Shown: positions 1 through 64,000 of the stretch, piece after piece | Layout: each line of letters opens with the position of its first letter | Position numbering within the stretch: the stretch's first letter is position 1 | Assembly: GCA_949295325.1 (NCBI GenBank) | Contig: CASFKG010000001.1 | Span: 263,665-327,664 of the forward strand | DNA from: an uncultured bacterium | GTDB taxonomy: Bacteria > Bacillota_I > Bacilli_A > RFN20 > CAG-826 | Reading direction: 5' to 3' | DNA: 64,000 nucleotides | Notes under the pieces: generated by a model | Told to the model about the DNA's origin: nothing | Seen by the model: the letters and a program-made list of their open reading frames with translations, nothing else | Database searches by the model: none | Made by a program: the position numbers and the translations under genes

Positions 1-389
1 TTTTTGCCCTTGAACTCGAGGAAGACGAAGGCGTAGGCCGCCAAGACGGCGATAAGGAGGTAAAGGAAGGTATGGGCGAGCGAAGCCAATAGGGAATTCA
101 AAATCCAGGAGGTGATGGGCTGGGCATCCAGTCCGTAATCGTAGATGCCGCCCTGGTCGCCGCCGACGAAGAGTATTTTGAAATTCTCGATGGTGTAGCC
201 GAAGTCCGGGAAGAAGCTGCGGGGATTGGTGGCCCAGTCGAGCGAGGACTTGAAGGAGCCGTTGACGATATAGAGGATCGGGAATATCCAAAGGAAGCAG
301 AATAGGGCGAAGAAGACGGTAACGCCGAAACGCTTCAGGAAGCCCTTCGCCTCAGCGCTTCGCGAAATACTCTTTGAATTCGTTGGCAT
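1..389 (-). CDS. Sugar ABC transporter permease, second subunit (MalG/UgpE-like). Partial: the 3' end lies beyond the window start.
   Basis: The reverse-strand translation is a continuous hydrophobic permease-like sequence (MPTNSKSISRSAEAKGFLKRFGVTVFFALFCFLWIFPILY...). Its ATG at 389 overlaps the 3' end of the upstream permease, which is typical of operon coupling. Confidence 0.55.
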   Translation of the reverse strand, partial: MPTNSKSISRSAEAKGFLKRFGVTVFFALFCFLWIFPILYIVNGSFKSSLDWATNPRSFFPDFGYTIENFKILFVGGDQGGIYDYGLDAQPITSWILNSLLASLAHTFLYLLIAVLAAYAFVFLEFKGK

Positions 390-1398
390 GGCGGTTACCT
401 CCTTTCTTCTCCCGGTCGATCAATAGCCTGAGCGAGGCCAAGGCCCCGACGAAAATGCCGAAAACGATGCAGATCGCGCTTATCCTGCCCATCAACGAGA
501 ACTTTCCCGACCCGGTCAGGTAGTCCTGTATGACGTAGATGACCGTGTGGGTGACCCCCGGCCTTTCGGGATTGGCGAAGTCGCTCGGGCCGCCCATGGT
601 CAAGACGCGGTTCTGGCCGTAGAGGTTCATGTAGCCGATGAGGGTCGTGAAGAAGCAAAGCGACAGCTGGTACTTGATCCCGGGCAAAGTCACGTAGATG
701 AGGCGCTGGAAGGAATTGGCCCCGTCGATCAAGGCGGACTCGTAGAGGGATTTAGGCACGTTTTCGAGCCCCGCGGCGAGGATTATGAAATTGCTGCCGA
801 TGCCGTAAAGGCAAAGCAAAAAGATGACGAACCAGGCCGATATCGGGGTATTGAGCCATTCCACGTGGGTGCCGAACAGGGAGTTGACGAACCCGTCGTC
901 GCTATTCGAGAAGATATAGACGAACGCGGCCCCGGTGGCCGAGACGGCGAAGATCGAGGGAACGAATATGAGGGAACGGAAGATCCGGTAGCCGTAGGGC
1001 CTTTTCTTAAGAAGCGAGGCCAGGAACAGGGGCAGGAATATCGATACGGGCACGATGAGCAGGGCGAACAGGAACGTGTATAGGAGGGAAAACCAGAAGG
1101 AATAGAACGCGGTGTTGGCCACGGTCATGACGTTGCCGTCTGCCCCGATGACGGGCTCCCCGCCTATCACCACCGGTATTTCCGGGGTGAAGAGGAAATA
1201 GGAATAGTTGTCCAGCCCGACGAAATAGGTATCGGAAGGATCGGCGATGTTGTAGTGGTAAAAGGACATGTTGATGCCCGAGAGGAAGGGGATGAGGAAG
1301 AAAATCAGGAAGCAGAGCAAAAAGGGGAGAATGAAGGCCATCGCGACCGCGTAGCCCTTCGCGTAGTAGGCTATTTTCTCCTTCAGATGGGCTTCCAC
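352..1398 (-). CDS. Sugar ABC transporter permease (MalF/UgpA-like)
   Basis: 348-aa multi-TM protein in an operon with a solute-binding lipoprotein and a second permease. Confidence 0.8.
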   Translation of the reverse strand: MEAHLKEKIAYYAKGYAVAMAFILPFLLCFLIFFLIPFLSGINMSFYHYNIADPSDTYFVGLDNYSYFLFTPEIPVVIGGEPVIGADGNVMTVANTAFYSFWFSLLYTFLFALLIVPVSIFLPLFLASLLKKRPYGYRIFRSLIFVPSIFAVSATGAAFVYIFSNSDDGFVNSLFGTHVEWLNTPISAWFVIFLLCLYGIGSNFIILAAGLENVPKSLYESALIDGANSFQRLIYVTLPGIKYQLSLCFFTTLIGYMNLYGQNRVLTMGGPSDFANPERPGVTHTVIYVIQDYLTGSGKFSLMGRISAICIVFGIFVGALASLRLLIDREKKGGNRHANEFKEYFAKR

Positions 1399-1420
1399 TT
1401 CCCCGTTTCCTTCCCTTTGG

Positions 1421-2956
1421 CTATTGGTAGCTGGCGATTATCGAAAGGGAGTTCTGGTACTGCTCGCTAACGATTTCGGAAATGGGCTTGTTCTGCGTCT
1501 GGGTATTGAAGGTCTGGTGCCAGACTTCGTTTAAGCCCTGGTTCATCTCGAGGCCGTAGACCTCGGAGTAGTACTCGGTGACTCCGCCCAAGGTGAAGTT
1601 CTCCTGCCTTCCGAGATACTGTCCGACCTCCTGGTAGAAGGGGTCTTCGAGCAAGGCCTCGTCTTCCATCGCGGACTTGCGCATCGGAAGGTGGCCTCCC
1701 TTTATCCAGTCGACGTATTGCCTGGACATGTAGTCGGCGAACACCATGCAGGCGGCCTTGACCGTGTCGCTTTCGACGGTCCTGGTCAGCGAGAAGGCGT
1801 GGCTGGTGCCGACGATCTTCGAAGCGGTGTCCGCGTCGGGGTCCATCGCGAAGAGGTTGCTCAAAGGAATGATGGCCACCCCTTCGGAGAAGCCGCCGCT
1901 GCCCAGGCCGATGGCGCTGTCGAAGATGGTCTTGTAGCCCTGGAGGTTCCAGGGGCCGGTGGAACAGAATATGTAATTGCCTTTGTAGAAGTCGCTGATG
2001 AAATCGTAGGAGGCCGAGGGCTTGATGACGGGACGCGAACCGTCGGTGGGATACATGTAGGTCCTCATTTCCTCGAAATAATCGATCGTGGACTGGGTAT
2101 TCCAGGCCGGCAAGCCCCTGGAGTCGACCATCTCGGTCCCGTTTTGGACGGGGCCGGTGATCGCGTAGCTAAGCGCGTCGTCGAGCGCCTCGATGGACAT
2201 GAACCAAGGATAAAGGGCCGTACCCGCCGGGCCGGTCAGCCAATCGAGGTCGGGATTGGTCTGGGCCGTGGGCATGTATTGGTAGGTTCCCGCGTAGGCC
2301 TTGTCGGCCAGGCCCTTGCACACCTCGATGAAACTCCGGTAGTCGTGAGGAACCTCGAATCCGTTTTTCTCGATGATGTCCTTGCGGGCGATTATCACGT
2401 TGCTATGGACGTCGAGCGGGAAACCGTAGAGGTGTTCGCTGCCGTTAGAATCCTCGAGATAGAGGTCGTCCATGATGTTGGCGTAGAAGTCGTCACGGTC
2501 GAAGTCGATGCGGCTAAGTTCGATGGCCTCCTCGAGGGGGAGGTATATCCCCTGGCTTTGGAGTTCCCTTATCCTCTCCCCGTGTCCCTGGACGATGTCG
2601 GGGGCCTGGTCTGGATCGTTCACCACGGTATTGACGATAGCGGAAGAAAACTCGTCGTGCCGCCTCTCGGAACGGTTGACGTGGATCCGGCCTTCGTATT
2701 CCTCGTTGAACTTGTCCACTATGCCCTGCTGGATGACGCCGTCGGCCCCGATGGATATCGACCAGAAATCGATTTCAACGTTGTTGAAGACGGGATTTCC
2801 GTCTTTGTCGTAGCTGAGGTCGCTTTCGTGGCCGCCGGTTGAAGAAGTCGTGTTCCCTTCGGTGGAAGAGCTGATAAGCCCCGGTACCCCGGTGGGGCCG
2901 CAGGCGCACAAAGCGGTAAGGGACATGCCCAGTATGGCGAGAGGCAGTTTCTTCAT
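1421..2956 (-). CDS. Extracellular solute-binding lipoprotein of the sugar ABC transporter
   Basis: Lipoprotein signal MKKLPLAILGMSLTALCACG; 511-aa SBP-like protein immediately upstream of the two permeases. Confidence 0.8.
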   Translation of the reverse strand: MKKLPLAILGMSLTALCACGPTGVPGLISSSTEGNTTSSTGGHESDLSYDKDGNPVFNNVEIDFWSISIGADGVIQQGIVDKFNEEYEGRIHVNRSERRHDEFSSAIVNTVVNDPDQAPDIVQGHGERIRELQSQGIYLPLEEAIELSRIDFDRDDFYANIMDDLYLEDSNGSEHLYGFPLDVHSNVIIARKDIIEKNGFEVPHDYRSFIEVCKGLADKAYAGTYQYMPTAQTNPDLDWLTGPAGTALYPWFMSIEALDDALSYAITGPVQNGTEMVDSRGLPAWNTQSTIDYFEEMRTYMYPTDGSRPVIKPSASYDFISDFYKGNYIFCSTGPWNLQGYKTIFDSAIGLGSGGFSEGVAIIPLSNLFAMDPDADTASKIVGTSHAFSLTRTVESDTVKAACMVFADYMSRQYVDWIKGGHLPMRKSAMEDEALLEDPFYQEVGQYLGRQENFTLGGVTEYYSEVYGLEMNQGLNEVWHQTFNTQTQNKPISEIVSEQYQNSLSIIASYQ

Positions 2957-3067
2957 GTTCGTCTCCTTTGTAACCGCTTACATAGTAGAGGCAAACGCCG
3001 TGTTTCAATTATCCCGGTTTTTCCAAAATGTTTACCCAAATTACCAAAATGCGTACAATGAAGACCG

Positions 3068-3901
3068 ATGCAAGGCCATTACCTGCCGATCCGGGAAGGG
3101 TATCTGTATACCGAATCCGCAAACGCCCGCGAACTCATATACGAGGGTTATCAATCCTGCGTAAACGCGATAAGCCTCATTTCCCCTTCGCCGGCGGTAC
3201 GGGTCGAATATTCCGGCAAGGAAGTGGACATGGCCGCCCCGTTCATATTCCTTTCCTTCGCCGGCGAAGGCGGAAGGATCCGCTCGGAAGAAGCATTCGG
3301 GCACAAGACCCTCTACTTCTCCGTCTTCGACTTCTTCACCGAGTACAACCGCATAAGCCTCGAAGGCCTCAAGATCCTCTACCCCGGGAGATACGCGCAC
3401 GAAAGGCTCCTCGACGTCAGGGACGAATTCCACTTATCCTTGTCCCATATCCTTTCTTCCGCGTTCATGCTCCTAAAAAGCAAGAACCCTTCCTTCCGGC
3501 TATCGGAAGAAAGGCTCATATACGAGTTCATCAGGCTCTATCAGAAGGAGATGGCCTACATTGGCGTCAGGGTTCCTACGAGCTACAAGAAGGGGCTTCT
3601 TAGTCCCGCCTTCGAATTGCTGGGGAACAAGGAAGGGCGGGCAAGCCTTGAAGACATGGCCAAGGCCTGTTCCTTGAGCAAGAGCACTTTCATCAGGAAG
3701 TTCAAAGACGAATACGGGGCCTCCCCCTCTTCCTATATGGAAATAGAAAGACTGAAGGCCGCGAAGTACTTCCTGGAGGAAACTAACGATTCCATATCCG
3801 ACATCGCCTATAGGCTTGGCTACTCGAGCCCTTCCTCCTTCGACCGAGCCTATAAGCGGGTATATGGCATCAGTCCGAAGGAAGAAAGGCAAAAAGTCTA
3901 G
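3068..3901 (+). CDS. AraC-family transcriptional regulator
   Basis: C-terminal AraC-type double HTH (SKSTFIRKFKDEYGASPSSYMEIERL...ISDIAYRLGYSSPSSFDRAYKRVYGISP). Divergent from the sugar ABC operon. Confidence 0.85.
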   Translation: MQGHYLPIREGYLYTESANARELIYEGYQSCVNAISLISPSPAVRVEYSGKEVDMAAPFIFLSFAGEGGRIRSEEAFGHKTLYFSVFDFFTEYNRISLEGLKILYPGRYAHERLLDVRDEFHLSLSHILSSAFMLLKSKNPSFRLSEERLIYEFIRLYQKEMAYIGVRVPTSYKKGLLSPAFELLGNKEGRASLEDMAKACSLSKSTFIRKFKDEYGASPSSYMEIERLKAAKYFLEETNDSISDIAYRLGYSSPSSFDRAYKRVYGISPKEERQKV

Positions 3902-3920
3902 GCACCATCGAAAACCGATA

Positions 3921-4046
3921 TGGCAAAAGTTGCCAAGGCATTGGCAAGAGGTGCAACTAACTTCGTATGAAACTTGCCAATGGTTAGGCAAGTGTTGGTT
4001 ATACACCATGCATAAAGAAAACTTGCCATTGGTTTGGCAAGTTTTT
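3921..4046. repeat. Three tandem copies of an imperfect palindrome with 7-bp arms TTGCCAA/TTGGCAA and a short variable spacer (copies at 3929-3948, 3973-3992, 4022-4041).
   Basis: Read directly: gttgccaaggcattggcaag, cttgccaatggttaggcaag, cttgccattggtttggcaag. The cluster sits at the left GC boundary, just downstream of the OLD gene stop. Confidence 0.6.
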
Positions 4047-4066
4047 ACAAATCTGAGCAATAAGGT

Positions 4067-5977
4067 TTAACCCTGCTTTAGCTGGGCAAAGAGTGTTTTG
4101 AAATGATCCAATGTATCCTGGCTTAGCTTCAGTTGCCCTTTTTCTAGCCTCTCCTTGAACAACGTGGCAGCCCAAATCCTTTTGTAGGCCTCGTCTTCGC
4201 TGTTGGCGGAAGGGATGTTGCCCCTGTCCTCTTTGGCGAAGAGATCTTCTATCTCCTTAATGGATTCGTCTTTATCGAAGATGTCCCTTAAGGTAAGAAC
4301 CGAAGACGATAAAGCCGTGTCCTCCGCGCTCTCTTGAAACTTCCTTCCAGCTTCGTCCCCGTCGACAAGGACACGGCTCTTATGGAAGTGGTAATTGCCA
4401 AACTGAACAATAAGTTTCCTGAGCCGTTCCTTGTCGCCCTTCCTCCCTAGCCCGTTGAAAGGAAGGAAGTAGAGTTTGTCCTCGTCTAGTACCTTCTTGA
4501 AGGCCGTGAGATAAGCATAATCGGTAAACCCTTCTACCCAGACGACGATGTGTTCATTGTCGTAAAGGATGTTTGTTTCAACCGTCAAAGCATCCTTGAT
4601 CGGCCTTAATGCATCGGCATCGTTATCATCCAAGACGGTGAATGTATTATTTATATGACTGCCCAGATCACCAGGTTCCACCACTCTAAGTTCTTCGTAG
4701 CTATCAGGATTTATATAGAAGGGAGAATGCGTGGATATCACCACGGTTATGCCATTTCTGCGGGCAAAATCTGTAATGAATTCCTTCAGTTCACTCTGCC
4801 CATGCGGATGGAGATTTGTCGCTGGTTCGTCAAGCAAAAGAATGTCACCGGGTTTGAGAATACTAGCCGCGCAGACCCGGAAATAGAAATCGAAAAACCA
4901 TTTGAATCCGGTGGACTGCTGGGCATAGTTAAGGGGGACTGGCTCCTCTCCGTTCCCTTTCTTGTATATGTTGAAGCAGATGTCGTTGGTCTCGATATCG
5001 AGTTCGAACATATAGGACTGCGAACCGGTGGAGTAGAGTTTGTTGAACCTGTTGGATATGTTCTTTTTGATCTTGGCGTTTATTTTCCTCTCCAAACTTT
5101 TGATGAAGGAAGTGCTTCCGCTTTCCCGGCACAGTTCATAGGCTACCGACACTTCATTTGTGTCGACCCCTATTAAGCCGAAGAGCGATGTGAAGAACGG
5201 CATTCTGGATAGTGACGAGGGATTGCAATGCAAGTCCGAGGAGGAAAACGGCTTATCGTTATAGGAAACTATATCCGGTTTAATTGCAAATCCGTATTTC
5301 TTTTGAAATTCGGTTTTGGCCTCTTCTCCCGAGCAAACTTTCTCATAGTAAGTATAAAGAACACTCTTTGAGAAAATCGCCTTAGCTTTGACCATATCCT
5401 TAATTTCGGCTCGCACGGAATAGTTATAACTATTCCTTCCTATAACGGTGGAATTGCCCCCGTTCTTGTATATGCTGAAGAAGGGCTTGATAGCGTTAAA
5501 CAAGTCTTCATTGGACGTTTTACCATCAAACAAAATTGAACTATATCCTTCCTCGGAAATCTTAAAGCAGCCGAGAATGGTTTCGGCCTCCGTTTTCAAG
5601 GAGTCTAAATCAGCCTCTAGGAAGGTTCTCATGGACATGACATCCCCTCCGCTAAACTGAAGAGTCTGGGAATTGGAATTACGGGATTTGGAAACACTGA
5701 CGTTGTAGTAATTGTCGCCGTCTAAATAGATAAGGTTCACTTCGGCATAGCGGTGATCCTTGGACGGCAGAAAGTTGGTAATGTCATTGTTGCTGATCTC
5801 TACTGTTCCCAAAGCCCTAAGACCATCGATAACGTTACTTTTGCCCGAATTATTTGGGCCGATGATAATCGCTAGTCCACCTTCGTTCCCTTTCTGCATG
5901 GACCTATTGAGTACGAATTCTTCGTCTTCCCCGACGCCAAGATTCCGGTAATCGTGGAACTTCACTATTCTTTTCAT
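4067..5977 (-). CDS. OLD-family (overcoming lysogenization defect) ATPase-TOPRIM nuclease, GajA/class-1 OLD-like
   Basis: N-terminal ABC-type ATPase: Walker A GPNNSGKSN, Walker B LLLDEPATNLHP, H-loop STHSP. C-terminal OLD-type TOPRIM: VVWVEGFTDYAYL (EG..D) and VLVDGDEAG (DxD). 636 aa. Confidence 0.75.
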   Translation of the reverse strand: MKRIVKFHDYRNLGVGEDEEFVLNRSMQKGNEGGLAIIIGPNNSGKSNVIDGLRALGTVEISNNDITNFLPSKDHRYAEVNLIYLDGDNYYNVSVSKSRNSNSQTLQFSGGDVMSMRTFLEADLDSLKTEAETILGCFKISEEGYSSILFDGKTSNEDLFNAIKPFFSIYKNGGNSTVIGRNSYNYSVRAEIKDMVKAKAIFSKSVLYTYYEKVCSGEEAKTEFQKKYGFAIKPDIVSYNDKPFSSSDLHCNPSSLSRMPFFTSLFGLIGVDTNEVSVAYELCRESGSTSFIKSLERKINAKIKKNISNRFNKLYSTGSQSYMFELDIETNDICFNIYKKGNGEEPVPLNYAQQSTGFKWFFDFYFRVCAASILKPGDILLLDEPATNLHPHGQSELKEFITDFARRNGITVVISTHSPFYINPDSYEELRVVEPGDLGSHINNTFTVLDDNDADALRPIKDALTVETNILYDNEHIVVWVEGFTDYAYLTAFKKVLDEDKLYFLPFNGLGRKGDKERLRKLIVQFGNYHFHKSRVLVDGDEAGRKFQESAEDTALSSSVLTLRDIFDKDESIKEIEDLFAKEDRGNIPSANSEDEAYKRIWAATLFKERLEKGQLKLSQDTLDHFKTLFAQLKQG

Positions 5978-5980
5978 TTT

Positions 5981-6385
5981 CTATTTCTCCTTTTTATTAA
6001 TCTCTTTTATCAATGCAAGGGCCAAATGTTGGCCGGAGACAGCGCCTTCGCCAAGAGCCTTGAGAAGGGCGGTTCCCAAACCGTCGTTCTCGGGCTTACG
6101 CAGTTCGAGTACGAGATTTTTCTCGGACTCGGTTAGATTCAACTCGCTTTGGTCTTCCTTCTTCCTATCAAGTAGGAATCCAATGACGTTTTCCTTCCCA
6201 CAGTATGGATGAGAATCGATGTATTTGAACACCGCTAAAGGAAGTTCTCCTATAGATTTAAATTTCCTTTGGTCATATAGGTCTATGAACTTATAGACCG
6301 TAGGCCTAGACAAAGACAAATAAGAAGCGAGTTCGGTTATCTTGATATCAAGGTCTACCAATCTGTCCTTCAGGTTTTCCTTCAT
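5981..6385 (-). CDS. Small HTH DNA-binding protein, likely regulator of the downstream OLD gene
   Basis: HTH segment ITELASYLSLSRPTVYKFI near the N-terminus. Its stop codon is 3 nt from the OLD-family gene start on the same strand. Confidence 0.55.
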   Translation of the reverse strand: MKENLKDRLVDLDIKITELASYLSLSRPTVYKFIDLYDQRKFKSIGELPLAVFKYIDSHPYCGKENVIGFLLDRKKEDQSELNLTESEKNLVLELRKPENDGLGTALLKALGEGAVSGQHLALALIKEINKKEK

Positions 6386-6547
6386 GATAAGACATTATAT
6401 TATTTTACATTTTTTGTAAATACTATTTTACTATATCCGTAAAGCACAGCATTGAAATAGCGAAGGTGTTTGAGCTAATGAAAAAAGAAACATTCCTCGT
6501 AGAAAAAACGAGAACAATAAGAAACGATTGATTAAGAAGAACGAAAA

Positions 6548-6572
6548 CTCGCCAAATCATTGGCAAGTTTTG
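6548..6572. repeat. Fourth copy of the TTGCCAA/TTGGCAA palindrome (ctcgccaaatcattggcaagtttt), same orientation as copy 3
   Basis: Read directly. It abuts a TTGAAA -35-like hexamer (6570-6575) and lies upstream of a perfect TATAAT at 6608-6613, in the region between the divergent HTH and NTase genes. Confidence 0.55.
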
Positions 6573-6782
6573 AAAAGGATCGTCTAACGCTTTAATACCG
6601 ACTCCACTATAATGGCGCGATTTGAGGAACCGACCCTTCAAATGGTAGGAATGGGCACAAATAACTTTAGGAGGGGTTTTGATTATGTATCACTACATCG
6701 ATGACAAAGACTTTCTTCGCGAGCTCAATACATACGGAGGAATCTCACCAATGAACTCGGGCAGGCCATCAACAAAGGGCAT

Positions 6783-7334
6783 TTGAAAGTCAAATGCTAC
6801 CTAGTCGGCAGCGGTGCCCGAAGACTAATCACCCAAAACGGGAAAGAGCCGGTAGATCTGGACTACAACATCGTTATCATCGGAAATAAAAATGACTACG
6901 ATGCAAGAGAGTGCAAGGAAATGATCAGGGAGGGATTGAACAGGGTTCTTAAAAAGTATGGTCTACCAGATTCTCATGACTCGACTTCCTGTCTAACTAC
7001 CGACGGAATTGGTCCAACGGGAGGAAACAATACTCCGTTCAGTTTGGATATAGCTATTTTGAAGAAGACTGGAAAACAAGGACACTTGTCGCGGCTTATC
7101 CATTTCAAAACAGGTAATGTCGGTAATGATACCTATACCTGGAATGAGGTACCGAATACCAATGGGCTAGAAGAAAAAGTAAAAGCCCTAAGGGAATATG
7201 GCTATTGGTCAGAGGTACGCCAAGCCTACCTCAATCTAAAAAACATGTATCTAAATAAAAGGGACCATAATCATCCTTCATACATCTGCTATATGGAAGC
7301 GGTCAATCAAGTATTCCACAAAAATTTGAAATAG
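6783..7334 (+). CDS. Nucleotidyltransferase-fold protein (Pol-beta/MNT/KNTase-like). The N-terminus is uncertain.
   Basis: LVGSGARRLITQNGKEPVDLDYNIV matches hG[GS]x(9-13)Dh[DE]h (GSxAR...DxD). The frame is open from 6705, but the only RBS+ATG (AGGAGG...ATG at 6685) is in another frame; see findings. Confidence 0.5.
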   Translation: MKVKCYLVGSGARRLITQNGKEPVDLDYNIVIIGNKNDYDARECKEMIREGLNRVLKKYGLPDSHDSTSCLTTDGIGPTGGNNTPFSLDIAILKKTGKQGHLSRLIHFKTGNVGNDTYTWNEVPNTNGLEEKVKALREYGYWSEVRQAYLNLKNMYLNKRDHNHPSYICYMEAVNQVFHKNLK

Positions 7335-7444
7335 ACAGTCAACCGCGATCCAAGAAATTATCGTTTGTAGAATGGCTTCATTAGGGAGCCTGATTCTTTA
7401 GGGTTCCTTAAACCTAACACGAAACAAATTTTTGCGGTGAAACG

Positions 7445-10171
7445 TCATTGCTTGCGTTTAACGGTTTCGATTCCGTATAGGTTTGAAAGTATATACGCAT
7501 CTGCCTTTTCGTTTGGCTTTTTCAGATTCCCAAGGACGCGCTTTTGTGTCTCGGGACTCCAATATATCTTTAGAGTTTCCTTGGCTCTTGTTATTGCGGT
7601 GTAGAAGACATTCAAATCGACCCTATCTTCAACCTCTCTGGAAATTACGACTTTGACCGATTTGTATTCCAGTCCTTGGGCCCGATGGACGGAAACGGCG
7701 TAGGCAATCTGAAATGGAATGACTGACGAATGGTTTGGAAAATCTTTCTCCCCAATATTTGGATCTTTTTTAACATCGAAAGATATAACGGAGTGTTCGT
7801 CATCCACTCGCTTTTCAAGCCGATAATACCCCAAGTCGCCTTCGTCGGAGACCGAGGCCTCTACTAAAACCTTGAAGTACATTCTTTCCGAATCTTCGTT
7901 GAGATCGATTATCTTCCCTTTGGTATTGTTGTGGATTAAGGAAGTGGAAGCCCACGCATCGTTAAACAAAATCGGATCGCCTATCTTGAAAGTATCGAAG
8001 CCATAGGTTACTGACTTTTCGTGGTTATTGGCCTGAAGCAGCTTATTTATATTGTTTATGCCATATAGCCCACCGTAATTGAGGCACAATATGATTTCGT
8101 CGTCGTCTTCCCGTTTAAACAAAGATTCGTCCAGTTTTGCAACGTAGCCGCCGGTTAAGAACAGTTCGTCTATCTTACCTTCGTTATTTCTGACCGCACC
8201 CCAAAGAGTCTTAAGATCATTGTTGGTCGAACGATAGGTATTCTTAAGTTCGATAACGTAGGGCCCCTTGAGGAAATATCTGGCAATGCCGAACCAGTTG
8301 CCGAATGTGATTGATTCGATTTGATACTCGTCGCCGGCTAAAACCAAGCAGTTGAATTTCCCCGCTTTCAAAATCGACATCATCTCGGAATTGTTGACCG
8401 TACTGCATTCGTCGATAAACAAAACATCGCAAGCAAAGCGATTTGGATCTTTGAGATATTTCGTAATTGTCGAATAACGGTGGTTTCTTTCCGTTTTTCT
8501 TTTAAGATTGTCAACTGCGGAATTAGTATTGGCCAAAAACACCATTTTTGCGTTGCCCCAAAAATTAGCGATGTGCTTCATCAATGTGGATTTGCCAGTG
8601 CCGGCAGAGCCATAGATAAAAGCTACCCTCGATTGGTCGAACATATGGATCATCGCATCTTTTTTCACTTCGTCGTCTATAGGATACGATCCTAGCCACT
8701 TCTTCACCTTTTCGGCATAACCGTCGATTCCAGAAGAAACATATGTCTTTAAGGTTTTGATTATTTGGGCTGTATCATCAGCATATTGGTCAATGTAGTA
8801 GAGGTTCTTTCCGAATATCCTTAAGCGGCGATTAGCGTGACCGGAATATAAGTTCTCGTTGTAACGTTTAATGCAATTATCAATATCTTGGAAGGAATCA
8901 AGATCGGATTTTTTTGTAAATATCTCCCTGTTGACCTCGGCATTGTTCTTTACCTGTCTTGCTAGGAATTCGTGTTCGCGGCCATCTGGTGGAATCGAAT
9001 ACAAAACATCGAAAAAGTCCGGATTATGATTGCAAAGCGAAGTACAAAAAGGCATTTTATCGAACGGGATGCAGCCTGGTTTTAAATACAGTCTCGATAA
9101 TGCTTTACATTGTTGTAATGCCGTTTGGTCTTTTATGACTTTGTTGTTCATCTTAAAAAGGAGATAACGGAGGACATTGCCACCTTTGGCGTCTTTTTTG
9201 CTTAAAATGATCTCTCTGCAGCAGTCAAGCAGAAGGCAGATCGGAGAACTCGATTTACCATTTGTCATCTCTTGTTTGAATGCTTCGTATCCCTCATCAT
9301 CCAGGGTAACAATGCGCGTAAGAGACATGCGCTTTTCCTTAATATAATTCATTAATGGCAGATAGTCAGAACCATAACCGATTCTGGTATTAAGCCGGCC
9401 AAACAAACAGGCAAAGTTATTTAGTTCACACGGACGTATGGAAACATAGTATTTATCTATCACGAGCATAGGCATATTCCTGCCTAGAATCCTGACAGTG
9501 CCGACGAAAGCCTCGACCTTGATGGAATAGTTGTCCATGACTTTTTCTTTGGAAAAGGCGATTACCCTTCCGAATTTGCTAGCATTATCAATAGCATTTC
9601 CCAAAGTTATTTGGTAATAGACTTTCTTGTTGGCAAAGAACGGTTTAACCCTATAGACGTAGTAACGGCCGTCCAGTCCCGCAGGTTTACGGGATCTGCT
9701 GGGGTTTTCAATCTCTTCGGCGACTTTTTCGTAGTACTCGGATTGTTCCTTGTCGGTATCTAACGGGAAATCATGAATGTTATGCAAAAGTTCAATGTTC
9801 CATCCATCCTTGGCAAACTTTTTGGCTGTGACAAGAAAAGGGAGATAGTGAAGCATGAGCCTCTCCGAATCTTCGCCCGTCAGTGTGAAATGGGAAACGG
9901 ATATCTGGAGCAATTTGTGAAATTTGCTGAGCCACTCGCATCTGGCTTCGGCTTCCTTCAAATACGGTTTGATTTCACTGTCCCATTTGTGAGGAATAGG
10001 TTTACCCTCCATAACTAGCATATTAGCCATGAAACCTTCGACGAAATTACGGAGATTCGAAAGGATGTTCTGACTTAAGAGGGAGCGTTTGTCGGGTTTG
10101 TCTTTAAACTCCTCGATATTATCACAAATGACTTGATCGGCGTAAAACATCGAATCGATAATATTGGACAT
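7445..10171 (-). CDS. SF1B (RecD/Pif1/AAA_30-type) helicase with an N-terminal domain of about 490 aa of unknown function
   Basis: Walker A AFIYGSAGTGKST, Walker B VLFIDECS, motif III LAGDEYQ, motif VI VHRAQGLEYKSV, C-terminal YTAITRAKETL. I recognise no motifs in the first ~490 aa. Confidence 0.75.
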   Translation of the reverse strand: MSNIIDSMFYADQVICDNIEEFKDKPDKRSLLSQNILSNLRNFVEGFMANMLVMEGKPIPHKWDSEIKPYLKEAEARCEWLSKFHKLLQISVSHFTLTGEDSERLMLHYLPFLVTAKKFAKDGWNIELLHNIHDFPLDTDKEQSEYYEKVAEEIENPSRSRKPAGLDGRYYVYRVKPFFANKKVYYQITLGNAIDNASKFGRVIAFSKEKVMDNYSIKVEAFVGTVRILGRNMPMLVIDKYYVSIRPCELNNFACLFGRLNTRIGYGSDYLPLMNYIKEKRMSLTRIVTLDDEGYEAFKQEMTNGKSSSPICLLLDCCREIILSKKDAKGGNVLRYLLFKMNNKVIKDQTALQQCKALSRLYLKPGCIPFDKMPFCTSLCNHNPDFFDVLYSIPPDGREHEFLARQVKNNAEVNREIFTKKSDLDSFQDIDNCIKRYNENLYSGHANRRLRIFGKNLYYIDQYADDTAQIIKTLKTYVSSGIDGYAEKVKKWLGSYPIDDEVKKDAMIHMFDQSRVAFIYGSAGTGKSTLMKHIANFWGNAKMVFLANTNSAVDNLKRKTERNHRYSTITKYLKDPNRFACDVLFIDECSTVNNSEMMSILKAGKFNCLVLAGDEYQIESITFGNWFGIARYFLKGPYVIELKNTYRSTNNDLKTLWGAVRNNEGKIDELFLTGGYVAKLDESLFKREDDDEIILCLNYGGLYGINNINKLLQANNHEKSVTYGFDTFKIGDPILFNDAWASTSLIHNNTKGKIIDLNEDSERMYFKVLVEASVSDEGDLGYYRLEKRVDDEHSVISFDVKKDPNIGEKDFPNHSSVIPFQIAYAVSVHRAQGLEYKSVKVVISREVEDRVDLNVFYTAITRAKETLKIYWSPETQKRVLGNLKKPNEKADAYILSNLYGIETVKRKQ

Positions 10172-10774
10172 ACTAATCCTCCTTCCTTTCGAGTGTTCAA
10201 ATCCTTTAACTGGTGCCCCATTTTCTAGCTTGCCCCTCTAAGGCGGGGATAATTTTATCCATAATGGGGCAAATGTTTGAAGCAAAAACGTATTTTCATA
10301 AAAAACTCTTCGAAACGAGCATGAGCTCATTCTTTGGGCGAATAAAAAAGAAGTATTCGAGGTGATGTGGCGATTCCAATTGCAACCAAGCAAAGTAAAA
10401 AATAGAAAGCCGGACTCCTTGTCGTATGAAATGTTAAAGAGACACCATAATATCTTTTTTGCGAATATCCTAGCCTAGATCTTACCGTTCCTACGAATTC
10501 CTAGACTTTAGGATTAATAATCATGTTATTAGCAATTACTTTGTCATCATTTAAAACAAATTGGCATAAAAAGGATGCCATGCAGTGTACCGGTGACGAA
10601 GTAAGCGCCAATTCAAAATATCAGCATCTTGCCAGTCATGTCCGAAGAAAAGGGGCATGGTTAAAGTTCGCTGGGTTATATGATTTTTATATAAGCGAAT
10701 CCTTTGTTTTTAATTGCCTCAGAAGGAGGTAGCTGACGTTCAGGATTTAAGAATGAAAGTTTCCTCTGATAAGC

Positions 10775-11247
10775 TCAGTCCTTCTGCCTTTCTTTTAAAA
10801 CATTAAGAACCGATCCGCCCCAAGTTTCCGAACCGTTGTCGGATATCTTTTTTGCCGGATTGCCGGCAATGCAGATGTTCGGCGTTTTAAAGGATTTATT
10901 CACCAACGAGTCGGCGCCGATGGCGATTCCGTCCGCTATGGACACCCCCCAACCAGCGTGGAACCGGTGCCGATCGTTACGTTGTCGCCGATATCGGGAC
11001 TTGAGCCGTCATGGCCGCCGGCAACAAGAGAAACGTTGAACTGGACCGAAAAGTTCCTGCCTATGCGTGTCGCATTGATCATGATGTTATGCGGGTGGAA
11101 CATCAGAAAACCGGGCTCTATTACATTAAGGGGCAGGAAAACGCTGTACTTACGGGAAATCTTTGCCCTTAGGTATTTGATTAGAAACGCAGATAGTTTC
11201 CTTCCTCTTTTCCTAAGATATTCTTCTTTCCTTAATAGCGAGACCAT
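10775..11247 (-). pseudogene. Hexapeptide-repeat sugar/serine O-acetyltransferase (WcaB/CysE-like) interrupted by a frameshift at a C6 (G6 on the coding strand) tract
   Basis: One frame reads ...HPHNIMINATRIGRNFSVQFNVSLVAGGHDGSSPDIGDNVTIGTGSTLVGG and stops. The hexapeptide continues in another frame as VSIADGIAIGADSLVNKSFKTPNICIAGNPAKKISDNGSE. The junction is the cccccc run at 10945-10950. Confidence 0.6.
10945..10950. repeat. C6/G6 homopolymer at the frameshift point of the acetyltransferase gene
   Basis: gacacccccc aacc, read directly; adding one base or removing two restores the hexapeptide reading frame. A second G6 run sits at 11278-11283, about 31 nt upstream of the gene start. Confidence 0.6.
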
Positions 11248-11436
11248 CTTCCAAGCAATGGCGCGTTCAGATAAAACGGGGGGCGAAAAATAATCGGATG
11301 CTTATATCCATATAGAGAACCCTCGTATTCAATGAGTGCTTAGTAATTCTTAGCAAGACTTTTCATAAACATCGACAATCTGTTCAAAAAGGCCTCTTTT
11401 ATAACCATACAAGTCCGAGAAAAGGCAGGTGAGGTT

Positions 11437-12711
11437 TCAATCGTTTTGGGCGAAAATAGATAATGCATTTACCAACATTTTCTTGCACTTGCGGAAACAT
11501 CTTTTTAAAAATTGTTTAATTAAGGTATAGGAGTAATAGGGTAAAGAAAGCGTTTTTCCTGCTCTTCTTTCAAAATTCTGAGAAACGAACCATTTTAACT
11601 CCTTTGGGAGATTCTCGGTCCCGTAATGACGAAGAGCCGTATTTTTAATATCAGCAAAAATAGAAACCTTATCCGGGGCTAAAAGAGCATGACGAATGCT
11701 CTTTTTTAAGGTATTAAAATCTATATCTGGAAGCCCTATGAGCGATGTGTCACAACCGTTTGCTTTGCCAGCCAAAAACGAACGACAGCACTTTTCGCAA
11801 TGGCCACAGTTTTCCCCGCTTTTGTCCTCCCAACAAACGTGAAGGTTTAGCCTAATGGCGTTCTCAGAACAGAAATCACTTATAGTCTTGACCTTTTCAC
11901 ATCTGGCTGCTTCGAAACCCGAATGAATAACCTCGAGGCCACCAAGCGCGAAAGCCTCGTCGGCATCAGGATTTGAAGAACAAGGAAAACGGGATTCTGC
12001 TGTAAAACTTGCTGCGATAAAAAGGTATTTCAAACCTAAGGCATATGCTGGGCAAGCTGCCAAAGAAAGTAGGGCCTGGCCATGTTCAAAATCATGCCAC
12101 CATTCAAAGCCGTGCTTGCCAACTATTCCAGTAAGATAACCCTCGTTGATGACTTTCCGGAAATTCGATGTAATTGAATGAAGTTTCTTTTTGAAGGCAC
12201 GTGCTGTTTCTCGAGCGCCGTCGTAAACTCGCTCCCACCCAGTTTCATCTTCAACCGGAATATCGCTTCCGTGAACGATAAATAAATCACTGATAGATTT
12301 TCTTTCCTTTATTAGGGAATAGGTCGCGTCAATACCATTTGAAAACAACAATCCGCCGCCGCTTAAAGATTTATTGTTATCAACAATTTGCTTTGCTATG
12401 ACACTTCCGCCTAAAGGCTTAAGACCAGGATCTTTTTCGTACGCTTTTCTAATGGCTTCAACCCTTTCGAGGTACGTTTTGTCCAATTCGTCTACATGGA
12501 TACATGCGTCGAGGACAAAAGCAATCGGTAAAAGCAACCCCAAGGCAGGAATAACACAAATTGAATTAGGAACCGATGATATGTCATCGCTATAATCGGT
12601 CTTCAAAAACGTGGGATTATTTGGGAAAAGTGCGCTTGGACAATCAATTCCCTCGATTTTTAGTGAAATGCTATGACGCGTTCTAGAATCAACGTGAATA
12701 TAGAAGTCCAT
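11437..12711 (-). CDS. PP-loop ATP-pyrophosphatase-like protein (QueC/N-acetyl-sugar amidotransferase WbpG-like) with an atypical P-loop
   Basis: Degenerate PP-loop LFSNGIDATYS in place of SGGxDS. QueC-like zinc motif CGHCEKCC (CxxCxxC). It sits at the edge of a polysaccharide cluster. Confidence 0.4.
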   Translation of the reverse strand: MDFYIHVDSRTRHSISLKIEGIDCPSALFPNNPTFLKTDYSDDISSVPNSICVIPALGLLLPIAFVLDACIHVDELDKTYLERVEAIRKAYEKDPGLKPLGGSVIAKQIVDNNKSLSGGGLLFSNGIDATYSLIKERKSISDLFIVHGSDIPVEDETGWERVYDGARETARAFKKKLHSITSNFRKVINEGYLTGIVGKHGFEWWHDFEHGQALLSLAACPAYALGLKYLFIAASFTAESRFPCSSNPDADEAFALGGLEVIHSGFEAARCEKVKTISDFCSENAIRLNLHVCWEDKSGENCGHCEKCCRSFLAGKANGCDTSLIGLPDIDFNTLKKSIRHALLAPDKVSIFADIKNTALRHYGTENLPKELKWFVSQNFERRAGKTLSLPYYSYTLIKQFLKRCFRKCKKMLVNALSIFAQND

Positions 12712-12733
12712 AACAATTCAATTATGCGAGTGA

Positions 12734-14719
12734 CTAATCGAATGTTTCAAGTACGCTATAATCAAAACCCAAGTGTTCAAAGACGAGCGTATCTAAAGTA
12801 CCTTTGAAGGATATTAAATATTTGTCAAAGTCACTGATATTGTCATAATTCTTAAAAAAGATAAAGCCGGAAGGTTTTATCCATTCGAATATACCTTCTA
12901 CTTTAAAATTATAATTACCAAACGCAATCGTTGGAGTGGAGGTAAGATATCCGAAGACCATCCCATGCAGCCTGTCAGTGACAACAAACTTAGAGTTCGT
13001 ATAGTGCCGTAAAAACCTTTTTAGAATTTTTTCCCGATTAATCGGCGTTATGCGAATAGGCAAATTAGTGTCTATTCTTTCAACGGCGGAGCCGGATTTC
13101 GAAATAGAGTCCAACATTTCATTTGAAAATTGATCCGGCATGGCTTTTTCAACATCATTTCTCAAAACAGCTAAACATTTATCTTCCCTTGTAGCTTTTG
13201 ATTTGAAAGGCTCTAGACGAAGAGCCATGTCAGGGCAGAGCCGGATATCGCACGAAGGAAAATATGTCCTAGCAGTGACGAGCGAAAAACGCTCGCGAAC
13301 AAACAATACTAATCGCTTGCTTTCGGAATAAAAAAGCGATGACAAATGGAGCTCCGTTTTGCCATCCTCATCACTTGTGAAAAAAACTGTTTGTGGGAAA
13401 ACGGCAGTCTTCGTATTGGGAAAATCATGTATAACCATTCTTCTCAGAAGCTCCTCAGAAAGATACTGATTGCCCAGATTGCCGCCGCCATGCAAATAAA
13501 TAATTCTAGGATCCTTGGTTTTTAGAATCGATCGGAAGGAAAGATAGAAGGATCCGGGAATTTCTATAACATGCTTCTTGCCATATTTTTTGTGTAAAAA
13601 GGAAAGCGAAGAAATTGCAATGGCTTGGTCCCCCAAATTGCCGTGGAGTGGCGTACCAATAAACAAAACAGAACCGTTCCCAAAAAAGCAGATCTTGACT
13701 TTTATTAAAATTTTCAGCCACCACAAAAGAGGGTGTTTAACTGATCGGGCAAATGATTTTAGAAGGTTTTCAACCTTAATAAAGAATTTATAGGCTCGTA
13801 AGGAAAAAAGGTAGGAAATCCCAAGGCAAAAAGCATGCCATTTAATATGGAAAAGATTTTTAGAGAGGGCTGAACGAAATTCATTGTTCCATGTCTTAAA
13901 TGCAACCTGGATGTCTTTGTTTGCTGATATTTGTTCCCACGCTTTAACACCTAGTCTTTCGCACATGCAGGCGGCATCCGAAGCCAATTTCCAATTTTTC
14001 TTGGATGAATAAAAAGCAAATCTATCGAGAAAAGCCCAGTTTGCATCAAGCTTTTTTATATCAAATGGTCGTTTAGTAATTGATCCGGAACGGTGCCTGT
14101 AGTAATAGAGGCGGTCATGTATAACAGAGATGCTCTCACATTTCCAAACAATATGGTGAAAGCAAAATTCATCTTCGTGAATTCTACCATTTGGGTATCT
14201 AATCCCATTGAACAACTCTCGCTTATAAAGTTTGTTCCAAGCAACGACGGAACAAACACCAGGCAAAGAGGTATTTAGAAATTCATCTCTCGCTAGAACA
14301 ACATCTCTTTTAATGCGGTCATGAAACGCAAAATCACTTATGTTTTCGTAATAATCAAAATAATCGCATATGCACAAATCTGAAGAACCGATTTTCTTTA
14401 CAAGCGTTTCGATCATGAATGGAGACAGGAAATCGTCCCCATCAATGAAAACAATATAATCGCCAGTCGACAAATCAATCCCGGTATTTCTGGCAGCAGA
14501 CAGGCCTTCATTCAAGACCTTGTCGATTGTCACAAATCTATGATCTGTTCCAGAAAACAAATGAGCAATTTCTGACGTTCTATCATTTGAACAATCATTG
14601 ATAACTAGTACTTCAATGTTTTGATAAGACTGCTTTTGAATTGAAAGAAGACACGCGTTCAAAAACTGATCCACATTGTAGGCCGCAACAATTATTGAAA
14701 CTTTTGAACACATTTTCAT
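12734..14719 (-). CDS. Bifunctional protein: N-terminal GT2 glycosyltransferase fused to a C-terminal polysaccharide pyruvyl transferase
   Basis: N-terminus VSIIVAAYNVDQFLNACLLSIQKQSYQNIEVLVINDCSNDRTSE (GT2). C-terminal half carries FIGTPLHGNLGDQAIAISSL (pyruvyl-transferase-like GNxGD). Confidence 0.65.
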   Translation of the reverse strand: MKMCSKVSIIVAAYNVDQFLNACLLSIQKQSYQNIEVLVINDCSNDRTSEIAHLFSGTDHRFVTIDKVLNEGLSAARNTGIDLSTGDYIVFIDGDDFLSPFMIETLVKKIGSSDLCICDYFDYYENISDFAFHDRIKRDVVLARDEFLNTSLPGVCSVVAWNKLYKRELFNGIRYPNGRIHEDEFCFHHIVWKCESISVIHDRLYYYRHRSGSITKRPFDIKKLDANWAFLDRFAFYSSKKNWKLASDAACMCERLGVKAWEQISANKDIQVAFKTWNNEFRSALSKNLFHIKWHAFCLGISYLFSLRAYKFFIKVENLLKSFARSVKHPLLWWLKILIKVKICFFGNGSVLFIGTPLHGNLGDQAIAISSLSFLHKKYGKKHVIEIPGSFYLSFRSILKTKDPRIIYLHGGGNLGNQYLSEELLRRMVIHDFPNTKTAVFPQTVFFTSDEDGKTELHLSSLFYSESKRLVLFVRERFSLVTARTYFPSCDIRLCPDMALRLEPFKSKATREDKCLAVLRNDVEKAMPDQFSNEMLDSISKSGSAVERIDTNLPIRITPINREKILKRFLRHYTNSKFVVTDRLHGMVFGYLTSTPTIAFGNYNFKVEGIFEWIKPSGFIFFKNYDNISDFDKYLISFKGTLDTLVFEHLGFDYSVLETFD

Positions 14720-15100
14720 GTATAAATTAGCGTAACTTTCTCTTCCCTAAAAATTGTCAACTAAAGTGCATAAGGGGAATTTGGAGGCTTTGGAGGTAGA
14801 TGCTTTTACAAATTAAATTTCATTTATTGTTTTCAGGAAAGCGCAGTTGCCAGACTCTATTCATGCCCTTTTATTTTAATGTTTTTCGCTTGTGCAGGCT
14901 ATAACCACATAAAAAGACCAGGGGCATAGACAATAATCGATGAAATTAATTTGTCTTTTTCTAGTTCCTTTCGTGACAGAGGAATTTTTCAGGATATAAG
15001 GGTACGCACTCTAGCGCCATGATCGATTTCTTAGCCTAGGAGTGTGGCATTCAAATCTACCCTACTAGTTACTATATTAAGGACACTAAAAACAGAGGAA

Positions 15101-16648
15101 TTAATTGGCAATTTTTCCCCGTTTCTTTTTAACGATAATAGTCAGATGTTGCCAAATGTATTTCAAGCCTTGGAAATTCAGTAGCCCAAAGAATATAAAA
15201 CCTATAGAAAGGGCGAGGATAAGGTCAAGCAGCAAGTCCGCGATCAGTATGGTTGTATTAATCAAAGACGCGAGAAAATATAATCCTGTTCCGCCGATCA
15301 TAATAATTGCGAGGCGAATAAACATTTCAATAAGATAATTCCTCGATGAAGTCAGAAAAACGTCACGATAAAGAATCATGGGCTCTCGCCAATAGGCGAA
15401 AACGATTCTTGAAATGCTAGTAGAAATTAAAATGCCAAAAATTCCAAGGAAGTATCCTAAAAGCACAGACAAAGCGAGATTAATAATAGTCGATACAACG
15501 GGCAACCATTTGACTTGGTCGAAAATTCCTGCAGTTTCCCGAAAAACCCATGTGTTTTGTTTTACGTTGCTTGTCACGAAAGCCAAGACAATTGCAAACA
15601 AAGTTGGAAAATCTAATAGATACTCTATCCCATAGCTAAACAAAATAAATTTGTTAAAGCATGCAAAAAAACAAAAAGCACATACGCCTGCAATAAAAAT
15701 ATTGATTTGTTCGAACGTATTGAACAAAGACAATTTTGCTTCAGGGGTTGGTGCTTCAAGCATGTAGTTCCCTACACTTGCTTTCACCGAAGCATAAATA
15801 ACATTGATAAACGAAACGACGCTGTTTACCATCGCTAGATAATTTGAATACAGGCCAACACTTATTGTGCCAACCAATATAGAAATCAATATATTGTCCG
15901 TGTTGTTCTGCAGTATGCCACAGACACGATAAATGAATGTAGACCTGACATTTCTGCCTATTTCTTTTTTGTCGGCATTAGAAAGAGGTTCCTTAGGCTT
16001 GTTTCGCAAAAATGGATAGAAATGGTTGGTTGCAATTGACTTGCAAAAATTCCCAATCAGATTGGTTCCTATGCCGACTGCAATGTAGATAAAATAATTC
16101 CTGAAAAGAATTAAAAACAAAATTCTCAAACCAAACTTTGCTATCTCAAATGCTAACCCAACAATATTTAATAAATAGGACTTTTGGTCAGCTGAAAGCA
16201 GTGTTGTTTTATAGACAAATAGATAAGAAGAGGAAGCTTCTATAACGAATAAAACGTAATACCATGTGAGATAATCAATGTTGGATGGAAGGTTTACGAT
16301 ATAAGGTAATAAGGGGATAAAAGCCAAACCGATGATAAGAATTGCGGCGGCAATGATTAAATAAACTTTCCTGAAAAATCGAACAAGTTGTGTGGTTTTA
16401 ATTTCGTCGTGCTCTTTGAGTGGCTTGTAGAAAGAAAACATCATTGCGGTAGCAATGCCCAAATCTGCTAATGAGAAAAGGGAAATTACATTTGAAAATA
16501 GACCGTTGATGCCAAGGTAAGAAGCATCAAGATACTGGACAAAAATAACCCGGGCTACGTAGTTTAGGACCAGAGAAACTATTGACAATGCAATAGAAAC
16601 AACAACGTTTTTTGTTGTTTTGACCGTCCTACTTCCGCTGCCAGACAT
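15101..16648 (-). CDS. wzx: Wzx-type polysaccharide flippase (MOP/PST family)
   Basis: 515 aa, polytopic, typical oligosaccharide-flippase-like hydrophobic profile, inside a glycosyltransferase cluster. Confidence 0.7.
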   Translation of the reverse strand: MSGSGSRTVKTTKNVVVSIALSIVSLVLNYVARVIFVQYLDASYLGINGLFSNVISLFSLADLGIATAMMFSFYKPLKEHDEIKTTQLVRFFRKVYLIIAAAILIIGLAFIPLLPYIVNLPSNIDYLTWYYVLFVIEASSSYLFVYKTTLLSADQKSYLLNIVGLAFEIAKFGLRILFLILFRNYFIYIAVGIGTNLIGNFCKSIATNHFYPFLRNKPKEPLSNADKKEIGRNVRSTFIYRVCGILQNNTDNILISILVGTISVGLYSNYLAMVNSVVSFINVIYASVKASVGNYMLEAPTPEAKLSLFNTFEQINIFIAGVCAFCFFACFNKFILFSYGIEYLLDFPTLFAIVLAFVTSNVKQNTWVFRETAGIFDQVKWLPVVSTIINLALSVLLGYFLGIFGILISTSISRIVFAYWREPMILYRDVFLTSSRNYLIEMFIRLAIIMIGGTGLYFLASLINTTILIADLLLDLILALSIGFIFFGLLNFQGLKYIWQHLTIIVKKKRGKIAN

Positions 16649-17106
16649 GACCCATGAATGCTATTCATTCGTAGTACTATTTTCAAGACATATCAAAAGA
16701 GCAAATTAATCGAAACACACAATGAAGCCAATATAAGTCCAAAGATGTTGCAAATTGTTGTGGATTCTAAAAGTTTTTAGGCAAGACGTATCTGAGAAAA
16801 GACATAATTTATGTTAGAAGTCTCCAACTTTTGTCTCCGCGCATAAGCGGTCATCTTTTTTCAAAGAATTGGATAATTTTAGAGAAATAATGAAATTAGC
16901 CTATCCAGTTATAGAAATAATAAAATGATTAGCTGATATTTATGCGATATACATTGAAAATCGATTAAGTCTTTAAAAAGAGATCGGACGAAAGCCACAA
17001 ATTTTGCTTATCTATTTATCTACTTACAAAAATGCAATCTGTTATTCGGAAACTATTGGCGGGAAGGACTTGAAGAGGCTCCTAAAAACATCTTTGATCT
17101 TAATCA

Positions 17107-18057
17107 TCAATTAAAATTAGGATTCAACAAATTAAACATACGTATATATGTTTTGAGGAGCCAATATTTCTCCCTTAAAATCGAGTCAAAAGCTAAGCGC
17201 CTTGTGAAGGCTACATCAGCAAATATGGTTTTTTTATAGATTTTAAAAAGATTAATTGCCTTCCTAACAGAGCTATTAGCATATATTGATGAAAAAAGTT
17301 GCCTGTTCAAAGAGCTTGAACAATACGCCTGAATAAAAAGAATCAAAAAGCCACGAAGAGCATCTGCATATCCAATATAACGTTCTTCGTAATTGCCAAA
17401 ATGTTCCTCAATAAACAAAGTAGCTAGAGACAAATCTTCAAAACGGGCGATTTTAAAAACATGTTGCCCGGAAAATTCGTTGGGCCTTATCCAATAATAA
17501 TTTTCGGAACAAAAAACAACGGAGCGAGCCGCAGAAGCAAACGCTAGGCTGAGGATTTTATCATCGGATTGAAATATATCTATATCTGGGAAAACTGGTT
17601 TTAAATTAACACTGAAGAGCTTACATGAAAGAGAGTTAAGCCTATTAGAAGAAAGGAGAACTTGAATTAACGCAGCCGAGGAATCATAGTATCCAGAAAG
17701 TAATTCCGTTTTGTCTGAAACAAGTATATCAGGACAACCATACTTATTTATTTCATTCACAAGGCTTGAAAAAGCGTCAGAACTTACAATTTTGTCATCA
17801 CTGTCGACAAACAAAACATAATCACCCTTTGCCTTATAAAACATGGCAATCCTTGATTTAAATGATGAGGGCTTCTCAAGATCAATAACTTTTATTAGAG
17901 GGTAACGCGTCAAAATCCAGGATATGTCCTCCCCACCTTGACGGCACAGCAATATTTCAAAAGGTGGTGTTTTCTGAGAGACAATGCTTTTTATACACTC
18001 ATCCAAAAATTCTGGTTTTTGTTTATAAGTAGGAATACACACACTAATTTTCATCAC
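17107..18057 (-). CDS. GT2 glycosyltransferase
   Basis: MMKISVCIPTYKQKPEFLDECIKSIVSQ... and FVDSDDKI (DXD). Confidence 0.75.
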   Translation of the reverse strand: MMKISVCIPTYKQKPEFLDECIKSIVSQKTPPFEILLCRQGGEDISWILTRYPLIKVIDLEKPSSFKSRIAMFYKAKGDYVLFVDSDDKIVSSDAFSSLVNEINKYGCPDILVSDKTELLSGYYDSSAALIQVLLSSNRLNSLSCKLFSVNLKPVFPDIDIFQSDDKILSLAFASAARSVVFCSENYYWIRPNEFSGQHVFKIARFEDLSLATLFIEEHFGNYEERYIGYADALRGFLILFIQAYCSSSLNRQLFSSIYANSSVRKAINLFKIYKKTIFADVAFTRRLAFDSILREKYWLLKTYIRMFNLLNPNFN

Positions 18058-18243
18058 AAAATTGGTAACAACTAAAAAGCAAGAAGTATCCTAATGCTTT
18101 GGTCTTTGGGCCTCAACAAGTTTCCATTATCAAAAGTCTGGTTTTGAAGTGAACTAACAATTTTTAAGTAGGTATTTCTATATCGAACCGACCCGGAATT
18201 TATAGTTAAGCTTTTTTAGAAATGTATTTCCAGCAGAAATAAT

Positions 18244-19140
18244 CTAGGCCAAAAATTTTAGACAAAGGCACTGTTTGAGAGACCGCTTCCCAAAGTAATT
18301 CATTAACAAAAAGGTTTTCCACCTAGAGAAATTATACTTTGATTTTATTCCCATCAACTCCTTGGCCGTTCGCTTAAAAGAACCATCAAAGGCTCCTCGT
18401 AATATAGTAGGGAAATACATTGACTTAACAATATATTGTTCCAACAAGGTTTTTCGCTTTCCAGTACAATCCATAGGAATTATTATTTCTTTGTTAAAAT
18501 CAATATGTTTATGGATTTTTCGAGCATTAAAATGCGCTGCTTTTGAAATATTGTGGGATATTAACAATGGGCTTTGAACATAAAAATAAACCGCCTTTGG
18601 TACAAAAACTGCCCTACATTCGCCAGAAAAAACGAGAGAAAGCAGAGCGAGTTCACCTTTTTAAAACTATAGTGACATTTTTCTAGATAACTTTTCTTAA
18701 AAACTAGTCGCCACCCACCGTACTGAAAAGACAAGAGCTTTTTGTAATCAGATAATTCACTGATTAATTTTGGAGAAGAAACGGAAATGGAACGAGCAAT
18801 TTTGCCACCGCCAAGACCTAAGTCTTTCACTTCCTGAGTAACTAGCAGAACATTCGTAACTAGAACATCAGGGTTTTCAAATGCCGAAACTGATTTGGAC
18901 AAGCTTTCAAAGTAATCAGAAGAGACATAATCGTCATCATCCATGCAGACAACATACTGGCCACTTGTTTTCTCAAACCCAAATTGCCTTGCTGAATGCA
19001 AATCCGGTTCCACTTTGTTTTTAAAAACTCGAAGACGTGTGTCAACAAAAGAACTGGCAACGCGGAATGTATCGTCGTTAGAGTAATTGTCGATAACTAA
19101 GATTTCGAAATCACTTGATTTCTGTGCAAGAAGTGAATTT
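18244..19140 (-). pseudogene. GT2 glycosyltransferase remnant, 5'-truncated and internally frameshifted
   Basis: In-frame ILVIDNYSNDDTFRVASS directly follows a TAA with no start codon. The gene is then split near 18561-18567 into a piece with VVCMDDDD and a C-terminal piece. Confidence 0.55.
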
Positions 19141-19327
19141 TAAATCCCAGAAATCTTCTTTTCTCCGTTTTTGCAGCTTATTACAACCGAAAACTTGATA
19201 ATGCGACAAGAATAGAGCAAGAAAAAGAACAGACCACGTTTTTATTGGTTTCTTTGAACAGAAAAAACTCGTCTAATTATGATCACTTTGATTTATTAAT
19301 ATCACAAAAATCAATTAAAATCTTTTC

Positions 19328-20536
19328 ATGAATATAACGGTTGCCGGCCTAGGATACGTAGGCCTATCTCTAGCAGTATTACTTGCCCAAAGAAATCACG
19401 TAAAAGCTATAGATGTCGTTCAGTCCAAGGTGGACATGGTGAACTCTAAGAAGTCCCCTATCCAGGATAAGGAGATTGAGGACTACCTAGCCCATAAAGA
19501 ATTGGACCTAGTAGCTACTACAAACTCAGAGGAAGCATATTGTGGTGCCGACATCGTTATCGTAGCAACTCCGACTAATTATGACTCTGATAAAAACTTC
19601 TTCGATACAAGCCATGTCGGGGACGTCCTGAATTTGGGAAACAAGCTATGCCCAAAGGCAACTTTCGTTATCAAATCAACAATCCCCGTCGGCTATACAG
19701 AACGCATTAGAAACGTTTACAAAAGCCTCAATATCGTATTTTCCCCCGAGTTTTTGCGGGAATCCAAGGCACTATACGACAATCTCTACCCTTCCAGAAT
19801 CATCGTTGGATCTTCAAAGACAAATAAGAATCTAATCGAGCGTGGAAAGATATTCGCTTCCCTCCTAAAAGAAGCTGCCCTGAAAGAAGACGTACCAGTT
19901 CTCTTCATGGAACCCACCGAAGCGGAAGCAGTCAAACTCTTTGCCAATACTTATCTCGCCCTTAGAGTAGCTTACTTCAACGAACTAGATACCTATGCCG
20001 AAACAAAGGGTTTAGACACCACGTCCATAATCGATGGTGTTTGCCTCGACCCCCGAATCGGGACTCACTACAACAATCCGTCCTTTGGCTATGGTGGTTA
20101 TTGCCTTCCCAAGGATACGAAACAGCTCAAAGCTAACTTTCAGGATGTGCCCGAAAACCTCATTACCGCGATTGTCGATTCAAATAGAACCCGTAAGGAC
20201 TTCATCGCGAGCCAGATATTAGAAAAAGTCGGTTTCGATGGAACAAACAGCAAATCAATCACCATCGGCATATATCGCCTAACGATGAAATCGAATTCGG
20301 ATAACTTCAGGCATTCCTCGATCCAGGGGGTCATGAAGAGAATCAAGGCAAAAGGTATCAGGGTTATAGTCTATGAACCTACCCTGGCCGATCCCGATTT
20401 CTTCGGAAGCGATGTCGTAAGGGATTTCGACGTCTTTGCCAGACAATCAAATATCATCGTTGCCAATCGTTTCTCCGACGAATTAAAACCCTATTCGGAA
20501 AAGGTTTATACGAGAGATATATTCAGAAAGGACTAA
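19328..20536 (+). CDS. ugd: UDP-glucose 6-dehydrogenase
   Basis: [21 protein letters not shown] Rossmann N-terminus; 402 aa, UDP-Glc/GDP-Man dehydrogenase family architecture. Confidence 0.9.
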
Positions 20537-21636
20537 TTTTTCTTTAAGTTTTTCTGAAACAAATCGATATATGCTTTCGCGCACCTTTCTATAGACACTC
20601 TATCCCTATTTTCTTGGATGTGTTCAAAGACTCCTTTTTCTATGGAGTCTTCGTTATCCAGAAAGTTCTTCATTTCGCTGATCAACGAATCCACCAATGT
20701 TTCTCTGCTATAAGGAAATACTTTTCCACACGAGGAATCAATGACTTGGGCAACACCCCCGACATCCGTGGATATGACATAAGTACCGCAGGCGATAGCT
20801 TCGTTTACTACCATGGGATTGCCTTCGAAAGAAGAGCCAAGAATCAAGGCCTTCGCATTCGAAATAAAGTCTGTTCCATTATGAACCATTCCGGGAAGTG
20901 AGATACAGCCTTCAAGGCCGAGGGAACGTATCAAATCGAGGCATTCTTGCCTTAAAGGACCATCACCCACCATAACTGCTTTTACTGAAGGAACCAGCGA
21001 ATGCAGTTTAGCAAAGGCCTTGATAATAGAAGTTGGATTTTTTAATTCAACAAATCGTCCTACATACGCGAAGTCGTAATTCCTTTCCGCATAAGAATGA
21101 TCAAAGCGGCAATTGCTAACATCAACGCCATTCAATATAAACATTGGTTTCGGCAAACCATAATATTCTTCAAAAGTTTTACCAACCTTAGCAGCAATCG
21201 ATACTGGAACAAGAAATTTCTTCTTATATAAATGCTTTTTCAACAATGATTCAGGGGATGTTCGCTTTCCATTATTCTCGGTCGTAACAACGCTATGAAG
21301 CGTCATAAAGCAGTGATATTGCTTTAAACAGCCGGAAAGGTAGGCCGTGAGGAATGAATTTAGATGAATGTGAATGACATCTGGATAAATGGCTTTTAGA
21401 AGCTTACGCAGTTTAAGGGCACATTTGAAATCTATTCCTTTGTGTTTGCCTAGAGAAAAACATTTAACGCCATATTTCATGAGACTGGAATAAAGCCAAC
21501 TAGTTTCACTTTGGTCATAGAGAGAGACCACAGTAACGTTATGTCCAAGGTCAAATAGTGATTTGGAAAGAGAATAAGTAAACCTCTCCGCTCCACCTAC
21601 AGGGTAAAAAGATGGAATAATTTCGACAATATTCAT
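20533..21636 (-). CDS. GT4 glycosyltransferase
   Basis: 367 aa. C-terminal GT4-type region with the acidic E-x7-E-like signature ([17 protein letters not shown]). Confidence 0.8.
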
Positions 21637-21640
21637 AAAA

Positions 21641-22762
21641 TTAGTTATTTTTTATCGAAATGAAATCAAAGTATGATTCCATTACAAGATCGAAATCAAA
21701 CCGCCCCGCCTTAGACAAGGCGTTTTGCGATAGACGCTTGCAAAGATTGTCATCCGTATAGAGTTGTTTGATTTTCTCAGCTAGTTCTTCGGCGTCACCT
21801 CTTTTGAAAACAAGGCCGTCGAATCCATCTGTAACCACGCTGTCATATCCAGGCCAGTCACTCGTTATCACCGGTATGCCAAGGCAATACGACTCGAGCA
21901 AAGCATTTGACATGCCTTCGAAGTCAGAAGTCATAACGAAGGCTCTAGACGAAAGTATTTTCGACGCAATTTCCTTGGTTGAACCATTATAAAATACATT
22001 ATTCATCAAATCCTTTTCTTTGATCATACTTTCTAGCCGAGCAATGTCATCACTACTACCGGTTCCGTAAATATCCAATTTGATTTCGGGATAAGAACGT
22101 CTTACGATATCGAAACCATCCAGCAGAACATCCAATCTCTTTTGCAAAAAACACAGGCGACTATAGGAAATAAAATTGTTATTGTTCAATTTCCATTTAT
22201 TCGATAAATCAATGGTTACCGGATTAGGTATTACGTGGCCTCGTTTTTGAATTTTTTCTGAATAACATGACTTTTCGTAAGAGGTCTGGAAAAGAAAACC
22301 TTTGACGTTCCTGCACAGGAATTCAGTAAGTTTTTTAACCCTTGGTGACTTCCCGGGGCCGTTGGGGTCGTTTATTTCCCTAACGACTACCTTAGAAGCA
22401 AACTTCGGGGCGGCAAAAGAAACAATTGAGCCTATTTTGAACGTCATACAGAGGATGCAATCCGGATTAAAAGCTTTTGTCATACGTCTAGTCATCCTCA
22501 CCCACGTCGGAATCGACCGCACTTTGTTTTCGATTGGATTATAAGGTTTTGGAAAATAGACAACCTTTATGCTTTTGCCTACGGAGAAGAAATTAGGGTC
22601 AACTTTACGCTGCATGAAAGCAACGATCACGACCTGCCATCCTTGGGCAGCAAAATAATTAGCAACCGCGGCGCCGATCCTTTCTAACCCGCCGTTTCTT
22701 AAGCCGGAGGTAAAAATTAGTAACCGCTTATTTTCCATAGTACTGCTTATACCATTTAGCAA
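21641..22762 (-). CDS. GT4 glycosyltransferase (true start probably at the MENKRLLIF Met near 22738)
   Basis: 373 aa. GT4-like C-terminus (TSDFEGMSNALLESYCLGIPVITSD). Confidence 0.75.
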   Translation of the reverse strand: MLNGISSTMENKRLLIFTSGLRNGGLERIGAAVANYFAAQGWQVVIVAFMQRKVDPNFFSVGKSIKVVYFPKPYNPIENKVRSIPTWVRMTRRMTKAFNPDCILCMTFKIGSIVSFAAPKFASKVVVREINDPNGPGKSPRVKKLTEFLCRNVKGFLFQTSYEKSCYSEKIQKRGHVIPNPVTIDLSNKWKLNNNNFISYSRLCFLQKRLDVLLDGFDIVRRSYPEIKLDIYGTGSSDDIARLESMIKEKDLMNNVFYNGSTKEIASKILSSRAFVMTSDFEGMSNALLESYCLGIPVITSDWPGYDSVVTDGFDGLVFKRGDAEELAEKIKQLYTDDNLCKRLSQNALSKAGRFDFDLVMESYFDFISIKNN

Positions 22763-23750
22763 ACGCGTTTAGACCGTCTTTCAAAGAAGTGCTAGGTTTG
22801 AAATGGAAGTCGGCATAAAGTTTTGACACATCAGCGAAGGTTTCGTAAACATCGCCCGGCTGCATAGGCAGGTAGTCATAATCCCCCTTCTTTGAAATCA
22901 AACCCTCCTTAATGAGACATTCCTGAAGAATATCGACGAACTCCTTGAGGGGTACGGGGTTATTATTACCGATGTTGTAGACTGTGTGGCACACACCATT
23001 GGGATCTTTTTTGGGAGTAGAGAATAAAACGTCTATAACGCCTTTGACGATGTCATCTATATAGGTAAAGTCCCTATAAAGATCGCCATTGTTGAAGAGC
23101 TTTATCTTCTCCCCTTTGATTAGCTTCTGGGTAAAGGAGAAATATGCCATATCAGGTCTTCCCCAAGGACCGTAGACCGTGAAGAAGCGAAGCCCAGTGG
23201 CCGGGAACCCATAAAGTTTGGAATAGCAATAGGCCATAAGTTCATTGCTCTTCTTGGTCGCGGCATACAGCGAGACGGGCATATCAGTATTGCTGCTTTC
23301 TGCATAAGGAACGTCATTGCTGTTTCCATAAACCGAGGAAGAAGAAGCATAAACAAGGTGAGATACCGGTGTTTCGGTCTCACGAGAATGTCTAACGGCC
23401 TCAAGGATATTAAAGAACCCGATGATATTGGATTTTATGTATGATTCCGGATGGGAAATGGAATACCTGACGCCGGCCTGTGCCGCAAGGTTTAATACTA
23501 TGTCGGGCTTTTCTTTTGCGAATACGTCTTTAACGAATTCATAATTAGATATATCGCCTTCTTCAAAAACAAATTTAGAATAGCCTCCTAAATCCTTCAG
23601 CCTGGCAATCTTCAAATTTCGATCATAGTAATCATTGAGATTGTCAACCGAAATGATTGAACAATCATGGCCTTTCAGTAAACTCTTGGCGGTGGAATAG
23701 CCAATAAAGCCAGCACCACCAGTGATAAGTATTTTTGTGTTTCTATTCAT
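22728..23750 (-). CDS. NAD-dependent sugar-nucleotide epimerase (UDP-glucuronate 4-epimerase-like SDR)
   Basis: ILITGGAGFIGYSTAKSL Rossmann N-terminus and YxxxK-type SDR; 340 aa. Next to ugd, which is consistent with a UDP-GlcA to UDP-GalA pathway. Confidence 0.75.
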   Translation of the reverse strand: MNRNTKILITGGAGFIGYSTAKSLLKGHDCSIISVDNLNDYYDRNLKIARLKDLGGYSKFVFEEGDISNYEFVKDVFAKEKPDIVLNLAAQAGVRYSISHPESYIKSNIIGFFNILEAVRHSRETETPVSHLVYASSSSVYGNSNDVPYAESSNTDMPVSLYAATKKSNELMAYCYSKLYGFPATGLRFFTVYGPWGRPDMAYFSFTQKLIKGEKIKLFNNGDLYRDFTYIDDIVKGVIDVLFSTPKKDPNGVCHTVYNIGNNNPVPLKEFVDILQECLIKEGLISKKGDYDYLPMQPGDVYETFADVSKLYADFHFKPSTSLKDGLNAFAKWYKQYYGK

Positions 23751-23759
23751 ATTTGCTCC

Positions 23760-25091
23760 TTATACAACCTTTCTTGTTTTTAATATTGGAGTCAAAACGC
23801 CGGTGTAATTACCGGTTAGCAATGAGTCATCAGCAGTTTCCAAGGCCCAAACAAGGCCAATGAACATCATGTCCGCTTTAGCATTAAATGTGACAAGAAA
23901 GAATTGATTGATAAAAATATATATTACAAGCAGCACGATGAGAGGCCTGTTCGCGTTTTTAGTATGTCTGATTCTAAACAAAGGAAAAAGAATAAGCATT
24001 TCGCCAAAAATTCCGCCAAAAATGCCATAATCAGCAAGAGTTTCACCGATATTGTTATGAGCCATCCTGAAAAAGTTTAATTGAACAGAAAATGTGCCAT
24101 TTCCAATTAATGGCGAATCCAGAAACAGTCTCAAGGATGCAACTAAAGCATCTAGTCTGCCAGTAGCAGAGGCATCGCTTAGAGAAGAATCTCCTTGTCC
24201 AATTAAACTAAGAAAAATGCCTAACAATCGCTCTCTGTAATATGCAAAAGAATCTAATGACAGCAAAACAATGCCTGATATCAAGGTAATGAGCAGAAAG
24301 AAAAAATACAGCCATCTATACTTTTTTGGGAAGTAAAAGAAAATGGTGCTCAGGACAACGACAATAATCAGCAGTAAATTCGAAACAGATCCTGTAAATG
24401 GAATTAATAAAGAAAACGCAATAGCAAAAAGATTGCTGATTGTTTTGAATATAAGTTTTGAACAAAAAATTGCAAATCCAAAATTATAAGCCGCAGAAAG
24501 TGCGATTTTTCTCGCGACATCATTTTGATTTCCCAATTCTACAGCAAGAGATCTAGAGCCGAAATCAAAAGACAACAGAACACGTACATTTGTTACAACT
24601 AAATATAGGCAAAATACCCAGCTTGCAACAGCGATAATAAAGAAAGGAAGTAATTTATACCTGGGATTCGGGGGTTCAATAATAATCCAGAAAAACGTGA
24701 AGACGGATATTAAAGCAACTGATAACTGAGTAAATGGGGAAGAAGAATTAATTGGTAAATTGACAACATAGGATACAACATAAATTATGCACAATAGTCC
24801 ATAAAGGCAAACAAATAACCGAAGTTTAAAAGAATTCGGATTCCATAAAATGGCATAGATTAACCCAAGAGCTAGAAAGACAAAGAAAAGTAACCTTCCA
24901 ATAAGATTGAATGGGTAAAGTCCATCGAATCCAAGGAAAATGAGGACATACATAAAGAAGAAAAATGTCGAAATCCAATAAATTACTTGTCTAGTCCTGG
25001 ATGAACTACGGAGACCCTTAAAGAAAGAATTGATTTGGCAAGATAAAGTACGAAGACTAATCATTTGAAGGCCTTGCTCCTCCCAAGACAA
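23760..25091 (-). CDS. wzy: Wzy-type O-antigen/CPS polymerase-like polytopic membrane protein
   Basis: 443 aa, about 10-12 TM segments; located between the glycosyltransferases and the flippase. Confidence 0.55.
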   Translation of the reverse strand: MSWEEQGLQMISLRTLSCQINSFFKGLRSSSRTRQVIYWISTFFFFMYVLIFLGFDGLYPFNLIGRLLFFVFLALGLIYAILWNPNSFKLRLFVCLYGLLCIIYVVSYVVNLPINSSSPFTQLSVALISVFTFFWIIIEPPNPRYKLLPFFIIAVASWVFCLYLVVTNVRVLLSFDFGSRSLAVELGNQNDVARKIALSAAYNFGFAIFCSKLIFKTISNLFAIAFSLLIPFTGSVSNLLLIIVVVLSTIFFYFPKKYRWLYFFFLLITLISGIVLLSLDSFAYYRERLLGIFLSLIGQGDSSLSDASATGRLDALVASLRLFLDSPLIGNGTFSVQLNFFRMAHNNIGETLADYGIFGGIFGEMLILFPLFRIRHTKNANRPLIVLLVIYIFINQFFLVTFNAKADMMFIGLVWALETADDSLLTGNYTGVLTPILKTRKVV

Positions 25092-26397
25092 ATTTCAAGA
25101 CCAAATACACCGCAATGGACAGAACTAAACTTGCCAAAAAATAGCTGGACCATATAGCATTAAAGGACACAAAAGTGATTTTATATGTTTGTTTGAGGAA
25201 CACATCGGTAATTTTACAAGCAAACAATAAGATAGCCGATACAGCAGAAATAACCAGATTAACAAACCTAAATGATTTATCTAATCTGTAGGCAATCAAT
25301 GGTAGCAGAACACAGGGGATAATCAAAAAATAACCGATGCTTAGGAGAACGATTGTGTTAATCGAAGCATCGGCGTTCTTAAAAAGGGCAATCGACAAGT
25401 CGTTAGAATAGGCAAAAGGAATTGCACTTCTCCCAACAGGGGTTAGAAGGAAAGTTCCGTTCAAATTTTCAATAGGTCCACGGACGTATGTTGAATATGA
25501 GCTTATAACATTATCCATTACGTTCAAAAATGAATATTTTTGTGGCGGTGTAAAGAGCGCAAGGCCAACATTGCCAAGATCATTTTCAGCAAGCCTCGCT
25601 ATATTAGAAACGATAATGAAGTTGCCGAAACACTTTTGCAATTTCGCGCCCGTATCATAATCGTTGTAAATTTGATCCCTATCGATGCAATAGTTTCTAT
25701 TAAATCCATTTACGTGGAAAACATTTGCAATTCGATAAGAATAAGTTGCGTCTCCACTCGAAACAATTAAACCTTCCTTGTTATTTAAAGAAATCAAATC
25801 GTCGTAGGACAAAAATTTACCATTTGATGCGGAAATAAGAACATCGGCCAAGTAATCCGGAATATACACAAATCCATCAAATAAAGAGGAATCAAAACTT
25901 AATTCGATGTTTTTCGGTTGATACTTATAAAGGTTGATGCACAACATCTCGAAACGAACTAAAGATTCCTGATTTGTGTAATTTCCTCCAGACGCCACTC
26001 CAAAGTCGCTAAACAAATTCTCTCCGCCAAAGGAAATGTCAAAATCTCTGATTGCCCCGTTTTCTGGTTCTACAAGCGCTGGCATGGATGCAAATTCAAA
26101 TCCGCTGAAATTCATAGAATAGAACGTATTCATGAAGCAGCTATATAAAGAATTGAAATGGTTATTTTCCCCATTTTCGGTGCCATCGCAATATAAGAGG
26201 CACCCTAAATTCTCAGATTTCAGCCTGAGACTGTCGTTTAGATATTTCGTAGTTTCAATATCTCTTTTGACATAACGGGTATTAGGGGCTCCAATCCCTA
26301 CACAAATGGCGCCACAGACGAAAAAGGAAACTGAAAGAATCCAAATAACATGATCCTTTATTGCTTTTGTTACCTTAGTAACCCAACCCATATCCAT
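25057..26397 (-). CDS. Membrane protein of unknown function (N-terminal TM, ~330-aa extracytoplasmic domain, C-terminal TM bundle)
   Basis: I recognise no motifs; topology is inferred from the hydrophobic segments. Confidence 0.5.
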   Translation of the reverse strand: MDMGWVTKVTKAIKDHVIWILSVSFFVCGAICVGIGAPNTRYVKRDIETTKYLNDSLRLKSENLGCLLYCDGTENGENNHFNSLYSCFMNTFYSMNFSGFEFASMPALVEPENGAIRDFDISFGGENLFSDFGVASGGNYTNQESLVRFEMLCINLYKYQPKNIELSFDSSLFDGFVYIPDYLADVLISASNGKFLSYDDLISLNNKEGLIVSSGDATYSYRIANVFHVNGFNRNYCIDRDQIYNDYDTGAKLQKCFGNFIIVSNIARLAENDLGNVGLALFTPPQKYSFLNVMDNVISSYSTYVRGPIENLNGTFLLTPVGRSAIPFAYSNDLSIALFKNADASINTIVLLSIGYFLIIPCVLLPLIAYRLDKSFRFVNLVISAVSAILLFACKITDVFLKQTYKITFVSFNAIWSSYFLASLVLSIAVYLVLKFVLGGARPSND

Positions 26398-27278
26398 TAC
26401 CTTAAATGGCGATATTTATTTAACCCGTAAACAGCCCAATGCATTAAGCAATAACACGATTTGAAAAAACCGATTCTTAACTTTCTATAAACGTACCATT
26501 GCTTACCAATCAGTTTTAGTTTGCCATATGACCGTGCACTTGGATGAATCCTATAGGTAGCAATTACAGCGGGGTTTCCATTACATGATTCGCATTTTTT
26601 TAGAAGGGTAAGCCAAAAGACTAAATCTTCGCAGTAATAAACGCTTTCATCAAAACGGGCATCGGGAAAATATTCCCTGTCAAACACCGCTGTAAGAGGT
26701 GCTATAGGATTCCCCTTGAGTATTGAACTGTAAGTGTTCTTTTGCGGCACGATGTAGTCGCTGACTTTATCTCCAGAAATGCGCCTATAGGAAGAACAAA
26801 CAAAAGGCCCGTTGGCTTTTATGAAATCCAACTGGCTCTGCAAAAAGCACGGATCCCACATATCGTCTGCATCCAAAAAGGCGATATATCGTCCTTTAGC
26901 AATATCTAAGCCCCTATTCCTTTGGATGGCTGGTCCTTGGTTTCTATCGGCTTTGACCAATCTGATTTTCGGATTATCTCCTATTAATCGCTTCGCTAAC
27001 TCATATGACCCATCCGTTGAACAATCGTCTACGATTATCCATTCCCAATCTTTAACAGTTTGGTTAATGACACTATTGTAAGTATCTTCGAAAAAATCCC
27101 TAGAGTTATATAAGGGCGTGATAATGCTCACTAAGGGACGCTTTTCTGACATCGTTTGCATTATATTAAGGATAAAAGCTCTCAAACAATCCGGAAGATA
27201 GTTTATCTTTCTTTTGCGGCCTTTGCTTTGAGAAGTTTCCAGCAAATCCAATCCACACGAAAGATTACGCAAAGGCAA
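26397..27278 (-). CDS. GT2 glycosyltransferase
   Basis: VSIITPLYNSRDFFEDTYNSVINQTVKDWEWIIVDDCSTDGS and FLDADD (DXD). Confidence 0.75.
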   Translation of the reverse strand: MPLRNLSCGLDLLETSQSKGRKRKINYLPDCLRAFILNIMQTMSEKRPLVSIITPLYNSRDFFEDTYNSVINQTVKDWEWIIVDDCSTDGSYELAKRLIGDNPKIRLVKADRNQGPAIQRNRGLDIAKGRYIAFLDADDMWDPCFLQSQLDFIKANGPFVCSSYRRISGDKVSDYIVPQKNTYSSILKGNPIAPLTAVFDREYFPDARFDESVYYCEDLVFWLTLLKKCESCNGNPAVIATYRIHPSARSYGKLKLIGKQWYVYRKLRIGFFKSCYCLMHWAVYGLNKYRHLR

Positions 27279-27958
27279 TGCTTGTAATACCTCTTGTCAA
27301 TGTTTCTCATCGCTTTAAGCATTTTTATTAAAGAGTAGTCGTATACCTTCCTTAACGTTTGTAATCCCTGTTTGGTTTCCGTGAAAGACTTGTCGTTTAG
27401 ACCGCGCAAAAGGAACGGAACGTACAAAGCGCGAATAATATATTGATTGAAGAGGCTCCTACGTTTTTCATTGCACTGGATAGGAATTTGCAAATTGATC
27501 TCAAACGTCTTGCTTGCCGAATCCTTCGAATTGAAATCGGCTCCCCTAGAAACGGAATGGGACAAGGATGAAGAGCGCTGGACATAGCAATATATAGCTT
27601 TTTTGAACAAATACAGTTTTCCAGCCGTCATTGAAAGCGGCATAGAAAAGAGGAAACTCCACGAAAACAAAGCTATAGACGATTTCTGAAACTATGCGAA
27701 AGTGGGCAAAAGCAAATCGGGGTCTGGGCATATCTCCAGTGCGCTAAAGAAGAAGCCGGGTAGACATGATCGTCGTCATCCATGCAAACTACGTACTTGC
27801 CTTTGGGCAGGGAAAAACCAATTTGCCGAGCACCATACAACTTGGAATTGTTTGTTAGGATTATAAAATGTCTTTCTTAGGACATCCCCTATAGCATCGA
27901 CAACCTCTTTGCTATTGTCTTCGGAATGATCATCCACAGCTATGGTTTCATAATCCAA
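27203..27958 (-). pseudogene. Second, heavily degraded GT2 remnant, paralogous to the 18244-19140 remnant
   Basis: Fragments IAVDDHSEDNS, an out-of-frame VCMDDDDH and a C-terminal piece RRSLFNQYIIRALYVPFLLRGLNDKSF. Pseudogene 1 has a similar piece, RKTLLEQYIVKSMYFPTILRGAFDGSF. Confidence 0.45.
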
Positions 27959-28132
27959 ATAGATTTGTTCAAGCAGCGAATCAAGAATAGTCCCTATTCT
28001 TTTGCTTACACTTTGAAAACAAACGATTATTGAAAATAACGATATGAACCTGTTTAGTTCCGCTATCGTGTTTAATGAATTCTTGTCTCCGTTTAAATGA
28101 TTATCTAATGAGCAAAACAGGCGGCAGATTTT

Positions 28133-29539
28133 CTAATTCGTGTAAGGACTGCTGAGTGGATTTTCACCAAATCTTGACATCTCTATATTAGCCGGGCCGA
28201 TTATGACTATCTTTACTTTGTCTTCTTTAATCGTCGGATAATACATAACGCTCATGTACTTTTGCCCATCATTGAAGAAGAGTTCAAGAACATATGAGTC
28301 TATATAGGCCTCTATTGAAGTTAATCCATTAGGGAATTCAATGAAACGCTCGGTTCCCGTATATAGGCCTGATTTTGCTACTTCTCTATCGTCTCTTATC
28401 AGCATGATCCCCAGATTAGTGTTGGGATCATATTCGAAATCAATCCCGCCATGGGGGTTTGAGAAGAAGGTTGCCTTGAAATCCCCCTTGATCTCGCTGA
28501 ATCTTATTCTGGAATTCGAAGGTACGGCAAACTCATTAGAAGTAACTTGTTTGCTCTCCCCAAAATAATCGTTAATCGATGGATAAGGCCTTTGCCTGAG
28601 TTGGCCGTTCTCCACACTAAGCAGGCGCGGCAAGGCCATACAACCCAGGTAACCAGAAAGTTCCCTGGTGGGAATCTTGTCGAAGTCCTTGCCCCATAGG
28701 GACAACCAAGCGGTTAAGGCCCCTTGCCCGTTGCCAATATCGGTTCCTTGGGCGGCGTAATAGTCAAAACCGCTATCTAGGTCAAATGGCTCGGATTCTG
28801 GTATGAATCTAAGGCCATCGCTTATATGACCTAGAATGCCAATATTGTTTTGATCGTTCTGAAATATATAACCTTTCCTCTTAAGGCCAATGGGGCTAGA
28901 TATCAATAGAACGTAATCCGACAAGAACAACAGGCAGGGACACTCGAACATATATAAGGAGTCGTCCTGGTAGAATACGCTTTTATAAATAGCCTTCTCT
29001 CCTTTAAGTTCGTATAAAAGGATGCGTCCCCTTTTATGCGTGTCCATTGCCCCGATGATGAAATACGTCTTTCCCTTGTAAGAGAAAACATAGGGATCGC
29101 GGAAGCTATCTTCCTGTATCCATTCAGGGGGATAGGCTACCGGATTATCCGGAATCTGATGGAAGAGTCCGTCATTGCCCAACTTGGCCAAAGCGAAAGT
29201 CTGTTTGTTCTCTTCCGCTGCGGCATAGGCAAGGTATTTTTGTCCATTATATGAATAGCTGCTTCCCGACCAGCATCCCCCAAACGCCTTTCCTATGCCT
29301 TCATATGGAAATTTAGGCATTAGCTTTACGCCTTCGTCCTTGTAAACAACCAGATCCTTTGAAGTAGCAAGCCTCCAGGAAAGGAAGGATGGATGAGCAA
29401 TCAGGTCATGGTATTGATAGTAAAGGTAAAAGATTCCATCTTTTCCTAAGTGAAAACCATTGGGGTCGTTCATCCACCCTTCAGGTGGAGTTAAATGATA
29501 TAAGGGTCTAAATCTGTCCATGTCAAAATCATTAAACAA
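28133..29539 (-). CDS. GH32 beta-fructofuranosidase (sucrose-6-phosphate hydrolase/levanase family)
   Basis: WMNDPNG catalytic motif near the N-terminus; 468 aa. Confidence 0.85.
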   Translation of the reverse strand: MFNDFDMDRFRPLYHLTPPEGWMNDPNGFHLGKDGIFYLYYQYHDLIAHPSFLSWRLATSKDLVVYKDEGVKLMPKFPYEGIGKAFGGCWSGSSYSYNGQKYLAYAAAEENKQTFALAKLGNDGLFHQIPDNPVAYPPEWIQEDSFRDPYVFSYKGKTYFIIGAMDTHKRGRILLYELKGEKAIYKSVFYQDDSLYMFECPCLLFLSDYVLLISSPIGLKRKGYIFQNDQNNIGILGHISDGLRFIPESEPFDLDSGFDYYAAQGTDIGNGQGALTAWLSLWGKDFDKIPTRELSGYLGCMALPRLLSVENGQLRQRPYPSINDYFGESKQVTSNEFAVPSNSRIRFSEIKGDFKATFFSNPHGGIDFEYDPNTNLGIMLIRDDREVAKSGLYTGTERFIEFPNGLTSIEAYIDSYVLELFFNDGQKYMSVMYYPTIKEDKVKIVIIGPANIEMSRFGENPLSSPYTN

Positions 29540-29969
29540 ACTGGGGGTATATAGGCAAGAGCAAATTATTAATTCTTTTGCCGAAGGTATTCTTCATATC
29601 TATTTTGATAATCCGGCCAATTGTCTGAGTTGGTCCCTAAATCCTTTGCCATTCCATTGACAATATTTCAACATATCCCGCCCATAGTTAATAAAAGGAG
29701 AAAAAACTACTAGGCTTATCCCCAATTCGAAAAAACATCCCTCAAGGTAATGCGCATAAATTTCAATGCTGTCCTAAAGCATGCCCTTAGCATGGCAATT
29801 GTTCACTCTTATCGTACTGCAATACTCTCAGGAAATAATCCCAACTCAACGGTATATAGTTCAACCGGTCTTGATTAAAGCATTGGATTTACTGTGAAAA
29901 GCGTAAAATGCTCAATAGAAAAAGCCGACGGAAATACCCTCGGCGAAAAATCCATTGAAAATCTAAAAA

Positions 29970-30431
29970 CTAGATAGAGAACTTTTCCTTATAGGAGTCG
30001 AGAAGGTGTTCGTCCTTGGCAGAGAATACCGGTAGATCTATCAGCTTGGCATAAACGGTAGCAACCCCGTCGAGTTCGGTCTCGGCAATCACCGATTCGG
30101 CATTGGCAGCCACGACGGCAAGGATGTCTTCGAGATTCACCGTTTCGAAAATCGGCATCACAAAGAGCCGGCGACCGATACCCTTGAAGGCCTCGACGTC
30201 TCCCCTCGTGACGTCGGCCGGATTCCCGATGAACATGACCGTCTTGGAACGACTGGCCTTCGCCCTCCGCATGGCGGGGGAAACATAGCCGTTGGCCAAG
30301 GCTTCCTCCCAAACCCTCTTCTTCAGGTCGATGCTGATGTCGTCGCCGTTTCTGATGCTGCGGCTGACCGCGGTAACCGAGATGCCCAGTTTATCCGCGA
30401 TTCTCTTAAGTCCTTTGTTTTGTTCGTCCAT
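29970..30431 (-). CDS. Short LacI-type HTH protein (153 aa), possibly a 3'-truncated LacI-family regulator
   Basis: N-terminal LacI HTH LKRIADKLGISVTAVSRSIRNGDDISIDLKKRVWEEALANGYVSPAMRRAK. Only about 90 residues follow the HTH, versus about 270 for a full LacI core. Confidence 0.55.
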   Translation of the reverse strand: MDEQNKGLKRIADKLGISVTAVSRSIRNGDDISIDLKKRVWEEALANGYVSPAMRRAKASRSKTVMFIGNPADVTRGDVEAFKGIGRRLFVMPIFETVNLEDILAVVAANAESVIAETELDGVATVYAKLIDLPVFSAKDEHLLDSYKEKFSI

Positions 30432-30714
30432 ATTGGGGAGCCTCCTAGTTCAATGGAACTTTATTTTTATCTTAATTGAATTCTTGGAAAAATCAATAAA
30501 TGTTTCGGCTATTTTTAATAAATTTACATATACATTTCTTATAGGGGTCAAAGCATACCCAATTTACCTTTTAAACTCCTTTTCTATGATTCGTTTTATG
30601 CGTTTTTATCTGTTTTTTATGCAATCTGTCCCCAAAAACAGCGTTTAATACAAAATGTAACAAAAAGAGGACGCCTATTTTCTTTAAAACAAAAAAGGGG
30701 GATTTACGTGGATA

Positions 30715-31707
30715 TTGACATATGTCCGATTAGGCGTTTTCCTTTGCGGGATGGAAAACTTCGAACAAGACCTTAGTCAGACCCCCGACCTGAAGTATGC
30801 GTCTACGGCGCAAGTCGTTAAAAGCGGGATCCTCGGCTTCTTCGTCGGCCTGGCGGTCATCGTTCCGGGCGTATCCGGGTCCGCCGTTGCAATCATCTTC
30901 AAGCTCTATGAGAAACTGCTATACGCGATCGGCAATCTATTCAGGCGCTTCAAGCTTTGTTTGCTCTTCCTCCTCCCTATCCTAGTGGGGGCAATCCTGG
31001 GGTTCGTTCTAGGCTTCTTCGGCGTCCAGCAACTACTTGGCGTATTGCCATTTGCCACGGTAGCCCTGTTCGCCGGACTGATGCTGGGGGCCTACCCGGC
31101 GGTCATCAACGAAGTCAAAGGGCAAAAGCCCACCTCGTGGAGAATCGCCCTGTTCATCCTAGGCGTCGTTGTACCTCTTGGCTTAAGCGCGGTTTCGATC
31201 TACGCGAGCAACGGCACGAACAGCCTAGAAAACCTCCAGTGGTATCACTACATATTGTTCCTAGTCCTTGGCTACGGCATGGCTCTTACCCAACTAATTC
31301 CTGGGCTAAGTGCGACCGCCCTCCTCATGATGGTGGGCTATTTCTCCCCCATCATGGACTCGGTTTCCCTAACCTATTGGCAATCAAATCCGATGGTGTT
31401 CCTGGTGTATGTCTGCCTAGCTATAGGATTCCTGCTTGGGCTATTCACCTTGTCCAAGGGGATATCCCTATTGCTATCCAGATTCAGGGCACCTACCTTC
31501 TACTGCATCTGCGGTCTATCCCTAGGTTCCCTGATCACCATGTTCTATAACCCTGAGATACTGGTTACTTATTCCAACATGGGATTCAGCGATACGATGG
31601 ACTTCGTCGATTTCTTCCTCGGCCTTGCCCTATTCGCCGCTGGCGTTGCCGGGGCCTACTTCCTGGTGCGAATCGAAATGAGGAAGGATAAGGCATCCGT
31701 CCAGTAA
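30715..31707 (+). CDS. Polytopic membrane protein, DUF368-like (putative polyprenyl-phosphate transporter family). The start may be TTG at 30715 or ATG at 30751.
   Basis: Two internally repeated segments, VPGVSGSAVAI and IPGLSATALLM, resemble the duplicated PGxS(R)SG motif of DUF368. This is a weak call. Confidence 0.35.
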   Translation: MTYVRLGVFLCGMENFEQDLSQTPDLKYASTAQVVKSGILGFFVGLAVIVPGVSGSAVAIIFKLYEKLLYAIGNLFRRFKLCLLFLLPILVGAILGFVLGFFGVQQLLGVLPFATVALFAGLMLGAYPAVINEVKGQKPTSWRIALFILGVVVPLGLSAVSIYASNGTNSLENLQWYHYILFLVLGYGMALTQLIPGLSATALLMMVGYFSPIMDSVSLTYWQSNPMVFLVYVCLAIGFLLGLFTLSKGISLLLSRFRAPTFYCICGLSLGSLITMFYNPEILVTYSNMGFSDTMDFVDFFLGLALFAAGVAGAYFLVRIEMRKDKASVQ

Positions 31708-31749
31708 AACGGCAAAAACATCAAAAAGGTAGTCGGGGTTCCCCTTTCT

Positions 31750-32892
31750 TTAGGCCTCTAGCCACGTCTTCTTCTTAATCAACGGGATGTATTTCCCAAT
31801 CGCTTTGGATAAGATCTCACTAACATCCGTGTTCGCATAATCAGGAATTATGTCTTTTGGTTCCTTGTGTTCCTCGTACATATTCCTAACGAAAGTTATG
31901 GAATCCCTGATTGTCTTATAATCCACCCCGCCTAAGGCAATGGATCCATGCAATAGTCCTTCCTGCCTTTCGGTGGATGTCCTAATAAGCACCGCCGGGA
32001 ACTTGAGGATGGAACTTTCCTCCGTCAAGGTTCCGGAATCGCTTAATACCACATACGCATTCTTCTCCAACTTGCAGTAGTCGAAGAACCCAAAGGGCTT
32101 GTCTTCACGTATGTACTTCGATAAGGCGAATCCCCTCTGTTCCAACCTGTTCCTCGTCCTAGGATGGGTTGAAAACACCGCTGGCATTTTAAGCTCGTCG
32201 CAGATCTTGTTAAGCGCGGGCAATATTCTATAGAACTTGTCCTCTATATCCACGTTCTCTTCCCTATGGCAGGAGATAACGATGTACTTACCGGGTTCCA
32301 ATCCTTCCCTGGTCAGTATATCGGAGGATTCGATCTCCACCTTGTGCGCGTTTATAACCTCCCGCATGGGACTACCGGTCCTCAATAGCCAATCGGTCGA
32401 TAGGCCTTCGCTTACCAGGTTCTGGTAGGCATAACGGCTATAAGGCATGTTCAGATCGCTTATATGGTCCACGATGGTCCGGTTGGTCATCTCCGCGACA
32501 TTGAGGTCCCAGCAACGGTTGCCCGCTTCCATATGGAAAAGAGGGATCTTGAGGCGCCTCGCGCTTATCGCGGACAAAGCCGAATTCGTGTCGCCCAAGA
32601 TAAGCACGGCATCGGGTTGGGCCTTAAGAAGCAATTCATAGGACTTGGAGATTATCTGTCCCATCGTGTCGCCGAGGTCCTTGCCTACCGCGTCGAGGTA
32701 GTAGTCGGGCCTGCGCAAACCCAATTGCTCGAAAAAGATCTCATTGAGCTCGTAGTCGTAGTTCTGGCCCGTATGAACTAAGACGTGTTCGTAGTCCCTG
32801 TCCAGGCGCTTGATGACTTCGCTTAGCCTTATTATCTCGGGCCTGGTGCCCAAGATGGTCATGACCTTGTATCTTTTAGCCACGGACTTCAT
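31750..32892 (-). CDS. UDP-N-acetylglucosamine 2-epimerase (non-hydrolysing; WecB/Cap5G/FnlC-like)
   Basis: KVMTILGTRPEIIRLSEVIKRL...HTGQNYDYELNEIFFEQLGLRRPDYYL. The likely start is the MKSVAKRYKVMTILG Met at 32892, whose ATGA overlaps the upstream gene's stop; the longer ORF reaches 32946. Confidence 0.85.
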   Translation of the reverse strand: MKSVAKRYKVMTILGTRPEIIRLSEVIKRLDRDYEHVLVHTGQNYDYELNEIFFEQLGLRRPDYYLDAVGKDLGDTMGQIISKSYELLLKAQPDAVLILGDTNSALSAISARRLKIPLFHMEAGNRCWDLNVAEMTNRTIVDHISDLNMPYSRYAYQNLVSEGLSTDWLLRTGSPMREVINAHKVEIESSDILTREGLEPGKYIVISCHREENVDIEDKFYRILPALNKICDELKMPAVFSTHPRTRNRLEQRGFALSKYIREDKPFGFFDYCKLEKNAYVVLSDSGTLTEESSILKFPAVLIRTSTERQEGLLHGSIALGGVDYKTIRDSITFVRNMYEEHKEPKDIIPDYANTDVSEILSKAIGKYIPLIKKKTWLEA

Positions 32893-33983
32893 ACCTCCTC
32901 GAAATACGTATCGGGGTTTTCCTTGTCGAAGACCTCGTTGGCCCACATGAGGGTTATCGAGTCTTCCTTTCCCAAAGTGGTGATGCTATGGACGTATCCG
33001 GGGACGATATCCACGATCTTGAGGTGGTCCCCGTCCGCGGCTATCTCCCTCACCTCGGAGGTACCGACCTTCCGGAGCCTGATAAGGCACTTGCCCTTAA
33101 GCACGACGTACTTCTCGTGCTTGCTATGGTGGTAATGGTTGCCCTTCGTGATGCCGGGGTGCCCGACATTCACGGATATCTGCCCGGAATCGCTCTTGAA
33201 TATCTCCGTAAAACTGCCGCTGCTATCGCAATGGCTCAATAGATCCACCTCGATATCGTCGCAATACGAAAGGTAGGTGGAATACAAATCCTTGTAAAAA
33301 CCCTTCTGTTCATCCAAAAACAGGGTTTTGGGGAAGTCGCGGTACCTATTAAGGGCTTTGACTATATCCCCCAGCGTTTCGGTGTAATGGGGCTCGGCAT
33401 AAAGGATCTCGCCGCAGCCTTTTTTGTCCCCTTCCAAGGTATGGACAAGGCTCTTGCATACATCGTCGATGTACACGAAGTCGATGGGGCCGGCCTTCTC
33501 GTTCACCGTGATGGGAAGGCCGTGCGCCACGTTGTAGCAGAAAGTGCCGATCACCGAGTTGTAGGAGGGCCGGCACCATTTGCCGAAGACGTTGTAAAAA
33601 CGGTAAACGTATACGGGATATCCGCGCTCCCTATATAGGGAGAAGAGATAATCCTCTGCCTGCTTCTTGCTTTGGCCATAGAGATTGTCCAATACGGCCT
33701 GGACCGAACTCGCATAGACAAGGGGAGGCTTGTTCCCGGACTTGAGGCAGGCATCCCCGACCGCTTTGGTGAGGTTGACGTTCCCGTCGAAGAACTCCTC
33801 GGCCTCGAGGGGACGGTTGATTCCGGCGAGGTGGATGACGAAATCGGACTTGCTTACCAATCCCGGCAGTTCGTCGACCGTATTGTCCTTGTCGTAGCCT
33901 AGGACGTTATGTCCCTTTTCCCTGAGGAAAAGCGAAAGGTTTTTGCCGATGAACCCCTTATAACCCGTTATAAGGACGTTCAT
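32889..33983 (-). CDS. CapF/WbjC-like protein: N-terminal SDR plus C-terminal cupin
   Basis: MNVLITGYKGFIGKNL Rossmann N-terminus; cupin-like C-terminus with the histidines HCDSSGSFTEIF...HPGITKGNHYHH. Sits between an FnlA-like and an FnlC-like gene. Confidence 0.65.
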   Translation of the reverse strand: MNVLITGYKGFIGKNLSLFLREKGHNVLGYDKDNTVDELPGLVSKSDFVIHLAGINRPLEAEEFFDGNVNLTKAVGDACLKSGNKPPLVYASSVQAVLDNLYGQSKKQAEDYLFSLYRERGYPVYVYRFYNVFGKWCRPSYNSVIGTFCYNVAHGLPITVNEKAGPIDFVYIDDVCKSLVHTLEGDKKGCGEILYAEPHYTETLGDIVKALNRYRDFPKTLFLDEQKGFYKDLYSTYLSYCDDIEVDLLSHCDSSGSFTEIFKSDSGQISVNVGHPGITKGNHYHHSKHEKYVVLKGKCLIRLRKVGTSEVREIAADGDHLKIVDIVPGYVHSITTLGKEDSITLMWANEVFDKENPDTYFEEV

Positions 33984-35167
33984 AGGTTCCTGAACTCGTC
34001 TAAACGCCTTAGTTCCTTCTTCATCCCTTCGACGTCGAGGCGGGTAGTGTTATGGGAGGTATAGGAATCGGAGAAATCTAGTTTCTTGTTGCCCTTCTCC
34101 ACGTACATCTCGTAGTTGAGGTCGCGGTTGTCCGCCTTGATCCTGAAGAAGTTGCCTTCGACTTCCGCCCTGAGCATCTCTTCTTGGGTAACCAGGGTTT
34201 CGTACAGTTTCTCCCCGTGACGGGTACCGATGTATTCCACCCCATAGGGAGACTTGGTTAATTCAATTACGGCCTCAGCGAGGGTGCCTATCGTCGCCGC
34301 CGGAGCCTTCTGGACAAACAAATCGCCTTGTTCGCCGTGTTCGAACGCGAATAGGACCAGATCCACCGCATCCCCCAAGGTCATCATGAACCTCGTCATC
34401 TCGGGATTGGTAACGGTGATGGGCTTCCCTTCCTTGATTTGTTCTAGAAACAGGGGGATTACGCTTCCCCTACTGGCCATGACGTTCCCGTAACGGGTCA
34501 GGCAGAGCACCGTATCGCCCGCGAGGAGCTGCCGGCTCCTGGCGATGACGTTCTTCTCCATGAGGGCCTTGCTCATGCCCATCGCGTTTATCGGATAGGC
34601 CGCCTTGTCGGTGGAAAGGAATATGGCCTTCTTGACGTGGTTGTGGACGCAGGCCGATATGACGTTGTCGCTGCCGATGACGTTGGTCTTCACCGCTTCC
34701 ATGGGATAGAACTCGCAGCTCGGTACCTGCTTCAGGGCCGCGGCCGAGAAGACGTAGTCGACGCCCCGGAAGGCATAATCTATCGCGTTATAGTCGCGGA
34801 CGTCGCCTATATAGAACTTGAGTTTCTCCGACCCGTAATGCTTGCGCATGTCATCCTGTTTCTTTTCGTCGCGGGACAATATGCGTATTTCCTTTATGCC
34901 GGTTTTAAGGAACCTGTCGACCACCGCGTGGCCGAAACTGCCGGTACCGCCCGCGACAAGAATCGTCTTGCCGTCAAAGAGTTTATTGATGTCACCCATG
35001 GATAAATCATATCCCCGGTTGTCAAATCCATAAAGAAAATAGGAATCGGGAGAGAAAATCGATCCTTCGCCATCCCGAAAGTAAATGCACCGTATCCGGG
35101 TGGATTGGACATCCAATAAGGACGGAGTCCCGATTCCACCATCCCTTAGGGACTTAATCATTCCCAT
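33980..35167 (-). CDS. UDP-GlcNAc 4,6-dehydratase/5-epimerase (CapD/Cap5E/FnlA-like)
   Basis: KTILVAGGTGSFGHAVVDRFLKTGIKEIRILSRDEKKQ. The true start may be the internal MGDINKL Met at 34999, giving 339 aa. Confidence 0.75.
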   Translation of the reverse strand: MGMIKSLRDGGIGTPSLLDVQSTRIRCIYFRDGEGSIFSPDSYFLYGFDNRGYDLSMGDINKLFDGKTILVAGGTGSFGHAVVDRFLKTGIKEIRILSRDEKKQDDMRKHYGSEKLKFYIGDVRDYNAIDYAFRGVDYVFSAAALKQVPSCEFYPMEAVKTNVIGSDNVISACVHNHVKKAIFLSTDKAAYPINAMGMSKALMEKNVIARSRQLLAGDTVLCLTRYGNVMASRGSVIPLFLEQIKEGKPITVTNPEMTRFMMTLGDAVDLVLFAFEHGEQGDLFVQKAPAATIGTLAEAVIELTKSPYGVEYIGTRHGEKLYETLVTQEEMLRAEVEGNFFRIKADNRDLNYEMYVEKGNKKLDFSDSYTSHNTTRLDVEGMKKELRRLDEFRNL

Positions 35168-35183
35168 TGATTAAGATATCCCC

Positions 35184-35555
35184 GTGGACAAACCTACATC
35201 CCTTGAAGAAAAACTGGATAAGGCCAACGAGGACCTAAAGGAATGCATCGCTCAATTAGGCAGGCTGCCTAGAGGTTCGCTGCAGATATCCCGGATAAAC
35301 GGCACGGAGTATGTCTACCTCCGTTTTAGAAAGGACGGCAAGTCCACATCGACATACGTCGGCAAAAAGGACTCCCCCGCGGCCCTCAGGGCGGAACGCG
35401 ACGCCAACAAAGCCAAATTGCTGAAGTCCGAGATGAAGCTCCTAAGAAGCGAGATAAAGCGCCTTAAAAAGGAAATCAGGATCCTTTCTTCCTATGGAAG
35501 AAGGAAGCAATCCTCCCGTGATAGAGATAGGACAATCCCCCTAGATAGAACATAA
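35184..35555 (+). CDS. Hypothetical small coiled-coil protein (GTG start), divergent from the polysaccharide genes
   Basis: ORF only. It overlaps the 3' end of the flippase gene by about 80 nt and could be spurious. Confidence 0.2.
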   Translation: MDKPTSLEEKLDKANEDLKECIAQLGRLPRGSLQISRINGTEYVYLRFRKDGKSTSTYVGKKDSPAALRAERDANKAKLLKSEMKLLRSEIKRLKKEIRILSSYGRRKQSSRDRDRTIPLDRT

Positions 35556-37002
35556 CGAAGGCAAACCCCGCGATAAGGAAGTCAGCCCAAGAAGGCAAGT
35601 CCTTCAGGTACCCCCCGAAATACATAACCAAAGGGGCGACAATGCCCAAACACATGAATAGGGTGGGCAATATGCATTCCCTGAGGTACTGCCCGACGGG
35701 CAGTTTAAGTACCCTATAGGAATATGCGAGCCTTACCGCCGAGGTTAAAACGATGGGCAAGGCGAAACCGAAGAGTACTCCGTACACCCGCAGGTAATCG
35801 GGCAATAGATACACAAGAAGGATCGATATCGCTACCCCCAGTAACGCCATGCCCAAAGAGAACAAGGCGTCGAACCTATGCTTGCCGTAGGCCCGTTCCA
35901 CTTCGGTGGACAAGGACGTGGATAGGCTAGGCAGGAACAGCAGCAAGAACGAGAAACCCAATATGTAGACATCGCTTACCTGATTAGGGGAAAGGCTATC
36001 GCCGAGCCATAAGCAGATGAACGGATGGCCGCAGGCGATGAAACCGCCGGCGACCAATAGAAGCACGAGGCTTTGGGCTAGTGACCCCTTCTTCCACAAG
36101 GCTCCTATTTCGGCGGAGTTATCCAAAGCGGCCAAAGCATTGAGCGCGGGCGAAAAGGAATTGCCTATGGCCTTCGATATGAGCACTCCGTAGCTATAGA
36201 ACTGAAGGCCGTAGCCGAGGATGGTGACCGCAAGTCCCGCATCGTATATGAACCCGAGTATTACCCTGCCGGCGTTCGAATACAAAGTGGAAACGATGAC
36301 CGCGATGAATATATAGAAAGAAAACCTGTAAATGTCCTTGCCTTTGGAAAGGAGGTACTCCCTGTTTGGCAAGCGGAGGGGCAACCTGTCCTTGATCAAT
36401 GAAGATACCAGGAAGGTCATGTCCATCGCCAATACGCCTATCGACACCGAAAACGCGGTCATGATGATCCCCTGGCCGAGGGCAAGGGAGAGGACCGACA
36501 GCCCGATTCCCAGTACGTGGGTAAGTAAGAGGACCAACTGGTTGAAGGCGAAATGCCGCCGGTGGTAATGCTGCCAGGCAAACAAGGAAAAGAAGAAATC
36601 GACGGAACCGCTTATACCGAGTATCAGGATAAGTGCCCCGGCGGTATAGGCATCCCCCTCCACGGATATGACCGAGTACATGGTTAGCAAGCCGAGTAGC
36701 ACGGTCAGTGATGCCATGAGGAGCGCGGATAGGGCGAATAGGATCAAAAACGTCCCGTTGGTCTTCGCCAAATCGTCCTTGCCGCTTGCCCTAGTCATGA
36801 AACGGACATAGGCATTCTCGATCCCGAAAGACAGTAAAAGGAGGAAGGAGGCTATCGAGGAGGCGAAGAAATAAAGGCCGTTATCGTTGACCCCGACCTT
36901 GGAGAGAAGATAAGGCGGATAAAAGAGGGAAATGAGCAGATAAACCGCGAGCCGAAGATAGGTCGCGGCGATACCCCTTTTAATGGCCCTAGTTTCTTCC
37001 AT
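35476..37002 (-). CDS. Oligosaccharide flippase (Wzx/MOP family)
   Basis: 508 aa polytopic membrane protein between the sugar-nucleotide genes and the priming transferase. Confidence 0.65.
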   Translation of the reverse strand: MEETRAIKRGIAATYLRLAVYLLISLFYPPYLLSKVGVNDNGLYFFASSIASFLLLLSFGIENAYVRFMTRASGKDDLAKTNGTFLILFALSALLMASLTVLLGLLTMYSVISVEGDAYTAGALILILGISGSVDFFFSLFAWQHYHRRHFAFNQLVLLLTHVLGIGLSVLSLALGQGIIMTAFSVSIGVLAMDMTFLVSSLIKDRLPLRLPNREYLLSKGKDIYRFSFYIFIAVIVSTLYSNAGRVILGFIYDAGLAVTILGYGLQFYSYGVLISKAIGNSFSPALNALAALDNSAEIGALWKKGSLAQSLVLLLVAGGFIACGHPFICLWLGDSLSPNQVSDVYILGFSFLLLFLPSLSTSLSTEVERAYGKHRFDALFSLGMALLGVAISILLVYLLPDYLRVYGVLFGFALPIVLTSAVRLAYSYRVLKLPVGQYLRECILPTLFMCLGIVAPLVMYFGGYLKDLPSWADFLIAGFAFVMFYLGGLSYLYHGRIASFFHRKKGS

Positions 37003-37026
37003 CGCCCTATTCTAAATGCTATCGGG

Positions 37027-37683
37027 TTGAAGGTAGAGGCCATCTTGGGCAAAATATGTCGGGCCATGGTCTATTCGCTTCCCTTGGGAAAACGCTGCTA
37101 TCTCGCCTTCAAAAGGGGAGTCGACATATTCGGGTCGCTCCTCGGCCTCATAATCTGCTCGCCGGCGATGCTGCTTTGCGCGCTGCTCACCAAGGTCACG
37201 AGCAAGGGCCCCGTCATCTTCAAGCAAAAGAGGGTCGGCAAGGACCTGAGGGAATTCGACTGTTACAAGTTCAGGAGCATGTACGTCACCGCCCCGAACG
37301 TCGCCACCAGCCACCTGAACGTCGAAAGCCAGCAGAAAATGGTCACAAAGTGGGGCAAGATCATGCGGAAGACCTCCCTCGACGAGCTGCCCCAGCTTTT
37401 CAACATACTGAAAGGCGACATGTCGTTCATCGGACCCAGGCCGAGCCAGCCTAGGGGAATCGAAGACGACCTGATCGACGCGCGGCTTTCCTACGTGCCA
37501 AGCCCCGTCTTGGTAAGACCCGGCCTAAGCGGCTACGCCCAGATATACCTAAACCGCGACAACGATCCCGAAAGGAAGGCCAGATACGATGCCTACTACG
37601 TCGCCCATCTGAGCCTTTGGCTCGATATCAAGGTGTTCCTATTGTCCTTTCTGGTCCTATTCGGCTTTGAACCGGGCCGGTGA
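37027..37683 (+). CDS. Polyprenyl-phosphate sugar phosphotransferase (bacterial sugar transferase, WbaP/PglC C-terminal-domain type)
   Basis: KRCYLAFKRGVDIFGSLLGLIICSPAMLLCALLTKVTSKGPVIFKQKRVGKDLREFDCYKFRSM...SFIGPRP. Confidence 0.8.
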   Translation: MKVEAILGKICRAMVYSLPLGKRCYLAFKRGVDIFGSLLGLIICSPAMLLCALLTKVTSKGPVIFKQKRVGKDLREFDCYKFRSMYVTAPNVATSHLNVESQQKMVTKWGKIMRKTSLDELPQLFNILKGDMSFIGPRPSQPRGIEDDLIDARLSYVPSPVLVRPGLSGYAQIYLNRDNDPERKARYDAYYVAHLSLWLDIKVFLLSFLVLFGFEPGR

Positions 37684-39804
37684 CTGCTTCAATAGCTTCT
37701 TGGCCTTGCGGCTTTTCCTTCTGAGTCGGCCAAACCTCAGTAAGAGGGTGGCGAAGAACTCCTCGACCGCTTCCCCGCGGTATAGCCAGTAGGGGAAGGT
37801 TATTTTCATGACGGGGGTCAGCAAGGCGACGAGGTAATAGCCGATGATGACCGCGGCCAATAGCGCGATTACCGCGTAATCGCTTAACGGCCGGATGGCG
37901 CTGCCCACCAAGAACAGCGCGGCGAAAGCCAAGGCACCGGGAATGCAAAATCCCAGCAATACCCCGGCGTAGTACATGGAATTGCGGCCAAAAGCCCGTC
38001 CTTCCGTGCATATCGAGAAGGTAAGGCCGATTACCAATAGGAGGACCGCTAGGCAAAATACGGCGTAACCCGGCACGTAGAAGCAGAGGGCGGAGGCCGC
38101 CAAGACCGCGATGGACCCGGCGATCCTAAGGCCCGGGGATCTAACCGACATCAGGAACCTGGGCAACACGAGGGCGCATATGCCAAGCGAGAAATAGGAA
38201 ACGACGTCGCTTCCGAAACGGGTGCCCATGACCAAAAAGCCGAGGCTCGGGGAACTAGCCGAGAAGGCGAAGAAAAGCACGCACGCCGACATCACTATCC
38301 TCAGGAAATAGGGGACCCTCAGGGGCTTTAGGCTATCGCGGCTGCCGATAGGAAGGTTTACGGGCTCGAGGCTTCCCCTTGCGTCTTCGTCTAGCTTTAC
38401 CAGAAGCGGGAAGATGCCGAGTAATAGGAAGCAGAGCATCTGCACCGTCGTTCCGAAGAACATCGTGTTCTCGCTGAATGAATGGAGGATGGCCCCGATT
38501 ATGATGAACATCGTCGCGCCGGTGGCCCGGTCCCCTTTCTTCATGAGGCGGATGACGTTGATAAGCAGCCACACGAGCAGTCCCATGTAGATGAAGAAGC
38601 CGATGAAGCCGAACTTCGCCACGACGAAGATGAATCCGTTATGGGTGGAAGAAACCCCGACATCGCCCCATTGGTAGGCCCCGAAGGCGGCGGTCAGTAT
38701 ATAGGAGATATACTCCCCTCCCAGCCCGAAGAGCACCGAGTATATGGAGTCCGAGAGCATCCGCATGGTCAGCACCCAGAAGTCGAACCGCGACTCCATG
38801 GTGCTCGAACCGACCCCGAAGATCGAATGGCGGATCTGCGAGCCGAAATTGGCGAGGAAGGGGATGGTGGCGAAGGCTTCCTCGAAGACGACGGGCAGGG
38901 CGACGAAGACGCTTAGGACAAGCAATAAAACGGCGGCCAGCGAGTTCTTCCACGGATGTTCCTTCAGGGTCAAAAAGAAGCGGTATACGAGATAGGCGTA
39001 AAGGAGGACGGCTTCGATGACCATGACCGTCCGGCAGTCGATTAGGACCGTATAGACGGTAAACAGGACCATGAGCAATATGTTGTGAAGCCTATGGTAC
39101 CGGGCATGCAGGTACATCGCCGCGGAGAAGCCGTACTGCATGGCAAGCCCGAAGAGGTTCTTGTTCATGAAGAAGGAAGCAAAGGACCAGGACTGCCCCG
39201 GAAGGGCGGTCTGGGTGAAATAGGTAACGTACTTGTCCCACTCCGAATAGACGGAATAGGCGATGATCGCGAAGATGGCGATGACGAAAAGGCGGCAGAA
39301 GTTGTCGATGGTCCGGCGGGAGCGCACGAACCCGGGGAAAACCGCGAAGAAGAAATAGAGGTAGACCGCGTCGACCACGGCCTTGGCCCCGAACCGGAAA
39401 CGCCCGGACTCGGTTATGTAGTAGGCGTTCCCGGAATTGCTGAAGAAATACCGGTCGGGAAGCAGCATGACCCCGATGACCGCGCATACGGCAAGAACCG
39501 CGGTCCAGGCGAATACCTTGCCTTTGAAACCGATGCCGAAGGCATATCTGGCCAATATCCCGGCGAAGAGGAACCCCAGTCCCACGTAGAAAAGGGAAAG
39601 CACGAACTCCACGAAGGTGAAGTGGTTGGCCCAGGCGGCGTTGAAAAGGGCGATCTCTTCCTGGAAGAAACCGACGAGCACGGTCAAAACGACCATGACG
39701 GCCGTCCCTAGCCAATAGGGTTTCCGGTTCCTCGCGAACAAGTCGCTCCGGCAAGGCTTCCTATCTGACGTCCCGGAGTATTCTAAGGTAGACATCCTTT
39801 CCAA
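37657..39804 (-). CDS. O-antigen ligase/polymerase-like (Wzy_C-type) membrane protein with an extended C-terminal TM region
   Basis: 715 aa, many TM segments. HNGFIFVVAKFGFIGFFIY resembles the conserved Wzy_C/O-antigen ligase loop. Confidence 0.55.
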   Translation of the reverse strand: MERMSTLEYSGTSDRKPCRSDLFARNRKPYWLGTAVMVVLTVLVGFFQEEIALFNAAWANHFTFVEFVLSLFYVGLGFLFAGILARYAFGIGFKGKVFAWTAVLAVCAVIGVMLLPDRYFFSNSGNAYYITESGRFRFGAKAVVDAVYLYFFFAVFPGFVRSRRTIDNFCRLFVIAIFAIIAYSVYSEWDKYVTYFTQTALPGQSWSFASFFMNKNLFGLAMQYGFSAAMYLHARYHRLHNILLMVLFTVYTVLIDCRTVMVIEAVLLYAYLVYRFFLTLKEHPWKNSLAAVLLLVLSVFVALPVVFEEAFATIPFLANFGSQIRHSIFGVGSSTMESRFDFWVLTMRMLSDSIYSVLFGLGGEYISYILTAAFGAYQWGDVGVSSTHNGFIFVVAKFGFIGFFIYMGLLVWLLINVIRLMKKGDRATGATMFIIIGAILHSFSENTMFFGTTVQMLCFLLLGIFPLLVKLDEDARGSLEPVNLPIGSRDSLKPLRVPYFLRIVMSACVLFFAFSASSPSLGFLVMGTRFGSDVVSYFSLGICALVLPRFLMSVRSPGLRIAGSIAVLAASALCFYVPGYAVFCLAVLLLVIGLTFSICTEGRAFGRNSMYYAGVLLGFCIPGALAFAALFLVGSAIRPLSDYAVIALLAAVIIGYYLVALLTPVMKITFPYWLYRGEAVEEFFATLLLRFGRLRRKSRKAKKLLKQSPARFKAE

Positions 39805-40648
39805 TATCCTCGTTCAGTATCTCGTGCCTATAGCCTTCGTAAATCTTCATGTCCACGTCCGCCAATCCCAGTTTCCGGTACATCGCGTAAAGGCGCTTGA
39901 CGCCCTTGCCCATCTCCCCCACGGGGTCGTCCCCGCCGGAAAGTATGTCGATGCGTTCCTTCTTCGAGATGCTAAGGAGCGCTTTGCGGCGGTAAAGGGA
40001 ATCGAGCCCTTCGAAGAAGGAGAGGTAGAAGGAGTTCCGGCAGGGAATCCCGCAGAGGGGGTCTTCCCTATAGGAACGGATGTTTTCTTTATCGACCGAT
40101 AGCCAGGCAAGTTTCTCGTTTTCCTTCTCGAATGGTTTGGCGTATGGTCCCAAGGCCAGGTTTTCGAAGAAGGTCCCGGGCTTATCCATGTCCGATTCGC
40201 GGATAAGCATCCTCGCGAGGAGGTGGGCCAATGCGTACATGGCTTTCCTCGGGCCGTTGCTGCCCATCAGGATGTAGCCGTCCGCCGTATCGGGGTAAAG
40301 TTCTATGTAACGCTGGGTTATGAAGGAGCCGCAGCTATGCCCCATGATGGTTACTTTCCGGTACCTTTCCTTGACGGAAAGCCAAAGCGAATGGACCGCG
40401 GCGGCGGTCTTTTCGAACGCGTGGCGAGGCCACGCTTCGGCGTTTTCTCCGCCGGAGATGTTCTCCCCCTGGCCGAATAAATCCAGGACATAGGTATCGG
40501 CGCCTTCGGAAAGGAGGTATTCGCCAAGGGGCCGGTAGCGGAGACTATGCTCCTGCATGCCGGTTAGGACGATTAAAGCGACCTCGCTATTTCCGGAAAG
40601 GCACATTCTCCCCTTTAGGGGGATATCGGGACTGCAGAAGGCATCCAT
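39761..40648 (-). CDS. Alpha/beta hydrolase (lysophospholipase/monoacylglycerol-lipase-like)
   Basis: GHSCGS nucleophile elbow (GxSxG); 295 aa. Confidence 0.7.
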   Translation of the reverse strand: MDAFCSPDIPLKGRMCLSGNSEVALIVLTGMQEHSLRYRPLGEYLLSEGADTYVLDLFGQGENISGGENAEAWPRHAFEKTAAAVHSLWLSVKERYRKVTIMGHSCGSFITQRYIELYPDTADGYILMGSNGPRKAMYALAHLLARMLIRESDMDKPGTFFENLALGPYAKPFEKENEKLAWLSVDKENIRSYREDPLCGIPCRNSFYLSFFEGLDSLYRRKALLSISKKERIDILSGGDDPVGEMGKGVKRLYAMYRKLGLADVDMKIYEGYRHEILNEDIGKDVYLRILRDVR

Positions 40649-40687
40649 CTTTATAAAATTTACTTACTCCGATATTCTAATTTCGAT

Positions 40688-42283
40688 ATGGAAAATAAAC
40701 CACAGGGAACAAGTTTCAAGAAGCAGGTCGTCTACCAGATATATCCGAGGTCCTTCAAGGATTCGGACGGCGACGGGATAGGGGACATAAGGGGGATAAT
40801 CGGGAAGCTCGACTACCTCTTCGGCCTCGGGATAACCGCGATATGGATATCCCCCTGCTTCAAGTCCCCGATGGAAGACGGGGGCTACGACGTCGAGGAC
40901 TACTACGAAGTCGACCCGCTTTTCGGGACGAACGAGGACCTCTACGAACTGATAGCCAAGGCCAAGGAAAGGGGCATCAGGATCATCCTCGATTTGGTCG
41001 TCAACCACACCTCCAGCCGCCACAGGTGGTTCCGCGAAGCCCTCAAAGGCAGGGACAATCCCTACCACGACTACTACGTCTGGAGCAATACCCCCAACTC
41101 CCTGCGGTCCGTCTTCGGCGGTTCGGCCTGGGAATACGTCCCCGGTCTTAACCAGTACTACCTCCACCTCTTCGCCAAGGGGCAGCCCGACCTCAACTGG
41201 AAGAACCCGAGGCTCCGCGACGAAATAGCGGCCATGATGAACTTCTGGCTCGACAAGGGGGTCTACGGCTTCCGGGAAGACGTCATCGAGAACATCGGGA
41301 AGGAGCCGGAAAAGCTCATAACCACGAACGGTCCGAAGCTCCACGAATACCTGCACGAACTCTATACGAAGGCCTTCAAGGGACGCGACTCCTTCTCCGT
41401 CGGCGAGTGCTGGGATGCCGACAACGTCACGAGGACCCTCTATACCGACCCGGCGAGGGAAGAACTAAACATGGTCTTCCAGTTCGGCTGGTTCAAGGAA
41501 TTCGAAAACACGCCCCACGGCAAGTTCGATAGGCTCAAGCCCGACTGGAAGAGGGTCCGGGACATCCTTTTCGCCCAGCAGACCACTTTGCCCCTCAAGT
41601 CCTGGAACGCGAACTTCTTCTCCAACCACGACTTGCCCAGGCCTTCGGTCAACTTCTCGCCCGACGAGAGGCACCGGGAGGACGTATCCAAGCTCTGCCT
41701 GGCGATAGACCTGTTCATGTCCGGCACGCCCTACATATACCAAGGGGAGGAACTGGGAATGGAACACCCGAGGTTTAAAAGCCTCGGGGAGCTCCGGGAC
41801 GTCGAGGAACTAAACCATTACGAAATCTTCCTGAAAGAGGGCATAGCGGAGGAAAGGGCCTTCGAGATGGTGGCGGCAAACGGGAGGGACAATTCCCGGA
41901 CCCCCATGCAGTGGGATTCCTCGAAGTACGCGGGTTTTAGCACGGCCGAGCCCTGGCTCCCCTTGGCGGAGGACCACCTCAGGCATAACGTGAGAAAGGA
42001 AGAAGGGGATCCCTATTCCGCCTTGAACTTCGCCAAGGCGGCGATAAGGCTCCGGCAGGGCGAAATGCTTTCTACCGTCGCGGAAGGGGAATTCGTACCC
42101 CTATACACGGAGAGGGACGACGTCTTCGCCTTCTTCCTCAAGGGCGAGCATCCCTACTGCTTCTACGCGAATATCTCCGCAAAAGAGGTGGATAATCCCG
42201 GTTTCGGCAAGGAAATACTCTTAGAAAACAAAGGGAGGAAGGCAAGCCTTCCCCCCTATGGGTTCGTGATTTACGTGGACTAG
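40688..42283 (+). CDS. GH13 alpha-glucosidase / oligo-1,6-glucosidase
   Basis: QVVYQIYPRSFKDSDGDGIGDIRGIIGKLDYLFGLGITAIWISP, DLVVNHTS and GFREDV: GH13 regions I-III. Confidence 0.9.
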   Translation: MENKPQGTSFKKQVVYQIYPRSFKDSDGDGIGDIRGIIGKLDYLFGLGITAIWISPCFKSPMEDGGYDVEDYYEVDPLFGTNEDLYELIAKAKERGIRIILDLVVNHTSSRHRWFREALKGRDNPYHDYYVWSNTPNSLRSVFGGSAWEYVPGLNQYYLHLFAKGQPDLNWKNPRLRDEIAAMMNFWLDKGVYGFREDVIENIGKEPEKLITTNGPKLHEYLHELYTKAFKGRDSFSVGECWDADNVTRTLYTDPAREELNMVFQFGWFKEFENTPHGKFDRLKPDWKRVRDILFAQQTTLPLKSWNANFFSNHDLPRPSVNFSPDERHREDVSKLCLAIDLFMSGTPYIYQGEELGMEHPRFKSLGELRDVEELNHYEIFLKEGIAEERAFEMVAANGRDNSRTPMQWDSSKYAGFSTAEPWLPLAEDHLRHNVRKEEGDPYSALNFAKAAIRLRQGEMLSTVAEGEFVPLYTERDDVFAFFLKGEHPYCFYANISAKEVDNPGFGKEILLENKGRKASLPPYGFVIYVD

Positions 42284-43293
42284 ATGATCCCGTCCGGGTT
42301 CTTCAGCTGGAAGTTGTAGGAATCGCGGCAGGCATCCTCTATCGTGAGGCGGGCCTTGTAGCCGAGTTCCCTATAGGCCTTTTCCACGCTCGCGTAGTTT
42401 ACCGCGACGTCGCCGGGACGGCGGTCTTCTATGACGTATGGTATCTTGACGCCGTTGGCCTTCTCGAAGGCATGCACGAGCTCGAGCACCGAGGTGCCCC
42501 GGCCGGTCCCGAGGTTAAATACCTTCGCGCCCTTTTTGCCGTCAAGGGCCTTCAGGGCGGCGACGTGGCCTTCCGCGAGATCCACGACGTGGATGTAGTC
42601 GCGCACCCCGGTACCGTCGGCCGTGTCGTAGTCGTTCCCGAATATATGCAGCTTGTCCCTTTTCCCGATGGCGACCTGGGCGATGTAGGGCATGAGGTTG
42701 TTGGGTATGCCCCTAGGGTCTTCGCCCAATAATCCCGACGGATGGGCCCCGATGGGGTTGAAGTAGCGAAGTATGACCGCGGTAAGCGAGGAAAAGGCCT
42801 TGCAGGCATCCTCCAATATCCTTTCGATCATGGATTTGGTCTCGCCGTAGGGATTGGTGGTCTCCCCGCGCTTGTCGGTTTCGTAAAGCGGAACCCGCTT
42901 CGGGGTACCGTAGACGGTCGCCGAAGAGGAGAAGACGATGTTCTCGCAACCGAATTCCTCCATCGTCTCCAGGAGGGAAAGCGTGGTCATGAGGTTGTTG
43001 CGGTAATACATGATGGGCTTGCTGACCGACTCCCCCACCGCCTTGTAGCCGGCGAAGTGGATGACCGCTTCCGGACGTTCCTTCTCGAAGAGGTCGGCAA
43101 GGGCCTTTTTGTCGCTTACGTCGATGCGGTAGAAAGCCGGGCGGACGCCCGAAAGGGTTTCGATCCTCCCGAGGACCCCGATCTTGGAGTTGTAGAGATT
43201 GTCGGCGATGACGGGCGTATGCCCGCTAGAAATCAGGGCGAGGACGGTTTCCGAGCCGATGAAGCCCAGTCCGCCGGTTACCAGTATTTTCAT
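42280..43293 (-). CDS. galE: UDP-glucose 4-epimerase
   Basis: MKILVTGGLGFIGSETVLAL...YxxxK; 337 aa. The 627-aa ORF in the track is a spurious 5' extension. The real ATG at 43293 overlaps the stop of the upstream gene. Confidence 0.85.
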   Translation of the reverse strand: MKILVTGGLGFIGSETVLALISSGHTPVIADNLYNSKIGVLGRIETLSGVRPAFYRIDVSDKKALADLFEKERPEAVIHFAGYKAVGESVSKPIMYYRNNLMTTLSLLETMEEFGCENIVFSSSATVYGTPKRVPLYETDKRGETTNPYGETKSMIERILEDACKAFSSLTAVILRYFNPIGAHPSGLLGEDPRGIPNNLMPYIAQVAIGKRDKLHIFGNDYDTADGTGVRDYIHVVDLAEGHVAALKALDGKKGAKVFNLGTGRGTSVLELVHAFEKANGVKIPYVIEDRRPGDVAVNYASVEKAYRELGYKARLTIEDACRDSYNFQLKNPDGII

Positions 43294-44090
43294 TTTGCCT
43301 TCTCCTTCTTTGGCTTGGCCTTGGTTTTTGCTTTGGCTTTTTTCTGTCTTATTTCCTTCTGCTTGTTTTCTTCCTGCTTCTTTTCGTTCTGGATGGCGTT
43401 TTTCGCGGTGGCGATGCTTTCCGCCTTGACCGCTTCGGCCTTCTCGAGTTTCTTGCCTTCCTTCTTGCTCACGTCTTTCAGCGACTTGAGCCTCCCGGCC
43501 CCGTACATGTCCTCTCCGATGGCCTCGAGCAGTTTCTTGGCCATGCGTTGGTTTATGCAGGCGGTTACGGCAAGGCGCAGGGCCACGAGGCCCATGGAGT
43601 CCCTGAGGTCCTTCTCCGCGGTCTTGGTATAGGGCCATTTGCTGTTTTTCTTGTAGCGGGAATAGAAATCGGCAACCCTGCTCGCCGTCCGGTTCACCGC
43701 GGTTTCGCTGATGTCCTTCGACATCGAAAAGAAGAAGCGGTAGAGGCGGCTCTTGTCCTTGCTTACCCCTTCGTCGAGGTCGATGAGGGTCATCATCTCG
43801 TCCATCGAAAGGGTTTCCTTGAGAAGCGAGATGAACATCAGGTAGCCCAGATGCTCCTCGTGGTACTTCTTGCCGTCCGGTTCCTTGATTATCTTGGCCT
43901 TGACGTAGTTGTTGACCATGAAGGGGGTAAGGGTCTTTTCCTTGCCCGTGATGGGCGAGACGGTTTCGTTTATGTAGCCGACCACCTGTTCCATGTAGAG
44001 GGGAACCCGCGGCAGCTCCTTGAAACTCGGCAAAGACGAGTCCAAGGACTCGCTTAGCCACTTGAGGTACTCTTCGACCTGCTTTTCCAC
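43290..44090 (-). CDS. Hypothetical protein with a lysine-rich C-terminal tail
   Basis: 266 aa, ending KKQEENKQKEIRQKKAKAKTKAKPKKEKAK. Translationally coupled to galE. Confidence 0.5.
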   Translation of the reverse strand: MEKQVEEYLKWLSESLDSSLPSFKELPRVPLYMEQVVGYINETVSPITGKEKTLTPFMVNNYVKAKIIKEPDGKKYHEEHLGYLMFISLLKETLSMDEMMTLIDLDEGVSKDKSRLYRFFFSMSKDISETAVNRTASRVADFYSRYKKNSKWPYTKTAEKDLRDSMGLVALRLAVTACINQRMAKKLLEAIGEDMYGAGRLKSLKDVSKKEGKKLEKAEAVKAESIATAKNAIQNEKKQEENKQKEIRQKKAKAKTKAKPKKEKAK

Positions 44091-45509
44091 TTAGCAGAGC
44101 TCCTTTTTGAGGAGGGAGGAAATGACGCTCGGGTTGATCTTGCCCCTGCACTTCTTCATGCACTGGCCGACCAGGTACCCAAGGGCCCTGTCCTTCCCGG
44201 CCCTATAGTCCGCGACGGACTGGGGGTTGGCGGCTACCACTTCCCTGACCAGGGAGAGGGCCTCGTCCTCGTTGCTGCTTAGGGCGGCAATCCCGAGTTT
44301 CTCCTTGGCCTCCTCGGGGCTTATGCCCTGCTCGAGGCAGGCATTGAGTATCTTGGCGATCTGCTGGTGGGTAAGTCCTTCCTTGAGGCCATAGGAGACC
44401 ACGTGACCGAAAGCGGAAGGGGCCAAAGGCATTTCGAGGATGGAAAGGCCCTTCTTATTCAAATAGGCATTGCCTTCCACAATGAGGAAGTTCGCGGTTT
44501 CCTTGGGATTGGAGTCCGCGATGGCCTTCTCGAAATAGGAGGCGAAGGCGGGATCGGACAATATCACCGCCGCGTCCTTTTCCGAAAGACCGAGCCCGAC
44601 GTACCTATCAAACTTCGCGTCGTAGAGTTCGGGGGTTTCCCCGATGGCCTCCGCGACGAATTCCTCGCTCAGCCTGATGGGCGGGATGTTGGGTTCGGGG
44701 AAATACTTGTAGTCCACCGCGTCGGTCTTGACGCGCATGAGGACGGTCTCCCCTTTGCTTTCGTCGTAGCGGCGGGTTTCCTGCCTGATCGGTGTTCCGC
44801 TCAAAAGGAGGCGGCTTTGCCGGCGTTTTTCGAATTCGATGGCTTCCTCGATGTTCTTCAGGGAGTTGAGGTTCTTGATTTCGACCTTGGTCCCGAATTC
44901 CTCCTGGCCGTAAGGACGAAGCGAAATGTTGACGTCGCAGCGCAGCGACCCTTCTTCCATCTTCCCGTCGCTTACCCCGGAATAGACGACGATGTTGCGG
45001 ATTGCCTCGACGTAGAGCCGGGCTTCCTCCCCGGAACGGAGCTCGGGGTAGGAGACTATTTCCACGAGGGGAACGCCCGCGCGGTTATAGTCGAGCAGCG
45101 AGCAGTCGCTTAGGTGCAGCTGCTTGCAGGTGTCTTCCTCCATGTGGAGGCGTTCTATCCCGATGCGCCTTGTTCCCTTGGAAGTCTTGATGTCCAGATA
45201 TCCCCGGCTCCCGATGGGCCTTCTTTGCTGGGTGATCTGGTACCCTTTCGGCAGGTCGCTATAGAAGTAGTTCTTCCTATCGAAATGAAGTTCCCTGTCA
45301 ATCGCCATGTGCAGGGCGCTAGATACCTTTATGGCGTTCTTCACCGCTTCGGAATTGACTAACGGCAGGGTGCCGGGATATCCCATGTCGAGCAGGGTTA
45401 CCGCGGTATTGGGTTCTTTCAGCGAAACGTTCGGGGCGCTCGAAAACATCTTGGTCCTGGATTTGGTTTCGACGTGGATTTCCAATCCGATGACCGCTTC
45501 GAAGTTCAT
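44091..45509 (-). CDS. gatB: Asp-tRNA(Asn)/Glu-tRNA(Gln) amidotransferase subunit B
   Basis: MNFEAVIGLEIHVETKSRTKMFS... with a C-terminal GatB/YqeY-like region. Confidence 0.9.
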   Translation of the reverse strand: MNFEAVIGLEIHVETKSRTKMFSSAPNVSLKEPNTAVTLLDMGYPGTLPLVNSEAVKNAIKVSSALHMAIDRELHFDRKNYFYSDLPKGYQITQQRRPIGSRGYLDIKTSKGTRRIGIERLHMEEDTCKQLHLSDCSLLDYNRAGVPLVEIVSYPELRSGEEARLYVEAIRNIVVYSGVSDGKMEEGSLRCDVNISLRPYGQEEFGTKVEIKNLNSLKNIEEAIEFEKRRQSRLLLSGTPIRQETRRYDESKGETVLMRVKTDAVDYKYFPEPNIPPIRLSEEFVAEAIGETPELYDAKFDRYVGLGLSEKDAAVILSDPAFASYFEKAIADSNPKETANFLIVEGNAYLNKKGLSILEMPLAPSAFGHVVSYGLKEGLTHQQIAKILNACLEQGISPEEAKEKLGIAALSSNEDEALSLVREVVAANPQSVADYRAGKDRALGYLVGQCMKKCRGKINPSVISSLLKKELC

Positions 45510-46972
45510 AGGTTGCCCTCCAGGTTGTTTATCACCGACAGCCCGCCGAGGCCGGTTATGCCTTCGATTTCCTTGGCTATCCGGAACATCGTCTTTTCCT
45601 TGAAAGGCGAAAGCGTGAGCGAGACGCCGAGCGGAAGCCCGTCTTCCTTGGCTATAGGAAGCGACATGCTCGGCAGGCCCCCGAAGTTGGCGAGGACGAG
45701 ATGGTTGTCGGCGATCAGGTACTCGTCGCTTAATTTGTCGCTGGAATCGCTGAAGCGCGGGGCGATGGACGAGGCCGCGGGTATTAGCAGGGCGTCGTGA
45801 TCGGACAATATCTCGCTTAGCCTATGGACGACCTTGGCCCTGATCTTCTGCGCTCTCAAAAACAAGACGTCCTGGTTTTCCCTCATAAGGGCAAAGGAGC
45901 CGATGACGAAACGCCTCTTGATCAATTCCCCAAAGCCCTCGGTCCTGCTTCTGGTCATTTCCTCTTCGTAGGTATTGCCGCCCTTGTAGGGACCGAACTT
46001 GATGCCGTCGAGGTTGGCGTCGTTGGAGGTCGCTTCCGCGCAGGATATGACGATGTAGGTCGCATAGAGGCTTTCCAGCAGGTCCTTGCCGAAATAGACC
46101 TTGTCGACGGCCGCACCTTTGCTAGTAAGCGCATCCGCGAGTTTGTCCATCGCGGAAAGCAATCTCTTGTCGCTCAGGCTTTCCTCGATGTCCATGACGC
46201 GGACGAGCCTAAGACCCTCCACGCCCCCGTCTATGCCGGCTAGGCAATCCTCCACGGGTTTATCGGAACTCGTCATGTCGTGGCTATCCCTGCCCGCAAG
46301 CAAACCCAGCATATAGGCCGCGTCCTCGACGTAGCGGGTGAAATAGCCGACATGGTCGAGGCTTGGGGCAAACGGGAAAAGCCCGTAGCGGGAGATGCGT
46401 CCCCAGGTGGGCTTTATGCCGACGAGGCCCCCGAGGGAAGCCGGGCGCCGGACGGAGTCGCCCGTGTCGCTTCCTAGGGCGAAGGGCACGATTCCGCTTG
46501 CCAGGGCCGAAGCGGACCCGCAGCTCGAGCCGCCGATCATCCTTTCATGGCTAGGGTCATAGGGGTTGAAGGTCTTCCCGAGATGGCCCGAGGTGCCGGT
46601 TCCGCCCATGGCGAGTTCGTCCATGGTCGTCTGGCCGAGCAATACCGCCCCGCTGGCCTTGAGGCGCGAAGTGGCGGTCGATTCGTACAAAGGCCTGTAT
46701 CCCTTGAGGATGTTGCTGGAGGCCCTCGTCTCTATCCCCTTTATGGAGAAGTTGTCTTTCGCCAGATAGGGAACGCCGGAAACGAGGCTCTCGGTGATGA
46801 CGGCTTTGTCCGCTTCTTCCCTGGCCCTATCATCGAGCAGGGATTCGAAGCAGTTGTCCTTGTTGGAAGTAGCCCTGCCGATGGCCGTTTCCACGAGGCC
46901 GCGGGGGGTAACCTTGCCCTCGAGCAAGGCGACGTGAATTTCCCGCAATGGCAAATCGATATAGTCCATCAT
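45506..46972 (-). CDS. gatA: Asp-tRNA(Asn)/Glu-tRNA(Gln) amidotransferase subunit A
   Basis: Amidase signature GGSSCGSASALASG; 488 aa. Confidence 0.9.
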   Translation of the reverse strand: MMDYIDLPLREIHVALLEGKVTPRGLVETAIGRATSNKDNCFESLLDDRAREEADKAVITESLVSGVPYLAKDNFSIKGIETRASSNILKGYRPLYESTATSRLKASGAVLLGQTTMDELAMGGTGTSGHLGKTFNPYDPSHERMIGGSSCGSASALASGIVPFALGSDTGDSVRRPASLGGLVGIKPTWGRISRYGLFPFAPSLDHVGYFTRYVEDAAYMLGLLAGRDSHDMTSSDKPVEDCLAGIDGGVEGLRLVRVMDIEESLSDKRLLSAMDKLADALTSKGAAVDKVYFGKDLLESLYATYIVISCAEATSNDANLDGIKFGPYKGGNTYEEEMTRSRTEGFGELIKRRFVIGSFALMRENQDVLFLRAQKIRAKVVHRLSEILSDHDALLIPAASSIAPRFSDSSDKLSDEYLIADNHLVLANFGGLPSMSLPIAKEDGLPLGVSLTLSPFKEKTMFRIAKEIEGITGLGGLSVINNLEGNL

Positions 46973-47265
46973 CCCACCACCTTCGGAATCTTGATTTGGT
47001 TCATGTAGGTCGAACCGGCATTGCTTAGCGCCTCGGAAACGGTAAGCACTTCCCCGGGTTCGTCTTCCCGCATCTCCGTTACCGACACGTCGAAGGGGAA
47101 GGTCATGGGCTCGTAATCCTCGAGGCCTTCTATTTCCCCTATCTTCTCCATTTGCTTGGTCAGTACCTTGAACTCCTCTAGCAAAGTCAGGTACTCGCTT
47201 TCTTCCATCTTGAACAGGAGCCTGGTCGAGGCATCCTTCAAGACATCGAGGTCAACTTTCTTCAT
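46969..47265 (-). CDS. gatC: Asp-tRNA(Asn)/Glu-tRNA(Gln) amidotransferase subunit C
   Basis: 98 aa, overlapping the gatA start; conserved gatCAB order. Confidence 0.75.
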   Translation of the reverse strand: MKKVDLDVLKDASTRLLFKMEESEYLTLLEEFKVLTKQMEKIGEIEGLEDYEPMTFPFDVSVTEMREDEPGEVLTVSEALSNAGSTYMNQIKIPKVVG

Positions 47266-47300
47266 GTCCGCAAAATGGTATCACAAACCATATCGAAAAT

Positions 47301-47314
47301 CCCCCATATGGGGG
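47301..47314. repeat. Perfect 14-bp palindrome CCCCCATATGGGGG between the surface-gene terminator and the gatC start
   Basis: Read directly. Confidence 0.5.
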
Positions 47315-47324
47315 ATGGACGTGC

Positions 47325-47348
47325 AAAAAAGGGCAGGTTGCCCTGCCC
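47325..47348 (-). terminator. Rho-independent terminator (GGGCAGGttgCCCTGCCC hairpin followed by U6 on the minus strand)
   Basis: Read directly: aaaaaa gggcagg ttg ccctgccc, 20 nt downstream of the surface-protein gene stop. Confidence 0.7.
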
Positions 47349-47368
47349 CATTGGATGCGGATTGCCTA

Positions 47369-49102
47369 TTAGGCCCTGTTGGCCTTCCTGCGCCTGATGG
47401 CGAGGTAGATGGCAACGCCGGCAACGGCGACTATCATCGCGGAACCGACGCCGATGACGGTGTAGGTAACCGTGTCATTGTTGAAGTTTCCGTTCCAGGC
47501 ACCAGCAGTGACTTCGTAAGGATTGATATCACCGACAGCGGAAGCCCAGGCTTCGTAACGTTCCCTGGCTTTTAAGACATTACCTTCGCCCGCTGTGCTG
47601 AAAGCGGTCTGGTCTTCGCTGCTCATTCCGAGGAAGTGGGCCTTCGCAATTTCGTATTTATAGTTGCACTGGTTGCCGGTTTCGGCACCGAGGATGTAGT
47701 CGGTCAGGCGTTCAACGCTGTATTCGGCGGCAACTACCTCGTAGCCAGAATTGAGTTCGAAGATGGAACCATTATGAATATATATTTCGCCATAGACGAC
47801 AACGTACTGGCCTTTTGCGACAAGAGCATTGTCATCTCTGGAGGTGTCGTAGAGCTGGATGGTATTGACCCCGTTAATATACCCGAGATCATCGCTGATT
47901 TCGGGATCGGTGTTGATGTTTGCGTTGGCATCGGCAATTTCAAAGGCGGTTCTCCAATTGTCCTCCTCGTAAATGTTGTCACTGACAACATAGCCGGCTA
48001 CGAGGACCATATCACCTTTGCTGGACTGCAGGGCTTCGGCGACAGTAAGCGGAGCAAGAATATTAACGGTGATGGTAGCCGATGCGGATACATCCCCCGC
48101 CTTGGCGGTTACGGTAACGGTAGCGGTTCCAGTTCCTTCAAAACCATCGGCGACAGTAATGACGGCAGACGCTCCGTCCGGAGTAACCGTAATGGCATCG
48201 GCGGCATCTTCTTTGGCCCATTCGTAGGTAACTTCGCCGTCAATGTTCTGAACGCTGGCAGTGACAGATGTAGTCGCAAGGGATCCGCCGATACCGGAAT
48301 ATATGGTTACTTCCCGAGTCGAAAGGTTGACTACCGGTTCGGTGTCGGCTGGCAAGGCATAGACGAAAACCGGAGCGTAGTTCTTCTGCAATGAGGTGAA
48401 CTCCGTGACGTTCTTACCGCATCTATAAAAACGGATACCTATGTAGTATGGATTACCGTTACCGCCAAAACGGTTGTAGCAGCAAGCACCAAACTTGTAT
48501 GTGCTGTTTGTATTATTTGTATCGAGTGCATCGTCCCAGTAAAGAACACCGTCGGCGGAGAGCTCAACGTTCGTATTGCTGGTAGCTGTCATTCCGGATT
48601 TGAACGTATATAGGACATCCGAATCATTGGTCAAAGAGATGCTGTTAGAGCCGATGGTATGACTAAAATACTGGCCATTAGTCACGGACTGCAGCTGGAA
48701 TGTATCCCCTGAATCGGAAATTATCGGTGTGAATTGAAGCCATTCGGACGGATCGATGCTGTAACTGCCGGTATTGTTTGATACTCCGGAGAAACCATTC
48801 AAAGATAGTGAAAGATCGTTAATCATAAAGCCGTCATACTCAGTTTCGAGGTTTCCAAGTATGACCTTACGTCCGGCTTCGGCAACGGCCGAAAGTTCTT
48901 CGACGGTGTCGATTTTCTCATAATTTGCGGAAAATTCTGCATCCGTAGTAGCGTTCGCCCCTACGTAATCTGTTGATGTGGCTACATGGGCCGCTCCCAA
49001 AACCACCGCGGCTCCCGCGGCGGCCAGAAGCAGGCCTATCGGCTTTTTCTTCATTGCTTTCTTTCCTCCTAAGCAATTATCGATAGCCATGCCTTGCTGC
49101 AT
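47369..49102 (-). CDS. Secreted surface protein with Ig-like repeats, anchored by a C-terminal TM helix
   Basis: Signal peptide MKKKPIGLLLAAAGAAVVLGAA. The C-terminus is a hydrophobic helix followed by RRRKANRA. No LPXTG. Confidence 0.65.
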   Translation of the reverse strand: MQQGMAIDNCLGGKKAMKKKPIGLLLAAAGAAVVLGAAHVATSTDYVGANATTDAEFSANYEKIDTVEELSAVAEAGRKVILGNLETEYDGFMINDLSLSLNGFSGVSNNTGSYSIDPSEWLQFTPIISDSGDTFQLQSVTNGQYFSHTIGSNSISLTNDSDVLYTFKSGMTATSNTNVELSADGVLYWDDALDTNNTNSTYKFGACCYNRFGGNGNPYYIGIRFYRCGKNVTEFTSLQKNYAPVFVYALPADTEPVVNLSTREVTIYSGIGGSLATTSVTASVQNIDGEVTYEWAKEDAADAITVTPDGASAVITVADGFEGTGTATVTVTAKAGDVSASATITVNILAPLTVAEALQSSKGDMVLVAGYVVSDNIYEEDNWRTAFEIADANANINTDPEISDDLGYINGVNTIQLYDTSRDDNALVAKGQYVVVYGEIYIHNGSIFELNSGYEVVAAEYSVERLTDYILGAETGNQCNYKYEIAKAHFLGMSSEDQTAFSTAGEGNVLKARERYEAWASAVGDINPYEVTAGAWNGNFNNDTVTYTVIGVGSAMIVAVAGVAIYLAIRRRKANRA

Positions 49103-49154
49103 GGGTATAAGGGTTTCGGCAAGAATGCCCTTAGACAGAAAACTATTATCGATG

Positions 49155-49176
49155 CAAAAAAGCCCCTCGAAAGGGG
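49155..49176 (-). terminator. Rho-independent terminator (GCCCCTcgaaAGGGGC plus U6 on the minus strand)
   Basis: aaaaaa gcccctcgaaaggggc, read directly. Confidence 0.65.
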
Positions 49177-49284
49177 CTAATGCTGAATAAATTCAGCATT
49201 AATCAAAATGTAAATCGGGGCAACCTAAACCCCGATGAGGGGGTCCCTAGGGAAAGACTCAGGACCCCCGATCGAGGTTGTGTA

Positions 49285-50844
49285 TTAGGCCCTATTGGCC
49301 TTCCTGCGCCTGATGGCGAGGTAGATGGCGACGCCGGCAACGGCGACTATCATCGCGGAACCGACGCCTATGACGGTGTAGGTAACCGTGTCGTTGTTGA
49401 AGTTTCCGTTCCAGACACCGGCGGTGGCGGCGTAGGCATCGGTGTCCCCCATGGCGGAGGCCCAGGCTTCGTAACGTTCCCTCGCGGCGGCGATGGTCCC
49501 GTCGGCGGAGGTCTTGAACGTGGTCTGTTCCTCCTCGCTCATGCCGAGGAAGTGGGCCTTGGCGATTCCGTATTTGAATTCGCATTGGGTCTCGACTTCG
49601 GAGCCGAGGACGAAGTCGGCGAGACGGGTAGTATTGTTCTCGGCAGAGACGACTTCATAGCCGGAGTTGATTTCTAAGATAGAGCCGAATTTCGTGTAAT
49701 CGCCGTAAATGAGAACGTATTGCCCTTTGGCCACCAACTGCCGACCATTATGGGTATTGTCATAAAGCTGAATGCTCGTAACGCCGTTTTGATAGTTGGC
49801 AGTGATATCGGCATCGGCTATTTCAAAACGGGTATAGGAAACCCCGTTGCCGAAGTCGTCGCATACGACATACCCGCCAAGAAGAATCTTGGTGTCGAGT
49901 AACGCTTCGTTAGCAATGGCTTCCTTGACGGTAATCGGGGCCAAAACCCTGATATCGATGGTATCGGTGACATCACCGACGGCAACCTGAATGGTGGCAA
50001 TGCCGGAAGTGGCGCCCTCCTTTGCGGTTACTTCGACGTCCTTGGTGTCGGTCGCACTTAAACTAACCAGTTCGTCGCCGGCAAGAATGGTCCATTGATA
50101 AGACGGTTCATCTACTCCTAAGACGGTAGCGGAGAGGGTCGTGCTTAAGTCGATTGCGTCCGATACATAGGGATTATCCGTGGTGATTTCAACCGAGGCT
50201 TCGACTTCTACCGGGCTAGTCCAAATCTTGATGTACTTGTACCCAACTTGATTGCCTGTAGTCTGATTGAAGCTTACCACATTGGATGGGGCGGGCAAAA
50301 CGAGTTGGCCGGTTGATCCATCGGAATAAGTCTTGAAGAAGCTTGATTGATTGAGCAAAGTGGATCCGCCCGCTTCGACAACAATGGTTGGCTGTTTGGT
50401 TGTCCATTGCTCAAATCCGAATTCGATTGCATAAATAAGAGTGTCGGCTTCGGTAACGGTAAACGTGTTGTTAGACGACTTGCTTACCGGCATGTCGGTA
50501 ATGGTTCCGGTTTGCTTGTTTGCACTAGAGAAAGAAATTGTAGCTGCTGGCAATTCTTTGTCAGAAAAACTTGTCGTATCAATAGATCTTGACGTGTAGC
50601 TACTACTCCAATCGGAATTGTAATTTGAAAATTCCTTCTGGAGATCGTAGAGATATGAGCCGTCTGTCTCTACCGCGTAAGCGCCCTCAATAGGAGTGGC
50701 AATGCTCTGTAACACCCCCCCAGTCAATCCGACCAGGGCGGCCGCTGCTCCGAGGAGCAGGCCTGTCTTCACTTTCATTTCTTTCCTCCGTTTTTTGCTT
50801 AGATTCAGTGAATATTGGGGATGTGGAATATATGTCGCGGCCAA
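49285..50844 (-). CDS. Paralogous secreted surface protein (tandem duplicate of the upstream gene)
   Basis: The last ~45 aa are identical to those of the 47369-49102 product, and the 3' ~133 nt are about 97% identical. Confidence 0.65.
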   Translation of the reverse strand: MAATYIPHPQYSLNLSKKRRKEMKVKTGLLLGAAAALVGLTGGVLQSIATPIEGAYAVETDGSYLYDLQKEFSNYNSDWSSSYTSRSIDTTSFSDKELPAATISFSSANKQTGTITDMPVSKSSNNTFTVTEADTLIYAIEFGFEQWTTKQPTIVVEAGGSTLLNQSSFFKTYSDGSTGQLVLPAPSNVVSFNQTTGNQVGYKYIKIWTSPVEVEASVEITTDNPYVSDAIDLSTTLSATVLGVDEPSYQWTILAGDELVSLSATDTKDVEVTAKEGATSGIATIQVAVGDVTDTIDIRVLAPITVKEAIANEALLDTKILLGGYVVCDDFGNGVSYTRFEIADADITANYQNGVTSIQLYDNTHNGRQLVAKGQYVLIYGDYTKFGSILEINSGYEVVSAENNTTRLADFVLGSEVETQCEFKYGIAKAHFLGMSEEEQTTFKTSADGTIAAARERYEAWASAMGDTDAYAATAGVWNGNFNNDTVTYTVIGVGSAMIVAVAGVAIYLAIRRRKANRA

Positions 50845-50963
50845 AACCGCTTCACGGAAGTTTATTATCGGTGTCCAGCCGGACGAAAGGGCCGTATCAG
50901 GGACGTAATACTTTAGTATTATGGCAATTGTAAAGATACGGCCCTAATGCGTCGTTTGCTGAA

Positions 50964-50993
50964 GCAAAAGCGGGCCCGCACGGGGACCCGCTT
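50964..50993 (-). terminator. GC-rich hairpin (aagcgggcccgcacggggacccgctt) with a short U-tract on the minus strand
   Basis: Read directly, downstream of the 855-aa surface-protein gene. Confidence 0.45.
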
Positions 50994-51011
50994 AATTGCT
51001 TGATGAAGGAG

Positions 51012-53579
51012 TTATCGGGCCCTTCTACGGCGACGGAGGCAATATAGCCCGGCAAAACCGGTAATGAGGGCCAACGAACCGACGGCGATGATGGAGATGA
51101 GGGAATCGTTCTCCCCTTCGCCGAAGAATAGACCGGGTATGCTTTCCGGAGCATTAGCTTTCATAGCGATGGCATCGGCCTTGTCTTTTACCGTGCAGCG
51201 GTTATAGACAACGCCGTTTTCGTGAGCAGTGTCGCCATCGGAATAGTCATCAATCATGATGCTATTGAGGATCGACGAATCCGCGTACTCTTTATAGGCC
51301 TCGTCAAGCTCCGTAAAGTTGGTAGTGCTAGCACAGACATCGGCAGATTCGATCTTTTTGGCAAGATCGACTATGTCAGCGCCATTGGCTACCTCCTCGG
51401 CATAAACGGTGATGCTCTTTAGATAAGCAGTCGTGCTACTGCCAGTACTCTTATTGATTTTTATTTCAATGTGTCCGGCGATATCGCCAAAATCGGAACA
51501 ATCGAATACATAGTCGGTGGCATCACCATCCAAGCGATTCCCGTCTGTGCTTAGCGGAACATTCCCAATCGATACGTTCAGATACGCGTTCGCACTGCCA
51601 GCGGCAGAAGCATTAACCACAATCTTTTTGATGGCTATCTTGTCGCCTACTCCGAATATATCGGAACGTAGCGATACGAAACTGATGTCTGCCCCAAACG
51701 ATTGACCACGTCCTTTGCTTGAATCGTAGCCAAAAGAAGGCGAAGAGTCATCGCATTCAACACTGACATCCCAAATTAGGCCGAGATCACCCAAATCGAC
51801 GGGCCCGACCCTTGAAATAGGGGCTGATTTTTCGGGAACAGTGAACTGATAAGCAGGTCCGACATATTTATCCACGGACACATCAAATTCATAAATATCG
51901 GTTTGGTACCCTTTGTAGGTAGCGTAGACCGAAACACTCTCGGTGCCAACCGCAGGGGATTCGGGATACCATACGAAATCAGCCAAAGAAGTAATATCCG
52001 CCGATTCACCATCGCTATAATGGGCGGTAGCGGAAAGGCCTTCAGAACTCCATTGTTCGTTATCGAGGTAGTCAGTCCTCCCTAAACCGCCATCAAGAGT
52101 CAGGGAGACAATATCTCTTTCGGCAATTGCCCAAGTAAAGGTAATTTTGTCAAGATACAAGGCCGAGCCTTCGTCACAGACAATGACATATCCATATTCC
52201 CCATCGGCGGTCCAGCTAGTCTGACCCTCATTATTGTCTATCACACCATTCGGCTTGCCTTTAGATGTGTAGTCTTCTATCGAATCGAACTTCGTCTCAG
52301 AACAATATATGGAAAGTTGCCTATTCTTGGCCGTTTTTGAATTCCATTCGACTTCTATAGAAACAAGAGTGCCAACGGAAGTCGTGTTCATAATTCCGTG
52401 AGTGCTGTCGTCATTGAACTGAAGTGTATCGTCACTAGCACCGGTGAAACCATAATAGGTAGTACCCGACCCGTCTTTAGCTTCAAAAGTCCATGTTTTG
52501 TAGGAGGTTGTAGAATCGCCAGGCCTTACAATAGAATTCGTTAGAACATCGCTAGAAAGCGAAATCATTTTGATGCCGTTTATTTCAAACGACTGTGTCA
52601 AATTCTCATAGGAAGCGATAACAGTAACGGCTGTAACACCGCTAGCAGGTTCAGCGGGATCAGCACTCCAAGTGACTTTGCCGGTAACATCAATTCCGGC
52701 AGGCTGGCCAGTAACAGTCAAACCTGAGTAATCCCAACTTTCGCCAACGGAATAGTTCTTCTTTAACATATCGCCGCTTATGACGATCTCATTGATTTCG
52801 GGCTCTACAACGGTGATGGCCAAATCAAAATACGGATAGTCGTCAGACCCTTCGGCAGTGGGATAAACACTGGTGAATCGAATATTATTGTCTCCTAGTT
52901 TTGCGGTGGTTTCTCCGAAAACAAGGGGTTCCCTTTCTTCGTAAACACCATCATTAAGAGTGCCGACGGAGACGCTGTAGTCATCACTTGTCGTCTCACT
53001 TCCGTCTGATTTGGTTACATCAACAATGAAATCGTTTTCTTGGAAAAGGTAGCCAGCATTAAACGAGTCGTTACCGATAGCAAAAATTTCGCTCGCGGTT
53101 ATATCCGGGGTATCCACGAATGTAACAGTGATTTTACTAACCGCAATATTTCCACTACCTGTGTTGTTGTTTTGAATGGTAACAGAACCAGAATTAATGT
53201 CAGTTATAGTAAGGGAACTTACATCCCATGTGCCAAGATTACAACTAAGGTTTTCAAAGAGATGTGTCTTGTTTTTGGTAGCTGTTAGTTTGACAGAATA
53301 AAGGTCCTTACCAACATTTGATGATATTACGAATTGGTTTTTAACGTACAAGCGCAAACCATCGGAATAGTGTGCAGGATCATTGCTACCACCATTTTTA
53401 TTCGCCGTCCATTTAATTCCTTCACTATCTCCGGATGCGCTATCAATGCTAACTGTAACGGTATCACCGGCTTCCGCCCTGACTTCCGCCGCAGGATTGG
53501 CCCCGACGGCTACGCCTATCGTGCCGGCCAAAAAGCCCACGGCCATGCCAAACGCGGCGATGATGCTTTTTCTACCCAT
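51012..53579 (-). CDS. Large secreted surface protein (855 aa) with a C-terminal TM anchor
   Basis: Signal-like N-terminus and the C-terminal IIAVGSLALITGFAGLYCLRRRRRAR. No LPXTG. Confidence 0.6.
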   Translation of the reverse strand: MGRKSIIAAFGMAVGFLAGTIGVAVGANPAAEVRAEAGDTVTVSIDSASGDSEGIKWTANKNGGSNDPAHYSDGLRLYVKNQFVISSNVGKDLYSVKLTATKNKTHLFENLSCNLGTWDVSSLTITDINSGSVTIQNNNTGSGNIAVSKITVTFVDTPDITASEIFAIGNDSFNAGYLFQENDFIVDVTKSDGSETTSDDYSVSVGTLNDGVYEEREPLVFGETTAKLGDNNIRFTSVYPTAEGSDDYPYFDLAITVVEPEINEIVISGDMLKKNYSVGESWDYSGLTVTGQPAGIDVTGKVTWSADPAEPASGVTAVTVIASYENLTQSFEINGIKMISLSSDVLTNSIVRPGDSTTSYKTWTFEAKDGSGTTYYGFTGASDDTLQFNDDSTHGIMNTTSVGTLVSIEVEWNSKTAKNRQLSIYCSETKFDSIEDYTSKGKPNGVIDNNEGQTSWTADGEYGYVIVCDEGSALYLDKITFTWAIAERDIVSLTLDGGLGRTDYLDNEQWSSEGLSATAHYSDGESADITSLADFVWYPESPAVGTESVSVYATYKGYQTDIYEFDVSVDKYVGPAYQFTVPEKSAPISRVGPVDLGDLGLIWDVSVECDDSSPSFGYDSSKGRGQSFGADISFVSLRSDIFGVGDKIAIKKIVVNASAAGSANAYLNVSIGNVPLSTDGNRLDGDATDYVFDCSDFGDIAGHIEIKINKSTGSSTTAYLKSITVYAEEVANGADIVDLAKKIESADVCASTTNFTELDEAYKEYADSSILNSIMIDDYSDGDTAHENGVVYNRCTVKDKADAIAMKANAPESIPGLFFGEGENDSLISIIAVGSLALITGFAGLYCLRRRRRAR

Positions 53580-53827
53580 GTTGCTTCTTTCCCCCGAGTC
53601 AAAGGTTACGTGTTTAACGCACGGGCATAAGGAAACTGCAGACGAACTTTCCCTAAACCGAAACTTAATGTCGCCCGCGCGTATGTAAGGGACAACTTAA
53701 ATACGCACTATATACCTTAAGGTATATGGTAAATTGTAAAGCGGCTGTATTCCAAGATATCCCCGGTACTTAAAAAAGTGAAGGGATAGGTGTTCTGAAA
53801 TTCAGAGGAAGCGCCGGCGGCGGATGG

Positions 53828-54436
53828 TCATTCGTTCCCGGTAAGTCTGTCGACCCCGGTAAACTCGAGGAAATGCGGCAATTGCCTCAACGCGTCGCAG
53901 AAAACGTGCCATTCCTTCAGGCGGTGGTTATGCCTTTGTATGTACATGGTCTTCAGCTGCTGGTAGTTGGTGACCATCGTGGCCCCGAGGCAGAAACCCG
54001 AAGGAAGGGAGGCGACGAGGACCCTCCACATGGCTTTCTTCCTCTCCGCCTCCTCGTCGCTTATCGCGTTATATTGGGCGACGAGTTCCTTCATCCGTGC
54101 CAATATGGCATCGTCTACTTCCTCCACGCATTGGGCGGAAATGTCGAATTTCAGAAGGCAATGCATCGTCGACTCCGAGCTTACGAAATCGAACCAGTGG
54201 TACCTCTGCGCTTCCTTCCACCAGTAAAGGGGCGCGACCACGTCCATGTGGACCACGATGCCCTTAAGGTAGTTGTCGTGGCCCAGGCCGTTTCTTGTGG
54301 CCCCGAGGCGTTCGGCCCTTAGATAGTCTTTCTCGCTGGGAGCACCCGTGTCGATTTTGACCCTCATCGGGTTGCCGCTGGCCTTCACGGCCCTTTCTAG
54401 TCCGTAGACGATGATGTTGGAAACACTATATTCCAT
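53828..54436 (-). CDS. ThyX-family (flavin-dependent thymidylate synthase-like) protein with a non-canonical active-site motif
   Basis: Resembles ThyX around APLYWWKEAQRYH...S, but canonical RHR-x7-S reads RYH-x7-E here. Overlaps folD by 11 nt. Confidence 0.45.
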   Translation of the reverse strand: MEYSVSNIIVYGLERAVKASGNPMRVKIDTGAPSEKDYLRAERLGATRNGLGHDNYLKGIVVHMDVVAPLYWWKEAQRYHWFDFVSSESTMHCLLKFDISAQCVEEVDDAILARMKELVAQYNAISDEEAERKKAMWRVLVASLPSGFCLGATMVTNYQQLKTMYIQRHNHRLKEWHVFCDALRQLPHFLEFTGVDRLTGNE

Positions 54437-55232
54437 GGCGGTACGCCTCCATTACGTTCCTTAATAGGCTAACCCTAGTCAATAGCCCCACTCCCCCGGG
54501 GACCGGCGTCTGCAGATAGACGGGTAGGCCGGGCACGGCATCGCCGTGCAGGCGGCCGTCGCTCCCCCTCGATATCCCGACGTCCACGATAACCGCGGAC
54601 GGTTTATAGGAATAACGGGCATCGGCCAATCCGGCTTTGCCGGTGGCAAGGCAGAGGAGGTCGGCGTGGGCAATGTAGAAGGAGCGGTCTTCTTCCTTGG
54701 TCTTGCTATGGAGGACCGTGACGTTCATGTCGCGCGAGAGCAACAGCTTAGCAAGGGGCTTGCCCACGATGTTGCTGCGGCCGATGACGACCGCGTTGAG
54801 CCCCTTGAAGGGGAAACCCAGGAAATCGAGGTAGTCCACTATGCCTTTCGGGGTACAGGGGACGAACCGCGATAGGGGCGAAAAACCGTCGATGTCCTTC
54901 TTAGGCGGTATCAAGGAGAGTATCCGTCCTTCGTCTATATGCCTCGGCAAAGGCAATTGGACGATCATCCCGTCGACCGACCGGTCCAGGGCGATGGTTT
55001 CGACTTCCCTGGCCAATTCGTCTTCCGCGACGTTCTCATCGTACTGGTGGACGACGGCTTCCATGCCGACCTCGCCGGCGTCCCTGACCTTTCCCTTGAC
55101 GTAGGAATCGCTGCCCACGTCGTGGCCGACCTTGACGATGGCGAAACGGGGCTTCCGGCTTAGCCCTTCTATTTCCTCCTTGAGGGAGGATTTGATACCG
55201 GAAACGTATTCCTTGATGGATGTCGTAAGCAT
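54426..55232 (-). CDS. folD: Bifunctional methylene-THF dehydrogenase/methenyl-THF cyclohydrolase
   Basis: FAIVKVGHDVGSDSYVKGKVR...GMIVQLPLP...VIGRSNIVGKPLAKLL: FolD hallmarks. Confidence 0.9.
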   Translation of the reverse strand: MLTTSIKEYVSGIKSSLKEEIEGLSRKPRFAIVKVGHDVGSDSYVKGKVRDAGEVGMEAVVHQYDENVAEDELAREVETIALDRSVDGMIVQLPLPRHIDEGRILSLIPPKKDIDGFSPLSRFVPCTPKGIVDYLDFLGFPFKGLNAVVIGRSNIVGKPLAKLLLSRDMNVTVLHSKTKEEDRSFYIAHADLLCLATGKAGLADARYSYKPSAVIVDVGISRGSDGRLHGDAVPGLPVYLQTPVPGGVGLLTRVSLLRNVMEAYRHGI

Positions 55233-55311
55233 GGCAATAGGTTAGCGCGATACATGGGCCTAAGAAAGCAAAAAAGCGGGCAACGGCCCGCCTGTTAAGC
55301 CAACTCTTTCC

Positions 55312-55605
55312 TTATAGGAGGCCAAGGACCGCGAAGGCCGCCGCGCTGGAGGCGGTTTCGGTGGAATCCCCGCTTCCCGCGGTGGTCATCACCATGATGA
55401 GGACCGCGAAGAAGAGCCAGAGAATGGCGAATCCGAAGGTCAAATAGGATATGACCTTCTCGCTGCCCCTTTCCTTGGTCTTGGCGAAGACGTTGAGGCC
55501 GCCGCCGGTGATCGCGCCGGAAGCGCCTTCGGACTTACCGCCCTGGAGCAAGGCGAGGACGATGACGATCAGGCTGATTATGACAAAGACGTAGTGGTAC
55601 CACAT
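55312..55605 (-). CDS. secG: Preprotein translocase subunit SecG
   Basis: LLQGGKSEGASGAITGG matches the SecG LLQxGKGxGLSG..GG signature; two TM segments; 97 aa. Confidence 0.7.
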   Translation of the reverse strand: MWYHYVFVIISLIVIVLALLQGGKSEGASGAITGGGLNVFAKTKERGSEKVISYLTFGFAILWLFFAVLIMVMTTAGSGDSTETASSAAAFAVLGLL

Positions 55606-55706
55606 GCGTGAAAAATATAGACTCTTCTTTGCCCTAAGGCAAATGTTATCGGAAGAAGGGGCCGGGAAAGAAATTTGCCCGGCCCTCCTTTAGATATTTG
55701 CGGTTG

Positions 55707-56462
55707 CTATTTCCCGGCTTCCGCCGGTTCGGATCCGGCTTCCCCGGCTTCCGCCGCGTCCGTTTCCTTGGCCTTTTCGCCATTCGGGCTTTCGGCCTTC
55801 TTCGAAGGAATGAGCAGCCCGATGACGAACGCCGCGGCGGAGACAAGCGCGAGAAAGGAATAGGCCGCGACCGAATAGGAGGTAGACATGAACACCATCG
55901 CCACGACGAGCACGGCGATGAAGAAGAGGGGCGTCAAGATGCCGTAGGCCGCCGACTTTTTGGCCAGCCCGATAGAATCGAGGCAAAGCCCGGCGGCGGC
56001 AAATAGCATCAGCATGATGCCACCGGCCATCACCGAGCCCGAGGAAGAGCCCGAAGAGAGAATGGAAAGCAGTCCGTTGACAAGGAGCCCGCCTTCGACG
56101 GCCAGGCGGACCAAAACGTCGCTATTCCCGCAAAAGGCGCCCGTTTTCGGGAATAATCCCGGGGCGAGTATGCCGATAAGCTTGACGGCGCCGGCGGAAA
56201 AGACGAAGCAGGCGAAGAGGATTTCGACTAGGCCCATGCAGAGCGGGTAGGCAAAAGACGGCGTCATCCCCACGTATTCGGAGAAGAGGATGGTCAGGTT
56301 CAGTCCTTCGACGAAGAGGAGGATGCCCGAGAGAACGTAGAGCGAAGCGAAGGCGATGCCGGATATCGCTTTTAGGTCGAATCTTTTTTCCATATGTGTA
56401 TCTCCTTTTCGAAAGTCTAGCATATATTCCGCCGCTTTTCCGCGGACCGCTCCTCTAGGCAA
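55707..56462 (-). CDS. Membrane protein of unknown function (true start probably the MEKRFDLK Met)
   Basis: Six hydrophobic segments; I recognise no motifs. Confidence 0.45.
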   Translation of the reverse strand: MPRGAVRGKAAEYMLDFRKGDTHMEKRFDLKAISGIAFASLYVLSGILLFVEGLNLTILFSEYVGMTPSFAYPLCMGLVEILFACFVFSAGAVKLIGILAPGLFPKTGAFCGNSDVLVRLAVEGGLLVNGLLSILSSGSSSGSVMAGGIMLMLFAAAGLCLDSIGLAKKSAAYGILTPLFFIAVLVVAMVFMSTSYSVAAYSFLALVSAAAFVIGLLIPSKKAESPNGEKAKETDAAEAGEAGSEPAEAGK

Positions 56463-57075
56463 AGAGGTCGAGGAGGCTACTTATCTTGGTTCCCCGGTAA
56501 TCCGGATGCTCGTTCCCGCGGTCGATCAGTATCCCGTCGATGCCCGCCCGGGAGGCGCATTCGACGTCCTGCAGGGAATCGCCGACGTATACCGCGTCTT
56601 TTTTCGCGAGCCCCCGGTAGGAGGCGATGCCGGCAAGCAGGCAGTCGGGCTCGGGTTTGGGCTTGTAGTCGACCCCGGAGTATATGCCGTCGAAATATTT
56701 CCTGAGGCCGTTATGCCGAAGGACCTTGTCCACGTGGCTGACCGTGTTCCCGGTGACGACCGAGGCATCGAGCCCGAGGACCTTGAGCTTTCCGAGGAAC
56801 TCCCCTACTTCCTTATAGGGCTTCACCTCGTTTATGGCCGCGTCGGTTTCGAGGGCACTGCCGATTAGCATCCCCCATTTCAGGGCCTTTTCCTTGGGTA
56901 CCTTGGCGAGGAGGGCGGTTTCCTCGAGCGACACGTGTATGTAGCGGCTGGCCTCTTCCCGGCCTATTTCGTAGCCGAGGTAACGGAAACCGGCGTTGTA
57001 TATCTCGACGAGCGAGTCGAGGGTATCGAACAGCGTCCCGTCGAAATCCATGAAGTAGACGCAGTAGCGTTTCAT
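56455..57075 (-). CDS. HAD-superfamily phosphatase
   Basis: HAD motif I FMDFDGTLFDT; 206 aa. Confidence 0.75.
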   Translation of the reverse strand: MKRYCVYFMDFDGTLFDTLDSLVEIYNAGFRYLGYEIGREEASRYIHVSLEETALLAKVPKEKALKWGMLIGSALETDAAINEVKPYKEVGEFLGKLKVLGLDASVVTGNTVSHVDKVLRHNGLRKYFDGIYSGVDYKPKPEPDCLLAGIASYRGLAKKDAVYVGDSLQDVECASRAGIDGILIDRGNEHPDYRGTKISSLLDLFA

Positions 57076-59060
57076 TTCGAGTTCCTTTCCGCTTTCGCTT
57101 CGATGATGATGTCGCGTATCCTCGCCGCGGTTTCGAAATCGTAGGCGCGCGCGGCTAAGCGCATCTGTTTTTCGAGATCCTTCATCTGCCGGTCGAATTC
57201 CTTCTGCGATACGGCCTTCTTGGGCTTAAGCATCTCCTCGGCCTCGTCCTCCATGTTGCTTAGAGGCGGCCTGATTTCCTTGTGGACGGAAGTCGGCACG
57301 ATGCCGTTTTCCTCGTTGTAGCGGGTCTGTATTTCCCTCCGGCGCTTCGTTTCGTCGATCGCGGCCTTCATGGATTCCGTGATGGAGTCGGCGAACATGA
57401 TGACCTTGCCGTGGACGTTGCGCGCGGCCCGGCCGATTATCTGGATGAGCGACCTTTCGGACCGCAAAAACCCCTCCTTGTCCGCGTCCAATATGCAGAT
57501 GAGGCTCACTTCGGGAATGTCCAGGCCTTCCCTAAGCAAATTGATCCCGACCAGAACGTCGTACTTGCCCTTGCGGAGCTGGTAGATGATTTCCGTCCTT
57601 TCAAGCGTCTTGGTTTCGTTATGGAGATAGGCGACCTTGATGCCTTCGGACCGCAGGTAGGCGGTCAGGTCTTCCGCCATCTTGATGGTAAGGGTGACGA
57701 CCATCGTCCGTTCCCCCGCGGCGTTCCTCTTCCTTATCTCGTCGAGGAGGACGTTGACCTGCCCCATCGGGGGCCTTACCTCGATTTCGGGATCGAGCAA
57801 ACCGGTCGGGCGGATTATCTGCTCGATGACCTGGTTCCCGCACTTCTCGAGTTCGTAGTCGCCCGGGGTCGCGGAAGTGCAGATGACGGAATTCGGCATG
57901 AGGGACTCGAATTCCTCGAACCGGAGCGGCCGGTTGTCGAGGGCGCTCGGCAGCCTGAATCCGTATTCCACGAGGGATAGCTTCCGGGAATGGTCGCCGT
58001 TGTACATCCCCCTTATCTGGGGGAAGGTGACGTGGCTTTCGTCCACGAGGAGGAGGAAATCCTTGGGGAAATAGTCGAGCAGCGTGAAAGGCCTCTCCCC
58101 GGGCTTGCGGCCGTCGATGTGCCGCGAGTAGTTTTCGATGCCGGGGCAGCGCCCGAACTCGAGGAGGGAATCGATGTCCTGGAGCGTCCGGTTCCTCAGC
58201 CTTTCCTCCTCGAGGTACTTGCCCTCGTCGTGGAACCGCTTGAGGCAGACTTCGAGTTCCGCCTTGATGGACTCGGTCGCCCTTTCTATCTTCCGGCGGC
58301 TGGAAACGTGGTCATAGGCCGGGTAGATGGGGTAGGTATGGAACCTGTTGGTGATCTGCCCGCTCAGCGAATCGACCTCGTAGATGGCCTCGAGGCTGTC
58401 CTCGAACATGTCGAGGCGGACGAACCTGTCGCTCGAGGTCAAGGGCATTATGTCGATGACGTCCCCGTGGACCCGGAACTGTCCGGGCGAAAGGTCCAGC
58501 TGGTTGCGCACGTACTGGGATTCGACGAGACGGGAGTAGAGTTTTTTCCTATCGAGTTCCTCCCCGACGCGCAGTTCGAAGGTAAGGCCCCTATATTCCT
58601 CCGGATCGCCGAGCGCGTATATCGCGGCGACCGAGGCCACGACGATGGTGTCGCGCCTTTCCAATATCGAATTGACGGCGCTCGTGCGCAGCATTTCGAT
58701 CTCGTCGTTCATGACCGCGTTTTTCTCTATGTAGGTATCGGTTTTCGGTATGTAGGCCTCGGGCTGGTAGAAGTCGAAATTGGAAACGAAGTACTCGACC
58801 CGGTTATGGGGGAAAAGTTCCTTGAACTCCCCGTAGAGCTGCGAGGCCAGGGTCTTGTTGTGGACGATGACCAAAGTGGGTTTGTTCAAAGCAGCGACGA
58901 TATTGGCGTCGGTAAAGGTCTTGCCCGTCCCGGTCGCCCCTTTTATGACCTGGACGTGCTTCCCGCGGGCCACGCCTTCGAGGGCCTGCCTGATGGCCTC
59001 GGGCTGGTCGCCGGTGGGCCTATAGGGGGAAACGAGCTCGAAAGGATGGCTATCGTCCAT
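57072..59060 (-). CDS. uvrB: Excinuclease ABC subunit B
   Basis: GATGTGKTFT Walker A and full-length UvrB architecture (662 aa) including the C-terminal UvrB/UvrC interaction region. Confidence 0.95.
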   Translation of the reverse strand: MDDSHPFELVSPYRPTGDQPEAIRQALEGVARGKHVQVIKGATGTGKTFTDANIVAALNKPTLVIVHNKTLASQLYGEFKELFPHNRVEYFVSNFDFYQPEAYIPKTDTYIEKNAVMNDEIEMLRTSAVNSILERRDTIVVASVAAIYALGDPEEYRGLTFELRVGEELDRKKLYSRLVESQYVRNQLDLSPGQFRVHGDVIDIMPLTSSDRFVRLDMFEDSLEAIYEVDSLSGQITNRFHTYPIYPAYDHVSSRRKIERATESIKAELEVCLKRFHDEGKYLEEERLRNRTLQDIDSLLEFGRCPGIENYSRHIDGRKPGERPFTLLDYFPKDFLLLVDESHVTFPQIRGMYNGDHSRKLSLVEYGFRLPSALDNRPLRFEEFESLMPNSVICTSATPGDYELEKCGNQVIEQIIRPTGLLDPEIEVRPPMGQVNVLLDEIRKRNAAGERTMVVTLTIKMAEDLTAYLRSEGIKVAYLHNETKTLERTEIIYQLRKGKYDVLVGINLLREGLDIPEVSLICILDADKEGFLRSERSLIQIIGRAARNVHGKVIMFADSITESMKAAIDETKRRREIQTRYNEENGIVPTSVHKEIRPPLSNMEDEAEEMLKPKKAVSQKEFDRQMKDLEKQMRLAARAYDFETAARIRDIIIEAKAERNSK

Positions 59061-60054
59061 CTTCCTTCTCCTCGGATTTCGACGATTCCGGCGGGGTATT
59101 GCCGCGTTTTCTCGCCACGTTGCCGCGGAATGGCTCGAAACCTTCGCCGTTTATGGTCTTGGCGACGCTGAAGGAAACGAAGGCCCGGGGATCGATGGAG
59201 GCGATGAAGTCGCTTAGTTCCTTCATCTCCCGGCGGTAGATGACCACCCTTATCATCGTCCGGCTGTCCCCGGTATACCCGCCGACCGTATCCACGAGCG
59301 TCGTGCCGTGGTCCATCTCGGAATGGATGTATTCGGTGATTTCGCGGGGGTGGAGCGAAATTATGTCAACGATGAGGCAGGTATTGCCCTGAACGTATAT
59401 GTACTGGATGAGAAGCGCGGCGACGAAGGCACTGATGATGCCGATCAATAGCGAGGCATAGTCCCGCAATACCAGTAGGCCCGCCAGTATCGTCACCGCG
59501 TCGATGACGAAGCTCGATACCCCTTCCTTGACATTCGTGTATTTGCTCACGATGAAGGTAAGGACGTCGAAGCCGCCCGTGGAACCGTTGCCGAGGAAGG
59601 TCAGCGCGCAGCCGGCTCCCCCGAAGATGCCGCCGAAAATGCCGGCCAGGAAGGTCGTCATGAGCGGTTCGCTTTCTTTGTAGGCCATGAGCGATTCGGT
59701 GAGGCCGCTTCCGACCTTGAAGCGGAAGAAAAGGGTATAGAAAAGCGGATAGACGAGAGTGGCTAAAAGCGTATGCGCGGAGAATTTCTTCCCGAGCACG
59801 AAAAGGCCGAGGAAGAAGAAGGCTACCTGGAAGGAAGCGACCACGATGTCGTTGATGAGCACCGACCCGCCGGCGAAGTGGGCGGCGATGATGCCGATGG
59901 AAACGGCCCCGCCGGAAACGATTTCGAAGGGCGTGAAGAACACCGCGTCGCCAAAGGCGAGCAGGACGCAGCCCAGCATTACGAGGACGACGTTTTTCAG
60001 GTAACCGAAAAGTTTGTGGCGGGATATGAGGGGCTTCCTGCCTCTAATGCCCAT
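59050..60054 (-). CDS. YitT-family membrane protein (DUF161) with a C-terminal DUF2179-like domain
   Basis: Polytopic N-terminal half plus a soluble C-terminal domain; 334 aa. The family call is by resemblance only. Confidence 0.5.
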   Translation of the reverse strand: MGIRGRKPLISRHKLFGYLKNVVLVMLGCVLLAFGDAVFFTPFEIVSGGAVSIGIIAAHFAGGSVLINDIVVASFQVAFFFLGLFVLGKKFSAHTLLATLVYPLFYTLFFRFKVGSGLTESLMAYKESEPLMTTFLAGIFGGIFGGAGCALTFLGNGSTGGFDVLTFIVSKYTNVKEGVSSFVIDAVTILAGLLVLRDYASLLIGIISAFVAALLIQYIYVQGNTCLIVDIISLHPREITEYIHSEMDHGTTLVDTVGGYTGDSRTMIRVVIYRREMKELSDFIASIDPRAFVSFSVAKTINGEGFEPFRGNVARKRGNTPPESSKSEEKEDGR

Positions 60055-61148
60055 TGCGGGCCTCCATTTCGAGGTAGCCGAAGATGAAGGGATCGAGGTT
60101 TCCGTCCATGGTCCCGTTTATGTCGCTTGTTTCGTATCCCGTCCGGTTGTCCTTGACCATCGTGTAGGGACAGAAGACGTAGCTTCTTATCTGGCTCCCC
60201 CATTCGATGTTCTTCTGTTCCCCGACGATGCTCTTGAGCTGCCTTTCCCTCTCCTCGATCTTCCTCTGCATGAGTTTGGCCTTGAGCATCTGCATGCACG
60301 TTTCCTTGTTGAAGAGCTGCGAACGCTCGACCATGCACGAGACCACGATCCCGGTCGGAAGGTGGGTAATGCGGACGGCGCTGCTTACCTTGTTGACGTT
60401 CTGGCCGCCGGCGCCGCCGGAACGGAAGGTGTCGACCTTGAGGTCCTTGGGGTTGATTTCTATTTCGTCGACTTCTTTGAACTCCGGCACGACCGATACC
60501 GAGGCAAAGGAGGTATGCCTTCTCGCGTTGCTGTCGAAAGGCGAGATGCGGACCAGCCGGTGGACGCCCTTCTCGGATTTGAGCATGCCGTAGGCATTGT
60601 GGCCCGAAATCCTTACGGTCGCGGACTTGCAGCCCGCTTCCTCGCCGGGTTCGTAGTCGAGCACTTCCCATTTGAACCTGTGGTTTTCGCAGAAGCGGGA
60701 ATACATGCGCAGCAGCATTTCCGCCCAGTCCATGGCCTCGGTCCCGCCGGCCCCGGGATGGATTTCGAATATGACGTTGAGCGAGTCGTAGGGTCCGCTG
60801 AAAAGAAGGTCGTTGCGGAGCGCCTTTATCTCGCTTAGCAGCTCCGTCTCCAGCTCGTCGGCGAGTTCGGCGCTTTCGGGGTCGTCCCCCATCTCGAGCA
60901 AATCGCCGAGGTCCTTTTGGCCGGCGACGATTTTCCTATAGCTACTGGCCTTGGACTTCAGGTCGCTCAGTTCGCCCATCAGGGCGCTCGCGGCCCGGTG
61001 GTCGTCCCAGAATCCTTCCTCTTCCTGCCTGTGTTCTATTTCCGCGATGCGGGAATCGATCTTGGGCAGGTCAAAGTGAGCCGCCGAGGCTCTTTACGTA
61101 TTCGGCAATCTCGGCGGCGGTCGTCTTCAAAGTGTAGTTATCCCTCAT
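60044..61148 (-). CDS. prfB: Peptide chain release factor 2, translated through a programmed +1 frameshift
   Basis: Frame 1 reads MRDNYTLKTTAAEIAEYVKSLGGSL and ends at CTT TGA C. The +1 frame continues DLPKIDSRIAEIEH... into the ORF carrying SPF and GGQ. The ATG at 61148 overlaps the secA stop as ATGA. Confidence 0.9.
61070..61076 (-). promoter_or_regulatory. prfB: RF2 autoregulatory +1 frameshift site CUU UGA C
   Basis: gtcaaag at 61070-61076 on the plus strand is CTTTGAC on the coding strand, joining the two prfB reading frames. Confidence 0.85.
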
Positions 61149-63565
61149 TTGTCTTCCTCCTTCTTGTCGCTTTCTCCTGCGGCCGGCCGGGTTTCCTCCG
61201 CCGGCTTGGGTTCCTCTTTCTTCACGAGCCTGACGTTTAGGAGGTTGAACGCGTCGTCCACGGCGATGTTGTCGTTCATTTCCTTGAAGAGGTCGTAGCC
61301 TTCGTTGACGTAGTCCTGGAGCGGATTGGTCTGGGCATAGGAGCGCAATCCGATGCCCTCCCGGAGGTGGCTCATGGTATCGATGTGCTTGGTCCAGTTG
61401 CGGTCGATGACCGACAGCGTTACCTGCCTTTCGACCTGGTCGGCGGCTTCGGCGGGCCAGGTCTTCCTCTTCTCGAGATAGTGGCGGTAAAGCATCTCGC
61501 CCAGGTCTTCCCCGGCTTCGTCTTCCGGCGCGCCGTCGTAGGCGGAGACGTTCAGGCTTCCTTCGGGCAAAAAGCGCGGTTCCACGAGACGGCGGAGGTA
61601 TTCCCCGGCTATGGTGCCGTCGTTGCGGTCGGTGGCCAGGGCCTTGTGGGCGAGGCAGGAGCCGGCGGTCTTGAACATGTCGTAGACGAGGTCGACGATG
61701 TCCTCGGCATAGAGGATGCGGTCGCGCTTGTCGTAGATTATCTGCCTTTGCTTGGCGAGGACGTCGTCGTAGTCTAGCAAATTCTTGCGGATATCGAAGT
61801 TCTTCCCCTCGATCTGCTTCTGGGCATTGGTGACGACGTTGGCGATGGTCCGCGACTCGTAGCTGTCGTCCTGGAGCGAATTGGCCACCATGGCGCGGAC
61901 GTTGTCGGGAACGAAGCGGCGCATGAGTTCGTCGTCCATGGCGACGTAGAAGCGGGTATAGCCGGGGTCGCCTTGGCGGCCGGAACGGCCGCGGAGCTGG
62001 TTATCGATGCGGCGGGATTCGTGGCGTTCGGTTCCGAAGACGCAGAGTCCCCCCAGCTCCTTCACGCCTTCGCCGAGCTTGATGTCGGTGCCGCGGCCGG
62101 CCATGTTGGTCGCCAGCGTGACGGCGCCCTTTTCGCCGGCCTTGGCGATTATTTCGGCTTCGCGGGCCTGGTTTTTGGCATTGAGCACCTCGTGCGGGAT
62201 GCCGGCGGCATCGAGCAGATGGCTGATTTCCTCGTTGCTTTCCACCGAGACGGTGCCGATGAGGACCGGCTGGCCGGTCTCGTGGCGCCTCTTGACCTCT
62301 TCGACGAGGGCCTTGAGCTTAAAGGCGTGGCTAGCGAATATCAAATCGGTATCGTCGACGCGGATTACCGGCCTGTTGGTCGGGATGACGATGACCTTCA
62401 TGTTGTAGATCTTCTCGAATTCCTCTTCCTCGGTCTTCGCGGTGCCGGTCATGCCGGAAAGCTTCTTGTATAGACGGAAGAAGTTCTGGTAGGTAATCGT
62501 GGCCAATACGACGGTTTCCTGCTTGATCTCCACGCCTTCCTTGGCCTGGATGGCCTGCTGCAGCCCGTCGTTGTACTCGCGGCCCTTGAGGATGCGGCCG
62601 GTGAACTGGTCGATGAGCTGGATGGTATGGTCCTTGTCCACCATGTACTCGACGTCGCGGGTCATGATGTAGTTGGCCTTGAGGGCCTGGTGGATCCGGT
62701 GGACCAGTTCCTGGTTTTCGGGATCGTAGAGGTTCTTCACCCCGAACATGCGTTCGGCCTTGTTGTTGCCCTCGTCGGTCAAAGAGGCGGTCTTGGTCTT
62801 GATGTCTATGGTGAAATCGCGTTCCTTCCTCAGAGATTTGACGAACCGGTCGGCTACCTGGTACTGGCTGGCCGCGGCCTTCTGCCCGCCCGAAATGATC
62901 AAGGGGGTACGGGATTCGTCGATGAGGATGGAGTCGGCTTCGTCGACGACCGCGAACTTGAGTCCGCGGAGCACGCGCCCCTTGAGGCTCGGGGCCATGT
63001 TGTCGCGCAGATAGTCGAACCCGAGTTCGGAGTTGGTCGTGTAGGTGATGTCGCAGGCATAGGCCTCGCGCTTCTCGGCGGCCGTCTTGCTGTGGAGGTT
63101 GACCCCGACGGTAAGACCGAGGAAGCGGTAGATCTGGCCCATCCAGTCCGCGTCGCGGGCGGCCAGATATTCGTTGACGGTGACGACGTGGACGCCTTCG
63201 CCGGTCAGGGCGTTCAGGTAGACGGCCATGGTCGCGGTAAGGGTTTTGCCCTCGCCGGTTTTCATTTCGGCGATGTCGCCGTTATTGAGGACCAAAGCGC
63301 CGATTATCTGCACCTTGAAGGGGAATTGCCCCAAGGTGCGCCGGGCGCCTTCCCGGGCGACGGCGAAGGCTTCGTACTTGATTTCGTCCAGGGTCAAGGA
63401 ACCGTCCTTCAGTCCTTCCTGGTAATGCTTGGTATAGGCCCTCAGTTCGTCGTCGGTCTTCGCCTTCATGGTCTCTTCGTAGGAGAGGACCCGATCGGCT
63501 TCACGGGCGTACCTGTTCAGTTCCCTCTGCTCGAGGTGGAATAGCTTTTCTATGATGTTTGCCAC
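61145..63565 (-). CDS. secA: Preprotein translocase ATPase SecA
   Basis: MANIIEKLFHLEQRELNRY..., Walker motifs, 806 aa. Conserved secA-prfB arrangement. Confidence 0.95.
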   Translation of the reverse strand: MANIIEKLFHLEQRELNRYAREADRVLSYEETMKAKTDDELRAYTKHYQEGLKDGSLTLDEIKYEAFAVAREGARRTLGQFPFKVQIIGALVLNNGDIAEMKTGEGKTLTATMAVYLNALTGEGVHVVTVNEYLAARDADWMGQIYRFLGLTVGVNLHSKTAAEKREAYACDITYTTNSELGFDYLRDNMAPSLKGRVLRGLKFAVVDEADSILIDESRTPLIISGGQKAAASQYQVADRFVKSLRKERDFTIDIKTKTASLTDEGNNKAERMFGVKNLYDPENQELVHRIHQALKANYIMTRDVEYMVDKDHTIQLIDQFTGRILKGREYNDGLQQAIQAKEGVEIKQETVVLATITYQNFFRLYKKLSGMTGTAKTEEEEFEKIYNMKVIVIPTNRPVIRVDDTDLIFASHAFKLKALVEEVKRRHETGQPVLIGTVSVESNEEISHLLDAAGIPHEVLNAKNQAREAEIIAKAGEKGAVTLATNMAGRGTDIKLGEGVKELGGLCVFGTERHESRRIDNQLRGRSGRQGDPGYTRFYVAMDDELMRRFVPDNVRAMVANSLQDDSYESRTIANVVTNAQKQIEGKNFDIRKNLLDYDDVLAKQRQIIYDKRDRILYAEDIVDLVYDMFKTAGSCLAHKALATDRNDGTIAGEYLRRLVEPRFLPEGSLNVSAYDGAPEDEAGEDLGEMLYRHYLEKRKTWPAEAADQVERQVTLSVIDRNWTKHIDTMSHLREGIGLRSYAQTNPLQDYVNEGYDLFKEMNDNIAVDDAFNLLNVRLVKKEEPKPAEETRPAAGESDKKEEDK

Positions 63566-63653
63566 AATAAACTCCCAAAGTCGTTAGGTATTTTACCATC
63601 TGTTGCCTTTTTAGCATAGGCGGCCTAAAGGCCGCGAACGGGGAGGCGGAAAA

Positions 63654-64000
63654 CTACGCAAACACGCCGTTTCCGTCTTCGATATCCCCTTTTTGCGGCG
63701 TTTTCCCGGAAGTCCTGGCCAAAAACAGGGCCTTGAGGGACTTCGGGCCCAGCGACGACAATATTTTCAGGCAGGCCCTCGCCGTGGCTCCGGTCGTGAA
63801 GACGTCGTCCACGAAAAGTATCTTCTTCCCCCCGAGATCGATGTTCTCCCGAAGTCCGATGTGCTTTCCTATTTCCTGCCTTTTGTGGGCGCTGCTTCCG
63901 GCCTGTTTCACGTCGTCTTTCTTCTCGAGTGCCTCAATTATCGGGAGACCCAAGGGCCGGAAGGCTTCCACCACGTGGTTATAGCCGCGTTCCTCGTCGT
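63654..64000 (-). CDS. ComF-family phosphoribosyltransferase-domain protein (ComFC-like). Partial: the 5' end lies beyond the window.
   Basis: PRTase motif ILFVDDVFTTGAT. The frame stays open to the window edge, and comF-secA-prfB synteny is typical of Firmicutes. Confidence 0.55.
   Translation of the reverse strand, partial: DEERGYNHVVEAFRPLGLPIIEALEKKDDVKQAGSSAHKRQEIGKHIGLRENIDLGGKKILFVDDVFTTGATARACLKILSSLGPKSLKALFLARTSGKTPQKGDIEDGNGVFA

Follow-up and report, generated by a model that had tools for sequence, protein, structure and literature searches.

A low-GC genomic island of about 26 kb between an AraC-type gene and a polysaccharide locus in an uncultured bacterium

How did about 26 kb of AT-rich DNA, in which no mobility gene is recognizable, come to lie between an AraC-type regulator gene and a shortened LacI-type gene in an uncultured bacterium? 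We addressed the question with the window, i.e. the whole stretch of 64,000 nucleotides analyzed, to which all positions refer.

Composition and boundaries of the island

The first-pass annotation had described an island of about 26 kb with about 40% GC, and measurement agreed: positions 3905-29960 of the window have 40.0% GC against 57.6 ± 1.7% in the host, with sharp steps at both ends. The 51 windows of 1 kb in the island range from 0.339 to 0.461, and the 43 host-like 1-kb windows have a mean GC of 0.576 (sd 0.017) and a minimum of 0.546, so the two ranges are disjoint. Sliding-window GC and tetranucleotide analyses both set the island apart from the host, and codon usage concurs. The distance to the host tetranucleotide profile was 38-68 within the island and 15-22 outside it, and the distance to the island mean was 13-25 all along the island, i.e. 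fairly uniform. GC3 was 0.31-0.56 in island genes and 0.71-0.84 in host genes; within the island, the defence genes, Ugd, the epimerase and the GH32 gene had values of 0.46-0.56, and the glycosyltransferase, Wzy and putative flippase genes values of 0.31-0.44. The 26 kb are a real, compositionally foreign, AT-rich genomic island of a familiar kind. DNA nearly identical to it was not found in plasmid or phage collections. The flanks, given earlier as 58-62% GC, are GC-rich, but their actual range is 55-60%, and about 7 kb of the right flank (30.4-37.1 kb) have only 51% GC despite being ancestral.

The GC change points were at 3861 (maximum-likelihood) on the left and at about 30000 on the right. 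The edges, and the palindromes on the left, include the following features:

3068-3901, plus strand: AraC-type regulator gene, stop at 3901
3861-3905, no strand: left junction, the GC change point in the last AraC codons and stop
3925-4045, no strand: palindrome cluster, three copies of AAAACTTGCCA-N6-TGGCAAGTTTT, between the convergent AraC and OLD genes (repeat families D2/D3, I1 and I9)
6544-6571, no strand: palindrome copy 4, about 160 nt upstream of the HTH gene (repeat families I2, 84%, and I3, 89% complementary)
29540-29995, no strand: right junction, an AT-rich non-coding stretch; GC change point, with the edge at about 29995 inside the LacI remnant
29970-30431, minus strand: LacI-family regulator remnant, 153 aa, 56% GC (Pfam LacI 3.7e-4), with the HTH and the beginning of the sugar-binding domain

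DNA homology between the window and the sister species stops at 3849. Palindromic repeats had been reported to cluster at the left edge; three copies do so, and the copy at 6544-6571, which scored 41 in local alignment as against 18.1 on average (sd 2.3) for shuffles, had been overlooked. The four related palindromes bracket the HTH-OLD pair. The third (4014-4050) is flanked on both sides by A and T runs like a bidirectional intrinsic terminator, and the fourth resembles a terminator on the minus strand. The looser pattern TTGCCA-N6-TGGCAA, with at most two mismatches, had nine matches as against 2.3 expected, and none of 100 shuffles reached nine.

At the right edge, the LacI-type gene is 3'-truncated, as had been suspected. 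Its 153 aa align to residues 5-147 of the 330-aa LacI-family structure 3ctp_A (a weak match, E = 0.034), and its final eight codons, which are AT-rich, are not matched in this alignment. The foreign sequence appears to extend into these eight codons, and the remnant is the host flank of the right junction. In the relative L009, a full-length LacI of 315 aa is convergent with AraC and 38% identical to the remnant over 65 aa; apart from it, no homologue of the remnant was found among 5.8 billion proteins.

The reported lack of an integrase, transposase, tRNA and att repeat was upheld by domain, tRNA, Rfam and edge-comparison searches, all of which were empty. Neither tRNAs nor Rfam matches were found in the window, nor integrase or transposase domains in its ORFs of at least 90 aa. 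Among the longer non-coding stretches, three (10172-11436, 16649-17106 and 29540-29969) contained no integrase or transposase remnants in six-frame translation, and the last of them no protein-domain remnant. Between the island edges, neither direct nor inverted similarity exceeded the shuffle mean.

Cargo of the island

All three kinds of cargo proposed at first, defence-like, polysaccharide and fructosidase modules, were found. The defence block (3.9-10.2 kb) comprises:

4067-5977, minus strand: OLD-family ATPase-TOPRIM nuclease, 636 aa (Pfam AAA_21 1.2e-16, AAA_15 1.8e-12)
5981-6385, minus strand: small HTH protein, 134 aa, with an N-terminal helix-turn-helix and weak matches only (HTH_17 at 0.012; excisionase-family domain TIGR01764 at 0.0025)
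6685-7334, plus strand: nucleotidyltransferase-like ORF, motif G-S-x13-D-x-D (VGSGARRLITQNGKEPVDLD)
7445-10171, minus strand: SF1 (RecD/Dda-like) helicase, 908 aa, PDC-S53 (Pfam Viral_helicase1, AAA_30, UvrD_C_2)

In the translated OLD gene, Walker A (GPNNSGKS) and Walker B (LLLDEP) motifs can be recognized, together with the TOPRIM glutamate (VEG) and a DxD motif (DGDEAG). In PADLOC it matched Old (2.5e-13 over residues 378-568), with partial matches only to AriA and GajA, and it had a weak match to the OLD nuclease structure 6p74. Since the HTH gene ends 4 nt before the start of OLD, the two genes probably form a single operon. The nucleotidyltransferase-like gene is probably frameshifted: its main frame is open from 6705, the first start codon there being a TTG at 6783, and a 32-aa ORF (6685-6780) lies in a different frame. 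Its sole family match was PADLOC 'Cyclase' at 0.0087, and its AlphaFold model (pLDDT 44.7) was unusable. The helicase matched PADLOC PDC-S53 with 1086 bits, residues 1-901 on profile positions 1-896 of 900, i.e. at full length, and its N-terminal region of about 500 aa had no match in the domain search. PDC-S53 is a candidate defence family by its PADLOC listing, and a full-text literature search found no paper that names it. From these matches we infer likely defence roles for the HTH-OLD pair and the helicase.

The glycan block (10.8-28.1 kb), the GH32 gene and the priming enzyme to the right of the island are:

10832-11247, minus strand: hexapeptide-repeat acetyltransferase pseudogene, N-terminal part (10936-11247) and C-terminal part (10832-10945) in different frames
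11437-12711, minus strand: 424-aa protein without family, with a faint QueC/PP-loop-like likeness (QueC E = 0.62 only) and a CxxCxxC motif
12734-14719, minus strand: fusion of family-2 glycosyltransferase and polysaccharide pyruvyl transferase, 661 aa (Pfam Glycos_transf_2 7.8e-31, PS_pyruv_trans 1.6e-25)
15101-16648, minus strand: polytopic membrane protein, 515 aa, at least 12 hydrophobic segments in a hydropathy scan
17107-18057, minus strand: family-2 glycosyltransferase, 316 aa (Pfam 7.4e-14)
18253-19196, minus strand: family-2 glycosyltransferase pseudogene A, disrupted by an in-frame stop and a frameshift
19328-20536, plus strand: UDP-glucose 6-dehydrogenase family protein (Ugd), 402 aa (Pfam UDPG_MGDP_dh N-terminal, central and C-terminal domains)
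20533-22762, minus strand: two family-4 glycosyltransferases, 367 and 373 aa (Pfam Glycos_transf_1, Glyco_transf_4)
22728-23750, minus strand: NAD-dependent nucleotide-sugar epimerase/dehydratase, 340 aa (Pfam GDP_Man_Dehyd 1.1e-51, Epimerase 6.6e-49)
23760-25091, minus strand: Wzy-type polymerase (O-antigen ligase family), 443 aa (Pfam Wzy_C 43.2 bits, cut-off 31.7), 10 hydrophobic segments
25057-26397, minus strand: membrane-anchored protein, 446 aa, without family (profile searches and hydropathy scan)
26397-27278, minus strand: family-2 glycosyltransferase, 293 aa (Pfam 3e-35)
27260-28048, minus strand: family-2 glycosyltransferase pseudogene B, three pieces over two frames, a paralogue of pseudogene A (repeat family D1)
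28133-29539, minus strand: GH32 beta-fructofuranosidase/sucrose-6-phosphate hydrolase family protein (Pfam Glyco_hydro_32N 1.3e-52)
37027-37683, strand not given: resident Bac_transf priming enzyme in the polysaccharide locus right of the island

Besides five intact glycosyltransferases and a pyruvyl transferase, the glycan block thus holds a Wzy polymerase, a putative flippase and genes for uronic-acid sugar nucleotide synthesis and epimerisation. The 515-aa membrane protein had no Pfam or NCBIfam match even at E = 10 and no match in the PDB, and its AlphaFold model had a pLDDT of 46.7; context and topology alone make it a putative Wzx-type flippase. The GH32 protein scored 223 bits with TIGR01322 scrB_fam, below the cut-off of 356, and 5e-62 with the PHROG 'levanase'. 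Its translation likely begins at the ATG located 18 nt into the listed ORF, and no N-terminal signal peptide was apparent by eye. Decay of the island is seen in three clear pseudogenes and one probable. The domain search of the island ORFs found no priming transferase, so the glycan block presumably depends on the resident Bac_transf enzyme. If it does, the block would change or add a surface polysaccharide.

Flanks and the AraC breakpoint in related species

This species is known from one genome in the collections, and contigs with the exact AraC or LacI-remnant protein were all 100% identical to the window and all carried the island; the comparisons were made with other species. In the alignment to relatives, which had been suggested as a check, the flanks were conserved and the island genes were absent from the loci compared, on the left or the right flank, at the level of species rather than strains. 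The left flank, permease-SBP-AraC, was kept in six related MAG loci and in further sister-species contigs, with the SBP 76-81% identical, and no island gene was found within 9-10 kb past AraC in any of them. On the right, the FnlCBA genes, flippase-like gene, Bac_transf, Wzy, hydrolase, amylase, epimerase and GatBA were all kept in L104 and L116, with VCA0040 kept in L104 and displaced by an IS in L116. L106 keeps the right flank from FnlB on, and L108, a low-GC member of the clade (about 39% GC), has a shorter core, in which the Fnl genes are missing. Identities of the right-flank proteins to those of the relatives ranged from 30% to 91%, Wzy being the lowest. An IS3-family transposase lies on the matching side of the Fnl genes in one relative's strain. 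By their gene conservation, both flanks are ancestral.

Two loci of one sister species, L092 and L099, share 96.6% identity along the 10.85 kb that lead up to AraC codon 283, and their sequences are unrelated from there on. Altogether three unrelated sequences begin after the identical AraC nucleotide in the sister species, and four AraC C-termini occur. The cargoes were GmrSD, a DUF234 ATPase and JetABC (Wadjet) in one case, Cas9-Cas1-Cas2 with an AAA_5/LlaJI pair (a LlaJI-like system) in another, and a GmrSD variant with 560 bp of extra sequence in the third. On these alignments the AraC 3' end is a recurrent breakpoint and a defence hotspot. None of the sister-species islands had a recombinase in the 10 kb next to AraC. 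The relatives' loci were covered to 10 kb, i.e. the AraC-proximal part of the sister-species islands and the right flank up to VCA0040; an integrase could lie at the far ends of these islands or left of VCA0040. For the sharp breakpoint shared by the sister-species cargoes, site-specific integration is at least as good an explanation as homologous recombination.

Origin of the island and comparison with known systems

We consider it rather likely that the 26 kb are horizontally acquired, mosaic accessory DNA in a plasticity hotspot and not one intact mobile element. The hotspot would lie between the 3' end of the conserved AraC gene and the resident, vertically inherited polysaccharide locus, and would hold three blocks: the defence block, in which the HTH regulator and OLD cassette would be insulated by the four palindromes and accompanied by the decayed nucleotidyltransferase-like gene and the single-gene PDC-S53 helicase, the glycan block, and a presumably cytoplasmic GH32 fructosidase. 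They would have arrived by recombination at the hotspot, once or repeatedly, in events whose number and order we infer. The left crossover would have fallen at the AraC 3' end, in the breakpoint region common to the sister-species cargoes, and the right join would have been illegitimate, removing the 3' half of the LacI gene. The island would now be unable to move on its own.

The composition of the island is fairly even and would suit a single acquisition as well. One integrative element, be it a genomic island, an integrative mobilisable element or a degraded ICE, might have entered the AraC 3' end site-specifically with all three modules on board and later lost its recombinase, together with the LacI 3' half, in a deletion at the right end. 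In the sister species, the three cargoes start behind one and the same AraC nucleotide and each supplies its own last AraC codons, as is typical of 3'-end integrators; the truncated LacI shows that there was a deletion or an illegitimate join at the right end, and the IS3-family transposase sits at the equivalent Fnl side in the relative's strain. Nevertheless, the ORFs and scanned non-coding stretches contain no recombinase, relaxase, conjugation or phage gene or remnant, the edges lack direct and inverted repeats, the sister-species islands have no recombinase near AraC, and codon usage divides the cargo into two groups, so that we hold this origin unlikely, if still to be reckoned with. Somewhat more doubtful is that the defence block alone is hotspot cargo and that the glycan block has long been resident as the variable part of this lineage's polysaccharide locus, kept low in GC by repeated exchange within a shared low-GC gene pool, as happens in O-antigen and capsule loci. 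The island adjoins a conserved backbone with a priming transferase, which it itself lacks, a Wzy-like protein and the Fnl genes. This backbone has only 51% GC and, in L104, L106 and L116, no glycosyltransferases, which must therefore be located elsewhere, possibly left of VCA0040; the clade has low-GC members such as L108, and the pseudogenes suggest long residence. Against it, the GC3 of 0.31-0.44, compared with about 0.8 in the host, shows no drift toward host composition, the GH32 gene and the LacI remnant intervene between the glycan block and the backbone, and the glycan genes have no homologue in the relatives' loci compared.

It is very improbable that low-GC metagenome DNA was misjoined into a high-GC contig, even though the source is a metagenome assembly, all copies trace back to one sample or to closely linked records and no second genome was found to carry the island. 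The contig would have to be misjoined twice, with host DNA on either side, a 321-kb ENA contig and a 42-kb Logan contig (window 1538 to about 43900) match base for base across both junctions, the right join leaves an ORF running from LacI into the AT-rich DNA, and the junctions have no repeats able to mislead an assembler.

For the favoured reading of a mosaic in a hotspot there are parallels. In E. coli, defence hotspot #37 lacks a detectable mobile element in 68% of occupied cases, and similar defence hotspots have been reported in P. aeruginosa (PMC10121019). The present locus shares with them conserved flanks, a fixed breakpoint, strain-specific defence systems and the frequent lack of means of mobilisation, a likeness that here rests on the left boundary in relatives. 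It differs in its uncultured Bacilli-type host, its breakpoint within the last codons of an AraC-type gene, and the 17-kb polysaccharide block and GH32 gene added to its cargo. As the point next to AraC recurrently holds defence systems, the acquisition route has a known precedent in hotspots that are often without a detectable mobile element.

Variable loci for O-antigen, capsule and exopolysaccharide are typically low in GC. Surface-polysaccharide loci are known to be exchanged through homologous recombination (PMC7305143). Like Wzx/Wzy-dependent loci, the glycan block has a Wzy, several GT2 and GT4 enzymes, sugar-nucleotide genes and modification enzymes, has a GC content far below that of the genome and adjoins conserved polysaccharide genes. 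Unlike them, it is separated from the resident backbone by the GH32 gene and the regulator remnant, its own genes include neither a priming transferase nor a chain-length regulator, its flippase is putative, and three of its genes are decayed.

The OLD protein combines an ABC-type ATPase with a C-terminal TOPRIM domain and has all key motifs, as do phage P2 Old, GajA of Gabija and AriA of PARIS, but its HMM matches to all three are partial. Its partner is a small HTH protein instead of the GajB-type helicase or AriB, and the bracketing by four related palindromes sets the cassette apart from all three. To our knowledge, anti-phage activity has so far not been demonstrated for PDC-S53. The island helicase agrees with this single-gene SF1 family at full length, and the architecture recurs on plasmids and in prophages, although the full-length homologues, found on plasmids from several phyla and in two phages of Firmicutes, are only 38-43% identical to it.

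Composition and boundaries of the island

The GC content of window positions 3905-29960 is 40.0%, the highest value among its 51 1-kb windows being 0.461 and the lowest in the sliding scan 0.34, while the 43 host-like 1-kb windows have a mean of 0.576 (sd 0.017, minimum 0.546). Along the window, GC falls from 0.55-0.59 at 1-3000 to 0.34-0.46 from approximately 4000 to approximately 30000. Tetranucleotide distances from the host profile were 38-68 within the island and 15-22 outside it, the first axis of the codon-usage analysis placed all island genes apart from all host genes, and GC3 was 0.31-0.56 in the island genes versus 0.71-0.84 in the host genes. The sliding-window and tetranucleotide analyses thus show that the composition is not uniform, and the low-GC island described in the first-pass annotation is real (40.0% versus 57.6 ± 1.7% GC), its edges being sharp and tetranucleotide and codon usage concordant. 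Of the contrast then estimated by eye, the value of about 40% inside was accurate and the 58-62% given for the flanks somewhat too high. By its deviating composition and sharp boundaries the region is a genuine genomic island.

By maximum likelihood, the composition changes at 3861, within the final codons of AraC, whose stop is at 3901, and again at approximately 30000. The right flank is uneven: the LacI-like ORF has 56% GC and is followed by an AT-rich promoter gap, and the GC content is 51% over 30.4-37.1 kb and 57% from 37.1 kb on.

The LacI-type ORF encodes 153 aa, its HTH scoring 20.7 bits against a Pfam threshold of 27, and aligns weakly (E = 0.034) to residues 5-147 only of a 330-aa family member. 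A full-length LacI (HTH and complete sugar-binding domain, about 315-370 aa) was rejected on these grounds, and the earlier impression of a 3'-truncated gene is supported. The homology stops at "HLLD" and the last eight codons (SYKEKFSI) are AT-rich and without match in the alignment, which places the right junction at approximately 29995. No homologue of the remnant besides itself was found among 5.8 billion proteins. Two more distant relatives (loci L009 and L010) have a full-length 315-aa LacI approximately 1.5 kb from AraC, convergent and in the same orientation. This LacI is 38% identical to the remnant over the first 65 residues, and its position suggests that AraC and LacI may have been neighbours ancestrally.

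Searched as exact proteins, AraC and the LacI remnant were traced only to contigs identical to the window. These were a 321-kb ENA assembly contig and a 42-kb Logan contig spanning both junctions; an NCBI-sourced copy on a 654-kb contig was also listed among the matches. An assembly chimera, that is, two false joins reproduced by different assemblers, is unlikely, as the joins would have to recur at repeat-free sites.

Gene content, palindromes and mobility features

Genes and palindromes of the island and its edges, from left to right (window positions and strand where assigned)
3068-3901, +: AraC gene
3925-4045: three palindrome copies, AAAACTTGCCA-N6-TGGCAAGTTTT
4067-5977, -: OLD-family nuclease; Walker A, Walker B, TOPRIM glutamate and DxD in the translation; Pfam AAA_21, AAA_15
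5981-6385: HTH protein, 134 aa, ending 4 nt before the OLD gene
6544-6571: fourth palindrome copy
6685-7334, +: nucleotidyltransferase-like ORF, probably frameshifted
Defence block: SF1 helicase, 908 aa; PADLOC PDC-S53 matched end to end, 1086 bits
Polysaccharide block, leftmost: hexapeptide acetyltransferase, frameshifted
Polysaccharide block: 424-aa protein, unassigned
Polysaccharide block: GT2-pyruvyl transferase fusion
15101-16648, polysaccharide block: polytopic membrane protein, 515 aa
Polysaccharide block, after the 515-aa protein: GT2, then a decayed GT2
Polysaccharide block, in this order: UDP-glucose dehydrogenase, two GT4, epimerase, Wzy polymerase
Polysaccharide block, right end: membrane protein without family match, GT2, second decayed GT2
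Island right end: GH32 fructosidase, no signal peptide by eye
29970-30431, -: LacI remnant

The product of 4067-5977 is an OLD-family nuclease with an N-terminal ABC-type ATPase and a C-terminal TOPRIM domain (E ... DxD), and the PADLOC Old profile aligns to its residues 378-568. The helicase match extends over residues 1-901 and profile positions 1-896 of 900; in PADLOC, PDC-S53 has only the status of a candidate family, and in the library searched by full text no paper used the name. Helicase copies with approximately 40% identity occur in two phages of Firmicutes and on plasmids from several phyla, and no close relative of either the OLD protein or the helicase was found in viral contigs. 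The AlphaFold-type prediction of the nucleotidyltransferase-like ORF was unusable (pLDDT 44.7). Judging from the families, the OLD-type protein would act as an ATP-driven nuclease under the control of the small HTH regulator, and the PDC-S53 helicase would form a separate single-gene system.

Gabija, in which an OLD-type GajA is accompanied by an adjacent co-oriented UvrD-like GajB helicase, was considered for these genes and rejected. The GajA profiles match the OLD protein in part only (best 3.3e-13), the helicase reaches only about 1e-3 with GajB and is a full-length PDC-S53 instead, and the two genes are not adjacent, having an opposite-strand gene and 1.5 kb between them.

The palindromic repeats noticed earlier at the left edge were recovered as the three copies at 3925-4045, and together with the fourth they bracket the HTH-OLD pair. 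With its A and T runs and its place between convergent genes, the copy at 4014-4050 resembles a bidirectional intrinsic terminator; the one at 6544-6571 has terminator-like features on the minus strand. The palindromes could equally serve as operators of the HTH protein, for which they are candidate sites. At one mismatch or less the window contained no further sites besides a doubtful one at 29646: near the right edge, at 29646-29663, TTGCCATTCCATTGACAA is a one-mismatch match to the left-edge palindrome core, probably a chance match, as its surroundings show no further similarity. Among the fetched loci the palindrome matched L001 and L002 alone, both being copies of the window, and none of the relatives; one viral contig also matched, probably by chance.

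The attC sites of integron cassettes have R''/R' cores of the form RYYYAAC ... GTTRRRY. By inspection the AAAACTTGCCA ... TGGCAAGTTTT arms are unlike these, and with no integrase present an integron cassette was rejected.

The polysaccharide block has three intact GT2 genes (one fused to the pyruvyl transferase) and two GT4 genes, and the second decayed GT2 is a paralogue of the first. Wzy was confirmed by Pfam Wzy_C (43.2 bits, cut-off 31.7), and the island includes the glycosyltransferase and sugar-nucleotide genes of a Wzx/Wzy-type cluster. No priming glycosyl-phosphate transferase is present in 3905-29960, the nearest one lying at 37027-37683 in the resident backbone (TIGR03025, 4e-67). 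As the block has no priming transferase of its own, it would presumably use this resident enzyme (Bac_transf), and most likely relies on it. The product would be a different repeat unit, pyruvylated and containing uronic acid, and would thereby alter the cell surface; the GH32 fructosidase would add the use of fructan or sucrose.

At least 12 hydrophobic segments were counted in the 515-aa protein, for which Pfam, NCBIfam and PDB searches gave no match, the family searches not even at E = 10. Evidence for a flippase was found neither in PDB sequence and profile searches nor in an hhalign comparison, and the predicted structure was unusable (pLDDT 46.7); its position and topology point to a putative Wzx flippase. 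Polytopic membrane proteins of approximately 510 aa occupy the flippase position in both the foreign and the resident clusters (15101-16648 and 35476-37002), both without Pfam, NCBIfam or PDB match at E = 10 and without detectable mutual similarity.

Neither a tRNA nor an Rfam family was found in the island, and the ORFs of at least 90 aa were free of integrase, transposase, relaxase and phage structural domains. Six-frame translations of 10172-11436, 16649-17106 and 29540-29969, which are three among the longer non-coding stretches, likewise included no mobility domains. No tandem array was found, and no direct or inverted repeat shared by the two edges exceeded the shuffle mean. The absence of integrase, transposase, tRNA and att repeat, remarked on from the sequence alone, was thus upheld in the ORFs, in the three non-coding stretches and in the edge alignment. 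A prophage was rejected on the lack of phage structural or integrase families, and att repeats at the edges on the alignment score, which equals the shuffle mean, and on the surroundings of the 29646-29663 site, which do not support it. Also the plasmid and phage collections contained no near-identical donor DNA.

Neighbourhoods of the two flanks in relatives

A scan with the neighbouring solute-binding protein (SBP) identified six loci, all in uncultured "Bacilli/Firmicutes" MAGs. Permease, SBP and AraC are kept in all six, and in none do the 9 kb after AraC include island or right-flank genes. In the sister species AraC is 64% and SBP 80% identical to those of the window, and homologue searches found no AraC nearer than 64%.

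Genes following AraC in the sister species
One cargo: GmrSD, DUF234 ATPase, two unknown genes, Wadjet JetABC
Other strains: Cas9-Cas1-Cas2 and an AAA_5/LlaJI pair
Other strains: a GmrSD variant with 560 bp extra and without the DUF234 ATPase

Two of the sister-species loci, L092 and L099, share 96.6% identity over 10.85 kb as far as AraC codon 283; beyond it they are unrelated. Altogether three unrelated cargoes (L092/L094/L096, L099/L100 and L119/L120) start after the identical nucleotide ...GGGAGGGCAAGG, at locus position of approximately 10848, and one 90% AraC cluster includes four different C-termini, the fourth being SSSGN (protein P0012). The left junction of the window is in the equivalent last codons of AraC. 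As the sister species has the same breakpoint with different cargoes and the window junction is equivalent, the breakpoint at the AraC 3' end is a recurrent one and draws in defence cargo. The site is a defence hotspot: different defence systems follow one breakpoint in related genomes, and here OLD and PDC-S53 follow AraC. The shared sharp breakpoint hints at a site-specific process, and no recombinase was seen within 10 kb of it in the sister species.

On the right side, relatives were found through homologues of the amylase with 66%, 61% and 55% identity; in a metagenome scan the best amylase match was 52% identical. The conserved order is FnlC, FnlB, FnlA, DUF6788 (L104, L116), flippase-like, Bac_transf, Wzy-like, hydrolase, amylase, epimerase, DUF1836 and GatB-A-C. 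It is kept from FnlC in L104 and L116, in L104 already from VCA0040 (in Pfam undecaprenyl-phosphate-translocase-like), and from FnlB in L106, while L108 has a shorter core without Fnl genes. FnlA reaches 91% identity in L104. For FnlA and Bac_transf the 90% clusters include this genome only, and the VCA0040 homologues P0053 and P0052 sit in unrelated contexts. As the backbone is kept in relatives, the sequence from 30715 rightwards was inherited vertically, the 51%-GC stretch included, and the island ends where it was first drawn. Both edges hold, in view of the change points at 3861 and approximately 30000 and of the ancestral right flank, and the first delimitation and description of the island are correct.

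The comparison covers one genome of the window's species and relatives' loci read up to a 10-kb limit. Within it, each flank is kept in relatives, no island gene occurs in the fetched loci, and no locus of a relative spans both flanks.

The relatives also show other variation. L116 and L104 are strains of one species, 95.5% identical over 15.8 kb, that differ just left of FnlC (L116:209-865 versus L104:1-899), L104 having a VCA0040-like gene and L116 an IS3-family (rve) transposase; the left side of the backbone is thus also plastic and visited by insertion sequences. At L106:7999-9854, in a relative with a neighbouring sample accession, an AAA_21 ATPase and RloB pair lies between hydrolase and amylase. 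It resembles a further small insertion of defence type within the conserved backbone and is absent from the window.

In the window GC dips a second time, to 49%, over 46935-53811, where three paralogues (577, 519 and 855 aa) are encoded. All are surface proteins with a signal peptide and a membrane anchor at the C-terminus, and the C-terminal tail is identical in two of them. Homologues with 33-45% identity are found in relatives in the same place downstream of GatC, and the stretch looks like a set of resident surface proteins that evolve fast rather than an island. The ORF at 42280-44163, listed as 627 aa, has GC1 of 0.68 and GC3 of 0.59, which suggests that its N-terminal part was read in the wrong frame; it is probably two genes, an epimerase of approximately 338 aa and a DUF1836 protein of approximately 257 aa, as in relatives.

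Among relatives sharing the GatCAB-amylase backbone or the AraC-SBP block (L108, L106, L104, the window and L092), GC in these loci ranges from approximately 39% to 62%, a broad spread for one clade, and low-GC members of the clade are conceivable donors of the island.

Assembly of the region and likeness to known systems

The region is best read as mosaic accessory DNA occupying a plasticity hotspot between the AraC 3' end and the resident glycan locus. Stepwise assembly, with some time of residence, is supported by the two codon-usage groups, the clipped LacI, the three or four genes in decay and the lack of a mobility gene. The serious rival is one integrative element whose recombinase was lost later, and the sharp breakpoint common to the sister-species cargoes speaks in its favour. 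That the AraC 3' end is a dedicated hotspot with no need of a local integrase, where defence cargo, and here also glycan cargo, is swapped at a nucleotide-sharp breakpoint, we consider improbable. If true, it would imply an undescribed targeting mechanism, possibly a recombinase that acts from another part of the genome or an exchange of cassettes directed by hairpin palindromes of the sort found around HTH-OLD. The hotspot context largely answers how the island arrived in kind, not in mechanism.

The region adds an example from an under-studied lineage to kinds already known. This uncultured Bacilli-type lineage organizes its accessory immunity and surface-glycan genes like well-studied bacteria, with cargo placed at a fixed hotspot next to conserved genes and often swapped among close relatives. 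Test material is offered by the compact HTH-OLD cassette with its candidate operator or terminator palindromes, the full-length helicase of the candidate family PDC-S53, and the foreign glycan module seemingly dependent on the host priming enzyme. The feature that could lead somewhere new is the nucleotide-sharp breakpoint of the three sister-species cargoes, with no visible integrase.

The island differs from Gabija, an integron cassette array and a prophage, being none of these. Polysaccharide loci are typically low in GC. They are also exchanged by recombination (PMC7305143). In the E. coli hotspot #37, no mobile element is detectable in 68% of the occupied cases, and similar hotspots are cited there for P. 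aeruginosa (PMC10121019); the island is like these known defence hotspots in its diverse cargo and in having no detectable mobile element.

What the first reader, a model, noticed from the sequence alone, without database searches (positions are those of the whole stretch)
4067..10171. Candidate multi-gene defence locus: HTH regulator plus OLD-family nuclease, a small NTase, and a SF1B helicase with a ~490-aa unknown N-terminal domain
OLD-family ATPase/TOPRIM nucleases are established anti-phage effectors (P2 Old, Gabija GajA, PARIS, retron effectors). Gabija pairs GajA with a UvrD-like SF1A helicase directly downstream. Here the helicase is RecD/Pif1-like (SF1B), carries a large uncharacterised N-terminal domain, and is separated from the OLD gene by a divergently transcribed nucleotidyltransferase-fold gene and an HTH gene. 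I do not recognise this gene combination and order as any described system. It could be a Gabija-like variant, two or three independent single-gene systems, or a new HTH/OLD/NTase/helicase system.
Basis: partly seen in the sequence, partly recalled or inferred. Interest (0 to 1): 0.8.

Follow-up and report, generated by a model that had tools for sequence, protein, structure and literature searches.

The report
Three unrelated defence-type modules side by side
The four genes are real, but they are three independent modules rather than one system: a regulator-plus-OLD-nuclease pair conserved in many bacteria, a helicase already listed as an untested anti-phage candidate, and a broken phage-type nucleotidyltransferase gene.

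Summary
All four ORFs are at the stated coordinates, at the edge of a low-GC island. They do not co-occur elsewhere.

1. **HTH + OLD (4067-6385, minus strand).** This is a conserved two-gene operon. 30 of 39 related OLD loci carry the HTH gene directly upstream. 25 of 32 of those have a TTACA-N5-TGTAA palindrome at the promoter, often as two copies 22-24 bp apart. The HTH is therefore most likely an autoregulator. This OLD clade matches no PADLOC model over its full length, and a conserved HTH partner fits none of the described OLD context classes.

2. **Helicase (7445-10171).** It matches PADLOC candidate PDC-S53 over its full length (1086 bits). The core is Pif1/RecD2-like. The roughly 495-residue N-terminal region matches no Pfam family and no solved-structure sequence, and is found only fused to this helicase. 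Its neighbours vary from genome to genome.

3. **NTase.** This is a small cGAS/DncV-like fold family found in prophages and mobile elements. Here it is frameshifted; the true span is 6685-7334.

No OLD locus holds the helicase or the NTase, and no helicase locus holds OLD or HTH. The Gabija-like and four-gene readings are rejected. Defence activity itself remains untested.

The parts
4067..5977 (-). OLD-family nuclease gene (636 aa): N-terminal ABC ATPase and C-terminal TOPRIM
   Evidence: Pfam AAA_21 and AAA_15. Partial PADLOC AriA, Old and GajA hits. Invariant ATPase and TOPRIM motifs across 34 homologues. OLD-like_TOPRIM hit in 10 of 14 family C-termini. Best solved relative is the TsOLD ATPase segment, 6P74.
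5981..6385 (-). HTH protein gene (134 aa), 3 nt upstream of the OLD start; probable autoregulator of the operon
   Evidence: A homologue lies directly upstream on the same strand in 30 of 39 OLD loci, typically with a gap of -4 to +9 nt. HTH_17 matches in 14 of 22 members.
6405..6419 (.). Palindrome TTACA-N5-TGTAA (putative operator O1), 34 nt upstream of the HTH start, overlapping a TTTACA -35-like hexamer
   Evidence: The motif (at most 1 mismatch) is present upstream of HTH in 25 of 32 distinct loci. Composition-matched simulations give a mean of 0.57, and it occurs upstream of 0 of 132 other ORFs. It is absent from 6 OLD loci that lack HTH.
6428..6442 (.). Degenerate second copy (TTACT-N5-CGTAA), 23 bp from O1
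   Evidence: Tandem 23-nt repeat 6397-6442. Twelve other loci carry two copies 22-24 bp apart.
6685..7334 (+). Small cGAS/DncV-like nucleotidyltransferase gene, frameshifted between 6732 and 6741 (probable pseudogene)
   Evidence: Homologues are 215-231 aa. Their N-terminus is encoded in another frame in the window. GS...DLD...D triad is conserved. The family model matches CD-NTases. The family lies in prophages and mobile elements.
7445..10171 (-). 908-aa helicase: uncharacterised N-terminal region (about residues 1-495) and SF1B Pif1/RecD2-like core; member of PADLOC candidate PDC-S53
   Evidence: PDC-S53 HMM scores 1086 bits, residues 1-901 against model positions 1-896 of 900. More than 1900 full-length homologue clusters. 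The N-terminal region is found only in proteins of about 900 aa or fragments of them. PDB hits fall only in the core.

Best explanation
The segment is a small patch of independent defence-type modules at the border of a horizontally acquired low-GC island.

Module 1 is a bicistronic HTH-OLD operon. The HTH protein most likely binds one or two TTTACA-N5-TGTAAA palindromes that overlap its own promoter. This would hold expression of the ABC-ATPase/TOPRIM nuclease at a low, buffered level. By analogy with single-gene OLD nucleases (P2 Old, Vibrio cholerae OLD), the nuclease would nick or degrade DNA during infection.

Module 2 is a stand-alone SF1B helicase of the PADLOC candidate family PDC-S53. 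Its conserved, cysteine-rich N-terminal region of about 495 residues presumably provides sensing or targeting. The Pif1/RecD-like motor presumably acts 5'-3' on invading DNA.

Module 3 is a decayed copy of a phage-borne mini CD-NTase-like gene, probably a remnant of a mobile element.

Shown here: gene content, domain assignments, HTH-OLD linkage, operator conservation, lack of co-occurrence between modules, and the frameshift. Inferred: repression by the HTH, nuclease and helicase activities, and anti-phage function.
For: HTH-OLD linkage: 30 of 39 loci, with tight gene spacing.

Operator: present in 25 of 32 loci against about 0.6 expected and 0 of 132 control upstream regions. Twelve loci carry a pair of sites 22-24 bp apart. 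The sites overlap -35-like hexamers. The motif is absent where the HTH is absent.

No conserved gene downstream of OLD.

OLD motifs are invariant.

Helicase: full-length PDC-S53 match. Its neighbours vary: type I R-M plus Shedu, MNT/HEPN, Dcm/KAP/SIR2, or ICE-like elements. PDC systems were defined by being embedded in BREX, DISARM or R-M loci (10.1101/2024.01.29.577857).

NTase family: found in 17 viral contigs and next to integrases. Frameshifted in the window.

No cross-module co-occurrence, apart from one prophage insertion at L099.
Against: No experiment supports defence for any of the three modules.

Neighbours of HTH-OLD elsewhere are mixed. Some are defence genes (Cas9, a DUF2726 helicase, an MrfA-like helicase) and some are housekeeping genes (Lon, ClpB).

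Nine of 39 OLD relatives lack the HTH, including the closest one at 42% identity.

The second operator copy in the window is degenerate.

The sample of helicase contexts is small: four lineages and five viral contigs.

Functional cooperation between adjacent but evolutionarily unlinked modules cannot be excluded by genomics alone.
Confidence: 0.65

Rival explanations
1. The four genes form one integrated HTH/OLD/NTase/helicase defence system.
For: They are adjacent within 6.1 kb of a low-GC island. Three of the four genes are on the same strand.
Against: None of the other 47 OLD loci holds the helicase or the NTase. None of the helicase loci holds OLD or HTH. None of the 20 NTase loci holds OLD or HTH. 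The only NTase locus that also holds a helicase homologue is L099, where the NTase sits in a prophage inserted into the helicase gene. The NTase is frameshifted in the window and is transcribed against the others. Each module has its own independent distribution.
Confidence: 0.04
2. It is a Gabija-like variant in which the OLD nuclease works with the nearby helicase.
For: GajA models hit the OLD protein partially (E about 1e-13). A helicase lies 1.5 kb away.
Against: Gabija is defined by a UvrD-like SF1A helicase directly downstream of OLD (PMC10568477). Here the gene downstream of OLD is a convergent AraC gene. The helicase is Pif1/RecD-like and lies upstream. GajB hits are insignificant (E about 1e-3). 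The two genes never co-occur elsewhere.
Confidence: 0.03
3. HTH-OLD is a toxin-antitoxin-like addiction or stabilisation module. The HTH protein would act as antitoxin and autorepressor, and OLD as a toxic nuclease. Its role would be element maintenance rather than dedicated phage defence.
For: The architecture is typical of type II TA modules: a small upstream HTH gene, gene spacing of -4 to +9 nt, and palindromic operators at the promoter. One copy lies in a viral contig (L114). Genomic contexts are mixed.
Against: OLD-family proteins with a tested function act in anti-phage defence (PMC10568477, PMC12392090). Nine of 39 relatives lack the HTH and apparently tolerate this. TA and abortive-infection roles are not mutually exclusive.
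Confidence: 0.15
4. The helicase is a replication, recombination or transfer helicase of mobile elements, not a defence protein.
For: PHROG 325 'Dda-like helicase' matches nearly the full length (3e-63). Some homologues sit in ICE- or plasmid-like contexts with RepA_N, ParB and integrases. Five viral contigs carry it.
Against: Other homologues lie between type I R-M and Shedu genes, or beside MNT/HEPN or Dcm/KAP/SIR2 genes, with no replication genes nearby. The PADLOC authors selected the family because it is embedded in R-M, BREX or DISARM loci. In L099 a prophage has inserted into such a gene.
Confidence: 0.15

Closest known systems
Class 1 OLD nucleases (P2 Old, Thermus scotoductus OLD 6P74, Vibrio cholerae OLD)
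   Same: [quoted passage not shown] No helicase or retron partner. Best solved sequence relative is 6P74.
   Different: Class 1 is defined as a lone gene (PMC10568477). This clade has a conserved upstream HTH gene and a conserved operator. Sequence similarity to the P2 Old model is only partial (E 2.5e-13).
Gabija (GajA/GajB, Class 2 OLD)
   Same: Contains an OLD-type ATPase-TOPRIM nuclease. A helicase gene is nearby in this window.
   Different: No UvrD-like gene lies downstream. The helicase is SF1B and is not linked to OLD in other genomes.
PARIS (AriA/AriB, Class 4 OLD)
   Same: The AriA models are the best PADLOC hits to the ATPase part (2e-18).
   Different: ATPase and TOPRIM are fused here. 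The hits cover only part of the protein, and no AriB-like gene is present.
PADLOC phage defence candidate PDC-S53
   Same: The helicase matches the model end to end at 1086 bits. It is a single gene with variable neighbours.
   Different: None detected. The window protein is a divergent member, at most 50% identical to other clusters. The family has no published test that I could find.
Pif1/RecD2/Dda SF1B helicases
   Same: The motor core at residues 497-880 matches 8BNS (Pif1), 3E1S (RecD2), RecD and the NCBIfam RecD2 model.
   Different: All scores are far below the family cut-offs. The protein carries an extra conserved N-terminal region of about 495 residues that these helicases lack.
CD-NTases of CBASS (CdnD, CdnB, DncV) and cGAS
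   Same: Predicted fold and the GS...DxD...D catalytic triad.
   Different: Only about 215 aa, against about 300 or more. TM-scores are 0.4-0.55. No Pfam or PADLOC family match above noise. No effector gene is adjacent. The family is phage-borne, and the gene is frameshifted here.
C-protein-controlled R-M systems and autoregulated type II TA operons (my own knowledge)
   Same: A small HTH gene comes first in the operon. Paired palindromic operators overlap the promoter.
   Different: The downstream gene is an OLD nuclease. Binding has not been shown.

Membership tests
OLD family nucleases | N-terminal ABC-type ATPase with Walker A, signature motif, Walker B and H-loop | tested here: met
   Pfam AAA_21 and AAA_15. 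Invariant G40..K46S47, Q354-S355-G357, D383-E384 and H417.
OLD family nucleases | C-terminal TOPRIM domain with a conserved Glu and a DxD metal site | tested here: met
   Invariant E482-G483, D539-x-D541 and E577. OLD-like_TOPRIM hit in 10 of 14 family C-termini, best E 7e-4. PADLOC Old and GajA models align through residue 571. The profile evidence is weak; the motif evidence is strong.
Class 1 OLD | Single gene with no conserved partner gene | tested here: not met
   An HTH gene lies directly upstream in 30 of 39 related loci.
Class 2 OLD / Gabija | [quoted passage not shown] | tested here: not met
   The downstream gene is a convergent AraC gene. No conserved downstream gene exists in relatives. 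The nearby helicase is SF1B and unlinked.
Class 2 OLD / Gabija | Helical insert in the TOPRIM domain | not tested
   No structure model of the OLD protein was made.
Class 3 OLD (retron effector) | Adjacent reverse transcriptase and msr/msd ncRNA | tested here: not met
   No RT domain among the neighbours. No Rfam match anywhere in the window.
Class 4 OLD / PARIS | Separate AriA ATPase and AriB TOPRIM genes, with fusions as exceptions | tested here: not met
   The protein is fused. AriA models match only the ATPase part at 65 bits.
PADLOC PDC-S53 | Full-length match to the PDC-S53 HMM | tested here: met
   E = 0, 1086 bits, residues 1-901 against model positions 1-896 of 900.
PADLOC PDC-S53 | Single-gene system with no obligatory partner | tested here: met
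   Four lineages have four different neighbourhoods.
PADLOC PDC-S53 | Anti-phage activity | not testable with these tools
   It is a candidate chosen by guilt-by-embedding only.
SF1B helicases (Pif1/RecD/Dda) | SF1 motor core most similar to Pif1 or RecD | tested here: met
   8BNS Pif1 at E 1e-7 across residues 503-866, plus RecD2 and RecD. NCBIfam RecD2 at 6e-29, below its cut-off.
SF1B helicases (Pif1/RecD/Dda) | 5'-3' translocation polarity | not testable with these tools
   This is a biochemical property.
CBASS | CD-NTase fold with the GS/DxD/D triad | tested here: met
   Top 50 Foldseek PDB hits are CD-NTases, cGAS or MiD51, with E down to 8e-5. The triad is conserved.
CBASS | Adjacent effector gene in an operon | tested here: not met
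   No neighbour is conserved across 20 loci. None is present in the window.
CBASS | Match to cyclase sequence models | tested here: not met
   PADLOC Cyclase E 0.0087 at 12.9 bits. No Pfam hit.

The most novel reading that the evidence does not exclude
The HTH-OLD operon is a distinct, undescribed context class of OLD nuclease systems. In this reading the HTH protein is a required component: an autorepressor and possibly an infection-responsive switch or antitoxin. Its release from the paired TTTACA-N5-TGTAAA operators, or from OLD itself, would unleash the nuclease. This would give stand-alone-type OLD nucleases a built-in trigger mechanism.
Probability: 0.3. Interest if true: 0.55.

Novelty: new variant of a known kind. 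Interest (0 to 1): 0.4.

Why it matters
How single-polypeptide OLD nucleases are kept harmless and then activated is an open question raised in the OLD literature (PMC10568477). A clade with a dedicated, tightly coupled HTH partner and a conserved operator is a directly testable handle on that question.

The helicase belongs to a large untested candidate family. At least 668 clusters at 50% identity carry its N-terminal region. That region of about 495 residues has no known fold, so it is a reasonable target for structure and function work.

For the scan itself, the main result is negative. The locus is a juxtaposition of modules, not a new four-gene system.

Tried and rejected
- **Genome-contig scan.** I ran it with the single OLD protein instead of an alignment.
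- **Structure of helicase residues 1-490.** The AlphaFold model was poor (pLDDT 54, pTM 0.30) because the 28-sequence alignment was too uniform. I therefore did no fold search on it.
- **Sequence searches on the N-terminal region.** The PDB profile search found only the helicase core. Pfam at E up to 1 found nothing.
- **Literature on PDC-S53.** The name is absent from the paper library and from the held, truncated supplements of the PADLOC candidate paper.
- **BFVD fold search of the NTase model.** Uninformative.
- **TTGCCA-N6-TGGCAA hairpins as the HTH operator.** I considered these hairpins, which flank the cassette. I rejected them because they are absent from all other HTH-OLD loci, whereas TTACA-N5-TGTAA is conserved.
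- **Hairpin hit at 29646.** This hit, near the far end of the low-GC island, lacks the flanking A/T tracts and looks like chance.
- **A conserved third gene downstream of OLD.** None found.
- **Krishnan et al. 2020 (PMC7544218).** This paper catalogued OLD-ABC neighbourhoods, but I could not read it. An earlier mention of an HTH-linked OLD clade therefore cannot be excluded.
- **Host taxon.** Not determined. The window comes from a metagenome contig.

Full report
**Setting**

The window has a low-GC island from about 3.9 to 31 kb, at 35-45% GC against 56-58% in the flanks. Its left edge abuts an AraC gene (3068-3901) and a sugar ABC-transporter operon. From about 11 kb onward the island encodes polysaccharide-synthesis genes. 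The finding occupies the first 6 kb of the island. The same sequence is found only in one metagenome contig and its Logan counterpart. I did not determine the host.

**Observation**

All four ORFs are at the stated coordinates.

- *OLD protein.* It has Pfam AAA_21 and AAA_15. An alignment of 34 homologues shows invariant Walker A, signature, Walker B and H-loop residues. The TOPRIM residues E482-G483, D486, D539-x-D541, G544 and E577 are also invariant. Profile support for TOPRIM is weak but consistent. OLD-like_TOPRIM is hit in 10 of 14 family C-termini. The PADLOC Old and GajA models align through residue 571.
- *134-aa protein.* It has no hit of its own, but 14 of 22 family members hit HTH_17 at the N-terminus.
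- *Helicase.* The core lies at residues 497-880 and is closest to a bacterial Pif1 (8BNS), RecD2 and RecD. Residues 1-490 have no Pfam or PDB sequence relative.
- *NTase ORF.* It is shorter than its homologues, which are 215-231 aa. Their first 16 residues are encoded at 6685-6732 in one frame and residues 20-214 at 6741-7322 in another. The gene is therefore 6685-7334 with one frameshift. A high-confidence model of the family (pLDDT 89) matches CdnD, CdnB, cGAS and DncV. The GS...DLD...D triad is conserved.

**Are the genes linked?**

An alignment-based metagenome scan gave 80 loci with OLD relatives.

- *HTH and OLD are linked.* tblastn with the window proteins found an HTH homologue directly upstream, on the same strand, in 30 of the 39 loci that hold a full-length OLD and enough upstream sequence. 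The gap is usually -4 to +9 nt. A profile search found no HTH in the other nine.
- *The other genes are not linked to them.* No helicase or NTase homologue occurs in any of the 47 OLD loci, 22 of which have at least 2.5 kb upstream. No gene downstream of OLD is conserved.
- *Helicase neighbourhoods vary.* Homologues from four lineages sit in four different settings. One is type I R-M plus a Shedu-type nuclease. One is an MNT/HEPN pair. One is an ICE-like element with RepA_N, ParB and an integrase. One is Dcm methylase, KAP NTPase and SIR2. None contains OLD or HTH.
- *NTase neighbourhoods vary.* The family occurs in 17 viral contigs and beside tyrosine or serine recombinases. No neighbour is conserved across 20 loci.
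- *One apparent exception.* L099 holds both an NTase and a helicase homologue. There the NTase lies in a prophage, with two integrases, that has inserted into the helicase gene. The helicase match starts at residue 195.

**HTH-OLD**

Upstream of the HTH gene there is a palindrome, TTACA-N5-TGTAA. With at most one mismatch it occurs in 25 of 32 distinct loci. Composition-matched simulated sequences give a mean of 0.57 loci and a maximum of 5. It occurs upstream of none of 132 other long ORFs in the same loci. Twelve loci have two copies 22-24 bp apart, about two helical turns. The left half-site often coincides with a TTGACA-like -35 hexamer. The motif is absent from six OLD loci that lack the HTH.

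In the window the good copy is at 6405-6419, 34 nt from the start codon. A degenerate copy lies at 6428-6442. I infer that the HTH protein is an autoregulator of the operon. Binding has not been shown.

The clade has at least 517 clusters, the nearest at 42% identity. It occurs in Clostridia, Bacilli, Mycoplasma and Fibrobacteraceae, and in gut and other metagenomes. No PADLOC v2 model matches any member better than about E 1e-22, and those matches are partial.

The published OLD classes are defined by gene context: lone gene, UvrD partner, retron, or split PARIS (PMC10568477 and PMC12392090). A conserved HTH partner fits none of them. I could not read Krishnan et al. 2020, which catalogued OLD-ABC neighbourhoods.

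Neighbours of HTH-OLD elsewhere are a mix of defence genes (Cas9, a DUF2726 helicase, an MrfA-like helicase) and housekeeping genes (Lon, ClpB).

**Helicase**

The protein matches PADLOC PDC-S53 from end to end. PDC systems are 145 candidates chosen because they are embedded in BREX, DISARM or R-M loci (10.1101/2024.01.29.577857). I found no test of PDC-S53.

More than 1900 clusters at 90% identity are full length. A search with residues 1-490 found 668 representatives at 50% identity. Nearly all of the best 150 are about 900 aa or fragments of such proteins. The N-terminal region therefore occurs only fused to this motor.

Invariant C248, C318, C367, C376 and H382 suggest a metal site. This is an inference only. 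The structure prediction of this region failed (pLDDT 54).

**Verdict**

The four-gene and Gabija-like interpretations are not supported. The locus is a juxtaposition of three things:

- an autoregulated HTH-OLD pair, which is a new variant of a known kind;
- a catalogued but untested helicase candidate;
- a decayed phage NTase gene.

Anti-phage activity of any part remains an inference from family membership and genomic context.

Noticed in passing
window 3925-4045 and 6544-6571: A hairpin, AAAACTTGCCA-N6-TGGCAAGTTTT, occurs three times between the AraC stop and the OLD stop, and once between the HTH and NTase genes. The copies therefore bracket the HTH-OLD cassette. The core pattern gives 5 matches in the window against 0.15 expected. 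It looks like a bidirectional intrinsic terminator or a repeat left by cassette insertion. It is absent from other HTH-OLD loci.
   Followed up: partly
L099 1-11035: A prophage (tail-fibre chaperone domain, M23 peptidase, PBECR5 nuclease, NTase homologue, two tyrosine integrases) abuts a helicase homologue whose match begins at residue 195. A phage appears to have integrated into a PDC-S53-type gene.
   Followed up: partly
L087-L094, 6887-10718: A Shedu-type nuclease gene (SduA_C, 366 aa) ends 14 nt before the helicase homologue, just after a type I R-M operon. This could be a lineage-specific pairing.
   Followed up: no
L019 12028-13584; L023 5615-7129: A protein of about 510 aa with a C-terminal DnaJ domain lies directly downstream of OLD, on the same strand, in two loci.
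   Followed up: no
L047, L048, L050, L052: A sub-clade of longer OLD relatives (804 aa) lacks the HTH. Instead it has two small ORFs upstream, of 156 aa and 101-110 aa.
   Followed up: no
window 10936-11247 (-): A 103-aa ORF is a fragment of a hexapeptide acetyltransferase of the CysE/EpsC type. It is probably a decayed gene at the edge of the polysaccharide locus.
   Followed up: no
window 11437-31000: A low-GC polysaccharide biosynthesis cluster lies in the same island as the defence genes. It includes a GT2 plus pyruvyl-transferase fusion at 12734-14719 and a UDP-glucose dehydrogenase at 19328-20536.
   Followed up: no
window 6386-6404: A TATAAT hexamer lies only 8 nt upstream of the HTH start codon, with no Shine-Dalgarno sequence between them. 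The HTH mRNA may be nearly leaderless.
   Followed up: no

What the first reader, a model, noticed from the sequence alone, without database searches (positions are those of the whole stretch)
6685..7334. NTase gene whose only RBS-ATG start is out of frame with the NTase reading frame
A strong RBS (taGGAGGggttttgatt) followed by ATG at 6685 opens a 33-codon ORF, MYHYIDDKDFLRELNTYGGISPMNSGRPSTKGI, ending with TGA at 6784-6786. The NTase frame is open from 6705 and reads ...NLTNELGQAINKGHLKVKCYLVGSGARR, a plausible helix-strand lead-in to the GS motif. It has no ATG, only a TTG at 6783 that overlaps the leader stop as TTTGA. This could mean a -1 frameshift (a sequencing error, a pseudogene or programmed), or a translationally coupled leader peptide.
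Basis: seen in the sequence. Interest (0 to 1): 0.55.

Follow-up and report, generated by a model that had tools for sequence, protein, structure and literature searches.

The report
Frameshift-broken small nucleotidyltransferase gene
This is one gene for a small cGAS/CD-NTase-like enzyme, cut in two by a missing base near its start, so as written it is most likely a recently inactivated gene and not a leader peptide or a programmed recoding signal.

Summary
GGAGG (6670-6674) and ATG 6685 open a 33-codon ORF ending at TGA 6784-6786. The nucleotidyltransferase frame is open from 6705, and its first start codon is TTG 6783.

Homologs settle the interpretation. All 119 listed relatives, 80 of 80 genome loci and every complete viral locus encode a single protein of about 217 aa beginning MYHxIxDKxF. 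That sequence is the start of the 33-codon ORF. A family HMM places the frame switch between 6717 and 6744, equivalent to one missing base. The interval has no homopolymer and no slippery heptamer, and no relative carries the shift. TTG 6783 is the native Leu35 codon.

A second assembly (Logan, run ERR10610505) is 100% identical over 14.8 kb and includes the shift, so an assembler artefact is unlikely.

Best reading: an ordinary, evolutionarily recent frameshift null allele. The catalytic residues are still intact. The gene sits in a low-GC accessory island.

The family is unannotated. It has a CD-NTase fold, stands alone and often rides on prophages. That is mildly interesting but is separate from this finding. 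Interest is low.

The parts
6608..6613 (+). Possible -10 promoter box (TATAAT) about 70 nt upstream of the ATG
   Evidence: Read directly from the sequence. The consensus scan found no full -35/-10 promoter here, so this is inference only.
6670..6674 (+). Shine-Dalgarno sequence GGAGG, 10 nt before ATG 6685
6685..6786 (+). 33-codon ORF. Codons 1 to about 17 are the native N-terminus of the NTase (MYHYIDDKDFLRELNTY). The rest is an out-of-frame tail ending at TGA.
6717..6744 (+). Interval containing the frameshift (net -1, most simply one deleted base). It has no homopolymer longer than 2 nt and no X_XXY_YYZ heptamer, and it contains an internal GGAGG at 6736-6740.
   Evidence: HMM scores of all possible junctions plateau at 272.6-275.9 bits in this interval, against 256 bits for late junctions. 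Sequence.
6741..7334 (+). Native coding frame of the NTase downstream of the shift. It holds the rest of helix 1, the GS motif (G42 S43), the catalytic D58-x-D60 and D122, the C-terminal helices and the TAG stop.
6783..6785 (+). TTG, the first possible start in the NTase frame. It overlaps the stop of the short ORF as TTGA. It is the native Leu35 codon, a position that is M or L in homologs.
6779..6797 (+). Perfect 8-bp hairpin GCATTTGA-AAG-TCAAATGC (-7.0 kcal/mol) that covers the TTG and TGA codons. Probably incidental.
   Evidence: Three of 80 homologs fold at least as stably in the equivalent region, and the window holds 20 such hairpins in 64 kb.
7374..7390 (+). Weak terminator-like hairpin 40 nt after the stop codon

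Best explanation
Positions 6685-7334 are one gene of about 216 codons for a stand-alone NTase with a CD-NTase-like fold. It carries a single frameshift mutation, most simply a 1-nt deletion, between 6717 and 6744.

**Shown.** Both pieces match consecutive parts of one protein family, and no relative is split. The site is not repetitive or slippery. A second assembly gives identical DNA.

**Inferred.**

- Ribosomes that start at the strong RBS and ATG 6685 read about 17 native codons, run out of frame and stop at TGA 6784. They release a 33-aa peptide, and the catalytic core is not made.
- Any restart at the overlapping TTG 6783 would give a 183-aa protein lacking strand 1 and helix 1 (residues 1-33), which belong to the NTase core. 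That product is probably unstable or inactive.
- All family-invariant residues survive and the downstream frame has no further lesion, so the inactivation is evolutionarily recent.
- The gene sits in a low-GC accessory island next to defence-type genes, where loss-of-function alleles of costly genes are common.
For: - **Homolog length:** relatives are 214-281 aa (mostly 215-220) and cover 98-100% of the repaired protein. The only 183-aa hit is this contig itself.
- **N-terminus:** the alignment shows the MYHxIxDKxF N-terminus as nearly invariant.
- **Genome loci:** 80 of 80 give one full-length in-frame tblastn segment, and 64 of them start MYH.
- **Viral loci:** of 25, all the complete ones are in frame.
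- **Junction scan:** joining by -1 within 6717-6744 scores 272.6-275.9 bits, a late junction 256 bits and the TTG start 237.2 bits. Joining by +2 scores up to about 4 bits lower.
- **Model:** residues 2-4 form a strand and 8-30 a helix, with pLDDT of about 86-90.
- **Second assembly:** Logan contig ERR10610505_3527 is identical to window 1538-16385 with 0 mismatches.
- **Assembly quality:** the window is 89% coding in long intact ORFs.
- **Island composition:** GC is 42% in the gene and 38-45% in the island, against 55% in the flanks.
Against: - No reads were inspected. It is unknown whether ERR10610505 is the same read set as the one behind ERZ17292901, so a read-level error or a minority intact allele cannot be excluded.
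- No close relative exists (the nearest is about 52% identical), so neither the exact lost base nor the age of the lesion can be fixed.
- The expression signals look intact, there is a stop-start overlap, and a hairpin covers the TTG. These features would also fit coupled expression of a shortened protein.
- The window copy departs from 11 of 79 columns that are at least 90% conserved, against a family mean of 1.7. This could mean either a divergent lineage or a longer period of relaxed constraint.
Confidence: 0.8

Rival explanations
1. Sequencing or assembly error. The organism's gene is intact and one base was lost from the consensus.
For: A second 1-nt frameshift lies 3.6 kb away in a hexapeptide acetyltransferase-like gene, at a C6/G6 run (10945-10950). 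That is a typical error-prone context. No reads could be inspected.
Against: The NTase junction interval has no homopolymer longer than 2 nt. Two different assembly pipelines give identical sequence over 14.8 kb, including both shifts. The other genes in the 64-kb window are long and intact.
Confidence: 0.08
2. Functional two-piece expression. The 33-codon ORF acts as a coupling leader, and termination at TGA 6784 lets ribosomes restart at the overlapping TTG 6783. The restart is gated by hairpin 6779-6797 and produces a low dose of a 183-aa NTase.
For: There is a strong RBS and ATG, a TTGA stop-start overlap, and a perfect 8-bp hairpin over the TTG that upstream translation would open. The downstream frame and its catalytic residues are intact.
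Against: The 'leader' is the family's own conserved N-terminus, and no homolog starts at the equivalent position. The product would lack strand 1 and helix 1 of the core and loses 38 bits against the family HMM. TTG is the ancestral Leu35 codon. The hairpin is weak at -7 kcal/mol, and 3 of 80 homologs fold equally well in that region.
Confidence: 0.07
3. Programmed -1 ribosomal frameshifting produces the full-length NTase at a set ratio.
For: A net -1 shift is what is needed. An internal GGAGG lies at 6736-6740. An A_AAG_GGC heptamer sits in the zero frame at 6774-6780, with a hairpin starting at 6779.
Against: No X_XXY_YYZ or other re-pairing site exists in 6717-6744, where the ancestral frames meet. 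Shifting at 6774-6780 would put GGISPMNSGRPSTK in place of the conserved helix, scoring 256 against 276 bits. The hairpin overlaps the heptamer instead of lying 5-9 nt downstream of it. The fold z-score is only -1.4. None of more than 200 relatives has a frameshift.
Confidence: 0.03

Closest known systems
CD-NTases (cGAS/DncV-like nucleotidyltransferases, the CBASS cyclases CdnB, CdnE, CdnD, CdnG and DncV)
   Same: It has the Pol-beta NTase core with GS (42-43), DxD (58-60) and a third Asp (122). The best structural matches are all CD-NTases, led by DwCdnB 8ysd at E=1.8e-6 with TM-score (query-normalised) 0.50-0.57. Eight of 104 family members give weak hits to NCBIfam CBASS_cyclase_a.
   Different: It is only about 217 aa against roughly 290-390 aa, and covers about two thirds of a CD-NTase. 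It scores far below every curated family threshold (22 against 200 bits), and the window protein itself has no hit at all. No effector or other conserved neighbour appears in 80 loci. The product and activity are unknown.
Frameshift pseudogenes or null alleles of accessory genes
   Same: Two adjacent ORFs in different frames match consecutive parts of one protein. The lesion is a single indel in a non-essential gene within a low-GC island.
   Different: Nothing distinguishes this case in kind. The lesion looks young, with no further stops and invariant residues kept.
Programmed -1 frameshifting of the dnaX or IS3/IS1 type
   Same: The net shift is -1, there is an SD-like GGAGG inside the ORF, and a hairpin lies nearby.
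   Different: There is no slippery heptamer where the ancestral frames meet, the spacing of the only heptamer to the hairpin is wrong, and the shift is not conserved in any relative.
Translational coupling through overlapping stop and start codons (ATGA/TTGA type)
   Same: The overlap is TTGA, and the start codon is buried in a hairpin that upstream translation could open.
   Different: The downstream ORF is a truncated version of a protein whose N-terminus is encoded by the upstream ORF. The start codon is an ancestral internal Leu codon.

Membership tests
Pol-beta superfamily NTase / CD-NTase | An hG[GS] motif followed by a [DE]x[DE] metal-binding pair, with a third acidic residue on a neighbouring strand | tested here: met
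   LVGSGA (G42 S43), D58-L-D60 and D122 are invariant in 104 sequences.
Pol-beta superfamily NTase / CD-NTase | CD-NTase fold | tested here: met
   The AlphaFold2 model has pLDDT 87.2 and pTM 0.82. The top 28 Foldseek PDB hits are CD-NTases with E from 1.8e-6 to 5e-4 and TMq 0.39-0.57. The similarity is partial, because the targets are about 100 aa longer.
Pol-beta superfamily NTase / CD-NTase | Passing a curated sequence model (Pfam SMODS or DncV-like NTFase, NCBIfam CBASS cyclase or cGAS) | tested here: not met
   The window protein has no hit. Among 104 members, 8 hit CBASS_cyclase_a at no more than 22 bits (cut-off 200), and 1 hits PF21654 at E=0.024. A profile search of PDB sequences gave no hit at E up to 10.
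CBASS operon | An adjacent effector (Cap) gene conserved with the cyclase | tested here: not met
   Clustering of neighbours within 3.5 kb in 80 loci found no family present in more than 7 loci. Those recurring families were serine recombinases, HTH proteins and methylases.
CD-NTase | Synthesis of a cyclic or linear oligonucleotide signal | not testable with these tools
   This needs biochemistry on a repaired or homologous protein.
Programmed -1 ribosomal frameshift site | A slippery heptamer X_XXY_YYZ in the zero frame at the point where the frames must join | tested here: not met
   There is none in 6717-6744. The only heptamer, A_AAG_GGC at 6774-6780, lies downstream of the ancestral junction.
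Programmed -1 ribosomal frameshift site | A stimulatory structure 5-9 nt downstream of the slippery site | tested here: not met
   Hairpin 6779-6797 overlaps the heptamer. The 100-nt fold has a z-score of -1.4.
Programmed -1 ribosomal frameshift site | Conservation of the frameshift among relatives | tested here: not met
   None of 119 proteins, 80 genome loci or 25 viral loci is frameshifted. No close relative (more than 53% identity) exists for a test within the lineage.
Translationally coupled leader peptide | The downstream ORF encodes the complete protein, and homologs start at the equivalent codon | tested here: not met
   All homologs extend 33-40 residues further upstream, in frame.
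Frameshift-disrupted gene (pseudogene or null allele) | Adjacent ORFs in different frames that match consecutive segments of one homologous protein | tested here: met
Frameshift-disrupted gene (pseudogene or null allele) | The lesion is real in the DNA of the organism (read support) | tested here: inconclusive
   An identical sequence appears in a second assembly (Logan ERR10610505_3527), but the reads were not inspected and may be the same data.

The most novel reading that the evidence does not exclude
The split is exploited and is not simply a loss of function. Restart at the TTGA overlap, gated by hairpin 6779-6797, or rare -1 slippage would keep a potentially toxic stand-alone CD-NTase-like enzyme at a very low dose in this strain. 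Separately, the family itself (about 217 aa, no conserved partner gene, found in prophages between the terminase and portal genes) may be an undescribed single-gene signalling, defence or anti-defence enzyme.
Probability: 0.06. Interest if true: 0.55.

Novelty: new member of a known kind. Interest (0 to 1): 0.18.

Why it matters
As a frameshift it matters little. It is a routine annotation problem: the gene should be annotated as one disrupted CDS, not as a 33-aa ORF plus a TTG-start 183-aa ORF.

The by-product is more useful. The gene belongs to a widespread, unannotated family of very short proteins with a CD-NTase fold in gut and rumen Bacillota, Mollicutes-like lineages and their prophages. 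The family has no partner gene. An intact member such as P0119 or P0039 would be a reasonable target for testing in nucleotide-signalling or phage-defence studies.

Tried and rejected
- **Family libraries:** Pfam, PHROGs and NCBIfam gave nothing for the window protein, and PADLOC gave only E=0.026-0.042. A profile search of PDB sequences gave no hit.
- **BFVD viral structures:** only one meaningful hit, an uncharacterised giant-virus protein.
- **GenBank records:** phages gave two unannotated or hypothetical hits, and plasmids gave none.
- **Literature:** a search for stand-alone CD-NTases in prophages returned only general reviews.
- **Conserved partner gene:** none found.
- **Other frameshifted family members:** locus L106 looked N-terminally truncated (match from residue 40) but is an intact divergent subfamily that starts MAYEF.
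- **RNA genes:** Rfam and tRNA scans of the window were empty.
- **Phase variation:** rejected for the NTase site, which has no simple-sequence repeat.
- **4-nt ATAC repeat at 6728-6735:** considered as a slippage site, but a 4-nt gain would give the wrong frame and a 4-nt loss fits the alignment worse than a 1-nt loss.

Full report
**1. Observation**

- GGAGG lies at 6670-6674, followed 10 nt later by ATG 6685.
- The ORF from 6685 runs for 33 codons (MYHYIDDKDFLRELNTYGGISPMNSGRPSTKGI) to TGA 6784-6786.
- The second frame is closed by TGA 6702-6704 and is open from 6705.
- It contains no ATG, GTG or TTG until TTG 6783, and runs to TAG 7332-7334 (183 codons from the TTG).
- TTG 6783-6785 and TGA 6784-6786 overlap as TTGA.
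- Moving from the ATG frame to the NTase frame needs a net -1 shift, which is what one missing base would require.

**2. Source of the window**

The only near-identical database protein (P0001, 183 aa) comes from ENA assembly ERZ17292901, contig k87_11745807 (321,758 bp). The fetched locus is identical to the window, so this contig is the window's own source. A window position equals the contig position minus 125,449.

**3. What homologs show**

A search with the conceptually repaired protein found 767 relatives. The 119 listed ones, apart from the window's own protein, are 214-281 aa (mostly 215-220), 44-52% identical, and cover 98-100% of the repaired 216-aa query.

In alignments of 21 and 104 sequences the N-terminus MYHxIxDKxF is nearly invariant (M1 invariant; Y2, H3, I5, D7, K8 and F10 at 90% or more). 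It is identical to the start of the 33-codon ORF.

In one genome per species (GTDB), 332 stretches encode a relative. All 80 retained loci give one full-length, in-frame tblastn segment, and 64 of them start MYH.

There are 25 IMG/VR viral loci. The complete ones are all in frame. One apparent N-terminal truncation (L106) is an intact divergent subfamily that starts MAYEF.

It fails. The 'leader' is the gene's real N-terminus.

**4. Where the frames join**

I built a family HMM without the window sequence and scored every possible junction.

| Construct | Score (bits) |
|---|---|
| TTG-start protein (183 aa) | 237.2 |
| Whole 33-codon ORF joined late (6774-6783) | 256.0 |
| -1 junction anywhere in 6717-6744 | 272.6-275.9 |
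| +2 junctions | up to about 4 bits lower than -1 |

Both segments therefore carry independent family signal. The ATG frame contributes up to about codon 17. The start-less frame contributes from about 6741 (NLTNELGQAINK against consensus xIVNQLVQxINN). The simplest lesion is a 1-nt deletion within 6717-6744.

That interval reads TCGCGAGCTCAATACATACGGAGGAATC. It has no homopolymer longer than 2 nt, no simple-sequence repeat that would give the right frame change, and no X_XXY_YYZ heptamer.

TTG 6783 aligns with a position that is M or L in homologs, so it is the native Leu35 codon and not an evolved start.

**5. Tests for programmed recoding or coupling**

- The only zero-frame heptamer is A_AAG_GGC at 6774-6780, which lies downstream of the ancestral junction. 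Shifting there would replace the conserved helix with GGISPMNSGRPSTK, a loss of 20 bits.
- A perfect 8-bp hairpin at 6779-6797 (-7.0 kcal/mol) covers the TTG and TGA codons. It overlaps the heptamer instead of lying 5-9 nt downstream.
- The 100-nt fold around it has a z-score of -1.4.
- Three of 80 homologs fold at least as stably in the equivalent region.
- The window contains 20 such perfect hairpins in 64 kb.
- Restart at TTG is conceivable. The product would lack strand 1 (residues 2-4) and helix 1 (residues 8-30) of the predicted core. From what is known of the NTase fold, I infer it would be unstable or inactive.

**6. Is the lesion real?**

Logan contig ERR10610505_3527 (42,383 bp) comes from a second, independent assembly pipeline. 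It is 100% identical to window 1538-16385 and includes the frameshift. The rest of the window is 89% coding in long intact ORFs.

Reads were not available, and the two assemblies may share reads. A read-level error therefore remains possible, but it is unlikely in this non-repetitive context.

A second 1-nt frameshift lies 3.6 kb away at a C6 run (10945-10950, G6 on the coding strand). It splits a hexapeptide-repeat acetyltransferase-like gene, and the Pfam Hexapep match spans the repaired junction. It is also present in the Logan contig.

**7. What the gene encodes**

No Pfam, NCBIfam, PHROG or PDB-sequence model matches the window protein. Eight of 104 family members give sub-threshold hits to NCBIfam CBASS_cyclase_a, the best at E=5.7e-5 and 22 bits against a cut-off of 200.

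The AlphaFold2 model is confident (pLDDT 87.2, pTM 0.82). Its best Foldseek PDB matches are all CD-NTases, including CdnB, CdnG, CdnE, CdnD, DncV and CdnC, followed by OAS2 and cGAS. E-values start at 1.8e-6 and TMq is 0.4-0.57.

The GS motif, D58xD60 and D122 are invariant across the family and intact in the window copy.

The family has no conserved neighbour. It occurs:

- between the terminase and portal genes of prophages;
- next to serine recombinases, in 7 of 80 loci;
- in defence-type neighbourhoods;
- beside housekeeping genes.

It is a stand-alone, mobile, uncharacterised NTase with a CD-NTase-like fold. It fails the sequence-threshold and operon tests for CBASS membership.

The window copy is a divergent member. 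Its mean identity to the others is 49%, against 61% among the others. It departs at 11 of 79 highly conserved columns, mostly by conservative changes.

**8. Context**

The gene lies in a low-GC stretch (38-45%, against 55% in the flanks). Its neighbours are:

- a 636-aa OLD/GajA/AriA-like ATPase with a 134-aa HTH-like protein (4067-6385, minus strand);
- a 908-aa helicase (7445-10171, minus strand) that matches PADLOC candidate PDC-S53 over its full length.

**9. Verdict**

This is a single gene with an ordinary, apparently young frameshift lesion, giving a null allele or pseudogene (confidence about 0.8). The alternatives are a sequence error (about 0.08), a functional coupled or truncated product (about 0.07) and programmed frameshifting (about 0.03). 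The finding is real but ordinary. The unannotated family is the only mildly interesting by-product.

Noticed in passing
window 10775-11247 (minus strand); C6 run at 10945-10950: A second 1-nt frameshift. A hexapeptide-repeat acetyltransferase-like gene is split into a 103-aa ORF and a 56-aa ORF at a G6 run on the coding strand. G7 would read ...TLVGGVSIADG... in frame, and the Pfam Hexapep match spans the repaired junction. The shift is also present in the Logan contig. It lies next to glycosyltransferase genes, so it could be a phase-variable tract, a pseudogene or a homopolymer error.
   Followed up: partly
window 3925-3948, 3969-3992, 4018-4045 and 6544-6571: A family of palindromic repeats (AAAACTTGCCAnTGGTTTGGCAAGTTTT, an A-tract, stem and T-tract like a bidirectional terminator). 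Three copies lie just beyond the 3' end of the 636-aa ATPase gene, and one lies in the 300-bp AT-rich spacer upstream of the NTase gene. Together they bracket the ATPase plus HTH-like two-gene module.
   Followed up: no
window 7445-10171 (minus strand); loci L020 2097-4856 and L045 54-2636: The 908-aa SF1 helicase matches PADLOC candidate single-gene system PDC-S53 end to end (1086 bits). Helicases 39-40% identical to it lie beside NTase-family genes in 2 of 80 unrelated genome loci, directly upstream in L020. This may reflect a shared island type or a loose functional link.
   Followed up: partly
window 4067-6385 (minus strand): A 636-aa AAA_15/AAA_21 ATPase has its best PADLOC matches to AriA, NsnB, AbiLi, Old and GajA. 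It is followed 3 nt downstream by a 134-aa protein with only weak HTH matches. This looks like a two-gene defence-type module of unassigned type.
   Followed up: no
window about 4000-40000 against the flanks: A low-GC block (38-45%) sits between flanks of 55-56% GC. It includes the defence-type genes and a glycosyltransferase/pyruvyl-transferase polysaccharide locus.
   Followed up: no
loci L004-L006 (gene at 6001-6654 in L004): An intact family member (P0119) sits between the large terminase and portal genes of a prophage-like element, a typical moron position. In total, 25 IMG/VR viral contigs carry family members.
   Followed up: partly
protein P0067 (alignment A1, columns about 114-136): One homolog carries an internal tandem duplication of about 23 residues (MDSTSVLTTEKRHFTKGNHTEFS appears twice) inside the NTase core.
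   Followed up: no
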